A DNA stretch of 64,000 bases from Lingula anatina. Lineage: Eukaryota > Animalia > Brachiopoda. The notes beneath the pieces are model-generated. The model worked only from the letters and a program-made list of their open reading frames with translations, was not told where the DNA came from and searched no databases. The position numbers and the translations under genes were made by a program. Positions 1 to 64,000 of the stretch are shown here, one piece after another. Numbering within the stretch: position 1 is the stretch's first letter; every line of letters begins with the position of its first letter. The DNA is taken from NCBI GenBank assembly GCA_051362555.1, contig CM120648.1, positions 3,964,587-4,028,586 on the forward strand, given 5' to 3'.

Positions 1-552
1 ACTAATTTTACATTTATTTTAGATCTGTGAAGCCAAGTTTAGGTATTCCTGTATCAAAAGACATACTTGACATTAAATATGGAACGTTTTGTTCCAAATC
101 ATTTTTCATCAATTTTATCGTATTTTTCTGACAACTAAATGAAAATAAGGGTTAAATTGTGTTTTAATAACATTTAATAGTCTCCTTGATGTCATTGTGA
201 CATCAGTTCGTTAATTGAATTCGCCATTGAAGCAAATAAAAATACATTGACAACCATAAAAGGCAATATTCTGAATCTCCATATTTTCCAAATTATCATC
301 TGTAACTGCTACAAAGAACCCTAATGTCAGTGTCTAGTCACAACAACGGTGGTGCGACTGACCTCATCTGGTTGCTGCCAGGACTTTTCTCTCTGATAAT
401 GCCACCGAGAAGATAGCAATTTTTGGCTTTTTGTTACTGGATGGTGATGATGACGCTTCGGATTTCTTTTACATCCATGCACGCTTCCGTGTATCATGCC
501 ACGCCCCTAAATCGGGTACTACTGTCCGACTACGTCCAAAAATAAAACAGTA

Positions 553-729
553 CCCTAACCTCTTACCCTAACCTTAGCGTTTACCCTAACCCTAGCCCTA
601 ACACTAACCCTAAACCAAACCCTTAATATTAACCCTAACCCTAACCTAACCATTACCTATTCCTAACATTTACCCTAACCTTCATGTAACCCTATCACTA
701 ACTCTAACCATAACCGTTACCCTAACCCT
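553..729 (+). repeat. Degenerate (CCCTAA)n telomere-like interstitial repeat
   Basis: Many imperfect ccctaa/taaccc units. Internal position and degeneracy argue against a true telomere. Confidence 0.8.
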
Positions 730-1270
730 TAAAATATAATAAATGAAAATAAATTTGATCTGTAGATAAGATTAAAAAGGAAATCAACTGTGATAATTAA
801 TACTACGTGCTGCTGATAGGTAAAAAAAACTATTTTGGTAGGTGTGGGATTGATTTAAAAAATTCAATGGCAGCTCAAAACAGAGCCGTGAGAGACTAGC
901 TTTTACTGGTAAAAATAATGAGATACATATCTCGCTTTACTCCAATACATGAAAGGTTTTCTTTTATGTATTTAGTTGGTAGCAAGTTATGGCAGTGATA
1001 TTGTCATGTTATTATCTTACGTTTTTATACGCCACCTATTTTCTGGAGGCTCTCTCAATTTGTATACATTAAATTGTCATTCTTTTGGTTCATCAATCAC
1101 AACATTAAAAAAACTAAACATTAACGCAATAACGCCCCCCCCCCATCCGCTCCCGACACACACACACACACACACACACCTATCGTCATCTCTTCCAAGA
1201 ACCCTTCACCAACACAGAGCTCTCTGTATTAGTTTTATCTTTACGTCTTGTTATCTTTTCTCACCTCCAG

Positions 1271-1728
1271 ACCCGTGGCACAAACGCCTGATAAACAACA
1301 GTGCCGCCAGCGTCAGCATCATGAACGGCAACATGTCTTAAGACGTGTAACGTAAATTTGACAGAGCTTCTAGTATTTAGTTTGTGTACTATTTTTTAAC
1401 GATGCACGTGTGTTATGTGTAGAAAAATATAATATTTTATATGTAGAAAAATCCAGGGATATTGTACAACAGTGAGCGGATGCGTATGTGTGATTCTTTT
1501 CCGGCTGAAGCGGAAGGTAGGTGAAACGAAGTCGGTGCTTGAGTCCTGTGCAAGATACAAACGAAAGTTTTCCGCATACCTTGTAAAGACATGTCGTCTT
1601 GTCAATGTACTATTTTAACTAATTTTGTAACACATCGATGAAAATCTTTTGGTAAGTGAAATATTCACGAATGTAGCCTAATCCCCGACATTTTATTTGA
1701 AGAAGTTACAGAATGTATGTTGTGCCAA

Positions 1729-1759
<31 letters not shown>

Positions 1760-2697
1760 ATATATGAATAAATAAATAAATAAATAAATAAGTGTATTTA
1801 TATATAACAATAAGTTTATTAGCAATTTGTTTTCACGGGAATGTTTATACTCTTCTGGAGGGCCTATCATTTTTATTTAGCACCCAGTTGCTCCAACCGG
1901 TGAAAAATTATACAATGAAAATTATTTTATAAATAAACTGACTTCTTCATCCAATCATTTTATATAAATAGCAAAAATTTTTTAAAAATTACAACCACTT
2001 GTCCATTTTTTTTTTTTTTTTTTTTTTTTGTCCGTAGAGAAGGTAATAGGCCAACATACCGATGCACGCAAGGTATCTCTTAATATGAGAATATGAGAGG
2101 CTAAATAAACTACCGTGATCTTTTTGCAGCGAAGCCTCTCAAGTTACCAGACATACGTGGGGGGCATCCCAGTAGAGACCTGACAGGTACTCGGTCAGAC
2201 AGCGCACAGCCTGTTTCCACGCCACTGATGGGGATTACATGTCTTCAGGGTATGGCTTCGACACAAGACCGTGCCTCGGTAGATTCTCGTCCCTGCCTGC
2301 CGGACCTGCCTCACGCCACTCAATGGGGTAAGCATTCGCAGTCAACAAAGACGAGTGAGAATGATTCTGCTTTATATGTCAACTGTCGCTTTAAAATGTA
2401 AAATGTCTGCTTTGGTCAGCTTGCTTGTGTTTTTTTATTCTTTTACTCCCTCTCAATTTAAACATAAATGTGTAGGCCTATCATTTTTGATCTCTCTCTC
2501 TCTCTCTCTCTCATATTGACGCCATGTCCACTCTTCTTCCAGGTAAACTTCACACAAAGCACCTGTACACCCACAACGACGCTAAATATTCTTGCGACAA
2601 AGAATCCGAGGAGCTTAGTCTCCCTCCAATATTTGGCCATGGGATCAAACATCAGAAGGCCGAAAATCGGGAGGAAAGAAATAAAGCTAAGAAATGA
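1271..2697 (+). CDS. 3' part of an uncharacterised, probably disordered protein; exons 1271-1351, 1473-1516, 2130-2327, 2543-2697; 5' end unresolved
   Basis: Four AG/GT-bounded segments with matching phases (2-2, 2-1, 1-1, 1-stop) give one open frame: PVAQTPDKQQCRQRQHHERQHVLRRV-TERMRMCDSFPAEAE-AKPLKLPDIRGG...LPDLPHATQW-GKLHTKHLY...LSLPPIFGHG...KAKK*. Acceptors at 1270, 2129 and 2542 are pyrimidine-rich. No domain recognised. Confidence 0.6.
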
Positions 2698-3468
2698 CTC
2701 TATTCAAACTTTTCAGCATAAACTATAAGTTCTATCGGTGTCTGTTAGGAATACGCTGTGTGAGTTTATACATGTAATATTGGACCTGAAATTACGCTTC
2801 ACATCGATCAAAAATGCTCTGTGCGAATGCAATTGGTGATTGTCTGTGAATTCATCGGACGCACAGGATGGAAGGATTAAAAAAAACTAAAAAAAATCTG
2901 AGTAGTATGGCGTCGTTCACAAGACCGAGTATGGATTTTTTTCTTTTTGGCCTCCCTCGAAAATCATCTTCGGTGCGGTATGCAAGGTCTCCACGAGAGA
3001 AGACGACATTTGACCCGATGCTGGTCAGCACGTGACTGCAGAAGATACAGAGACAGAGAACGCCATTCTTATAGCGACGTACATGTACATTATCTTCAAC
3101 CTTAACCGAGATGTCGCTCCGATATTTTGCTGCAGTAAATATTAACACCTTTTGATTTTGTCTGTGATAAGATATCACTCGCTTACAATGATAAATAACA
3201 CGCACAGGCAAAATACGGTTTTAGGAGTTATTTAAGTTTTAGAATATATTTTTGAAAAGAGAAATAAATAATATGTATTTAAAATTATTACTCTGTCTTC
3301 GTTAAATACACAACACCAAACTTAAAAGGCATAACAGTCGCCCTGATGTGACGCTGCCACAAAAATCAAATCTTTGTCAATATATTTTAGAAAGAAACAG
3401 AAGTATTTAAAATCCTTCTCCTTTCAGTCGGCGACGCCCCAAAAATAAACTGTATATGCAATTGCCAA

Positions 3469-3512
<44 letters not shown>

Positions 3513-3600
3513 AATAATAAATGAATAATAAATGAAACAAAAAATAATAATAAATAAACAAAATTACAGCCACAACAATATTTCATTTTTCAAAATAACA

Positions 3601-3606
3601 TTTATT
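3601..3606 (-). terminator. Candidate distal poly(A) signal of the RTP-like gene
   Basis: AATAAA on the - strand followed by a T-rich tract, where it meets the 3' end of the convergent + strand gene. Confidence 0.35.
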
Positions 3607-5010
3607 TCAAAATACTCAGAAATGCGGCACAAATGCAGCACGGACACACGGAAGCTGCTAATATATTACAGCGAAAAATATCAACAATGAAATAAAATTG
3701 TGTCAATTAAGATTTAGAATCTTCACACATACATCAGGCACTCTAAACTCCCCCAGAGGGAAAGTACACTACATAACCTCGGTCTTGATGATTAATTGAC
3801 CTAGAAGAGAGTAGCGCGTTACTGGATACATTTGCACATACGTAACAATCTAGCCGTCGTACCCCAACTGCACCGGAAACTCTCTATTAAGGCCATTGCT
3901 TAGTTTTACACCCTGAGGTTCGTCGTGCCAAAAGCGAGTTATCTGTCTAAAATCAACACACTTTGGTACTGGTGACGACTAGACAAACAGGGTGGAGCAG
4001 CGTCGTTCTCAGTACACTGTACAAAGCAACTCTGCAAATTCACTGCAGAATAAAATTACATTTCTAATTTGGTTTTGTATAAAAAAATACACCTTCACCC
4101 TCGCTTTTGTGCACCTATGGTGGTGCTTTAATTCGAATTGTGACGGCTCAACATGTTTCTAATCATAATCCTGAGAACTGGTGTAACGTGACAGAGAGCC
4201 CCCCATGACAGAGAGTCCGCTTCCATTCATTTGTGCTGGTGAGCCTCGCCCTAGATTTTGACCCACTTAGGTCAGACTAACCCTAACCATTTTAACTATA
4301 TGGAGGGTGGACCTTCTGTTACACGGACCCTCAGTTTCGTTACACTAATTGCTTTTGTCATCGAGGCTCTAGTCGGTCGCGTTAAACCGTCTCCATGCGG
4401 CCAAAACCAACTTGTACCTTGAGGACCCGATCTATTGAGACAGTACGCAATAAGGTTCGCCGATACAAGTCGACTAGAAACACAACCCGTGATACACAAC
4501 TATAACATACCGTACCAATATTAAAAACAATTAAACATGAAAGACGACTGATGTGATGCAAATACCAATAGGATGCATATACACACAATATAAATTCATG
4601 AATGATGCATTTTCTATATGAAACCAGTATATGACGATTTTGGGGAAAATGAATTATCCCCCTGTTGATTTTCTGTTTTCATTTTCGAGCTGGAAATCAT
4701 ACATTAAAACTATTCCTAAACAATCAACTTCTGAGTGGGATTTGCCACATGTTAATCCGAAGCCTTACGAAACTGCCCTTAAATTGCGTGCCCATTCATA
4801 CCTTACACTTAAAAGCATAAAATTTCACAACTAATTACCTTCTCAATTCAAAGAAATAAACTTGAAAAACAGGAACTCAATCCTTTTATCACCAAAGTGT
4901 CAAGCAAAACATAAATCAAATTAATTTTACAAAGCAAGAAATAGCAGTAAAATAAACATACTTAAATATAAATGTGAAAATAGTTTCATAGGATCTCAAT
5001 TTTGATAGTC

Positions 5011-5283
5011 AAAATGTTTTCTTTTATGATAGATCCAGATAATTGATTTACCTGTTGACTGTTTCGTCTGTTCAACTCTGACATTCTCAAATGATGACAT
5101 TCTCAAAGCCACCCTGGGGGAGGGGGCGAGAGGGGCTAACAAGTCATCATCAAGACTGAGGTAATTACCTGTTCACCTTCACCTGAACAGGTAATTCAGT
5201 TATGACCAAGTCTGTCAGAGTGAACAGGCGAAACAGTAAACAGGTAAATCTAATATCTGGATCTATCATAAATGAAAACTTTT
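5011..5283. mobile_element. Palindromic MITE-like element with about 70-bp inverted arms
   Basis: ttttatgatagatccagat...tttacctgttgactgtttcgtctgttcaactctgaca is mirrored by tgtcagagtgaacaggcgaaacagtaaacaggtaaatc...atctggatctatcataaa. Confidence 0.75.
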
Positions 5284-5939
5284 TTACTAGACTTAAATAT
5301 AGTTATAATATAAAGGCTGACATTGGAATATACATTATCGTTTTATTAAACTAGGACAGTTTTTCATGTATACCCGTAAAGCATATTATTGCAGATATCT
5401 TGGTAAAAAAATCAACAATTCGCTTGAGTAAATTATGAACAAGTGTCCAAGTGGAATAAAAGCGCTGTTATGAAGACATATTTAGCTTTACTTATCGAAA
5501 ATAAATATTTGAGCTGCAATTTTGAAAATGGATTCTATGTACAATTATGACAGTCAATGCAAGATGACGACAAACGTACATAACACTTATTAAACTTGCT
5601 AAACATTAACAGTAGTCGAACCGGTTCAGAACCACAACGCAAGTTATTTAATTTCTTAAAGCCTTATTTTGCCCCGGACGCATACAAAGAAATTCTACTT
5701 AATCTCTGTCTGTTGATTGTTGAACTACGTTATTTGAACCAAGCAAAAGCTCCCGCTAGATGGCTATGCCTCTGATTCTGAACCGATCCAAAACATCACT
5801 AGTGTAAACGCACCAAACATGATTGCATTTAAAACACTGACACCTAAAAAAACAAGCAAAAATAAAATTAAGTCACGCAATGTGAGGGAACTAAAGACCA
5901 CTCAAAGGTTTTTTTAGCGTCGACCTCCAAGATTGTAGA

Positions 5940-6125
5940 GGCACGTTTCCATTCAACTTGCAACGGCCTTACTTAGCACCGTTTGAAAAACAACCTAATC
6001 CTCCTGTTTTGAGGTAAGTCACATGTCGTTAGATTGGCTTGTTTTGTAAAAAAAACCTTAACCACACAGTTCAACAAGATAGCACGTTTTAAGATAAGTC
6101 GTCATACTTTGACTGGAAACGCACC
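5940..6125. mobile_element. MITE-like element
   Basis: Imperfect TIRs ggcacgtttccattcaa / ttgactggaaacgcacc, with TAGA on both flanks. Confidence 0.6.
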
Positions 6126-6504
6126 TAGAGACGCCGCTCCCTCATGCTAACACTAAAACGGTTCGAAATCAAAACCTGTCAAAACACACCTAAGGTATTG
6201 GCAAAAATGGAAAGCGAATGTACGTATACAATAATTATACACATTTAGGCATTCGGTTAAAACGGTTGAATACATCTAAAATAGTATCACACTTGGTCAC
6301 GTTTTGCTCTCACGTGTGCAAAACCACGGGAATGTAAAAGTGATTGAGTTTTCAATAATATCACATGCTATGAAGATGCCATTTAAATGGAAAATTGTGA
6401 GGACAAAAAGATGCCCATGACATTTCAGAAAGAACCGCAATCACCGTGGCTTCTCAACCAAAATGGTAATGCGGACGCAATGCATTATCGTCAGGCATAA
6501 TCTT

Positions 6505-6549
<45 letters not shown>

Positions 6550-6570
6550 AAAAAACATGCCAGACACCAT

Positions 6571-6576
6571 TTTATT
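6571..6576 (-). terminator. Candidate proximal poly(A) signal of the RTP-like gene
   Basis: AATAAA on the - strand about 1 kb after the stop codon, followed about 15 nt later by a long T tract. Confidence 0.45.
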
Positions 6577-6761
6577 ATCATCACGTATGAATGTGTGAGA
6601 ATTAATGTGAAAATGTCGTAAAATGTTGACTAAGATTATATATATATATAGCCTTAACGGGTCGAAGCCATATGACATCCCCATTAGTTCAATTACATCT
6701 ACAGGGATGAGACTGGCATTTCATGCCAAAAAAGTGGGAAAATATGGCATGGGGTCCAGGG

Positions 6762-6930
6762 CAGGGGCGGATCCAGAGTTATTTTCTGACAGTCTTCCAA
6801 ATTTTCTTTGTTGATCTATCCTCCCTTTTTGACCGTCTTCCGACAGAAAAAAAATAGATACCCGTCAATGTAAACTTGAAAATCTGACCGTCTTCCGGAA
6901 GACCCAGAAGACGCCCTAAATCCGCCCCTG
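6762..6930 (+). mobile_element. Non-autonomous DNA transposon (MITE), CAGGGGCGGAT termini, 5-bp TSD CAGGG
   Basis: TIRs caggggcggat / atccgcccctg; caggg directly on both flanks; close inverted copy at 12976-13143. Confidence 0.85.
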
Positions 6931-7585
6931 CAGGGGGCCCCATAAGCCAAAGATATTTTTGGTTCCCAAAAGTTGGAATCCGACGATAGTAGGGAAAATA
7001 TCATTCCTGCATCTACTAAGAAGTATCACAACCAAACAAGATCAGAGTGACGTCTGTAATACCCCGTACGACCTCTTTTTGACCTCTCTGTGACCTCTGT
7101 ATATCACGAGGAAGATTACAAGTAGCTAGCTCCAGATGTTGTCGTTGAAAGTATACGCCAATCCGACTTAAGGTCGCTGCAAAAGCTTTCTTTTCATTGC
7201 ACCATTTTCATTTGGAAGCCAGGCGTGACAGACGATGAAATCTACTCGACAAATCCATATCAGTTTGAGCTAAATCTCCATGGCAATGCCATCTCCATGG
7301 AAACCCCTTATTTGGCAGACGACAGACGGCCTTTTTCCAAATGATGCTAACACATTGACGCTTTTCGGTACATTATCTTCATATTTTAACATCAACAAAA
7401 TACATGTCATGGTTTAAATGAAAAAGCCCAAAATAACAAAAATAAATAAAGAAATGGAGAAAAAAAAGAAAAAAGTCGAAGAAACATTTCGCATATTTCA
7501 GCTTTCACATAATATTTCACTTAATGGCATAATGAGACGTCAGACCTTCCCATATTGAGATAACATAATAACATTATTGTGGTGA

Positions 7586-10500
7586 CTAACTGAACGTCCA
7601 TTCTTCCCGGCACAGTCCGTCTTTACACGCCTGGCAGAGCTCGGCATTGTGCTGATTTCTGGGTTTTCCTGGTCGTCTGTCTATCCGGAGGGGCGGGCGG
7701 TAGAAGCCGTAATACACCTGTCCCACTCTGTTGTACACATTGCCGACGACCTGTAGAGGAAATGGAGACGTTAAGGTGACTGTTGTAATAAGGCTGTGGA
7801 AATTACATATAATAATAATAATGCTATCAACTTAAAATTAAGTTTATTATTTTTTTAAATTTCTTTCTCACTCTTTTTTAATTTTATTTAATCTATTTAT
7901 TTATTTTTTTCTTTTTTTTTTTTTTTTTTGGGGGGGGGGGTCGTCTTCGATCCGTCTTCCGAAACATGATCTCCAACCAGGATGTTTCGGACGTAGTTTT
8001 AGTCAATATCTTGTTCAATTAGAAATGGCGTGTTTCAACGTGGTAGCAGACCCAGGGGCGTTTTTTTTAAACTGATAACATCTGCGTCAAGAATACGACA
8101 CTTTGTTTGTTTTCAATAGCAAACAGGATGTTAACAGGATACACTGTACACCATGAGTAAGACATGACGAAGTGAGGAAGTTTTTTTCTTAGGTCGCCAG
8201 CTTTTTGTTTTTAAACAGTTAAAAAACTACATGGTTGTCGTTTATTCAAGTGCTGACAAAGAAACGATGTGAAATAAATAAATACATAAGTAAGTTTTAA
8301 CTTAAAATTAAAGAAATGAATTAATAAATAAATAACACGCAATATTTTAAATGAACTCTTCACAAATTATTCACAGCCAACAATTAAGTCTCTGAACAGA
8401 GAACGGGTCTAATTTAAACCTGGTGTGAATCCTACCGACCTTGATGACCTCCTCCGGGTACCACATGGCGTGTTCAAACTTTTCACTCTTACATCGGTTG
8501 CACTGTTGCCCGTACAGCTTGAAGAGGACATAGCCGGAGTTGGTTGCCACGTTCAGATGAAACCAGAAGACCACGCGTCCCTTCATACTGGTCCAGCCGT
8601 GACCGCACTCCTTAAAGAAAGATGAATTAAATAATATTGTATATAAATCTGTTTATCTGATGACTTAATATACGACTTTTTGATGCTGCTTCAATGGCGT
8701 TTACATTTCTGAAAAAAAAAAAAAAAGAAGTAAACTCTTGATTCGAATTATAATTGATTAAAAGCACTTTTCGAACTAGGCTCCACCCCTGTATGTACAC
8801 TGTAAGAAACAAAATAATAAAATATCCTTATGAAATTGGCACGACAAGGTCTTTAAAATTGTAAAAAAAAGTTAAGAATAAATCATATAGCTTTACTGCC
8901 TCATCCTTACTGTAGATTTTTCAAAGTGAATGTAATTTGAGCTGCAGTTAATTTTAGAAGTCAATTCCAAGAAAGCTTGGGTTTAATATGGGTCTTATTT
9001 CGTTCAGGTGAAGCGTTCTTAGAACACCTAAAACCACAAAACAGGACACAAGATAATGCATCATAAAATGTACTTTAGTCCCTGGTACCGGTAGATGAAC
9101 AAATTTTCAATTGCTAATGAAAGTCTTTAAACGTGAAAAGTAAAGAATAGAAAATAAATAAGTGAATGAATGAATAAAGGTGCTGGTGAGCAAAAAAAAA
9201 AGTTCCTAATGCAATGCAAGTGAAGTGCTTACCAGTATCTATTTAGCTTTCGTATGTAAAACGGCAGTCATTTATAAGGAAAATATTAAGAATATAGTTT
9301 GACTATAATTAGACTGGTTATAGGTAAATTGGACAGTATGTTTCAGAGACACTCAACGGGTGTGATGAGGGTATAAACAAACGTTGCTTGGCAATGCCGG
9401 TTGCTATGACAGCAAGTAGAGATTGCCAAGCGAAGTTTCGAATTTAAAGAAAGGTCGAAATTAATGTAAGGAAATAAAAAAGAGGCAAAATCACATGCAA
9501 AATCACAGCTAAAAAATCATATCATAAGATTATCTAGGGAAATGCTTCAATTAAAAAATACCATGGGTTTCAGTTGTTTAAAAAAGCAAAGTGGTCTGAA
9601 GCAGCTGAAAATTTCAGTATCTAGGAACACAAGATTAACTTAAGCAGGAACAAAACTCTCGATCTAAAAAAAAACAAAAAAACAAAAAGAATACTGCAGA
9701 CACAGTACGTAGGAAACACAAGTTTGATGGTATTTATTTTATTTTATTTTTTAATCTGATTTTATTTTATTTATTTTTTTAGCTAAAGCGAGATTTCAAA
9801 ACCTATACGCCAGTATACTTACACAATATCGGCTGTATGTTACAACCAGTATGTCATGTAACGGCCCATACTTAACAATCAGAACATGATATGAAACTAC
9901 ACCTTTTTTCATCTAGATAATTTGTTCCAACGCTGGTATATAGGCCCTATGATGGCTGCTGCGTATTTACACTAAATTCCATATGGTCAGAATTGATAAC
10001 AAAATTTGGAATTTTCACATAAACTGTATGATGTCAGAATTTTTGGGATCGTGTGCTTCAAATCCGAAGCTTTTAAAATATATCATTTGCCATACATTTC
10101 AATAGATGCGTTACCTAAGTTGAATCACAATTTTAACTGAATTAATTTATAATCAGTTAGTCTTAATTATTAAATAACAAATATTCATTTTGAATTAATA
10201 CCAAATTTCCAAAGCAATTGGATTAGTTTTATAATCAGAGATGGGCTTAAAATTCATTATCTAACTGACCCACAACAGGAAAAAAAAGAAAAGCTTTTTT
10301 TTCCATTTTCGTTAGAATATCAACATTCAATACTTTCTTCAAATAAAACTACATTTTATATTAATGTCTTAACGATGAAAATATTAATTTCGCTCTTAAA
10401 AGGTGCATGTAACAGTCCACCATATTTTGACAGCCCGACAGTTTTTCTCTTTGTCATTCCAACTAAAGAGGTCAGAAGCGTGAAGAATAATAGAAAAACT

Positions 10501-13188
10501 AGTTTAACCGCAAACAAATTTAAAAGAGAAAGAGCGGACGCTCTGTAGTCAAATGTTGAGGTGATATAGATGTGTTGCCTTCCGCGTTGAGGTTGACGTT
10601 TTAGTTTGAAAGCAACCCGGGAGCAATTTCCTTGCTAGCTTCCTGATTTTCGTCGAGAGCGAAAGTGAAAATATTCAAAACAAGTGTCCAATTTCAAAGT
10701 TTAAATCAACAGATTTAACCTTTATAAGTTATAAACGTGTATATTCCAATATTTTATCACAATCAATATGCACTTCAGCCTATGGGACGCCAGTTACTAA
10801 ATGAATAGAATATGAATTATGAAGTAAATAATAATAAAACAAAGCCAACTGCTTTACATGATCACGGGGAAAAAGAGAATATTTGGTTGATTGTCCAAAG
10901 GAACGCCTTGCCATTCAATCCCAGGTAGGACCCCTTTTGTCCAATTTTGTGCCGAATGTCCCCATGGTAGAAGGCTAGCCTGAGGGTTTGTTCCATGGTG
11001 TTTGAGTATATTGTTTTATTGATGTGACAACTGCCCTTTGGTGTCCTTAACTTATAGTTTTCAACTCAACTTTCATAGCCACAAATATTTACTTGTTTAC
11101 GGGTGGATGCCTACACACAAGTGTCAGAACCCTGTGACGCCCACATCCGACCCCCACCCCCACCCCCACCCCCACCCACGGCACCCCCGCCCATACTCCA
11201 CCACCCAGAGAATAACAAGAATAAGAACGGTAACACTATATAACGTTAATACTTACGTAATTAAATTCAGGATGCATGGCTTAAGTAATTTATAAGAAAA
11301 ATTATTACCCCTAACCATAATTTTTCCAAATGTTAAAATAAAAAGCGGAGGAGTTCAGACGGAAGTTGATAGATGGAGTGCCAAAGTGCATAGAATTAAT
11401 TTCTGGTTTTGTTGGCATCAGTTTATAATATCCATCTCATGAATGTGACTTTCCACTAACCTTGCAGTCACGACTGGGGGTTGTGGAGAACTAGGGAGTC
11501 TGGGTTTGTTATTATATACTAAATACATCCCTAACGTCGGCGTGACTTTCCACTAGCCCCTGTCTAATACGTGTGCCTCAGAGTCACGAGCTCTGGCTTG
11601 CTATCGGAGATTTTCTTGTCCAAATCAAATCACATGAATCCAAGTTTGTCTTTTTTGTTGCTGTTGTTGTTGTTCGCACTTGATCTATCAACTTCTTTCT
11701 AACAGGCAGCAATTCCCGCCCCCCCCCCACACACACACAGGCACAAATGTGCACGCGCATACTCGCGCGCACGCAAACAAAAAGAAACGACAAGTGTACA
11801 CGAATAAATAAATAAATAAATAAAATAAACAAAATTAAATTAAAAAGCAATCCATATTGGTGATCTTCCAAACACTGGTGACAAGGACACGTTGGTATTT
11901 GCCCCTATACTTCCTCTATTAATTCCCCTATCCTTGACGTTAAAAATAACCCCATCCATTTACATCTCACAGCACAGAAGGAAATTCAGGAGAAGTATTA
12001 GCAAATGGAAGACATAATTTACTAGACGTTGTAGTTCCTGAAAGTCCGGAGTCTTACTACTTAATTCAGGTCGCTTATAAGAATTAAGCTGACAGATCAT
12101 TCTCTGGCACTCAGACAGTCAAAGTATTTGATCATAGCAAACTGCTTACACATTTCTAAAGAAAAAAGGCGTTACTTTCTATAGCAATAAAAAACAGTTC
12201 ATTAAAAAATGCTATACTGCTTAAATAGAGTAAGGTTTCCCGATAGTGCGTTTAATACATTTACATTTGCTGTTTAACAAATGACTCGTGTCACTGGGTA
12301 ATCGGAGGATAAGAATTCTACACCAAAGATATCATGCTTGTCAGACATACAAGCCAGTGGACTGTGAAAGGGTTACCTAAATGTAGCAAATTCTGACCCA
12401 GTAGATTAGCACCTGGGGTAAGTACACGTGCCGTTGGGCCCCCTCCCCCCCCTCACTCCCACCCTACCTTCTCCCAAACTGATTTTTCACAAGATATTTA
12501 CACTTATGCCTCTAGTCAATTCATGACACTTTTCTTCACTGCGTTGAAGAAAAGTGCACATAACTATTTTGCGGCTCCGGTAGAGGGTTCATGATCCGCT
12601 GCTGCAGATGCCTAATAATATTACCTATTATAACGTAACCAAGAGTGAGGAACCTGCAACCTGTGACAATTGCTAATCATATGTATTTATGTATCCATAA
12701 AACTGCATAAGAATACGTGAATTGTTGTTCATCTATGAATTTTAATCCATATACACCTATGAACCACTGTTAATCGATATATATTTCATGCTTATTTGCT
12801 ATTTCAATTAAGAGAAAACCCAATTTCAGATGGATGATAGGTCCACTAATAGTGAACAGATGCAAGGAGCATCTGCAGTGAAATGCAACACTGCAGCTTA
12901 ACAAATGAGATCGTGACGGAGGATAGAACGTAAATCGTTGTCTCACAATAGAATAAAAATCAACTTGAAACGTTGCAGGGGCGGATTTAGGCCGTCTTCT
13001 GGGTCTTCCGGAAGACGGTCAGATTTTCAAGTTTACATTGACGGGTATCTAATTTTTTCTGTTGGAAGACGGTCAAAATTGGAGGATGAATCAACAAAGA
13101 TAATTTGGAAGACTGTCAGTAAATAGCTCTGGATCCGCCCCTGCGTTGGTAAGCAGACATAAAACTTGGGCAAGCCCCCCCTCCCCCC

Positions 13189-13241
<53 letters not shown>

Positions 13242-13567
13242 CCTATTTTCAATCCTGGTAAATTCAATATATTACAGCATGGCGAACAAAAGTGAAGTAA
13301 TTGACCTGAATGATAATTCATAATGCGGGTCTTCGCCGTTCAACAATCCGGACTTAGCAGAGCATACCATGGTGTACCCAGTGAACTACTTTTCGGTGAT
13401 ACTCTCTGATCGGCCAAGAACTGATTTGTCGTAATCTCGGCTCCAGGGAATCTAGCAGGGGAGAGGGCACTTTTTGTCTTCGCCCCCCCTCCCCCATTTC
13501 CTCCTCTTCTGCTTCCCCAAGACATCTTTCGAAAGAGCGGTGCGATTTAAGAACTCTGGGACGAATT

Positions 13568-13604
<37 letters not shown>

Positions 13605-14484
13605 GGAGACGGGGGAGGGGGGGGTTGGGGGGCTCAGAGATTCTTTCTTTAAAGAAAAAGAGACGCCCCTTCCCCACCGACTAGCTTACGGTGTATTTGG
13701 CAACCCCGAGTTTCAGATCCTAGATTTGGACATCCACTAATATCTAGAATGTGAACATTGCTGTACAAAACGTATGGTCTGACTGTTCATGAAGCTCAGG
13801 GTGCTAGCTAGAGTCGGGTTATCAGAATACATGCTGTAAACCCTCATAAAGCAATAAAATAATTCACACCGAATACAATGTTGAAAGAGAGAGAGAGAGG
13901 ATGGTGGGGGATGATGGAGAGAGGGAAAAATAAGAGAGCTAGGTCACAAGCAGTAGACCATACAACAGACTGACATCCCACGCAAAAATAGAGAAAAACT
14001 ACATTCCACTTAAACAATCAACCCTGAAAAGTAAAAAAAAAATAGGTAAGCGATGCGTTCAACTCACCTGACATTGGAACCTGACTTTGGCGCTGTCCTT
14101 AAACACCCTCCAGCGTTCACTAGGGGGGCTGAACGTCGGCATGAGGAACCACTGGTGAGGGAAGTACTGGGCGAACAACCGGTCGAACTCCCCGTGCCAG
14201 ACGATCTCCATGCTGCAAAAAGGATTAAAGGCGTTGCCATCAGGCGTGTACAGGGTGGAAGTCTGGGGATCGAAGGTGAACATTTGGGACACGGTGTCAA
14301 GGGTGGTGTGGGCAGGGCTCGGGAACGTGATGAGGCCCGGGGGGGTGGGAGTACCCCCCGAACCTGAACCCGGCGTGCCAAGGGAGGACACGCTCGCGGG
14401 ACAACCCTGCGAGGACGCCGGATCGTACGGTATGATTTGCAGCACCATGGTCGGCACGGGTTCCACGCAGGCTTTGCCGACCAT
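7586..14484 (-). CDS. RTP-like (receptor-transporting protein family) zf-3CxxC protein, proximal isoform, 250 aa; exons 14484-14068, 8610-8440, 7750-7586
   Basis: Phase-0 GT-AG introns (CAG|GTGAGT, tttaag|GAG, AAG|GTCGGT, ctacag|GTC). The spliced protein has RFQCQECGHGWTS...KLYGQQCNRC...HNAELCQACKDGLC, the RTP-type 3CxxC pattern. An in-frame TAA lies upstream of the ATG at 14484. Confidence 0.92.
9383..9430. promoter_or_regulatory. Cluster of RFX/X-box-like motifs in intron
   Basis: gttgcttggcaat, gttgctatgacagc and attgccaagc within 50 bp. Motif match only. Confidence 0.35.
12976..13143 (-). mobile_element. MITE, same family as 6762-6930, 5-bp TSD CGTTG
   Basis: Reverse-complement near-copy of 6762-6930; cgttg on both flanks. 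Confidence 0.85.
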
Positions 14485-15044
14485 ATTGTAATGGAGCGTC
14501 GTCGCGTTGGTTTGTTTTTAACAGGGATTTTGACGCGGTTCTCTACCGAGGCGGTGAATCTACAGAGTGCTGCCGTATGTTTAAGAATAAAGTCGGATTA
14601 GGCCTATGTTGTGCATAAAATGGAATGATACTCTCCGTTCCGTATTGCGCCTGTCTTTCACTTGAAATATAGTCAAATTATTTGTTATTTCTGTTTTGTC
14701 GATAACACGTGGAAATGGCAAATATCCGTGTTTCACCAGCAGTCATCCACCGTTATCTGTGGGCTCAATTTTATCTTCGGAGTAAAGTTATTACTGTCAA
14801 TCTCCCGACTCGTTTAACTCGTTTCAAATTGCGGAGTCGATTTTATCTCAAACACGATGAAATGTTCTGTCATGTCTTTTTTCTTGGTAGTTTGTTAGTG
14901 CACGTTGGTCAAATAAAAAGAAAAATGTTCGACTCAGACCCGATTTGACTTGATGTCGTGAATGAAAAAATTAAAAAGAGGACGTAGTGCAACTTGAGGT
15001 GATCCCGGACGCCGTCCTTTTCCCTGTGGTTTTGTTCGCGGAAT

Positions 15045-15210
15045 CTGTCGTCTGCTTCACAAATGCTGCCGTTTGCTTCACAGAAGCTGTCGTCTGTTGC
15101 TTCACGAAGAACCAATGCCTGTCTCACAAGGCCTGCCGTCTGCTCGGCTCGAATGAAACTGTCGTCTGAATTTACCACAAGAACTGCCGTGCTTTGGCTG
15201 TCGTCTGCGC
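15045..15210. repeat. Imperfect tandem repeat of a CTGYCGTCTG core (about 7 copies) upstream of the RTP-like ATG
   Basis: Units such as ctgtcgtctgcttcacaaatg / ctgccgtttgcttcacagaag / ctgtcgtctgttgcttcacgaag. Confidence 0.7.
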
Positions 15211-15663
15211 CGCCTCCTCACACAAACCAAAACCGTGCGCTCAGGTTCCGAAGTTAAACGCTAGTGACACGACAAATCCACGTGTTATTACAGGCCCACA
15301 TCTATATTCTGTAAACAGACTGAACGCAGCGCCACTACCGCCGGGTGTCAATCTGCGCAACATCCGCGTCACGATTTCATAACAGTGATGTTCACAACAA
15401 AACAAAAAAGAGGTCCTCTCCTATTAATGAATGTTGATGGCGGTTTCGCCACACGAGATATATAACTACATACAGCAGTTAAGTAACAACTAATGCTTCG
15501 CTGTGTGCGACCGAGGCGCTGGAATGGTCAAAAGTTCGCTCAGTGTCAGTGTCGCAAGGGCCGCACAGTGTGTTCCCGTCTTTTATGTAAACGTATGTCT
15601 TTCTTAATGTGAACTGAACGTTGATGCGCCAACCACAACCAGTATCTTTGATTGTTTAGAGTG

Positions 15664-15683
15664 TTTTATAACCCCTATATATT
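15664..15683 (-). promoter_or_regulatory. Candidate TATA boxes of the proximal RTP-like promoter (another at 15458-15465)
   Basis: TATATAGG and TATAAAA on the - strand ahead of a CpG-rich stretch leading to the ATG at 14484. Confidence 0.35.
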
Positions 15684-16845
15684 ACCACTCAAAGAGAGTC
15701 TGAGTAGGTAGAAGAAGTCCACTTTTTTCAAGGGCTCCGAACCAACAAGATAGGAGATTACGCGATGGTTGAAAACACGCCTCACTCTAAAAAGTTGATT
15801 TTGTCATGGGCATTTTCACTGACAGCCTTTTTTCTTTTATTTTAACATGGACATGGCTATTTTTGATAAAACCGGTCCTCAACTGTTGTGAGAAGCAAGT
15901 ACAGCCAGGGTACGGTAGCACCGGAGCTGCTATGATACATTTTCTATTGTCGTGTCCCAAAGTATGTATTTCTACGTAACTCCCACGCTGACGGGGACAC
16001 TTCTTTTTATTCACAACTGAAAGTGGCAATTTCGTGTTGGGGCGAGGAGCACGATCCATAGTATACAGGCACAGTGCGCGTCCTTTTCAGCACAACTAGA
16101 AATTATTGCAATTGTGTCATGATTCACTAGCATCCGGCTCATATTTGTCAGAGCAAGACAGTGCTGGGGCAAAAGGGCCGCTACGTTCACACACACACAC
16201 GCGCGCACGCGCGTCAAATGTTTCCTTTTTTAGTTACGATTTACCGGTCTGCCACATTTGTACTATTATATTTTCCGAATGATTACATCCCTGTTCGCAG
16301 ACATTATAGAAATTATGAAAATTCCAAAATTCTGAAATAAATGTGCTTTCCAAAGACCCAAGCAAGTCAATAAGAATCTAAAAAGGACCTAGGCCATCCT
16401 TCTGCGTTGGCGGGGCTTTATCTATTCATCACTTTTAGATCAGTTAACACGTTGCCTAAATTATGTTTACTTTGCTACGAAAATTGTGTCAGAGTGTGTG
16501 GTTCATTTCATCGACAGTCACGTCGCTTTACCCGGATCCTATCACGTGGAAACGTGTTTCCATGTCGTTAGAGAGAGAGGCTGATTGTACATAGATTCCC
16601 ACTAAATAATTTCATTTCTGGCTGAACAGATAGATAAAGGGCGAGATAAGGGGCAAAAGTGACCTTTTTACTCCCTTAGTTGACCTAACCTGAGAAATAG
16701 AACCTAGATATATTTTTTAATGCAAAGAGGACCTTTTCCGGTCAAGAGGGGTGTTCTTTCGACCCCACCCCTCCCTAAAGATCATTTCAAATGTCATGTA
16801 GGGTTAATAAAAGACTATAAATATCATTCTCTCTCTCTCACTCTC

Positions 16846-16877
<32 letters not shown>

Positions 16878-17157
16878 TTGGGAAAGGCTTTTAAAATCCT
16901 ATAATAATCTCTCTGTCGAAAAAAACAAAACTTGGAAGACTCATACCTGAACAACGCAGTTTAATACTTATTGATATTATTAGTCGCCCAGCACAATGAA
17001 CAGGCACGCACACAAAGCATATGCTACACGTATTATCTACCCTTGGTTCTAGATTTCTATATTGCCAGCTCGATCTTGATTTCATATATAACCCACATCA
17101 GCAATACTGTAAAGCGAACACACGAAACGGTATAGTGAGCAGGCTAGCTTCAGACTG

Positions 17158-17410
17158 GGTTCCCATCCCTAGATCGATCTAACAGGATCGGTCCATCTCC
17201 AAGGGGTCCCTCGCTTTATTGCTCTCAGCCCAAGCGGCTTAGACGTCTGGGACGCCCACTAAAGCTGCTAAACGATAGTTAGTTACCCCTATCAGCCTCA
17301 GCAGACGTGACAGACATCTGACCCGCCCAAGTTAATTGCAATTAAGCGAGAATCCCCTCGGAGATAGTTCGATCCAAAGTTAGTACGATAGTCTCTGGGA
17401 ATGGTCTCTT
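17158..17410. mobile_element. Palindromic MITE, diverged member of the family at 40469 and 62191
   Basis: Shares tagatcgatc...ggggtccctcgct / gcgagaatcccc...gatcc...ctgggaatg arms with the other copies. Confidence 0.6.
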
Positions 17411-20400
17411 ATAATGGACACTCAGGGTAGTACTATCACGCTTTCGACATAAAAACACCAAAGGTAATTTTTATGTCTATTGTGAGGAGGACTAGAAAAT
17501 TAGAAGTATATTTTCCCATCCAATTTTCATAATGTGTTTACAAAATATCAATGCCACCTTGCGCTGCCTAACAATAAATTCACCAGGAACTTAAAAACGA
17601 ACAAATGAAAAAATAACTGAAAAGAAGAAAAATACTAGCCTTGGGGTAATAGAAATTTCAACAAAGGCATGGGGCTTCTTTTTGTATGTCAGTAGTTAAG
17701 GTCCACCAGCTCTGTGGAGTGGCCGTAACAACACCATCATTACAAATCTCTTTCTGTGTTATTTACGGCCGAAGAGACATATTTATCACGCTAAGTATAG
17801 TTCAGGTGTTAATATCCATAGCTTTTTTTCACGCGGAACAAGAAACGCAATTTTCAATTCAATTAGTGTTTGTGCGTACTGATACCACCTAAGTATTTTC
17901 CTCATAATTACAAGCAGTGACCAGAAGCTATATATTCTACTAAACCTACAGAATAAATAAATAAACCCAGTACAGCAGCATTTCGATATATATATATACA
18001 ATCACCAACAGAAACAAAAAGCGCCCATTACACTTCTTAATCTGTTTATACTGAAAGACAAGTATCTACTATATTAAATTATTTATATATTACTTTTTCC
18101 TTTCTTATACTATGTAAACAAACAGTAGTATAAGAAGTATCACAGACAACCAACAGTGTAAACATTAGACGCTATAAGCTCAATAAAGTTATTATTATTA
18201 TTATTATTATTATAATTATTATTATTATTATTTAATTATTTTTTTTAGAAGTCGTTCAGGACGGAATTAGCTCATTATCTCTTCTACTCACACAGTGTAA
18301 GATTAATTAACTGTGTCGGGAATAACTAATAATACAGTGCGAAATAGTTCAGCTGCCAAAAGAACCGCATATAAAAATGTATTAGTACTGCTGCCATAAA
18401 ATATTGTCAACACATATCCTGTACCTTGTCAAACAATATCTCCACACGCCGAGTCTCTAACGTAATCCAAATATATTAATTTGTCAACATTTATGATTTG
18501 AAACAATTTACGTTTTTATCGCCATGAAAATTGTTTGAATTTAGTAAGGACATGTAATTACCGTAAATTAGCAAGAGTGACTGGAAGTGAACAGAGACAT
18601 GTATGGCACTATATCATATTTGTTTTCCTCTAATTTTCCATTATTTCATGCAGTTTTTCATATCAACGGGCATATTGCAGGCAACCATCATACATATTTT
18701 TTACCGATCTTTTGCAGGTTTTACTATCCTGCGTGATCCCCAATTTTTAAGGGTAGAGACTGCCGCCAATAGTGGCCGCCAAGGGGCACGGAGTGTTTGA
18801 TATGTAGTGCGGGTCACTACGATAATTTTCTGTGCATAAACATCAAATCACATTCTTCTAGTCACACAATTGTTCTTTGTCACAAATATATCATAAATAT
18901 GCGTGATAATTGCTCCTTTTCTCTGACTGGAGACTGCGTATGCAAAATTATTACCCCTTTTTTATAACATCATTTGGCATCTTGTTAGCAGCAGCTCGAT
19001 TTTTTCAATAGCTTAGCATGCAATATGGACACTGTATTCAAAGATGAAAAGTATCCTATTTTTCTCGGAGGAAAAAAGGCATTTTTCCTACTCACACGCC
19101 ATTGCTCTATCCGTACCTGCACGTAGTTTCCATATTTAATATCAATAGTAATTCAATTATTTAGATCTAAATGGCCACCATGGCTTCCTTTGCATCTTAG
19201 AAGAAATCTCGACATCAAGTAAATTTATTTGAGGGGATTTATGGTTTTTTTAATTATAAGTTCGGGATCGGAAATTATAAGTAGAATTACGGCATATGTA
19301 TGCATAGAAAATGTGGCTATTTGACATGTCTAAAAGCATGCATTATACCTTAAATTCCAACGAGTTTAACATGACAAAATAGTCGTTAATACCTTCACCG
19401 GTATGTGAATGGTTTGCCATCTATGTCCCTGTGGCTTTTACATTTTCAGTCAAGGCATACATTTGATATATGTTTCATATTGGCTGGCAAGGTACTTCTG
19501 GGTTGACAAGTTGTCTTTAACAACTCCCTGGCACCGGTTTCCATAGCAATTTCTAGACAACAACCAAAACAGCGGTTTGACAACTTGTTGATATATAACG
19601 TGGCACCGCGTCTGGTGACATGTCTATGAAAATTTCATGAATGTGATAAAGCAACTAGGTGTTTTCAGAGAACACATATTTTCAGAGCACAATCAATTTC
19701 ATTTACTCCGTGTTTCGTGCTCTTGCGACCTGTAAGTTGATTGGCACACTCGCACTAACACGCATGCAAGTTCACATACATGAACACAATATACACGGTT
19801 GGAAAAGATAGTCTCCAATAATATTACCAACAAACAGATGCCCGCTCGTGTATGGTAGGGCCTACTGTTTACCCTCGCCGTTCCCAAAAGTCTCTCTTTC
19901 TCTCTCTTCCTCCCTTCCTCCTCTCTCTCTCTCTCCCTCTCTCTCTCTCTCCCTCAAAGAAAAGCAAGACATCCACCAAGTAAAATACAAAAAGAATATA
20001 TACATGTCGTTGAAACATGAAATCCACGTGAATTGATTTATGTGTTTGTTAACAAACAACAGCCACTGAAAATTACTATTTCATTGTATTACAATGTATT
20101 TCAACCGACCCACCAGGCGCTAGCTTTAAGCGTTAACAAACACTGAATGAAATCATGAATGCTATATGGGGGCTCAGGCATTTTTTTTACAAATAGAGTT
20201 GATCAAACGCATATGTGGGTATATTCGCTTTGATGTTCTTTTCAAAAACATACATCTACCATGACTATATCCACTTCCTTTCTGGATAAAAGGGGACTGA
20301 AAACAGAGGAAAATGCACTTACTTTCCAATATACATGTGAATTTCAAAAAATATTTTCCAGCAGCGATGGGCAAATGGGCTCAGTTCTTGACCCTTCATT

Positions 20401-20605
20401 GGCTACACATATGCAAATGCTAATAAACTGATTTTTCATTAGTTGCAGTTTTTACTTTTTTCCCAGAAGCTGTCTGCTGACCTTGGCTGCAGTACATCCG
20501 TTGCCTGAGACTGAAGCTAAGAGCCCGCGCTTAGCGTATCACATTGAGCATGACGCAACTATCGCAATGCCGCGACAACTACTCGGCGACGTCAAGAAAC
20601 GGAAC

Positions 20606-20616
20606 GGGGTTTCCCC
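20606..20616. promoter_or_regulatory. NF-kB-like site GGGGTTTCCCC in a CpG-rich patch
   Basis: Motif match only; gacgtca lies about 20 bp away. Confidence 0.3.
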
Positions 20617-23326
20617 TATTAATGATGTTATAATATCACCGTATTAAGTAACCGGGGTCACTGTGTTTTCAGTCGTGTTTTTTAAATGGTCACATACTAG
20701 AACTTGTTCAGGTTCATCGGACTCGCAAAGTAATTTATTTATCAGTGTCAGTCCGAAAGGAGTTCTGTCCGCATGCAATATGCATGGGTTGGGACCCTGG
20801 ACATCAGAAGTCAACGGAAAGATGATCAAACTAAGAGAAACTTGACAATACTGGCGTGTGCTATTTCATTATTCAGAATACACATTATCCGAAATACACT
20901 GTACCTACTACTGATATCTAATAATGTTTTTTTTTTATATCATCATCATATTCTGTTATCTCATCTAGTTCAAGAGGTGAAATAACAAAAGCCTGAAAAT
21001 GCTTTTGAAACAAAAGCGAAACGTAGCGTAGCCGTTTCTTTAAAATGTTCCAAAATAAGAGATAGCCATCACTAAAACGTTTATACAAGAACTTGAAACC
21101 ATGGACAACCTAACAGAAAACTTGAACACGAACTACAGTTCCAATTAACGTACAGGATAAAACTGAAACAGTATGAACCCGATCGAGTTCATCATGCAGC
21201 ACGTTATGCAAAAATCAATAACAGGTACACGTGCACTAACAATAATCATAGATCGAACAAAAACAGCGTATGGCGCAATCTTTAGAACTACTGCACTTGT
21301 CTTGCCATTGATTCGGTAGGTACCTTAAGGCGGCTTAAAGGGTATAAATAGACGCTGACCTAACGATCACACTTGGCCAGGGTTACACAGTGCGTCAGAA
21401 CCCTGGACACATCTTGATTCGGGACACTGATGATGCGTTGTTTGTTGTACAAGGGAATATGACACACATTCCCACCTAAGTGGATCGTCAGTTTTGTAAA
21501 ATGTGTATATGTGTACATGTGTAAAATGTGTATATTAGTTTTAATAAAGCGTACGATTTTGCTACACATTGTTATACATTTTAACCGCACAAAGTATTTT
21601 AAAAATTAGAAAAGTTTGTGTGAAAATTGGCGGGGTTGGGGTGGGGTGGGTGGGGGGTGTAAAGCGAATGCCCGTTATTCTTAGTTGTGTCTTTTTTCGG
21701 TATTTCGAGAAACAAAGACAGAGACAAGTACAAAAAATATATTTACGAGATAAATAATGTAGTTAACAAATAATTGTCTAGGAAATGCACACAAAACGTA
21801 ATCAATACTAATTCTAGCTAGGTACGCTAATTCTCTTTATTATGTAAGTCACAGGTTCCCTATCCTTTCAATTCCTGCTTTTCATTTGGTCGATAGCGCT
21901 ACTTGAAGTCGCCATTGGCAGCTTTATAGTATTATCATTCATGAAATAGGAAAGAAAAACTGAATTGTATCGTTCAGTGCATGCGGCAGTAAGAGCTTTA
22001 GGAAGGTCAAATGTTGCATAGGTGATTATTGTCGAACATTTTACAATTCAGTGAATATGTATTCAACGCGGCCTCCTACACTTTTTTTATTCACACAACG
22101 GCAGCGATAAAAATAGAAAACCACCACCCCACCACCAAAAGAAGTTCACACAAAAGGCGGGAAAAGCACTGGTTACAATCTCTGGCAAAGCTGGTGTAAA
22201 ACATGAGCTGTTTCCAAGAATTACTGCAACCCAACCACAATTTTACACAGTGTCATAATGATTTTTTAAGGAACCTACCACAACCAAAGACGCTGTCGGG
22301 TATTTTACATCTGCCTATTGGTCCTGTGTGAAATAAAATAACACACTCACAAAGGATGAGTAATAAAATATTTTTTTAAATCTGGGAACGAATATCATAG
22401 AAAAAAAGGAAGAATAAATAAGCACACCAGTTGCCTGCCCGATACCAATGTCATTCTTTCACAGATGTCCACAACCCGATAATGAAAATCTCAATACCAA
22501 TGTTCGCCAAAAAGTATTTCAGCAGAAGACGAAAAAAAAACGTCAAAAAGTAGAATTAAAATCAAGGAGTTCCAACAAACTCCTTTCTAAAGTAGGCCTA
22601 AGTTAGGCTTCAACTTTGAATCTTCCAAATATCGCATTGACTAATCACAAAGAAAGGCATTTGAAACAGAAGTGAAAAGATGCTCAAATAAGTCGAATAT
22701 GATTAGCAAAAGCATCGAATACGAAACTGATAAACATGAAAGAGTAGAAGGCTGTTCAAGACTACTTTAAAATGCCATTCTGTCTAATAAGTGACAGTGA
22801 GAGGAAATATGTCACTGAACACGAAAAGTGAGTCTTCAGGAGGCACAAGTCGTGACGTTCATATACATATGTCATGCAACGTCTCTATTTTATCAATACG
22901 AAGCGTAAATACACAGAAGTCACCGGAGGTGATGAACTTTGGGTCCCTGTTGATTTTTCGGTTTCGAATTCTCCCAATAACAAATTAATACTACAGGGTG
23001 AATAGACTTCGGTGTAAGACCACACGTCTCCTCAACCTGGTGCCCAGTCCCGTCCATTGCTTGACCAGAGTGACCGTCACTATCTCTATATGGGGGCAAG
23101 GGGGCTGGGTTCCTTCTCACACAATGGTCTTGATAGATAGTTTGTTTTATTTTTACCAACCGGACAAAACTGGACCTCCTAACCTAAGATTCAACATAAC
23201 CTTATGCTGAATCTTCCCTGAGTGTCAGGGCACTGTAAAGTTAGCTTGCTAACTCTTCATACCTTTTCACGGGATAGCTTCACAGTTTTGCTGATATGGG
23301 GTTTATTGAAATCAAGATCGAGCAAG

Positions 23327-23486
23327 ACTGAAATCTAGAACCTAGGGTAGTTGAATCCGAATCAAAACTGAAATCTAGAACCTAGGGTAGTTGAATCCGA
23401 ATCAAAACTGAAATCTGGAACCTAGGGTAGTTGAATCCGAATCAAAACTGAAATCTAGAACCTAGGGTAGTTGAATCCGAATAAAA
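23327..23486 (+). repeat. Minisatellite, 4 x 40 bp (actgaaatctagaacctagggtagttgaatccgaatcaaa)
   Basis: Four nearly identical units. A single-unit inverted homolog with shared flank lies at about 17030-17090. Confidence 0.95.
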
Positions 23487-24587
23487 CCTGAAGTTGTTTC
23501 TTGAATATCCAAATTATTTTTTTTTACATTAAAAAATATCCATTTATATATTTATTCATATATGTTGCTATCATATTTGTCAAATTTCCATGCGTTTATT
23601 GAACTATTTATCAAATCATTTCACTATTTACTTATCTTTTTGAGTTTCCATCAGTGCATCTTTACGCGCAAGACGTTTGTAAACTTAATTTCTCTACCCC
23701 ACACCCTTCTGAAACCCAGATAACAAAATACTGAATTGTCCTTCTAATCTACTGTAGATACTGCGTCGCTTAGGTGAATCATGTATTGGTCATCGACCTT
23801 TGTCAAAAGATTACTAACTGTGTTTGTATTTCCGTTGACTATGTTAACACCTGTTTGGTCTCGATATCGCTTGTAGCACAACAAGTAAAATACACTGACA
23901 ACGAGGCATCCACTGAGGCAATACTTGATAGCTTTGACTGACTGCCACGTGTTGCATATTCACTTTGTCGCTCTATGCGGAAATGTTTACAAACACCGCC
24001 CACAAATGGGTGCACAGGTACGCCTAAGTTTTACTTAATACCACGTGTTATTAAGGCGGATCAAAGGGGCCAAGGAACCCCCTCCCCACCTTTCTCGAAT
24101 TCAAAACTGGTTGTCCCATCTTTAGCAGTCCTCTCACTACCACCCCCGCCACAAAAAAAAAAAAGAAAAAAAAATACCGAAGAAGAGACAGACAAAAGGG
24201 GGGGGGGGAGGTATAGAAATGCGCTCAATGAGCTAATTTCCCTCTCCACTGAACGGACAGAGTCATATTTAATAGAATATCGCTTCAAAACAGGAGAACA
24301 GAATGTTAACAAAAACAAATGGGATTCGGGTATGGATAGAAATAAACGTTTCATAATTTGGGGCAAATTTGCAACACTGAGTAGGTGATGCATGCTTCGG
24401 AGAGATTCACTGCACGTTTATTATCCCTTTTCAGGAAAAGGCCTACACTGGGGCTAAATCCCCCATTTTGCTTTGGAAAACACAGGACCGAAAGATAGCG
24501 AAGAAACCATATTATTTTATAAGAAACGAATTAACCTCCCTTTATCTCTTGAAAGCAAAAACTGAAAAATTCAAAAAACATAATTAC

Positions 24588-24736
24588 CCGACTGCACCTG
24601 GTTTAATGGGGGCGCGAGGATCGCCCGCCTTGGACGACTTTTCTGTGATCTGACCATACACGTGTGCATAGGGGTCCGGCATGGGTACGAGTACCTTACT
24701 CAAGGGAGGACATGACACTTCTGCCGCCTCGGCCAT
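24588..24736 (-). CDS. Predicted variable first coding exon of the RTP-like gene (MAEAAEVSCPPL...PIKPGAVG)
   Basis: TATATA at 24974-24982, Kozak aagATGG, and phase-2 donor GG|GTAATT that is in frame with the acceptor at 14213/14212. In-frame upstream ATGs could extend it. Confidence 0.65.
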
Positions 24737-26623
24737 CTTTTCCTGTTCGCAATTTTGGCTGTTACGAATCTTTTCATAACTTTTTAACTCGGCGACTTTG
24801 TGATCTATGTTAGCACCAATGTCGATCATCAACATAATACTGAATTTCACTCTGCTGCCTTTTAGTATAATAATAATTATAATTGTCCGAATCGTATCCG
24901 TGGCTCATAGCGTTCTGACTTTCCGTGGCTGTCACTTCGCCGGTTGGACTTAGAGTAATTCTGGGCGCGTTCCTATATATATGACCTGGCATCAACATCA
25001 ACATTACTCCTACTATCTGCTCGACCTTTCCTGGAGTTCGTGCGCCTCGCTTGACAATTGACAGCAAGCTCTGTTTACATGTTGCAACCGAATTAAATAA
25101 GGAGAGTCCCCCTTTTTAGGCGTTTCTTAAATTTGGCCCGGGCAGGGAACATTCGATTTATCGGATATCCGTTCCTAGGACGTGTAGCGATTGCTTAATT
25201 TGCTGTTTTAATCCCAAAGAACGTTGCTAGCCTGACTAGCTTGCGCAATATTTCCCGGGCTTCAGGTTTTCATTTTCCATTCATAAATGCACACTTGCCG
25301 CTAGAGGGCATGGAGGAGATCCAGGACAAGCTAATTCCGAGAGCTATTGCGAAATGTTGTAGGGGATTGCGAAATTTTGCAACCTGGGTTTGTTTTGTTT
25401 TGTTTTGACTAATTCGGGTGAATGGTTGATAAGAGTCACATGTTTCTGATGAGGACTTACAAATAAAGTATTTGAACCGGAAGAGAATCGCAAACAGAAA
25501 ATTTCACAGAAATAAAACGGTACATTTCGGACAGGTGTCCTTGACAGAAGCCTACTACCCCGCACAGTTTAAAAAAATTAAAACTGAAACTGTCCCTGGC
25601 TTGAGTGTAACGTTCCATCTCTGTATCACAATGCCAAATTAGGAGATGTACTAGCATTACCAAATCTACAAGTCAAAATTCTAGTAAATAATTATCATAT
25701 AAGATGATTTTATAAACAGGTGGGAATCACAATGTACACATGGACTGCCTGATATTCTAACTGACGCCACGTTTATTTTTGACAACGTTATCAAACTGAA
25801 TTCGACAAACCCTAGAAGGGTCAAGAAAGCCATGGCATCTATCACTAAGATTAACAAATCCATACGTGCACGCAGCGCAAAATATTTTAATGCACTTATC
25901 TATTGTTACGACTGACTGGCTGGAGGACATTCTGAAAGACAGACAGACAGACAGACGAAGACAAATTTGCAGAAAACGCTTTTAAGTAACTTATACAAAA
26001 TCTGAGAGTGGTCTTGTAAAACACATAGCGACCAATGAGCCCTTTTCTGTTTCATCTGCATTTGGACTATCTTCATAATTTTAAGCTTTATTACAAACCA
26101 GACAAATCAGCCTACGCCAACACCAAGAATACCAGGAGCGGAATTGAATAGAGTTCAAACCGCTTGCCACCTACGCTCGTTGTGAAATCGACCAGTGTGT
26201 CACACGGGCGTGTGAATGTGAGGTTGAAAGGCAAAGAAATACACTGTTTGCCGAAATTCCACAAATGACACATCGACAATCGTCACGCAACTACATGTGT
26301 AAGGATCAGGCGAATATATACATATGAATATATACATATGAATATATACATATGAATATATACATGTCAGGGGTGGATCCAGGGTTATTTGAAGAGGGCC
26401 CGGGGGGTCCGCAGATGCAAAGCCGACCATCACCCTCCACCCCAACCCACCTCCCTGGTGTGGGGTTCGGGGCCCGTATTTTAGAGGGCGAACGGTAGGG
26501 TTTAGAACTATGATTCAGCTAGTCAAAATTCTAATTTCAAGAGGGGAATATGAAAGTGATTTTCTTTCACATCGAAATCGAAATCGAAGGGGCGGTGGGA
26601 GTCAGGACCCCCTGACACTGCAT

Positions 26624-26657
<34 letters not shown>

Positions 26658-29149
26658 CATAGGAGAGCTATGCTTTCGGCCGTAGTCTCATCCGATGAAC
26701 ACCCACAGCTATATATGACACCGTAAACCCCCTTATAACTTATGAAGTTCGACATGTTTTATATTTAATAAATTTCATATCTCGAGTGTACCGCGGAAAT
26801 ATGATTTGAAATGTGTGTGGAGGGGTATATAGTTAGGTAAGGATTCATATGTAGTTCAGTCTTTTTCAGGTTGTATAGCCTATATTTTCATACGTGTTAA
26901 AAACAAGTGCTCAAATGTTATAAATTATAACTGTTCTCATTTATAAAGCCACGTGCCTCATATCCATTATAATATATGCATCAAATATTTTTATAATGAT
27001 TAATCTGGTGCATTTTAGAAGTCACAAGTACTTACATGTGTCTCTACCACACATAAAAGGAAAGCCACTTCATTTTTTGATAAATACACGAATTTTAAGC
27101 AAGAAATTAATTCATGAATAAATAACATTCACTCGACCAAATGCAAGATGGATAACGAGAATAGAGAAAAGCTTTTTAATAGTCACATGGAAGTGAGAAA
27201 AAGATAGAGCACGTAAAAAAAACGAGACTTTATCCGGCAATCAATACGGGAGAGCTGTATAATGCACAAGTTAGACAAACACTTGTACATGTATTCTGCG
27301 GCGTTTGTGTAGCGACCACACGTTTTGTCGATCGCAAAAAGCCAGCCCAGTTGTTCACGAAAAATAACTCAACAAATGTTTAAGTGTTTAAGTTACCAAA
27401 AAGAATTGCGATCAAATGATTTTTTTGATCAGCAAAATACAAAAAATACTCGAAAAATTATTACAAAAATAAAAATAACAAAATTACTTATAAAAACGGT
27501 TGCACGAATTTTTTTTTCAAAGGAATGCGGTCAAGTATTTGAAGTTATCATCAAAATAAATACTTATTAAATAAATAAATTAATTAATTAATTAATAAAT
27601 TAATAAATAAATTAATAAATAAATAAACTCAAAAACCAAAAATAAGAATTTTAATAGTTATAACAATAGTTGATATATTTTGTTTTATTCATTTTAACGA
27701 GAAGGTCGATATGACACAGCCTTCGTGGTTATTAGCCTTAATGTGAATTTTGTATCGAATGTCCTCAGTATAGAAATTATTATTGCAGATTATTGTTAGA
27801 CGTCATCAAACGTTACATCGTTTAGTCAGGTTTACAATAAACATTTTCTATGGGACATACCGGGGTCGAACGATACAGTAACATAAATAAATAACTAAAT
27901 AGATAAATAAATATACGAACAGATCAATCAATGGAAAACAAATGCTCATACAAGTTTCATGGAAACCGGAATTCTAGCTTAAGATCTCCAAAGAGAACGA
28001 GGTTCATTCGCGGAAAGGGTCCTGCCAATGTCCCTTCAGACAGCTTCTAAAGCAGTCAACAAATCTGGGCTATCCTAGCTGTGAAACCCAAATATTGAAC
28101 ATAGGTTATAGAATTAATACCCTGTTGACCGGGGTGACCGCTGTCCACGCCCCACTCAGACTGCTTGGACACAGCGTTCGTGATTGCTGAGTACTTGTGA
28201 TTATCTCTCCGATCTCTGCCAATACAGGGGTTATGTTGCCATAGGCGTTGGTTTGTTTGTTAGTGGACAACACATCTCAGAGTATTCTTCATAAACGTTC
28301 ATGAAATTTTAAGATAGATAATTGTGCAGGTAGCGGGGGGGGGGGGGGTATGGGGGAAGTAATTACAATTCTAAGTGAATCAAGGTCTCCTTTCACATTA
28401 TGAAGTTTTTTTTCTGGGCGGAGGTCTGCGTTCTTGGGGGTGTCTCTAGTTAGCTAATATTTCTAGACTACACACAAGGCAGAAGTATAAATGCAAAACC
28501 TCACTCATTGCGGACATTATTATCCAAGATTTCTCCACTTTTTAAAAATGATTTTTGACATTAAATGTATATGATGTGATATGTTTCAGCAGATGTGAAC
28601 CCCCTAGTATGGACACCTGGAGGAATGAGGGAGTTAGTGGGGTTGGGGGTGGGGGTGGGGGTTATAATAGCGACAACCGAAATACGTGCAGATGCCTACA
28701 GTTGTTGAAATCACAAAAGCCAAAACGGCTAGATATACGACAGATTATACTGAGTTGGCTGCTTGGGTAGGTCTTGGCCGAAAAAAACGATTCGGGTACA
28801 GAGTAGAAGCGGGCAGAGGGGGTGGGGCAGTTAATTATGCAGGGAGGAAGCGAAGGAGTAGAACCAGAGATTCCAACGCTTTTCTTAAGGCAGGGGCCTC
28901 TCTGGAGAGCGTGGGTGATATTGCTGATTTTATGCACAAGGTAGTTTCAAGGGGAACTTCAGGAAGAAGAGCCTTGTCTGTCTGTCTCCCCTCCCCCAAC
29001 TGAGGAGCTATTGAGAGAAAAAGCAAACAATTGGTAATTTTATGTCAAACTCAGCAAAAGATATTTCCCCTAAGTGTCATGAATTTATTAATCTAATTCA
29101 CAATTTTTGTTTGAAATATTCATTAATTATTTTCAATTATTTTTTTTCA

Positions 29150-29240
29150 TTTTTGCCTCTAGCAAGCTAACTGCTAACGTGCTTCCACTTGAGTCACAGC
29201 TTCACACTATTAATTTAATTCACTGTTTTTTTGTTTGTTT

Positions 29241-29272
<32 letters not shown>

Positions 29273-29380
29273 TCTTTTTTTTTTCAAATATTCATTTATT
29301 ATTTTCAATTGTATTTCATTTTTGCCACCGGCAAGCTAGCTGCAAACGTGCATCGCCTTGAGGGACAGCTTAACACTGCC
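29150..29380 (+). repeat. Diverged direct duplication of a roughly 60-bp core separated by a T tract
   Basis: ttttgcctctagcaagctaactgctaacgtgc...cagcttcacact versus ttttgccaccggcaagctagctgcaaacgtgc...cagcttaacact. Confidence 0.7.
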
Positions 29381-29871
29381 AGCTATATTTACTGACCTAA
29401 CTATAAATATATGAGTAAGTAGAGCATGTTGCTCTCTCGATGTCACCTTGTTGAAAGGTGGAAAAACCGCAAGTCATGGTTTACAGTGTCATCATACATT
29501 TATAGCGCTCGCGCAGCGTTAAATGGATAATTAAACAACTGCGAAGCAATCGCTGGAAATGTCATATAAAGACATTGTCATATAAAGATAGTAATTAAGA
29601 ATGAAAAAGATGATTAATTAATCTAATGAAATAGAATATCATGTACAGTACCAATGAAGGGGGGATAAATGCCATATTCTCCAAGCAAAATAAAATGAAC
29701 TTGAAATTCCAGTTAGCAATTCCCCTAAAAAAATCCATAAAATCCGGCATGTCACCTAAACATTGCTGAGTGTCCATAACAAAAAAAAAACTATTCTGTT
29801 AGTTACATCTGTATTAACAGTATTACATAAAAATTGGATAAGAAAGCAATACCACACGATCTTCATCTTAC

Positions 29872-29921
29872 CCTTTAAAAAGGCATCCCTTTTCGGGGAC
29901 TTCCTCTGAAGCGGGCGGCAT
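29872..29921 (-). CDS. Predicted variable first coding exon of the RTP-like gene (MPPASEEVPEKGCLFKG)
   Basis: ATG followed by 16 open codons and a strong phase-2 donor GG|GTAAGA; CpG-rich promoter-like region upstream at 30.0-30.7 kb. Confidence 0.5.
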
Positions 29922-31441
29922 GTGAACGTTACAACTGAATCTGTCACCAAGAACGTCTCCGCTGCAAACCGCGTGGCACAAAACTGAAACCTTGATGAAT
30001 CACCGAACTGTTCTAGATGGCGTATCAGGCCCAAACTGAACCCGACCAAAATCGGTGACGTGTTTTAAAGGCAAAGCATGAACTTATGCAGCTGGAAGCC
30101 TGGATAATGCCCTTTTCAAACGAGCTGTAACGATTAGATCCGTTGATATACAGTTCTCAAGGAACTAATCGAAGTTGGTGAGTTCAAGTTGCGAGTGTCA
30201 AGCGTCAGGAGTGTAGCACGCGCAGTGACGTGCCGAAAGAGCACCGCCGTGACACAGCGCTAGAATCAACAAATGTCAACATAACCTCCCCAGGGCCAAT
30301 TCCTGTTGTTCTCCCTGGCCCCTGTCCGAAATCCAGGCAATGTGTTTAACCTGTATACAATCGCCACTAAGCGACGGTGTATCGACAGAATAGCGTATTG
30401 CTTATTGTCGTTGATGTGGCTTTGTTATCCAACTATTGGAAGGGTCATCCACCTAGAGCAACAGCAACACTGCCGAAACGAAACCTCCCCCGCTCTCTCG
30501 TGTGAACAGAGATTATCATCGATAAGTAATACTTATTCCGGGCCCTGAGTTTTTCCCAGATGGCCCAGATGACAGCGCGACGGACGTTTGCCACAATAGC
30601 AACGCTTTAAATAGACCGGGAGACAAATAAACGGGTTAATATGTAGGACGCTATGAAATGTTTTTGCGAGACGTTGCGAAAGCGCTGTCAACACAGTTAG
30701 TAGGTATTGCGAAATGGACAAATTGGCTTTTTTGTGTTTTCGTTTTAGTTTACTGTGTTTGAATTCATCGGAAGTTCTGTGCTTTATTTGCTTGTGGTGT
30801 AAACGTATATACTATATCAAAGGTGTTTGGGTTTGTTAAGACAGTTTTAAAAACATAATAGGCGTGGAAACGGTTGTCAATGTTAATGTTTATAACATTG
30901 AATATAATGGCATAAGTAAAGATAAGTCTTGCCGATATAACTCGAGAATACACTATCTAGAGGTGACTGATCGTCGTCGGTTATTCAAACAGATGTACCA
31001 CAAAAGAGTGCTTCTGCACTAAAAATGTCTTTCATAACAGCAACTATAATTGTCTCGTTGAAGCAAGAATCTGATGTGAAACATGACGCCTGTTTGCCAT
31101 ATAGGAGAATCTCATCGAGAATGTGATACTTTTTTTTACCGACAAGTATCCAGGCCTTGGGGGGGGGGGGGGGGGGGGGGAGGGGGAGGGGGGAGGAGTC
31201 CCATCCTTTAGCCTTCTTTTACGTGTTTTGCGTGTAGTTTTTCTGAAAATGTTGAAATGTTATAAACAGTCAAGACAGATATTTTTATCTGGAATAACTT
31301 GGATAAACTGTGTCAATAAAAGCGGATGCAGTTGCGTTATCAAAGATAGTTTTAGTTAGGAAAAACGGTTTAACCTTGGCCTACGTTCAATGTGTTTGTA
31401 TGTGTGTTCAGTGGGGAAAGGGGAGAGTGATAAAAATAGAC

Positions 31442-31493
<52 letters not shown>

Positions 31494-33616
31494 AATTGCT
31501 AGTTTTTTATTCTTAAAATCCATTTGTGAAATAATGATAAACCGATAGCAGCACGGAGGACAATAACGTCGATGGTTAAAACGTCCACGCGGTTAGGTTC
31601 GCTCCATCCATCGCTCGACCGCTTTTAAGTGTTTGTAAGGACTCTGTTTACTAAGTGGGACCATGTATAGGGCGAGGTGCACATACCCCCCAGTAACTCC
31701 ATGACAGTGTATGAGAGATTAATAGAAGTCAAACACGCACTAATACTTTATTAACCGCTCGATGCTCTAAGTGGAGTGCGTGCGTCCCTTAGTTTATTTT
31801 ACCTGTTTGACATTGCGATTATCAAGCAGCCGCGCTTCGTATTTCAACAATACCTTAGGTTCTATTTTTGTGTGCTGACGGGTATTCTGGACGGGTGTGT
31901 TTACCCAGAGGTGTGTATCACGCGATTTACGGCAATAGAATGAATATGACAGAGGGTTAAGAAAGGAGGACGGACTTTTCCCATCACTTCATTTTGTGAG
32001 GTACACGTTAAAATTCCAAGAGCGAATATCTGAATGGAGCAATCAGGTAGTTGGAAAGGGAGTGGGTCGCTTTGGTAAAGTTTGAAGGGGTAAAGTTTGA
32101 AGACCCTTTTACTCTTTCTTATAAACAACAGGAATTTAAACCAACATTTCGACCATTTATTTAACGTTTAATGAATAACTATATTTTTCTTGTCATTTTC
32201 AAGTTAATTAACGGTCTCTCAGCTCTTAAAAAAATAAAACAACAAGATCCACATGGCATTTTGTCGCATTTTTCTGTTATTTCGAGATAATTTCCCTCCT
32301 CCTGCGGAAGTAACACAAGGGGGCGTATTGGTATGAGGATGACAAATTTGTCAGAGCGGGAGTTAGTTTTAAAAATAGCTACCAGATGGCGATGACTGCT
32401 GGCGGGACGTCTGCGGTGAGACTGCGGTCAGGAAAATGCCTGTTTTGTGGTTTTCATTTGAAAATATCATTTTTAATACATGTAATTAAAGATAAGGGAT
32501 TACGCGCCTTCCTTTCATAGTATGACATATCCCATACTTCTACTTTTTTCTTCAGTTCATTACTCCTTACTTTCTTACTTATAAACATTTCAATTAGTTT
32601 ACTAATTCGTGCATCTTTCTATCTACCTATCTTTTATTTTGTCTGTATGTCTGTCTACTTATTATTACCTCCCAGCACCTACCTTCTTATCTATTGTTAA
32701 TTTATTTATTCACTGACTTAAGTGAAGGTTAAGTAGGAGGAGAACCACACAGCAAGTTCTACATGAGTAGATTGAATTAAAGAGAATACACTGCGTCGGT
32801 ACATATCCGATGTATCCACGATTAGATTTTAAAAATGTCATTAGTTTTCAATTTTTTTTACAAAACAAACCCATACTCAGCTTTTTCAAACAAATTGATA
32901 TAGAACATCTCGGGAGCTGCTTTTGTATTTTATCGACTACAAATTACAAGCAATGGCCGCAAATGAGTTTCGATATTTGATTATGTCGGACGGACGGACG
33001 GACGGACGGACGAAATAAATAAATAAATAAATAAATAAATAAAATAAATTCATTAAAATATACCGAACTTCAGATTTATAACATCAAAATCATCCGAAGT
33101 CACTTTATCCCATTTCACATAATAGCACTCCAAGTGCGGCATTCAATACGAAAACCATGCTCCAAACTGAAATCTGTAAAAAAGTTATTTTTCGTTTTTC
33201 TGCACACCCCCTTATTACTATATCAATTGACAATTTTCCAAGAGATCGCAAAACATCTAATTCCACCGTTGCGCTGATGAACTAACATTTTTTCAGTAAA
33301 CGCCAAACGGATCTTGCGCAAGTTAATGAATTAATGAAGTGTGTCAGCGAAAACCACATAAAAAGCATTCGTGATCAGTGACATTCCGTTGAAATATTTT
33401 TGCCATTATATTGTGTCTCAAAAATTAGAACCGGAAGTCCTGCTTTTTGAAATACCAACTCAACAGGATAACATTGCATTGGGGAAAACTGACCACGAGT
33501 AATGATTTGAAAAGTTATCAAAGTAAAAAAAAAAAAAAAACACAACAATAAAGGCGGATGCACTAAGTTGCCTTACAAAAATGACTAAATGTATCGAGGT
33601 GCTATGTTTATATATA

Positions 33617-33681
<65 letters not shown>

Positions 33682-34404
33682 TGTTCACATTCCATATAAT
33701 TTTTTTTCTCCAGACAGTGTAGCGAGAAAAGACCTGACATCATTACGTACAGGTCGAGGCGTGACGTCACTTTAAATCGACCACCTAACATCTTATAGGT
33801 ACGTTCGTTCGCTCGTTCGTGAGAGAGAGAGAGAGAGAGAGAGGAGCAAAAGAGACTGTCTGACAAGCCTTTCTTTGCCAGTGAATTCCTTAGAGCGGAT
33901 TGGAATATCATATCAATAGGTAGCTCTTTGCGAACGCATGTGCGCGGTATGTAAACCCGTACACGGGAAAGATGTAAAAAGTACACAGGCAATGTGAACT
34001 CACAGATGCAAGATTTTATCCGGGGGGGGTGGGGGTTGGGGGGGGGGACGTGTCGAAAACATAAGGGTAAAACAAGTTAAGATAAATTAAAGCGGGGTGC
34101 CTGGGGTAAAAGTATATATATATGAATATGCCTGTAAGAACCTCGGACATACATGGAACCTCGGATATTAAAGCAAGCGCGTCTGCAAAAAAATAAATAA
34201 ATTAAGGATGGATATATACTGTAGTTAGAACTAAATTTCTGAAGATTCTACGACATCCAGCTAAGATAACATGTATTACTATTAAATAATAATTTTTACT
34301 TTATACTCACACCGAAATGTTATATACATGTATATGATCTATCGACGTCCAAGGATCATCAACAGCATATATTTATATCTGCTTAGGTGGGCTTACAAGT
34401 TACG

Positions 34405-34575
34405 CAGGCCCGTAGCCAGGGGGGGGGGTTCGGGGGGTTCGAAAGAACCACCCCTTTTGCTGGGAAAAGGTACACTCTGGATAAAATTTGATCAAGGTAC
34501 ATGAAATTTCTGTGGAAAAAGGTCCACTTTTTCAGAAAAAGAACCCCCCTTTTGAAATTGCTGGCTACAGGCCTG
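34405..34575 (+). mobile_element. MITE with CAGGCCCGTAGCCAG termini, 5-bp TSD TTACG
   Basis: TIRs caggcccgtagccag / ctggctacaggcctg; ttacg on both flanks; decayed inverted relative at about 39160-39326. Confidence 0.85.
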
Positions 34576-37324
34576 TTACGTATATGCCTATAATCGAACA
34601 ACTACTATACTACTAGTATATCTTATGCATGTACCCTGGTTGTGGTTAGCTTTAAGGGGCATCGGGGATAAAATGCATTTGGGAGGGGGTACCCTCTTCC
34701 AGGGCCGCAGTTATTATTCTGTGGACATTTTTGCTGAGGCGACAGTACAGAGATTAGCTATCTATTAAACCAGAGACTATCTCTTAATATCTAGTGAAAA
34801 TCAATCTGTGGTCCTTGTAGAGGGTGAGGGGGGGGGAGGAGTAAAGAATGATTGGGAAGGAGTGGGATGAAGTAATTGGACTCTGAGTATTATTGGTTAC
34901 TGTATTAAAATCCCGATTTTGGTGCTGTGTTGCCTGCCATTAAGATCAGAAGTGCGGCAGGGTGGGGACAAGTGATCGCTGATGAATTATTTATATACAC
35001 GTGTAACTCAAGTTGTTAGGATAATAATATACTAATCATATAACGATTCCTACCTTTCGAACATTTTGCAGCCTTTTGTTGCACGGCCAAGCAAGGGACG
35101 ATCCTGTCAAAGCTTCATATGTGTATTTCCTAGTAATGCATCTGTTAATATTTGATAGACCTACTGGATTTCAATGTGCTCACTAATATATAAGTCAACA
35201 TAAGGTTGCGTACATATAAATAACCACTCGTGTTTTAGGGGTCCCGCTAACGCTCAGTGTCTCGGGATTTTTGATTGGCCGGGTCAGTATATATCTGTTG
35301 GTTGCAGGCAAAATATTTTCCATATTTGTTTGGGGTATTCAAATTAGAATCTGTTTAATTTTCGAGACGAGGGTATGGATTTTTGGTCAGAACTGACGCT
35401 CATGACTTGTGTATTTCAATCGTTGTTTGTAACTGTTATGACAACTGCTAATACAGGGTCCTGAGAGAACATCTCCCTCAGATTCTTCAGCGCTAAAAAT
35501 GATTGATTGCACTGAGCACAACGAATACCCCCTCTCAACCAACCCCGCTATCACCTATTTTTCATTTTGTTATTCGTGAAAGAAATCCACAGCTTTCGTA
35601 GATGTACAGTTGTATATGACATTGTTCTTGTAAATGTTAATTCTTAGACTAATAGCAACAGCCTCGATTCTCGTCAATGGCCGTGCCGAATGCGACCTTC
35701 ATTCATTTCACACGTTGGATTGTTTACTAGGCATATCCAAAACGAACTCGGAATTGTAAAGAAATCGATTACAATCGAGCCAGCTTAATTCCAGAGACAA
35801 ACACTTGCACGGTGTCGTATCAAAGACATGTTGTGGTAACCTCGGATTTTTGCTTTGGTGAGGGGCCCAGGGTCGAAGTATCGTGAAATATCGCGTGACT
35901 TTGGATCAATAATCTGTCCTCAAGGTTATTGTTCGTGCATAATGACCACATTTTACTGGTTACTGCGCTTTTGGTAATAAAAGAATCGAATGTGTTTATT
36001 TAGGTGCTTTCTTCAAAAGGATTGGTCTATTTCCGTTCGCTTTGTTGATCGGTTTGTTTTGAAAGGGTTTATTTTAATATCTATATTATTTTCGGACGTT
36101 ACACATGCTTTCTCCAGTTCTTTGCATATTTTCACTATACATTACTGCTCATGTTTGACCCCACGGGGGGTAGAGCCCCACGTGGAGTAGAACTCTTTTA
36201 ATTCTTTATTTTCATATTTCAGAAAGAGCTGAAAAATGGTATAGGCGAATGCTAGATCGCGCAGGCATGGTGTATGTATGTATGTATGTATGTACAGTAT
36301 GTATGTATGTATGTATGTACTAGTATGTATGCACGATGTTACCTTGCGTTCACTGTTCTATCCTATTCATTTTTATTTCTTTTTTCCTTCCTTCTTTCTT
36401 TCTTTTCAAACATTACAAAACAAGTGTTTATGTAATGCACACACTTCTATGCAGCCTACCGGTACAGGTACATGTAATACTCTGCGTCATCAGACAACGT
36501 GGATTTTCGTACTGGTACAGTGCGTTACAAACTGCTGAATTTACATGTATCTTTTACATTTATCACATTTTAGATAATATCATTTTACCATTCAAAAGTG
36601 CTCCGAGTTTCAGCTCCCTGCAGACGATTTCCGTAAGTGGGGAATTGGAGGGGGCGGGGTGCAGTTTTCTGAAAAGGGATTGCAGGTTGATTGCAAATAA
36701 AAAGTCACCACCCAGGGGGCCTTTAGTTCACTGCGGTGTAAATGGAAGCGTGATATACTATGGAGTATTATGAGCGCTGTCGTCAACGGTGAACTATCAC
36801 CGCCTGTCGCAGTAAGGTGTTGGTTTGATAAGGTCAGGTTGACCTAAATCCACCTGTGAGGAATGTTTATTGTTTATCGATAGTGCACGCGCCCTGACTG
36901 GGTAGGAAATAAAGATCGGGTTTCGACAAACGGAACGGGTGATCTTCAATGATTCCATGATATATTAGGAAATTACTGAGACAATGAAGCATTCTGGCTG
37001 GATGATATATATTTATACATTCACATGTCATGTTAATAAATAAATAGATACTACAAATACTGATCTCGAACAGCAGCTACTACTCCCTGTCTATACTGCT
37101 AGAAATCGGCCCGACCAACCATCTTCGTCACCACAGAACCCCACGGAGTGACACCCTGGGGGTGACCAACAACACCAAGTTGACATCCCAACCCCAAGGG
37201 TGACTTTCATATCTACTAACAGCGTCACACAGAGATATTTATTTCGTTAGCTATTCGCAGATAGGACCAGTTCTCTGGCTAATTCTTTGCACATCTCTGT
37301 CCAGCGAGAATTGTTGCTGGGAAG

Positions 37325-37343
37325 TGACGTCAGAAATGACGTC
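37325..37343. promoter_or_regulatory. Tandem pair of full CRE palindromes (TGACGTCA-gaa-aTGACGTCA)
   Basis: Two perfect TGACGTCA about 470 bp into the intron after the 38-kb exon; single copies also at 33762 and 51557. Confidence 0.45.
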
Positions 37344-37806
37344 ATCACCTAGCTTGCCTCCGGTAGAGAGTTGTTTTCGACGGACTAACAACGCATTGTA
37401 TTAAATACAAGGAAGAAAATACAGATTACAACAGGCGGCATATTCTTATTAAGTCCAGTAGGTATTTTAAAAGAGTTGCATTAAACAGGTTGTTCGGCAC
37501 AAAAGCCTCAGAATACGTTGCTAACATTTCGGTTAGGGTATGATAAGCGTTTGGAGATTTGTATTTCTCCATTATGGCATGAATTGTGAACCACGTTTAA
37601 AACAAAATAATTATCAAGCTCGCACACAAATATTACGTAATTTACACAAAAAAAAATCATGCCGCAAAATAAAAATGTAGTAAATGAACAGATAAATATA
37701 TAAGCCAACAGGACAATCACAATGGAATATTAAGAAAACTCTATCTGCATTAAATATTAACCCAGTGCACACCTACATGTGGATATCAGCAAACGGTTCT
37801 ACTCAC

Positions 37807-38173
37807 GCTTGTGACGGCGATACCAGCTTCATCCCGGGTTGGTCAGCGGGCATCGGGGTGGTCGAGATGCCACCCACGGGGGCAGTTCCTGTGTACGAGA
37901 CCTCCGTCACAACGGGACAGGTCTTCACTTCATACCCAGAGGCAGTAGCCGTTGTTGCCACGGCAACGGGCGTTGTAATACCCCTGGGGCTAAGCTGAGC
38001 CTGAGACAACGATGGACTGGGTGGCATATGAACCATGACGTTGGGGGTGACGGACGTGCCGCAAACCTCGGGAAGTCGAGAAGTTTCCCGCGGGTCGCGG
38101 TGGTCGGGTTTTACGTGACTGTCGCAACTTTCGGACGACGCTGGCGTCGAGGGCTTGCTGCACGTGCTGGGTG
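37807..38173 (-). CDS. Predicted hybrid first/internal exon of the RTP-like gene (own ATG at 38036; internal acceptor at 38174/38173)
   Basis: GC-rich, S/T/P-rich open frame. TATAA at 38289-38293. Phase-2 donor GC|GTGAGT is in frame with the acceptor at 14212. The frame stays open 60 codons upstream of the ATG and contains ctgac...gcctcctcag| (branch point plus phase-1 acceptor). Confidence 0.7.
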
Positions 38174-40468
38174 CTGAGGAGGCGTTGGCCGTGTCAGTCG
38201 AACAGGTCGTGTCGATTCACGGATGTGTCACTTTCACTCTGCTCTTTAAGCACCTCGCGTTCTCAGCACGCCGATATGAAGTCACCTCTTATAATAGACC
38301 CGCTCTGTATGCTCTGCTTTGAAACCCGGAAGTTATAGCGTATGCCAAGTTCTATCCTAGGAGATCGAAAAAAAATAGGACGTGATTAAAATCAGTACGT
38401 ATAAGGCACTGCTGTGGTATGCGTGGTATGTATAAACACATCTCTTGAAAAAATTTGAGTATCAGCAGTATCATTTATATTTATTGCGCCAATTTAACCC
38501 AAAATAATGCACTTTGCATTATTTCCTCTTATATACTGGAAGGCCCTATAAACTGTTCCTCGTAACAATCTATGGATATTAATATAAAAATCATATACTT
38601 GGATAACTACTTAAGCAGTCTTGGCCTTTATCAGTACAATGAACAATACGTTCCATTACAATTTAAAATGAGAGATGCCGCTTTCGTTATTTTGGCGCGA
38701 ATAAAATGTAGGCAGCTAATTTTCGGGGAGTCTGGCGTATTTCCACTGCTGGTCCGCCACTTCTCTTCCGACTAAGAATAAGTTGTAAGAATACTTTTTT
38801 GGTCAGAATAATAACAAGGGAGAATTTTCACATGTTTTCTTAACAGTTTGCGCAAAATGTTGCCGTTTTGTTTTTTCACCTCGGACAATAGGCCTAGCTA
38901 TTATCATAATAAAACTTAACACAGCACCCCTAATGCAACCAAAGAAAAACCTGACGTTCTTGTCAGTGCCCCTGTGCTCTCTACCAGGGTCAGAGGGATT
39001 TTTCACTAGATATTCACAAATATTTATCTGGCTTTTTCACTGCACATTTCTGAACCAGTGAGAAAATTCGCACAGAACTAACCCAACAGGCCTCTGCTGG
39101 AGAGTATAGCGCCCCTTGGTTTATTAGGGGAAATTGTAAGTAACAGGCTAGTGTTTTTGAGGAGCAATTTCGAAAGGAGGTTTCTTTTACTGAAAAAGTG
39201 AACCTTTTACCATGAAATTTTCGTGCACCTAGATGAAAATTTTACCCAGAGGGGACCTTTTTCCGGCAAAAATGGAGGGGGGGGGGGGTCTTTCGATTCC
39301 CCAGAACAACCCTTGCTACGGGCATGTCGGTTCATTAGATTTGGATGTAAAGATTGTGGCAGTGGTGTTGGTTAGAATCGAAAAAAGAGCTAGGGACATT
39401 TGAGGAAAATATTTCGTGGCCATTGACTCTGTCTGAACCTAACTTAAAGTTGACCCTTTACAAAATTGAAAAGTGGAACCCTAGGCCTGCCCTTTAGGAT
39501 ACAGACATGTGTGGTTACAAATAGGTCCGACAGGTTAAAAGGAAGATGTACGAGAGCTCAGTCTGATGTGCTGTCTCCGTAAGCCAATTTCCAAGACTAG
39601 AGTAATTGGCGAAATTATTCAACAGGTTAAATGTCATTGAGAAATAAAGGTAAAGTACTGTAAATAGATAGGTACTAAGACATCGAAGATTGCAGATTTT
39701 TAACAAAGAAATGCAAGATGGAAGAGTTTTACCAATTTTCGCCTTAACAATAGGTAATGTTCGACTAAAATAGAAAGATGGTTTATCAGTTATAGAACTA
39801 ACTATACAAATATTCCCCTTAGGCACCATAAAATGACTATTAACGTATTTCATACTGTTAAAACTGATGCTCATTCACGACTCAAAACTGTGATAAAATC
39901 TCCATTAGCATTATAAACATATATTTTGACACCGTGCGTGTAGAATCTACTTTCAAGTATTCATTTACCAAAGGAACATTAACAATGATCTATGTAACAG
40001 CAATAGATGTTTATGCAAAACAACAAGGGCCTACGTGCACCATTTTTGATTTTAAAAATATGCCTAGCATGCATTAGAGGAAAAATCTATAAGACAGTTA
40101 CAGGGGCACATATCCATGATATAACACGCCGTGCGACAGTTCCGTTTATAAAATAAATCTGATATGTAGGGCCCTATATCTTAATATCTTTATTTTCTAT
40201 TTATAAAATTACTTATTTTGGTCTGGACCTAACAGAAGCTACGAAAAATCAGGAGATTAAGAATGATAATAAAGAAGGTTATAGAACTATTAAACCACTT
40301 ATAGAACATGGTCCTATAGAAAAACTTCGCTGCGTTGCTGACAACAACTGAAATGTCTTTTTATTCCTCTGCAACATCTACGTGTGCAAATATACATAAA
40401 AATAACATCCCCGCAGCCATTTGGTATACTGAAAAATCTATCGTATCGGTGTCAGTGATAAATGTGTA

Positions 40469-40746
40469 AGGGCTCATTCCCAATGGAACTATCGATATAC
40501 TTAGATCGATCCAACCCTGTGGGGACTCTCGCTGAATGCAATCAGATAAGCATATTTTAATATGTTAAAACACGCCTCCTCTTCGCGTTGAGAAGAATAC
40601 TGAAAAGTTGCAGGTTATAGGAGTATGTTGGAAACAAATGGAAACGCGTTAGTCTGTTTTAACATTAAAATATGACTGCATTTGGCGAGAGTCGCCGCGA
40701 ATATGGATTAATCTACGTAAAACTATAGCCCTTTGCGAATGAACCC
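40469..40746. mobile_element. Palindromic MITE with GGG(C/T)(T/G)CATTCCCA-type termini, possibly PIF/Harbinger-derived
   Basis: taa-gggctcattccc...gactctcgctgaatgca mirrored by tgcatttggcgagagtc...gaatgaacccc; relatives at 17158, 53409 and 62191. Superfamily inferred from GGG termini and TAA/TTA flanks. Confidence 0.7.
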
Positions 40747-41341
40747 CATAATGAACAATACATTTTCACCAATGTGTGGCAAACGCTCTACTGATTAACC
40801 AATATTGAATGTTACCTATATAATTGCTTTCAAGATAAGCAGGTGCATTATTTACAACAGAGTCACAACCTGAAAAAAAAACATAAATAAAAGATGACAT
40901 TGCACGGGAGAAGGCCAACCAGAGCTTAAGGTTATTAGCAACTGTGAAGTTTCGATGGAGATATGGCTCTCATTAACAACTCGAACGCGTACATGCACTT
41001 CGCTTTGGTTTAACCCCCCCTTTACCTTATGCGTCCCTCCTATTTAACCCCTTATATTTTGTCGTCCGCATCGTACAGTTTTCATCCAGCCCGACTAATC
41101 CTATTTTATCTCTAAATATCTGATAATACATCCCAGCGGAGGAGCGTGCAAAGAACGCATGCGCGCTGGAGTACCTTTGTTGACAAAGAAGCACGTGAAA
41201 ATGCTCGTCTGCCTTTAAAGTAAACGCCAAGAGTGATGTTGCGAAATTTATGAATGGATGACCTTCAGCTCGGTTCAAAATGTAAGACGCACGTTTTGTG
41301 TCGTTTTGTAACAACAGTGCGAGCATTTAGCCCGACCTTAC

Positions 41342-41363
41342 CTTTCTTATAAGATCTTCTCAT
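41342..41363 (-). CDS. Predicted short first coding exon (MRRSYKK) splicing to 38173
   Basis: TATAAAA at 41505-41511; ATG AGA AGA TCT TAT AAG AAA G|GTAAGG is a consensus phase-1 donor matching the phase-1 acceptor at 38173. Confidence 0.45.
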
Positions 41364-41814
41364 CGGCTCGGCGTCGCATGAAAACAGCAAAAAAAGTCTC
41401 AAGCGCTGTGGAATCTAGACGACAGTCGTACGCGACTGATTTTTAAAACCTAATGTTCATTCAGCTTGAAGGACAAACTGACTAAATTCCGTATCCAGGG
41501 ATCGTTTTATACACGGGGTAGGGAATGTCTACAGTTTTCCCTCAAGGATAATATGTTACTTAAAAAAGCGCCTTCTTAGAAATACGTAATGTGTTCACAC
41601 GAGACGCCTGGTTGGTTATGATGCCTCTCAGGCACGTGACTTATACTTCGCTTGGTTCTATATGTTCACACACGCATCCCTGAGCACTGACGCATGTTTA
41701 TTTATTTTCTCCGATACTATTTCGTCGCTCTCTGAGAAATCATGACTTATTCATACATGTAACGGACTGTGTAATTAATGTAAATAACAAGGGTGACCTT
41801 GATTGCGAAACGCT

Positions 41815-41852
<38 letters not shown>

Positions 41853-44800
41853 GTTTTTTTCCTCTGCTCTCTCTCATACTGAATTAAAAAATAAAAAAAG
41901 CGGGACTGTATCCATGACAACCACATTTCGTTATCTGATATGGTCGTTTGAATTGAATTGATATTTTTCAAGATACTTTCCGGCTTGCTAAGATTGTGAA
42001 ACATCGGGACCATGAATAAACAGCTATATTTTCAAATTAAATCTGAATATAAACGAGATTAAATACATGACATATACACGTAGAATTAATAAAAAATTCA
42101 CCCTACCCCGAATACGAAAATCAAATGCATTTTTTTTTATTGAATCCTAGTGTTATTGTGTTGTAGTCCTGTGTAAATGTATGTACATGCCTCACGTATA
42201 CTGTCCATTTTCTGCATTAAATACTGATGAATAATTTGCAATAAATATCCTTTTTATATAACGTAACGTTGGGCCATCTTTCATCTTCACTTCATTGCGC
42301 TTTCCTATGTATAACGCTATATCCGCCTGATATTAAAATTGTTATCCTCTGGACAGTAATCATGAGGAGAGCGGCCATTTTTAACCACTGGATGGCAATA
42401 TCAGGGACTAAAAGAAGTATCCAGTGTTTGAAAAACAGCAATTCATTCACAGAATACATGGTCTAGAGGACAATGATTTTATCCAGTGGATAGTTTTATC
42501 CGCAGCATTATCCAGTTTTGATCGATGAAACTGGGCCCTTTGTTTGTTACTTTTAAGTATTTTAATAATTTATATTTGTATATCTGTATTTTTGAGAACA
42601 ATATAAGTTCAACCTTTAAACAGCAAAGGGGTTGAACGCCCAAGAAGGAGGTACTTCACTGATAAGTTAGTTCAGCACCTGTGTTACATATCATAGGCAG
42701 ATTTGGCATGACGAAATTAAGTTACTAGGGTCACATATTATTTCAAGTGTCCCGTGTGTGAAAAAGGCAAAATGTCAGGGTTATCAATGAACTCAACGTA
42801 CAACCGTCTTGGGAGTTCAACGCCCTTGAAAAGGCCTGAGTCCGTAAATCAAATTTCGTGTAACATGTTTATCAGCAAATGTGCCTTGCAACATTTGACA
42901 AATTGCGCAACACTTCAAGTGAAATGCTGTGGTTCATGCCTTGATGCGTAATGTTCTTATGGAATTTTTTTTGACAATTTTGATAGTTACTGCATTTGGG
43001 GGCAAATTTACCAAAACAAGTGCCCAGCAATTTGACAGTTTGTGCATCCGTGACCACACCCTAATTTTCTAAAGCACCCCAGGTAACGCGCTGGTATCCC
43101 CCGCCTGAACTAGCAAATAAACAATTTCACTTCCTGGTTCCTCATATGTTTTGAACTCCTCGGTTTCCACTTATTACATCCCATTACAAATTAAACCAAT
43201 GTGATTTTAAAAATGAAAATCGTCACTGAAATACTTTTAAACATTCATTCGTCTCCGTTTGGGAATAAAACTGGATTTAAGTGTTTCAATGGAAAGGGAT
43301 ATGCAAAATGATGAGCCCTGTCACGGAAGTCTACAAACTTTCATGGTCCTATTAGTAGTGTGTTATTTCAGCAATCGTAAAAAATCCCGTTTAGTACTGA
43401 GGCATGTTTTAAATGGAACATCAAAGAACAGCACATTGGTGCATTTATGCATGCTTTTAAAAATGATTACAAATACGAGCTTCATCGGTTTTTATATATC
43501 AAAATTTTAAGTGCCGTTATGACGACATAAATTTTCCCCGCCCAAAAGGGGAAATCCCTTTTCTTCCAGGTACCAGAAAGCGACAGGTTAATAATTATAA
43601 TAATAACACAGCAATAACCGACCTCAGCCTGGGGTTTGACCTACACAATCGATTTTTATTTTGAGGTGGGAAAACTTCCAAATTGTGTCTCAGTGGGGAT
43701 ATTCTATGGATATGACAATGTGGCAGTTATTATTATTGTTGTTGTTGTTGTTATTATCATTATAATAAGAGGAGTAACTCGTTCTTTTTTCACGGCTAAT
43801 ATTATAATGATAGAATAACTTATTTGAGAAACTACTCCATCACAGATGGGTATAACAGGGGTAGGGACCTCTTCAGGCGGACATGTACTTATCTACATTA
43901 TTATTTACGCAAGTTGCGACTAAAATCCTTTTTAAAATCATGCAATGTTCTTTTACAGTATTTTGAATCCCTTTTCATTATCGATATAATATATATCATA
44001 AACGAGAACCACATGTTAGAAAATACTTTATCATGCGTTAAAAACGTCATAAATGGTACAAATATTCTGATAGCCTGTCGTAAGTGAATAGTCTCTGCGG
44101 AACAATAATATATGATACTATTTTTATGCCATTACATAAACCCGATCACCTTCCTGCAATATTCTAAATGATCAGCTCCTTCCGTCTACCAGAGTCACTT
44201 TCAATGTGTTATTTTTAAAGCAGTATTCAACTTTTTTTTTTCACGAGGTCTACAGACTTTTTGCCGTGTCTTTTTAAAGAAATGAGCAAATCGTTTTCTT
44301 TGATTCCCGTGCTGCATAATCTCTTCCTGGATTTCACGCGTATTTAAGGCCTTTTCTCAACAAGTATATTTCATCGGTGTAGTCTGTACAGGGGTAACAA
44401 ACTGAGGGGTAACAAACTGAAAGTCCGCCCTCCATATAGTTATAATGGTTAGGGTTAGTCTGACCTAGCTAAGTTGATTTTATTCGAGAGTCGTGGCGGG
44501 TAAATCTTTTGGAGTGTACTTTTAACCTAACAGGGGGAAGTGAACTTGAGAAAAACGTGTGAAAGGAAGTAAAAACCCCTGTAGCGCAAAGACTTGTTTG
44601 GTCCTCTCAAAGTGTACCGGTACAGGTTGTATCGCTAAAACATACCGCTGGGTATGAACAGTGCCTTGTCCTACTTGATCACCTTCTTCACAGTTGCAAG
44701 TATTTACGCAATCATACATAGTACAAGTACCTTTTATCGAATCGTTTTGTTCCAAGTGTTTTGTATTGGTGATGAAGTTGTTTAGATTTACAACATACAT

Positions 44801-45369
44801 GTGTATGTGTATGTATTGGCATATTTGTAGCCTCACCTCTGCTGTGTGATTACGCAAATATAGCTAGCACGGACATGTAAAGAGTCCATACTGCTAATGA
44901 ATTTGCCTAATGTCTCTTTGCTTTTTTTCATTCACAGACCCCTTATGAACATTTATGTAGCTATAAAAGTTTAGCACGGTTTTGAACATATAAACCTGAA
45001 GATAATTGTATCGTTTTGAATATATTTGTATTACTTACATGTACTTCCAGGGACGTGCTACAGGTAAACTGATGTGTCTCGGTTATGCACAAGAATGTTA
45101 AACGGTTCATCAATAAGTGCGATAATCTAAAAGCCAACCTAGCTGCGAAATTGCATCCTTTATTACTGACTTTTAAATCTTTGATCTGAGATTGTTGAAA
45201 ACTTTCGTAAGATATGAGGGTGAGGGCGTGTTGATCATTCCAAAAGCTTCACATTATTTTTGCAAGGGCATTCAAGCTTTTCAACACAAGAATAATGCGT
45301 AAATTCTTCTCTTATACTATACTATATTTCTCATTTCTCAAAACCGTCTTTACAAAATTTTTACTTATT

Positions 45370-47245
45370 TAAATTCAGTATTGACTGAATTTTCACCTGT
45401 ATCAGAAGAAGATGTTTTAGCATTAATGAAAAGCATGAATTCTAAATCTTCTGCCTTAGATCCTGTGCCAACACATATTATCAAAGAGTACATTACTGTT
45501 CTGGCCCCAGTTATTTTAAAGATAGTGAATCTCTCTTTTACAACAGGCATCTTCCCATCCAACTGCAAAGCAGCAATTGTTAGACCCTTGTTAAAAAAAC
45601 AAGGCCTGTGCAAACAAGTGTTTAAAAATTATCGACCAATATCAAACTTGCCCTTCTTAGGGAAGTTTCTTGAGAAAATGGCATGTATACAACTGAATAA
45701 CTATCTAGCTCAAAACAGTCTATATGGCAAGTTTCAATCAGCTTATAGAGAAGGACATAGCACAGAAACAGCTCTCCTAAGGGTTCATAATGACATCATG
45801 CTTTCTTTAGACAAACAAAAAGATGTTATTTTAGTCCTTTTAGATCTGTCTGCTGCATTCGACACCATTGACCACAACATACTTCTGCACAGACTACAGT
45901 ACCGATTTGGAGTAAAAGATTTAGCACTTAATTGGTTAACCTCATATCTAAAAGATCGAACACAAAAGGTGTCAATTGAGTCGTTGCTATCAGAGCCCAC
46001 TATTTTAGAGTATGGTGTCCCTCAGGGGTCTGTGCTAGGTCCATTGCTCTTTTCATTGTATATGCTACCAGTAGAAGACATTATAGTTAAACATGGTCTC
46101 AACACTGTCATTTTTGCTGATGACACTCAAATTTATGTCACAAGTGAAAGTAATCGCTCCATGGCTATCACCTCAATAGAAACTTGTCTAGTTGAGATCC
46201 GAAATTGGATGAAAACAAACATGCTAGCACTAAATGATGGAAAAACTGAACTAATATGGTTTACATCAAGGTCTAAGTCAGACAGGGGAAATGAAATGAA
46301 ATCTGATATTTGTATCGGTGGTGTCAACATCAATCCATCTAGCTATGTGAAAGATTTAGGTGTCACCTTTGATCAGTATGCAACTATGGATAGACGGATC
46401 TCTGAAATTTGCAAATCGGCATCATACTCACTTTGGCGAATTAGTAAGATACGTGACTTACTGGACAAAACTTCAACTGAAAAACTAGTCCATGCTTTCA
46501 TTACTTCTAAGCTTGATTATTGCAACAGTCTCTTATATGGTTTAGGCAAAAATCATCTGAACAAACTTCAATTAATTCAAAATTCTGCAGCTAGGCTGGT
46601 AACTAAAATGGGATGGAATAGCCGAGAGCATATAACACCTGTTTTGATGGAACTTCACTGGCTTCCAGTAAGAGAGAGAATTTTATTTAAAATTTTATGT
46701 GTCATTTTTAAAGCAGTCACCGAGAATAAACCACTTTATATCTCAGAACTTATGAAGCAACATCAGCATGGAAGAGTTACCAGGTCTTCAACTTTTAGTC
46801 ATTTACTTTTAGAACACAGTGTCTTAGAGAAAAAAGCTGGTAAATTTTACGGTGAAAGGGCATTTATGATATATGCACCCAAAGTTTGGAACACTTTACC
46901 CTCTGAAATACGAGCAGCAGGTGACATAGATACTTTTAAAAAGCTTTTGAAAACTCATATTTTTAGAATAGCCTATCAGTAGCTATCATATAGTTAATTT
47001 TAGTTTTTAATAAGGTGTACTGTAATTTTATGATTAATTTTAAATGTTGTCACTTTAGGTTCTTATCATTTTAGAATATGAATAATTGGTTCTTTAAATT
47101 AGTTCTTAGTCCTTTAAAATTGTAATGTGTTCTTATATTAGTATTGTGTTATTTAGCTCTTTTAAGTGAATGTTGTAAGGCGCATTGAGATTTTTAATGG
47201 AATGCGCCATAGAAAAATAAATTATTATTATTATTATTATTATTA
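45370..47245 (+). mobile_element. 5'-truncated non-LTR retrotransposon, L2/CR1 group
   Basis: RT-containing ORF, AT-rich 3' UTR, terminal stem-loop gcgcatt...aatgcgc, then aaataa and an (ATT)n tail. No endonuclease domain or ORF1. No TSD found. Confidence 0.92.
45381..46982 (+). CDS. LINE ORF2 C-terminal part (reverse transcriptase), uninterrupted for 533 codons, no true start
   Basis: NYRPISNLPFLGKFLEK, QSAYR..HSTETAL, LLDLSAAFDTIDH, GVPQGSVLGPLLF, FADD, SKLDYCNSLLYG and HITPVLMELHWLPV motifs. Confidence 0.93.
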   Translation: MTEFSPVSEEDVLALMKSMNSKSSALDPVPTHIIKEYITVLAPVILKIVNLSFTTGIFPSNCKAAIVRPLLKKQGLCKQVFKNYRPISNLPFLGKFLEKMACIQLNNYLAQNSLYGKFQSAYREGHSTETALLRVHNDIMLSLDKQKDVILVLLDLSAAFDTIDHNILLHRLQYRFGVKDLALNWLTSYLKDRTQKVSIESLLSEPTILEYGVPQGSVLGPLLFSLYMLPVEDIIVKHGLNTVIFADDTQIYVTSESNRSMAITSIETCLVEIRNWMKTNMLALNDGKTELIWFTSRSKSDRGNEMKSDICIGGVNINPSSYVKDLGVTFDQYATMDRRISEICKSASYSLWRISKIRDLLDKTSTEKLVHAFITSKLDYCNSLLYGLGKNHLNKLQLIQNSAARLVTKMGWNSREHITPVLMELHWLPVRERILFKILCVIFKAVTENKPLYISELMKQHQHGRVTRSSTFSHLLLEHSVLEKKAGKFYGERAFMIYAPKVWNTLPSEIRAAGDIDTFKKLLKTHIFRIAYQ

Positions 47246-48500
47246 AAGTGGATAACATGGTAGGCCTACCGCTTAAAACGAACTTACATCTAGTAGTTTT
47301 GAAATGTAAGAGCAAAAACACATATGAGCATAAAAAATGTTGAAATGCTTAACTTTCGTCTTTATGTTTGTATCCATGTATAAGATATCAATTTTTTACG
47401 TCTTAAAATGCACGTGCTAGCCGTTAATGTTTAAAAGAAAGAACAGGTTTATATATTGACGATGGGTATTGACTTTTTTCTTTTTTTATTACGTGGGGTA
47501 GAAAACACAAGATCTTTGTGTTCTTTCACACTCTTTCTATACTACTTCCCCCCGCCATCTTCTCTCCACTTCCCTCTCTACTCGTATTAAACCCAGAGCA
47601 AAAATAGCCGGATTTATATTCATATGATTCAAATATTCAGTATAACGGACTGCTTCGTTAATCAGTATCCTACATTTTATACTTCATGTCTTCTTATGTC
47701 TTCCGAGAAGGCATAAATCGCCCGACAATGACAACATACTGCTAATCCAAGGTCGTGTCACTGCCTTGTAACTTGGAATAGACAAGGGAAGCCATTATGT
47801 CTAGTCGGTGTTAATGTATATTTAAAAACTGCTGACTACTTAAGGGATTTTTTTTTCAAGTAAGTCAAGTTTTGGGGTCACTTGTATTTCATGTGTTAAA
47901 TATTAAAGCTTTTTTTCCGTTTGTTCATCACTATCTTCAAAAAAAAAAAAAAAAAAAATTAGAATAAAGAGGTCACATAGAAAATGGCCTAATGACTAGA
48001 AAGATATCTAGCAAATTCTTACGAGCCAGTTGAAATTCACCATTGGATCTAGCACAACCTCCTCTTGTAATGTCTTCAATGGAAGGGGATTTGGAAATGG
48101 CAGGAAAACATAACAGAATTATGATCTAATTAAACAAAATCGAGAGCACATTCTCGTTATTTCTGCAAATAGAAAAATATATATATATATAATAATAAAA
48201 TAAAATAAAATTTAAAAAATTATTTTTAATGAACGTCGCTACCTTTAACTGAATATGCACTCATCTCAATGGGTTAATGATGAAGAAATCTTTTGGGGTA
48301 ATCAATATTCATGGGAGCTAGAGCTCATTCCTTCTGGGAAGGCATAAATCACGTCCTCTTCCATGTGTAAGGTAGTAGGCTTACCAACCGTACGGATGAG
48401 AACACACTGTCACTCTGTCGAATACCAAGTTCAGAAGACCGAGACTATGTTTGTGACAACTTAAAATTAAACTTTTTGAATGTGGAAAATGCACAATTGC

Positions 48501-48544
<44 letters not shown>

Positions 48545-49988
48545 AAAATATAACATTTAACCAGGGTATGATCGGCTGTTTTTAATTAAAAAAAAAAGGA
48601 AAGTCCCATGTTTTTTGAGACACAAAGAGTATTAGAAGGGTAAAGTATTGTAGATAATTTAAAGAGCACAAAGCCCGTCGGATGTCTTTTTAACCTTGTC
48701 AATGAAACCTATGTCAAGTGAAATCTTTTTTATTGAAAAAAATCGGACACTCATTTTCCTGAATCAAAGGGAATGAGACTATATAAAAACACATATGACT
48801 GAGCAAATGACTGAGCGGCCACGATAATTTAGATGCCGACAATGTTCAATTTTTGACTCCGTCTCGTTTTCTGTCATCTACAGCTTCCGAAAATTCCCAC
48901 ATGCTGATAGCATTGCCAGTTTTTGATTCAGAAACTTCTCTTGTTTCAAACTTGAACCTTACCTACGTAAAATTTGCACGTAAGTAAGGATCAATTTTTT
49001 CCTCTTTTCATTCATACATTGGAATCTGGTATATATTATACCAAGACACAGGTCTCTAAAGGCAGCCAAGTGATGACGTCTTTGTTGAACAAAAAATCTT
49101 GCTCGACAGAAATGGGCACAGCTACTGATTAGCCATAGAAATATTTTTGAATATCTGGTGAACAAATTTCTCTCTGTTTCTCTTGTTGGAAGTACTGAAG
49201 GACCCCATGGTTTTCGAGAGCGACAACCTCAAAAGGATTATTGAATGTTTAGTTTCATGTTGTGATGTCAAACCAAGCATAGATAGCCGAGGAATATTTC
49301 AGAAATAATTAGATGAAAAAATAGATGAAATCAAACAGAATTAGATAATATGAAAGAAATAAAAATGACATTAAACAAGATGAAATAATATAAAGTATAA
49401 AAAAATAACTTTCATTTTAACTTTCCATTTCATCATTTACTTTTTTCATCAATCTATTTGTCTATTTTCACATGACTAATTCTTGTCTAATATATTCATA
49501 ATTGATCTATTCATTTATTTATCTTTTTATTTACTTATTTAATTATTTAGATTTGATGTGTAAATGAATATTCACAGCTTTTGAAACTTAAACAGACAAA
49601 ATCTGAAATACACCAAATAAAGAATGCGCGTTGACTCAGATTTTCTTGATAAAACTTTTAAATTTATGGTATTTTGCATAGTATGTTTGTTTTTTGAGGA
49701 AATATTGAATTGTTTGTTTGTTTGTTTTGTTTTTTTTTTCATTTAGTTTACAGTATAATTTTTATTTCACATCCGTGTTGAACACTTAAGTATTTCTCCA
49801 TTGCATAATAGTAACCGTTTTACAGATTGACGTGGAAAAATACAATTTAAAATTCGAGCCCGAAAATATCCGGGTTTTTTGACCAGAAGACAGGTAACTT
49901 TTTATAGAAAAGTGTTTAGGAAAAAAATGGGATTTTCCTATATAATCAATTGTCGGATTTCCGTGTCTAGTATCGGGGCCCTTTTCAT

Positions 49989-50067
<79 letters not shown>

Positions 50068-51197
50068 AGCGCGCGCGCACGCACACACGCACACACACAC
50101 ACACGCACACAGAAATATATAAATAGATCTAATAAATAAATGAATAAATAATTAAAAGTAAAGAAAAATAAAGGATTAAAATAAAGAAATCGAAGGTTTA
50201 GTTTAAAACCGGTTTATGGGTTTATGTGTTGCTCAGGTGTATCTTACCGCAAAATTTAATCTCTTTGTCTAGCCAAGAATCTGATACTTTTTATAGAAAA
50301 GTGTTAAGGAAAAAAAAATATATATATATATATATATATTCTTATCTTTAGTATCATCATCGAGACGGTGTCAAATCAAAGGAAAAGAACAATGTTACAG
50401 CTTCAATAATAAAAGGAAACGGGCCTCTCTCTATCCCTGATCAAAATTTAGAAAAAAGCAGATTTCTCTTGATAGTAATAGATTACCAATATTGGTAAAA
50501 TATCCACGCGTTTTGTAACGAGACTAATAGATATACCAAAAGCATTAAATTAAACTTGCACAATCCCCTCAAAATTTTCAAAATGTATCTGAACGACATG
50601 ATATTAACATACTTGCAGACATCACTGGCGAATATTTGCCTCGCTTAGTTGCACAAATATAAAATAACATATGAGGATAATTTTATCATAATATGTAGAC
50701 CACAGGGATGAAATTTTTACTTGGTTGCATTATTTTGCTTTTTCTACCCTATTTAAAGGGAGGGGGTGGAGGGGAAGACGGAGGGAGATGCGGTTTAGAC
50801 GCTAGGGGAGGGGCACGTACCTCCCCCCCCCCCCTCCTCCGATCCGCCATTGAAACTTGACGTTTACATTTATTGCATTATCAAAATCTCATAGAACGCA
50901 TAATATGGTACATTATCTGTACCCTGGCGTTCAGATTTTATTGGAAACTAATACCTAACCCCCATCTCTATGTTCTATTCCTGAGACCAGCTAGGTGGTG
51001 CATGACTTCATTCCTGTGCAAATATTCTCGTTGGACACAGGATAAGCCTGAAACATATATGAGAATATAGTGGGAAAGCCGTATCCTCTGCTATCAGGTG
51101 CTCCTACACAGTGTACAAAAGTATCGTGTGCGCACAAATTTTTGTTACAGACTACTAGCGCACCCTGTGGTCAGAGAGAAGGAATATCGCCTGTGGG

Positions 51198-51393
51198 AGC
51201 ATTCGCAACCAGTTGATCCACAGACCAACTTGTCCGCGAATTAAATATGAAAGCAAACCGGATTCTCCGCCTCCCAAGCACGCCGTCCCAGCAGGGGCTG
51301 AGCAATTAAATTTCGGCACATGCTTTCAAATGGGTCGCGCCATATTTGATCTACGCACTAGTTAGTCCGAGGATCAACTGGTTGTGAATGCTT
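51198..51393. mobile_element. MITE-like element with about 33-bp inverted arms
   Basis: agcattcgcaaccagttgatccacagaccaact / agttagtccgaggatcaactggttgtgaatgct. Confidence 0.65.
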
Positions 51394-52041
51394 TCTGTGC
51401 CCTCTCCCCCCCCCCCCCCTCCGATAGAGGGTGCCCTCCCTGTGCCGATTCTGATACTGAATTAACGACGACTTGGAGGGTATGCAGGGTAGCAGGAAGT
51501 CATCATCAGAACTATGAAACTCACGGTGTTAGGGAAAAGTATTTTAAACCACGGGGTGACGTCAACTTGTCACGTTTAAAAAAATATTTAAACTACCTCT
51601 AAAATCAAGTTCGAGGTAGGTACTGCACCTGTGTGTTCTGAGATTACGTCATCAGTCTAGCGTGAAACTGTGTCTAAATCTAATATAAGCAGAGTTATGA
51701 ATATCTATACCAGCGCCACAATGGACACTTTTTAATGGTTTCAGTAGCTCCCGGCCGCCTTGATGCAGATAACTGTTATGATTACACAAATCAGTAACTA
51801 CCACAGTAATTAATACCAGACAATTACTTTTGTCGTCTGGAAACACATTATACTAACGGACCAAAACTCGTTAAATAAAAAAAACGCTGTATTGCTAAAT
51901 CATTTACCTGAAAATTGCAGGATTGCGGCGTCCGTGTGAGTCAATTAACCGTGATTAATTCTTTTTGCTGCCTCCGCCAACGAGGAATAAGAAGGCAATT
52001 TTTTATGCCGACTGGATCCTCTCACATGGATGAAGGCTTAC

Positions 52042-52104
52042 CATGCCGCAAAAAGTTCATTCTGCTTCGATCCTGTACGTTAAAACTGACGACGACGTAC
52101 CGAC
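52042..52104 (-). CDS. Predicted distal exon of the RTP-like gene (contains ATG at 52060, MNFLRH) splicing to 38173
   Basis: ttcattttacag| acceptor, 63-nt open phase 1-1 exon, donor G|GTAAGC. A likely upstream exon ends at 52560 (G|GTACTT) in a CpG-rich promoter-like region. Confidence 0.45.
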
Positions 52105-52968
52105 CTGTAAAATGAATAAAAATTTGTCTCAGCGCTAGAGAAATGGAAGAGTAATCTGTCAAACGACAAAAACAGTACTGATTAAGAAATAGGATTGGCA
52201 GACGCTGTTTGACGGATTAGCGTGTTTATGCCTATAGCATATGTATGTAGTGAACGCTGCACGCCTTCAAAGCAGGTTTCGCCGCAGGTGTTTAAGAAAA
52301 TATGCATTTGCTATCACACCACCAAGAAAAAGAAAGAGTATACAAGGTCGATTTATGTTTTGTCAAAAATTCACACCTAGGTACACATGCGCGCAGAGTT
52401 ACAAATCCAAACTTGCGCGCTCGCGAGAATAATAGGGAGACGCACATATGCACATAGAACCCATAACCGAAAGACCCAAACTCACACTCACACACACGTG
52501 TGTACATGAATACATGCACACGCATACACACACACACAGAGCGTATAGACAATAAGTACCGAGGTATCCCCCCTGCTCACACACTAAACCTCCCGAAAAA
52601 CGCGCGTGCGAGAGAGAGCGCGCGCACACACACAAACAAACACGAAACAATGCACATGACCAAACTACCATCATGGTTTTGCACGGTATGGAATAATAAC
52701 AGGTCCATTTATATGAATATGAACATCAATAAAGTAGAAAGGTAATAAACTAGGAAGCTTCAAACCCTACTTCAGTGACAGATGCAGTCACAGCAGTCCA
52801 TTTATTCCGTTAAAGAAAAACATGCGTGTCGTTGTCATGCACGCGACGACATAAGATTCCTTGCACCTGCGCCAGTGATGGAGATGTAGTGCAGGAACTC
52901 TAGGATAATTGCTTCTTGTCACGCTTAAGAATTCTATACAGCGATGTGATTAAAATCACAGCGTGCGG

Positions 52969-53035
<67 letters not shown>

Positions 53036-53408
53036 CAAAAATACATTCTCAAAAATTCACATTTTACGCCAACGTATGCCAAATCCATATATAAACCCAT
53101 TACCGAGTTCTAAATGTCTACCTTTTTGTTACTCTGGTAATAGAGATAGTGAAGAAGGGGACTGGAAAAAATGACAAATTAAGAACTCAAAAACGTGGTA
53201 ATGGATCGAATCATTTTTGAACGGTTTTGGAAATTGCATACCTGGCGATAAAAGGAAAGGTTTATAAAGGTTTATAGAGACCCGATGCGCTTTTGTACAA
53301 CTATAAGAAGAAGTCCAGAATGAGGGAAAATGTGTGTTATGGCACAGCACATCATAAGGGCCAGTCAGAATGTGTCATAATCAGGTTGCAAAAGCCAATT
53401 TGCACTGA

Positions 53409-53586
53409 CTCCACGGGGATTCTCGCTGAATGCAGTCAGATTAAATGATTAACAGGCGTACGCCTCCTCATCTCAGACGTACTTACATAATCACAGCTTC
53501 TATTTATTCTACTCAACAACAGCAGGAGACGAGTTAGGTTAGTCTGCCATGTTGCTTTCATTCAGCTAGAGTCCCCGAGGAGTTAA
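53409..53586. mobile_element. Internal part of a palindromic MITE (40469 family)
   Basis: ctccacggggattctcgctgaatgcagtcag mirrored by cattcagctagagtccccgaggag. Confidence 0.6.
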
Positions 53587-55037
53587 TGCGCAGTTCTGAA
53601 CGGCCACATAAACTAACCTTGAAATATCTGAAATTTGGACCTGTACCTGCCTGCGTATCGGTCTCAGATGCAGACGCGTAAGAAGTTCATTATAAGTGTG
53701 TGTGTGTGTGTGTGTGTGCGTGTGTGTTTGCCGTAGGTGGGTGGGGGATGACCATTCCAAAAAAAAAAAAAAATTGCCAGAATTTAGGATTCCCCTGAGA
53801 GAGAGAGAGAGCGAGAGAGAGCGAGATTCTTCATAATTGGTTAAAATGTTAATTATTTTGTGATATCTGTAATCGTTTTCCGAACACTTTGGTTAACATG
53901 AAAAATTAAGAAAATAAATTATGAAAAAGACATTTAATCTGTTATGTCATTATTTTATAAAGGCACAAACACGATGGATACTAGAATAAAATCTCCATAA
54001 TTTTATAATAGTTTTAATAAAACCAGTTAAAACCAATATTCACGTACTGAATAACAAACAACTGTAACAGTATAACAAAACTAATGTGTATTCATAAATG
54101 ACTTCAACACGTACAATGTATAATATGGACGGTTCGTAACATGCAGCATTCATTTTTAAAATTTATATTTGTAATATATATTTATTATGAAGAAATTATA
54201 CTCTACAATAAAGTTTTAATAAATATCTAATTAATTTAATAAATATCTAAAGGTGTGGAAGATATATACGCGGTATTGCATTTATTTACCACGGCTTTCG
54301 TCACTATCGATTATTGGCACAGTACTTCAAAAAATTCTTTGGCTATTTACGTTTGACTATGGTTACGTTCTTGTCTGTCCTCAATGCCTTTAAAAAACCT
54401 TCTGATATAAAATTTAGGCCTTTTCCACACCAAACGGTACTCTTTTAACCTTAGTTAAAACTAAAAAACACTCGCTACACTGTTTCACAAGTGCACTTCC
54501 TGCTGTAAATTAATATTGGCCCTTCAAACGGGAGGGGGAGGGGAGGGGAGGGGAGGGAGGGACACTCTTATGTAACAGCGTGGCCATTAAGTTGTCAATC
54601 TCTCAGAGTGGACTGGTCCAGATAACTGTACCGCTAAATGTGAAAAGGATTTTAATCCTTGTGGGAACCAGGCGTTAGTAAATCTCTGACCACAGGTTAC
54701 GCTAAAAGTCTGTTACACAATTATTGTATAATATGACTTTATTAAAGGGATAATAACTCTTCATTTTGGCCATAAAATGATTTTTCCCGGTGTACAAAAA
54801 TTTTCCTGTACTTACCAATGGTTAATGAATCCATTTTTACATTCAAAGTTAGTCCCTGATTTTTTTCTAAAAAGTTTGGTTTTTTGTTAAAATCTCTTAA
54901 GAGATTATAACAGAGTATAGCCATCAATGGAGGTCATGTGGTCTGAAGACAAGCTCAGATATCAGAATAATAGCTTTAACTGCTGTTTTTGTTGTAAAAA
55001 AGAATATATTATATTTCTATGAGTTATTCACAATGTT

Positions 55038-55043
55038 TTTATT
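55038..55043 (-). terminator. Candidate poly(A) signal of the TRIM gene
   Basis: AATAAA on the - strand about 95 nt after the TGA. Confidence 0.45.
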
Positions 55044-55135
55044 GTGAAATATAGACCTCATACGAAGAGTTATTATCCCTTTAAATTTTGTATACTATTT
55101 CAGAGGCCCCCTGATATCAGAGGGAAAGGAGTCAG

Positions 55136-58100
55136 TCATGATGAAGAGCCCTGTGTTCTTAACACCACTTTATTAGACAGCTGTGCCTCCCCACTTGAGT
55201 TACACGCCAGTACCACAAACTCATACGGCTTATCCTGCTCTAACCCAAACACCCTGTGGTCCAGGCAAGCATAGAGCGGAGTGCTTCTCCATAAGGTGTT
55301 GCTTTCGGCCTCCCTGTGGAGAAGGTAAAAATTCACCGTGGGACTCGGGGTGGCGACCTGGCTGCTGCAGTAGATCTGGATGGAGGACATGTATGTGTGA
55401 CAGTTGTCTGGAACAATTTCTGGAACTGAAATAAGATGAAGATAAATGAATATATTATGATACAATACGTGGAGCAAGATGTTAACCTGTGCATTTTTTT
55501 CCCCGTTTTGGTTGTTTGTGTTAAATTTTCTATTTGCAAGTTATGTTTATTTACATGTATGACTCTAACTATTTTATATTACAGTAAGCAATACCATGCC
55601 TTCTTTCCATCTTTCTTTCCTTTTTCCTTTCATTTTTACTCTATTTCTCAAATATATATAAATATATACACACACACGCAATTCACAAACTCCAACAAAT
55701 CTTACCAATCAACTTTTCTTGCTCCTCTTCCAGTGTTGTACAGTTCACCACCTCCGAATTGGCGCTCTCCCCAGCTGCGTTAAACCCACGCACACAGAAG
55801 AAGTATTTGGTGCCATTTTCCAGGTTTTCTATCATCAGCACCACTGCGTTCCCTGTTGTGGTGACGGTGCCATACCGAGGTTCTTCACTTTGTGTGGAGA
55901 AAGTGGTGACACTCTGTATTGAAAAGGGAATAAAAAGTGGTGAATCTATTCCAAAACAACATGGCATTTTATTATGTAAGACCATTGGGAAATGTTTAAA
56001 AAAATCATGCAGGATTTTTCTTTGTAAATTATTTCCTATTCAGGTTATGCATTATTAAGTAATACCATTCTTCAAGAAAGATACATTTTTCAAAATTTGG
56101 TTATTATTTGCATTACACTGAATTCCCTTTGTCCGCATTTTTCTGTTTCTCTCTCAATTTTTTTTTTGTCTGTTTGAATTAGTTATTTAGCAGATCCTGT
56201 GGTTAGCCAATTTGAATTAAAATAAAATTTTTGTGAAGCAGGACCTAAGCCAAGGTATCAGCAAAGCTACAGTACTTGAAAATGTCATTTCAAATTATAC
56301 CTGGTTTGCAAAAGCACGTGCTCTTCTATACCTGTGGACCTATGGCAAGAAAAGTAAAAATAAAGCCATACATGTAACACAATTTATATCCAGTATACAC
56401 AAACGTAGCATACGCATACAATGTAGCACAGTTACATTCGTTGGTTAAATCCAGAGCGAGTTTCAGGGTACTGACGGTGACTTTTCTTAACAACCTACAC
56501 ACTCTCCATCTCCCAAATTTCACAGTGCTGACAGTGACTCTCCTCCACCCATCGCCATGATTCCATAGGTGAAAAGAAGCCTCTTTGACTCTATTCTACC
56601 CAAACATACCTTTTGCATGAGCGATTTGGAAACATCTAGCCTACATTGGTATGTAGAAAAGGAATTAACGAAATAAAAGTTTCCAATACCTGGCAACTAC
56701 AGGTGAATAAGTAGAAATCTTTCTGGATTGTCTGGATTAAAAATTATTTTTTCAATTTAAACTCAACATTTGATCGAACTTAATCCATTAAACAGCAAGC
56801 ACATCTCTATTTGTCTAAACTACATTGTATTAATTTTGTTCTTTTGGCAACATTAATCACTATTGTTTTGCTCCAATGAATAATATAACTACTGTTATTG
56901 ACAAAATTACACTGACATGCAATATGAATGTAGTTCTTTTCACTAAGGGAGGGAGCAAATAAATAAATAAATAAATAAATAAATGAATAAATAAATAAAT
57001 AAATACATGGCTGCAACTAATTCCAGGCATACAGAGTAAAGCATGAGCCTTCTGGATATTTTTGTAAAATGTTGCTTAGGATGCATTCACATTGAAACTA
57101 TTGTAAACCATTGGAACTAACTCCACAGGGACTTTTGTTGAATACAATCCTATCGTTGAGAAGAAAACAGAAAACCTGGTGATTACATGAGTATCTTGGA
57201 ATGAAGAGGAGGCGTGTTAATCTGTTACCCTGATTCTAGAGGAGTTAGTTTGGAACACCCAGTATGGCAGTATCATTGTGAGGCACCCACAGTCCATTTC
57301 AATTATCAGAAGACTTAGCTAAAACGGCTTCTTGACTTGAAACAAGATCCCAATTGTACAATGAAGTGCAGACCAGTATACTTAACAAATAAGTGTACTG
57401 CAATCCACTTGCCATGCTATTTCATGCTGAAGAGATCTACTGCAATTACTCATAGTTTTTGTACAAATCACTTACTAGTAATCAAAATCTTTTCAGTAAG
57501 AAATTCAAAGAGTGTTAGCGTGTGTGTGTGTGTGTGTGTGTTTGGAGCAATGTGCATGCATGTATGTGGTTATATACATGTATATGTGGTTATGTGGTTA
57601 TATACACACACATACATATGGTTGGAGGGAGTTGTGCCTGAGCCTTTGTACTTATGTGTTTTATGTGAGTACAGATGCATGTCTCCATGCATTTATACAC
57701 ATGCACATGCTTGTGTACTCATATCAACACGACAAACCTGTGGGGTTTCTGTCTCCTCCCCCTCGGCACAATACAAGACATGGTAGCCGTCTACCACCTC
57801 GTAGCCAGAATTCTTAGACAGGACCAGTATAACACAGTTAGATGACCTGGAACACTTGGTCACATCTATAGCTGGGCTCTGGGGAGCTGAAATTAAATGG
57901 ATAACACTGGATATATCTATTACACATGTGATCATATCACTATATGTACCTGGGCTCTGTGGAGCTGAAATTAAATGGACAAAAATGGTTACATCTATGA
58001 AATTCTTTGGTTATATCTATCTATCTATCTATCTATCTACCTATAACTGGGCTCTTTGGAGTTGCTGGGCTCTGTGGCTGGAGCTGAAATAATATGAATA

Positions 58101-59030
58101 AAAAACTTTGTTATATCTATTATACACTTCATGGATCTATATTGACATGAAGGGCCTGCAGAGCTGAAAAAGCATCGATATAAAACATTTAAAATCAGAA
58201 TGGATGAATGCACATACATGTTAATACATATGCATGTGCATGCATAAGCACATCCTCACTAGCTGCTGTCATTAAGTGTCCTAACTGTCAAATACTGCAT
58301 GTCCTTCATGATGGCCTTTTGTTTTCTGAGGTCCAGGATTTTTGTCCTCATCTTCTCTGTCTCCACTGGGGGCATGTGAAGTTCCTCCACTCTGCCACAG
58401 CTCTTTATCAATCTAAATAAAATTCAGTAATCAGTCTCATGGGCAATGGGGATTCAGGAGTTGCCAAAGCACAACTTTTTAGGCTGGAAAATGATGTCCA
58501 TTTTGAACCAAAACTTGATCTACTAGTAGATTAATGTGCTATGCCTCAGTGTATCAACTGAGGGGTTAAAAGAAAAAAATTTTCAAGCCTGCACCCCTAC
58601 CCCCCACCCCCACCCCCCACCCCTTGTACATGTTCTAGACTTGATTGATTTCTGGAGCAGTCTGCATTAACACCCTGAAAATTAGGATGAGATAAAAAAA
58701 AAAACCTTACCTTTCATTTATTGTACCAGCTATCTGCAAGAACGACGCTGGATCTGTCTCCTTCATGACCAGCTTAGCATAGTGGACTAGGCTTTGAGAT
58801 TCAGCGGTCAGTTTTTTGTGGTCACTCACTGCTACCCTGACTGCAGCCACCTGGCCTTGCTCTTCTAGGTCAAGGTCAGAATGGAAAAAACGTCTTTTGG
58901 CTTCGATGAAAGCGATGAGAGAGTTACATTGTTCATCTATGTCTTGTCGCCGTCTTGCAGCTATTTCCTAGAAAAATGCATTAAATTTGCAATAAATCAA
59001 TATCAGTGGTAATGCAGTCTATCAATTTAC

Positions 59031-59103
<73 letters not shown>

Positions 59104-59849
59104 CATTATTTATAAAAAATGCACAGTGTTTTCTATCTGTAAAATAGGCAACATACATGCACAAGTGAAATGTAGACCAAAACTGGTTTTCCTGCACTTA
59201 ACTCTGTACAAACTATAATCCTAACAAAATATTCTATATTTCATTTAATAATTAAATTAACTTTTTATTTCTATCTGCTTAAATGCTTCAAGGAAAAATG
59301 AATCTGATAAACTGTTCATATCAAGCAAGGGGGGCTCCAATTAGTTGACTCTCTAATGTAATAGCCAGCCTGCATATTAAGATAATTATTTATCTCCCAA
59401 ATACTTCAGTATCAATATATGTATACAGCTCAGTGCAAAGTGGGGCCTGAAAGCCAAAGTATTCGTCATTACCTGATAAACCTTCAGTTGATCTTCCTCC
59501 GATTTCACTGCCTCGGCTGCAGCTTCCTGGCTACTCTCAGTGCTCTTCATACTCACTTCCAGACTAGACTGAAATACATATATATCCAATACTCAACATA
59601 CATTCTGGGAACTATTTCACAAAAAGTTGTAAACTATTAAGGCTTAGCTAAAAAGCTAAAATCAGGTAGTAAGAAATAATGCCGTAAAGTTTCTCTTTTA
59701 CAGATTTTACCTGACAATATGTAGTTGATACACAGTTTTCAGCCAGGTTGTTATTTTTCTTTGATCAAAGGTACTGGTAGCAGTGTATTGATAGCAATTC
59801 TATTTTAGGAAGATTCTCCACCCCCCTCCCTCTCTCTCTCACGCACACA

Positions 59850-59890
<41 letters not shown>

Positions 59891-61347
59891 AAACACACTT
59901 ACATACACAAATTGAGATAAAGAGAGATGGGGAAGGGGAGATGAGCTATTTTCAAGAATTGTTACTAAGCTCTAAGCACATGTACATGTACATGTACCAG
60001 TACATGTAAATATAACACTACTGTTCAAAGTCAGGTACATAAATTATGCAACTGATACAGATATCCTCGGAAATCATCTTTGTCTCAATTCTCCAGCATG
60101 CACATCCCCCCTCAAAAAAAAAAAAAAATTCTTTGGCATTTCACCAAAAAACCTGGTTGTTTTCTGTGATAACCAGTTAAATGCCAGGCCATATCAACAC
60201 CCAACAGGGAGTAGCACTCTATCTAGGCCACTACATAACTTGGCATTTAGACTGAGAGAACTAGAGAATTAGATACTGTAACAGCAAGGTTTACTGCACT
60301 CCCCACTCCACTATGATGTAGGTGCAGAATGGGATAACTTCACTTGGTATACATTAGTTCTCACCTGCTCATGGCTTTAAAACGTGAACGTACTTATGTA
60401 CTCTGTAGGCTATGCATATTATAAATAAGCTTTATATAATATCACCTTACCCTAAGTTCTTGAAAAGCTTCATCAACTGGCAACAAACGATGACCCTGGT
60501 GAACTCCAGCATGCACGCACACGGCGCATGCCAGCATCTTACAGCTCACACAATACGCATTGACCACTTCTCTGTGCTGAGTACACTGTATGACTTTTGG
60601 ACGCGGATTATGCGTGGGAGCCACTAAGGTATGCTGATTAAAAGGCTCCCTGTTTGGGTGAGTGATTTCCAAGCAATTGCTGCAATACGAGGCATTGCAG
60701 TCCATGCATGATTTCTTGGCTCGTCTTGCATGCTGACTGGTACAAAGTTGGCATGGAACGCCACCTATGGATGTGTTGCCTTCTCCATCATCGTCTTCAT
60801 CTTCAATGTCCTTCAGTTACAAAATGCAACAGTAGGCCATATACAGTATGCACGTTTTGGGGCATTACAAGCAAATAACAGCCACTGTGTCTATGCACAC
60901 AAGTCAATTTTTTAAATCAAATGAATTTCAAAATTTTCAAATACAAAGTTTTACATTTCCTATTATAAATAAATAATGAACGACAATTAATTAAATGTTA
61001 CTTGGCATCAACCTCCACTGAGCAAAACTTAATATCTTATAAAGCATTATATAAAACTATTAAAAATTAATTCATCAAAATAAATACTGGAGTTGACCCA
61101 TACTACAGACCTCTTCCTCCTGATATCTCTCTATGATATTCTCCAGAGAGATCACCCTGGGTAACACATCTATCCCTCCAGCCACATAACAGTTGTCCCT
61201 ACACACTGGACACCTGATGAAGTTCTGTTCAAATAACCTCTCAGCGCAGGGTGATCGACACAGTATGTGGGAGCAAGGGAGTATGACAGGACATGTGAAA
61301 AATTCCAGGCAAATCGGGCAATTTAGTTCCTCGAGCATGTTATCCAT
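55136..61347 (-). CDS. TRIM-family E3 ubiquitin ligase, RING-Bbox1-Bbox2-coiled coil-COS-FN3-FN3, about 588 aa; exons 61347-61111, 60810-60451, 59568-59473, 58967-58711, 58412-58286, 58083-58041, (57964-57950 optional), 57886-57738, 55913-55706, 55425-55136
   Basis: RING (CPIC...CSHILC..PC...CPVC); B-boxes CQLC/CMDC/CSNC/HP..H and CTQH/CVSC/CAVC/HQGH; 96-nt coiled-coil exon; KETDPASFLQ motif as in MID1/TRIM9/TRIM36-class proteins; two FN3 ends (NLENGTKYFFCVRGFNAAGES and GLEQDKPYEFVVLACNSSGE). Exon lengths sum to 1767 nt in frame. Confidence 0.9.
57870..58175 (-). repeat. Four tandem diverged copies of an intron-end/exon-start unit (tttcag|ctcc.cagagcccag) in the TRIM gene
   Basis: Copies with AG at about 58165, 58084, 57965 and 57887. 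Confidence 0.85.
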
Positions 61348-62190
61348 AATAATAATAATGTTGTCTTTCAGTATGAAAGAGCTGATTAATTTTTTCCAAA
61401 CTGAATGACCAATGATCAGGGACGGTCCAACAGTCTGAGGTTGAAGGTTCTATGGAAGGAGCAGTGACTTCTTCAAGATCTCTATCCTAAGGCTTGTGAA
61501 TGATTTAGATTTTAGTATAACTATTAGACTTATTAGTACATTGTAACCGACCTTTGTTTTTCTCAGCTTTTAAGGTGTGATCACTGGGTCCTGTAGCCAG
61601 ATTTTATTTTTGCTGGTGTGATGACCATACTCCACAATGTCCAAAGTGGCATATAATATCACTCAAGTTCTTTTCTATTGAAGTCAACACAATTGTATTC
61701 TGGACTTTGAAATAAAACTGGCAATCTGTATCAACTTCTTTAAAATCATTTATTTATTTTTTACATTGTTATTCTTTGACCAGCTTCTCCATGTAAGGAT
61801 GTTAGAATGAAATATACAAAATGCTCAAGTGCTGCATATTGATGATAAATTTCCTATTGTAAGTCCTCTTTATATCTGTTATTCCACACAAACATGTTTA
61901 TGTGATTTTCCCCATCTGCTATGAATTTGTTGAAAGCTTTGACCTCAAATGGTGAAAGATGTATCTGAAAAAAAAAAAAAAAAACATTTATAAGAATAGA
62001 ATCAGTACAAAAAGAACTATGAAAAACTTATCTCAGTAACTTTTTTGTTATTATAATTATATCAATTGTCATGCTGGGTTTGTCCTGACACTGACAGGAT
62101 AACTCTTATTTAAATAATACTATGATAATGAGAAAAATTAAATCTAATACTAGTACTGGATCTTACAATGAAAGGGAGATCACGATGTTT

Positions 62191-62410
62191 AGACCCCATT
62201 CCCATAGATTTTAGATCGATCTATCCCTGTGGGGAGTCTCACTAGATTACTGTCAGCTTAGTCGGCTTAAGTGTCTGTCGCCTACTAAAAGCTGTAAGAG
62301 GGTAATTAACTATGGTGCGCGCTCGGCTGACTGCAATTTAGTGTGAACCCCCAGGGAGTTAAGTTGATCTAAATCTCTGGATTGATCCAAATTTCTGGGA
62401 ATGCACCCTT
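62191..62410. mobile_element. Palindromic MITE (40469 family)
   Basis: ccccattcccatagattttagatcgatctatccctgtgggg mirrored by cccccagggag...gatctaaatctctg...ctgggaatgcaccc-tta. Confidence 0.7.
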
Positions 62411-63907
62411 AGATCTTATCAAAATTTTGAGTTGTCACCAGCATCACATCCAAATCATTCACTCATTTAAATGCATTCTTTTAGCTTGCAAAATGTTAAA
62501 GATTTTACCATTTTACCAGGTACAGTAAGCTGATATATACATATACATGTACTGCATTATGTCACTGCAACCTTTTTTTATTTTTAAAAAAATTTTTAAA
62601 AGGAGGGGGGGAGGGAGATCCCTTATATCTTTACAGCAACATCTTCCTCCTTTTTTCATTTTCTTTTATTTTTACTCCTGCATGCATCTCCAGAACAAAG
62701 ACACGTACCTTATGGCATCTTGCCACAAGGCACAAAATGCAGTGCATTTCAGAAGAAGGAACACTCAGGTGCTTCTGACTCACTCTCACACTGTTACCTG
62801 GGTATCCAGGAGCACCCTGCATAATGTAGGGTTCCTTTTTTTAGGAGACTGAGATTTTAGGAGAAGTTTCCAGAGCATGGTGTGACTTTGGGATCACTGT
62901 ATATGTCACTGTCCTAGAATATGGGGGTCAGGAATGAACGCCTGCTGCCAGAAATGCTACATGTACATTAGCAAATATCTCAAGCTATTTCAGATATTAG
63001 AATGTATGGCAGTTACTACTGTGGGTATATAGTGGTGGTGGTGGTGGTGGTGGGGGGGGGGGGGGGGGGGTAGTAGAAAGTCACAATACATCCGTGCATC
63101 CGCCATCAATTACAGAATGATGGAGAAATCTGAATATTTGTTGGGTTGAGGAGGATCACACTCAGCACTCTCAAACTCGGGATGTTGGAGGATGCACCAT
63201 GGTACTGGATAGAGGAGATGTTACAATCTACACTCTGAAGCTCAGGGTGTTATACTAACATCAATTTATATATGAGTATATGTACAAGCTGTGCTTAATG
63301 GCTGAAATACATTGTACATGTAATTCATATTGAACTGAAATAAAATAACGAATCAAATTAAAGGCAGTTCATTTGTATGCTACAAAAAATGCCCAGTCAA
63401 TTTACATTACTAAACACTTAATTACTGGTAGTAGGGCTGCTTGTGACATATTATAGTACGTATAGTGTCACATCTGTTGTATTGAGACTATAGAATCCAT
63501 GCATTATGGGATCCTATCTAGATGGACCTGAATGTGTGTGGATATGTTTATGCGTACTAGTGCATCAACTTGTCCCAGTTTATGTCATGTTGGGTGTACA
63601 CCACATTTTAGCTAACAAAGTCTGATTTTTCAATTTTACAGCTAATTAACGGCTAAATGAACTATAAAACATGGTTCAAAGGATTTTAAGACTAACATTG
63701 CGCCCCCCCCCCCCTTTTTTCCTCTACCCTTCATCTCAAAACCTTATTTTGGTACCTTCTACTAGGTTAACAGATTGATTCTTCACTAGATATTCACAGC
63801 TGTCTTTGGCTATTTCATCTCCAGAGAAACTGCGCACGATTAATCTGCGGCACTAGCAGGGGGTACGTAAATTATTTTTGCATGCATGTATCAGGGGGGC
63901 CGTGGCG

Positions 63908-63983
63908 ATAGTCCGAAGGTTCAATAGTCCGAAGGTTCATTGGTCCGAATGTTCACTATAGAACCTTCGGACCAATGAACCCT
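63908..63983. repeat. Three tandem 16-bp units (tagtccgaaggttcaa) followed by an inverted copy; probable non-autonomous element fragment
   Basis: atagtccgaaggttca twice, ttggtccgaatgttca, then gaaccttcggaccaatgaacc. Confidence 0.7.
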
Positions 63984-64000
63984 TGATTAAAAAAATCGAT

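Follow-up and report, generated by a model that had tools for sequence, protein, structure and literature searches.

Can one zinc-finger gene fit a constant domain with a choice of unrelated N-termini by means of alternative first exons? This question is raised by a window of 64 kb from the brachiopod Lingula anatina (the whole stretch of DNA analysed here), in which the original prediction had placed a series of unrelated phase-2 first exons in front of one constant 159-aa 3CxxC core. That layout is borne out by the match to RefSeq, by RNA depth and by the lack of paralogy among the exons, with at least four unrelated leaders on the core. Our analysis argues with good confidence for a single RTP-type 3CxxC gene in which these leaders, all predicted to be disordered, are likely supplied by alternative promoters, so that a putative RNA-binding core would carry different tails in different tissues or stages. 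The four leaders (V0, V24, V29 and V38) are 17-91 aa long, the supported locus spans 30.5 kb, and all the exons described below lie on the minus strand.

A constant core of the RTP type

The core of 159 aa is encoded by three exons (14212-14068, 8610-8440 and 7750-7586). Constant exon 1 (14068..14212, 145 nt) begins with the base that completes the phase-2 codon, continues with the core Met and ends in phase 0; 44 RNA reads join its end at 14068 to constant exon 2. The latter (8440..8610) carries the first and second CxxC motifs (PF13695, E 2e-10), and constant exon 3 (7586..7750), coding to the stop, carries the His and the third CxxC. Both are supported by Pfam and by tblastn with the RefSeq isoforms, and loose-end reads match the start of constant exon 2. 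The first AATAAA lies about 1010 nt downstream of the coding part of constant exon 3. No second copy of the core was found elsewhere in the 64-kb window, and a search of Rfam gave no match.

Pfam places the protein in PF13695 (zf-3CxxC), for which it scores 80.5 and 80 bits where the curated cut-off is 23, the RefSeq isoforms are named RTP1-like and RTP4-like, and C124, C127, C162, C165, H216, C221 and C224 are invariant in 62 sequences. PF13695, with its three CxxC motifs and the His, is shared with vertebrate RTP1-4; however, the Lingula protein lacks the C-terminal transmembrane (TM) segment of amniote RTP1-4, as the maximum 19-residue hydropathy is 0.86 and the chain ends a few residues past the last Cys. 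Fish RTPs also lack the TM segment, according to the part of PMC8172065 available to us. No vertebrate RTP appeared among the named matches of the homologue search. The sequence marks the core as an RTP-type 3CxxC domain without a TM segment, and any function given to it below is putative.

In the AlphaFold model of the V38 isoform, the only leader covered by this check, the leader has a pLDDT of about 50-57 and no secondary structure, while most of the core exceeds 90. No Pfam family was found in the V24 or V38 leaders, no sequence relative of the protein in the PDB, and no Foldseek match at E 0.001. The best VIA score (Z 5.7) was to unrelated peptidases. The RNA-binding domain of human ZAR1 (9jko), a member of the same Pfam family, gave a weak fold match that tied with unrelated entries (Z 5.0, rmsd 4.1, 90 aligned residues, 21% identity, Foldseek E 0.23), and model residues 74-110 of the Lingula protein, an additional helix and strand region at the N-terminal side of the core, fall outside it. 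ZAR1 is itself laid out as a disordered N-terminus followed by a C-terminal zinc finger. As a separate matter, a fusion with the upstream TRIM gene found no support: among 44 relatives that were longer or more distant, the scan showed no RING, B-box or FN3 family.

Three distal exons reproduce RefSeq isoforms

The predicted phase-2 donors at 24588 (GG|GTAATT), 29872 (GG|GTAAGA) and 37807 (GC|GTGAGT) are all present, and the exons that they close, opened at ATG 24835, 29921 and 38036 and joined to the core, give RefSeq X1, X3 and X2 with 1, 0 and 0 differences. V24 (24588..24835) encodes an 83-aa leader (X1, 242 aa; 241/242 residues of XP_013416701.1), V29 (29872..29921) a 17-aa leader (X3, 176 aa; 176/176 residues of XP_013416737.1) and V38 (37807..38036) a Pro/Ser/Thr-rich leader of 77 aa (X2, 236 aa; 236/236 residues identical). 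For V24, the donor and the exon stand as predicted; its start does not, since RefSeq begins at ATG 24835 rather than 24736, which lengthens the frame from 149 to 248 nt. With the frames of 50 nt (V29) and 230 nt (V38), all end in phase 2.

The sequence signals by themselves are not decisive. On an approximate donor matrix, 109 minus-strand GT sites equal or exceed the score of the lowest-ranking donor of V24, V29 and V38, and 13 of them also follow a phase-2 ATG frame of at least 50 nt. It is the exact match to RefSeq isoforms that raises V24, V29 and V38 above chance. The TATA boxes proposed for V24 and V38 fared unequally: TATA[AT]A occurs at 24981 for V24, but near 38290 there is only TATTATAAG. 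The same search found no match at V29, and TATA-like sites are restricted to V24, V41 and the V0 region. RefSeq X2 comprises three transcript accessions for the one protein of the 38-kb exon, which fits additional 5' ends further upstream.

Two candidate exons lie further upstream. V41 (41342..41363) runs from an ATG to a phase-1 donor that ranks first of 2440 GT sites, with a TATA-like site at 41511; V52 (52042..52104, 63 nt) has an acceptor with a pyrimidine tract and a phase-1 donor ranking tenth of the 2440. Read in frame they would give predicted proteins of about 289 aa, larger than any RefSeq isoform seen; entering through the 38066 acceptor they would form a 5' UTR with a uORF. Their donors are strong sequence matches and the exons remain unproven candidates. 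Thus, of the gene of about 45 kb first proposed, 30.5 kb is supported and the remainder hangs on V41 and V52; the five or more promoters proposed with it are likewise putative.

The distal exons invite comparison with the clustered protocadherins and UGT1A. A variable array of this type would diversify recognition, for example in immunity, with duplicated exons serving as the specificity domain. The variable/constant layout fits, vertebrate RTP4 is antiviral (PMC8172065 and PMC12431671, in the parts available), and an amphioxus gene labelled RTP3, of putative orthology, is among the top poly(I:C)-induced genes in the available text of PMC5752451. However, the first exons and their upstream regions share no DNA or protein similarity: none of the six leader pairs beat its shuffles, and blastn among the six exon-plus-upstream regions gave no match at E 0.1, a search that short promoter motifs would escape. 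Moreover, the leaders vary from 17 to 91 aa with no folded domain predicted (V38 model), and there are four rather than a dozen. The core, too, is unlike a restriction factor that evolves fast, as brachiopod and mollusc versions share about 80% identity. We consider such an array highly improbable, and the original likeness to protocadherin and UGT1A has to be given up.

A fourth leader overlaps the shared acceptor

The predicted acceptor (AG 14214-14213, then C, ATG GAG, in phase 2) is present. Reading through it opens V0 (14213..14484), a Pro/Ser/Thr-rich leader of 91 aa with continuous RNA depth that gives an isoform of 250 aa. In its final codons, V0 also supplies the branch point and the pyrimidine tract. 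Upstream lies a transcribed 5' UTR (14485..15331) with an RNA depth of 5-21 in the RNA-seq runs X6 and X7 and no joints listed; depth extends to the bin ending at 15331, and in run X6 to 15127. This region holds acceptor-like sites and four uATGs, and it would be either the product of a separate promoter or part of a long exon whose candidate acceptor lies at 15308 or 15260.

V0 is a fourth coding N-terminus under constraint. The fixed differences of run X7 listed within it are all synonymous and at third positions (9/9, against 11/22 third-position differences in an upstream control; Fisher p 0.008), and, among the 40 of 342 differences listed, indels occur only upstream of the V0 ATG.

RNA depth drops at the 14212 acceptor

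We examined 6-25% of each of four of the nine Lingula RNA-seq runs. Use of the acceptor at 14212 is seen as a fall in depth in both runs with signal, from 57 (at 14143) to 4 in run X6 and from 66 to 26 in run X7, so about 93% of the core-exon depth of run X6 stops short of V0. The core was nearly without reads in the two other runs, one of them from the same study as X6. The V0 share differs between the runs (4/57 against 26/66; Fisher p 2e-5). As X6 and X7 differ in genotype, with many fixed X7 differences, and in sample, this contrast may reflect lineage; some of the V0 depth in run X6 may also be unspliced RNA, given an intron depth of 1-3.5.

It could be argued that some distal exons reflect errors of the gene models or infrequent mis-splicing, and that the gene mainly makes the read-through form plus a single distal isoform. 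The 13 chance frames among 109 donors would fit this, as would V29, which has 17 aa and no relative found. A joint from a distal exon to 14212 was also not among the 24 loose-end entries listed (218 further ones exist), which are crowded by a repeat at 17.0-17.5 kb. Against it, a prediction made from the letters alone agrees with RefSeq on all three exons, and most of the core depth in run X6 comes from somewhere other than V0. We therefore regard this explanation as improbable. The distal junctions (24588, 29872 and 37807 to 14212) are supported by RefSeq models, which are automatic predictions and may be read as such.

The switch point is conserved across phyla

Among gene models, 18 of the 24 species sets change N-terminus at the core Met or no more than one residue from it, and this point recurs in brachiopods, molluscs, echinoderms, lancelets and chelicerates. 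The chelicerate models end in Gly, a hint that the phase there may be shifted. In two of two genomic contigs from bivalves the phase-2 acceptor is retained along with the donor, and a cDNA joint agrees. Because mollusc, starfish, lancelet and mite models change their front ends at this point, the arrangement is probably old and probably of benefit, with a putative function.

The leaders themselves are conserved over shorter distances. A class ending in LSQR is common to gastropods and bivalves, and two classes are common to starfish and sea urchins. For V24 and V29, no counterpart could be detected in the relatives fetched. The likeness of V38 to mollusc class-B leaders is weak (z 2.8, 2/300 shuffles, one of eight comparisons) and suggestive only. 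A query with the V38 leader for homologues in longer proteins scored none of 258 candidates, a blank that reflects the limits of the search, because the RefSeq isoform holding V38 surfaced as a cluster member.

These data bear on an alternative explanation, in which the first exons are promoters or 5' UTRs only, the functional protein begins at the core Met, and leaders in frame with it are tolerated as side products. The core ATG has a strong context (purine at -3, G at +4) in all four isoforms, Met occupies the core-start column in 54 of 62 aligned relatives, models that start there exist in 3 of the 24 species sets, and the starts of V24 (24835) and V29 lack G at +4. However, the divergence of V0 is purely synonymous, the same classes of leader persist in gastropods and bivalves and in different echinoderm classes, and the four leaders are all open and in frame. 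On balance this explanation is unlikely, if less so than the artefacts considered above. Coding leaders on a common core remain our preferred reading, and, since the core Met context is strong in every isoform, a core-only protein is likely also produced by leaky scanning.

Discussion

We propose that separate, alternative promoters would select the N-terminus and thereby give the same core a different regulatory tail by tissue or stage. V24, V29 and V38 lie in distal exons joined in phase 2 to an acceptor one base ahead of the core Met, and V0 arises by read-through of that acceptor. The core would bind RNA, as its family membership suggests, and the leaders may govern localisation, protein turnover or phosphorylation, with five S/T-P sites each in V0 and V38.

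Several known systems share parts of this layout. In plectin, the first exons are mutually unrelated and direct localisation. The predicted likeness to plectin holds up, with unrelated first exons giving distinct, short N-termini on one protein body; the differences are that the Lingula gene is invertebrate, that the switch point recurs in protostome and deuterostome models, and that one leader overlaps the shared acceptor. Plectin, NOS1 and the glucocorticoid receptor belong to a class in which several first exons feed common constant exons, whereas the variable exons of protocadherin, UGT1A and GCNT2 arose by tandem duplication, are of nearly the same length, have a promoter motif in common and encode a folded domain (PMC1885805, available part). 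With the latter, Lingula shares a variable region upstream of constant exons and a single reading phase, but its first exons show neither paralogy nor a predicted folded domain (V38 model). Constant exon 1, which by depth is spliced in for part of the transcripts and runs on from upstream sequence in the rest, may also resemble hybrid first-internal exons, of which the accessible part of PMC11797052 gives 80,000 in human; the Lingula extension differs in being about 1.1 kb, protein-coding and constrained, and it may instead be an alternative 3' splice site exon.

Within the family, and as far as the available portions of these papers go, RTP4 is ordered as zinc finger, disordered region and TM segment (PMC12431671), whereas disorder in Lingula is N-terminal and varied by exon choice. 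The Ciona gene Ci8 is RTP-like, with a Pro/Gly-rich first exon apart from the RTP domain and regulated isoforms, which arise by intronic polyadenylation, the short form lacking the RTP domain (PMC3639994); in Lingula, isoforms differ by alternative first exons instead. The RTP family has been dated to jawed vertebrates (PMC8172065) and invertebrate members have been noted (PMC3639994), and the available parts of both papers do not describe a variable-leader organisation. Nor did we find a description of alternative first exons for RTP/3CxxC genes in the literature searched, which mostly comprised sources other than subscription papers and supplements. RefSeq already contains automatic models of three of the four isoforms, and the V0 form is absent from the RefSeq isoforms seen. 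New here are the conservation of the switch point across species sets and the phase-2 acceptor kept in bivalve contigs.

It is tempting to speculate, although we hold this as tentative and somewhat doubtful, that the bilaterian last common ancestor had one highly conserved, TM-less RTP-type gene in which leaders were exchanged at a fixed point, a single base ahead of the core Met. Phylum-specific, conserved disordered leaders (in Lingula four, of which V0 overlaps the acceptor) would then be swappable tags that direct an RNA-binding core to its location or into condensates, with a non-immune ancestral role, and vertebrate RTPs would be derived.

Alternative first exons are common, so the type of layout is itself ordinary. 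What stands out is the recurring exchange point across phyla, the leader classes kept within phyla and the well-conserved core. V0 is in addition a clean case of double use, in which one stretch of DNA codes for protein and also acts as a splice acceptor. Together, the isoforms offer a ready panel for addressing the ancestral role of RTP/3CxxC proteins and what disordered leaders may contribute to it.

Results

The constant part of the gene is a 159-aa RTP-type 3CxxC zinc-finger core, read from an ATG one base past the AG at 14214-14213 and encoded by three minus-strand exons: exon 1 (14212-14068, 145 nt), and exons 2 (8610-8440) and 3 (7750-7586), which both match Pfam PF13695. A 172-bp pair (6761-6932 and 12974-13144; 94% identical, in opposite orientation), a short MITE-like element with inverted ends, flanks core exons 2 and 3. 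The three distal donors of the original prediction are present, each closing an ATG-initiated phase-2 frame. With an approximate donor matrix, they rank 48, 11 and 109 among 2440 GT sites. A phase-2 ATG frame of at least 50 nt likewise precedes 13 of the 109 sites that score at least as high as the weakest of them; by themselves, such signals are not rare.

A RefSeq Lingula anatina protein found by a search with core exon 1 matches it at 48 of 48 residues, and a cluster look-up gave protein isoforms X1 (242 aa), X2 (236 aa, three accessions) and X3 (176 aa), all automatic predictions. Joined to the core, the 24.6-kb exon (V24, from ATG 24835) equals X1 with one difference, while the 38-kb (V38) and 29.9-kb (V29) exons equal X2 and X3, respectively, with none. 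A second inverted pair (34405-34562 and 39163-39326) flanks V38. A separate 103-aa RefSeq Lingula model on the same RefSeq scaffold matches the C-terminal core residue for residue; it is probably an assembly duplicate there, because the window holds no second core copy.

Four of the nine RNA-seq runs under the species label were mapped on 13700-19800. Core exon depth at 14143 is 57 reads in run X6, 66 in X7, 2 in X4 and none in run X1; X6 is a stranded run whose reads are consistent with a minus-strand transcript, and 44 of them connect 14068 to core exon 2. The predicted use of the 14212 acceptor is borne out: median depth upstream falls to 4 in X6 and 26 in X7, so the majority of X6 molecules enter at the acceptor and read-through accounts for about 40% of X7 molecules. 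X6 is near-identical to the window at 14213-14910, and X7, under the same label, shows about 3-5% fixed differences, possibly a cryptic lineage. Since the X7 genotype differs, the contrast in read-through may reflect lineage rather than tissue. Within the mapped stretch 13700-19800, an interspersed repeat (17037-17500) gives abundant transcripts of both strands in each of the four runs; part of it resembles 23238-23350, adjoining a 40-bp tandem array, and the repeat has no Rfam match.

The read-through frame (V0, from ATG 14484) adds 91 aa to give 250 aa, longer than RefSeq X1, and is absent among the RefSeq isoforms found (X1, X2, X3). All nine X7 fixed differences in V0, among the 40 of 342 listed, are synonymous third-position changes (p 5e-5 against one third for position), where 26% of possible changes would be synonymous. 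In the upstream control, 11 of 22 listed differences are third-position (Fisher p 0.008 vs V0), and the four listed indels near V0 all lie upstream of its ATG. Coverage extends upstream to about 15330; V0 may have its own promoter or belong to a long exon, and acceptor-like sites at 15308 and 15260 permit either.

Two candidate minus-strand exons lie further upstream, V41 (41342-41363) and V52 (52042-52104), with strong phase-1 donors ranking 1 and 10 of 2440 GT sites. Through acceptor 38173 both would be in frame, and the protein, at about 289 aa, would exceed RefSeq X1 in length; through acceptor 38066 they would form uORFs of 31-32 aa and leave the 236-aa protein unchanged. The three X2 accessions are three transcripts for a single protein, consistent with extra upstream exons, though other UTR differences could explain them; of the two candidate routes, that through 38066 would fit them better. 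Of the gene span of about 45 kb originally proposed, 30.5 kb is supported as coding, and 44.5 kb would require V52. Between V41 and V52 lies an antisense LINE-like insertion, a 559-aa plus-strand open frame (45303-46982) with an RVT_1 reverse transcriptase domain (E 2.6e-32). Directly upstream, ending about 3 kb before V52, is a minus-strand TRIM-type gene (61449-55136) with a RING, two B-boxes, a coiled-coil region and two FN3 domains. Because V52, taken in full, is open and has phase 1 at both boundaries, a read-through chimera of the two is conceivable; none of the 44 relatives scanned carries a TRIM-core fusion.

Two of the two to four models were compared in every species with two models among the named matches (24 sets). 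In 18 sets the two N-termini diverge no more than one residue away from the core Met, in three one model begins at the core Met, and in three the N-termini are common to both models. The 18 cover a brachiopod, gastropods, a bivalve, lancelets, starfish, sea urchins, a horseshoe crab and a mite, and are not independent, the lancelets being four sets of one genus. Weak pairs are Aplysia (one low-quality model), Bradybaena (neighbouring gene models) and Diadema (models on different scaffolds); the short leaders of the chelicerates could be artefacts of gene modelling. Intron phase at the switch point was compared in the brachiopod and bivalves: in both genomic contigs resembling bivalve proteins a single base separates the AG from the ATG and the downstream donor is the same as in Lingula, and a third contig, which is spliced, has its joint at the same point (a fourth locus, a weak partial match, was left out). 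In some relatives, of 450-1200 aa, the core is C-terminal to very long N-terminal parts without a Pfam family, and several of these carry a QAYG motif ahead of the core Met, as in chelicerate leaders.

Within phyla, the leaders form classes that are kept: gastropods and bivalves share one that ends in LSQR, a Ser/Pro-rich one occurs in gastropods, chiton and cephalopods, and echinoderms have two. V38 weakly resembles the Ser/Pro-rich mollusc class (z 2.8; 2/300 shuffles; one of eight tests). The Lingula leaders are unrelated to one another; V0 and V38 are each 40% Pro/Ser/Thr with five S/T-P sites. The main rival holds that promoters alone matter and that the protein begins at the core Met. 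The core ATG context is strong after every leader, and 54 of 62 relatives have Met at the core-start column, but coding constraint on V0 and the conserved leader classes oppose this rival as the whole story.

Discussion

We propose that alternative promoters most likely select one leader, which would be spliced, or read through, onto the constant zinc-finger core. In an AlphaFold model made with an alignment of 62 sequences, pLDDT is 50-57 across the V38 leader and exceeds 90 over most of the core, whose seven zinc-ligand positions are invariant across those sequences. The protein has no transmembrane segment, and in structure searches the ZAR1 RNA-binding domain matched only weakly. By analogy with RTP4 and ZAR1, as excerpted from PMC12431671, the core is likely to be RNA-binding. 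The leaders probably adjust localisation, turnover or phosphorylation.

The likeness to protocadherin and UGT1 arrays drawn in the original prediction does not hold: the variable exons of those arrays are tandem paralogues, according to the excerpt of PMC1885805, whereas the leaders here are mutually unrelated. The gene instead works like plectin-type first-exon choice. No description of such organisation in RTP-like genes was found in the literature searched, supplements lying outside the search. The observation is real, and the layout, of a known type, is unusually deeply conserved.
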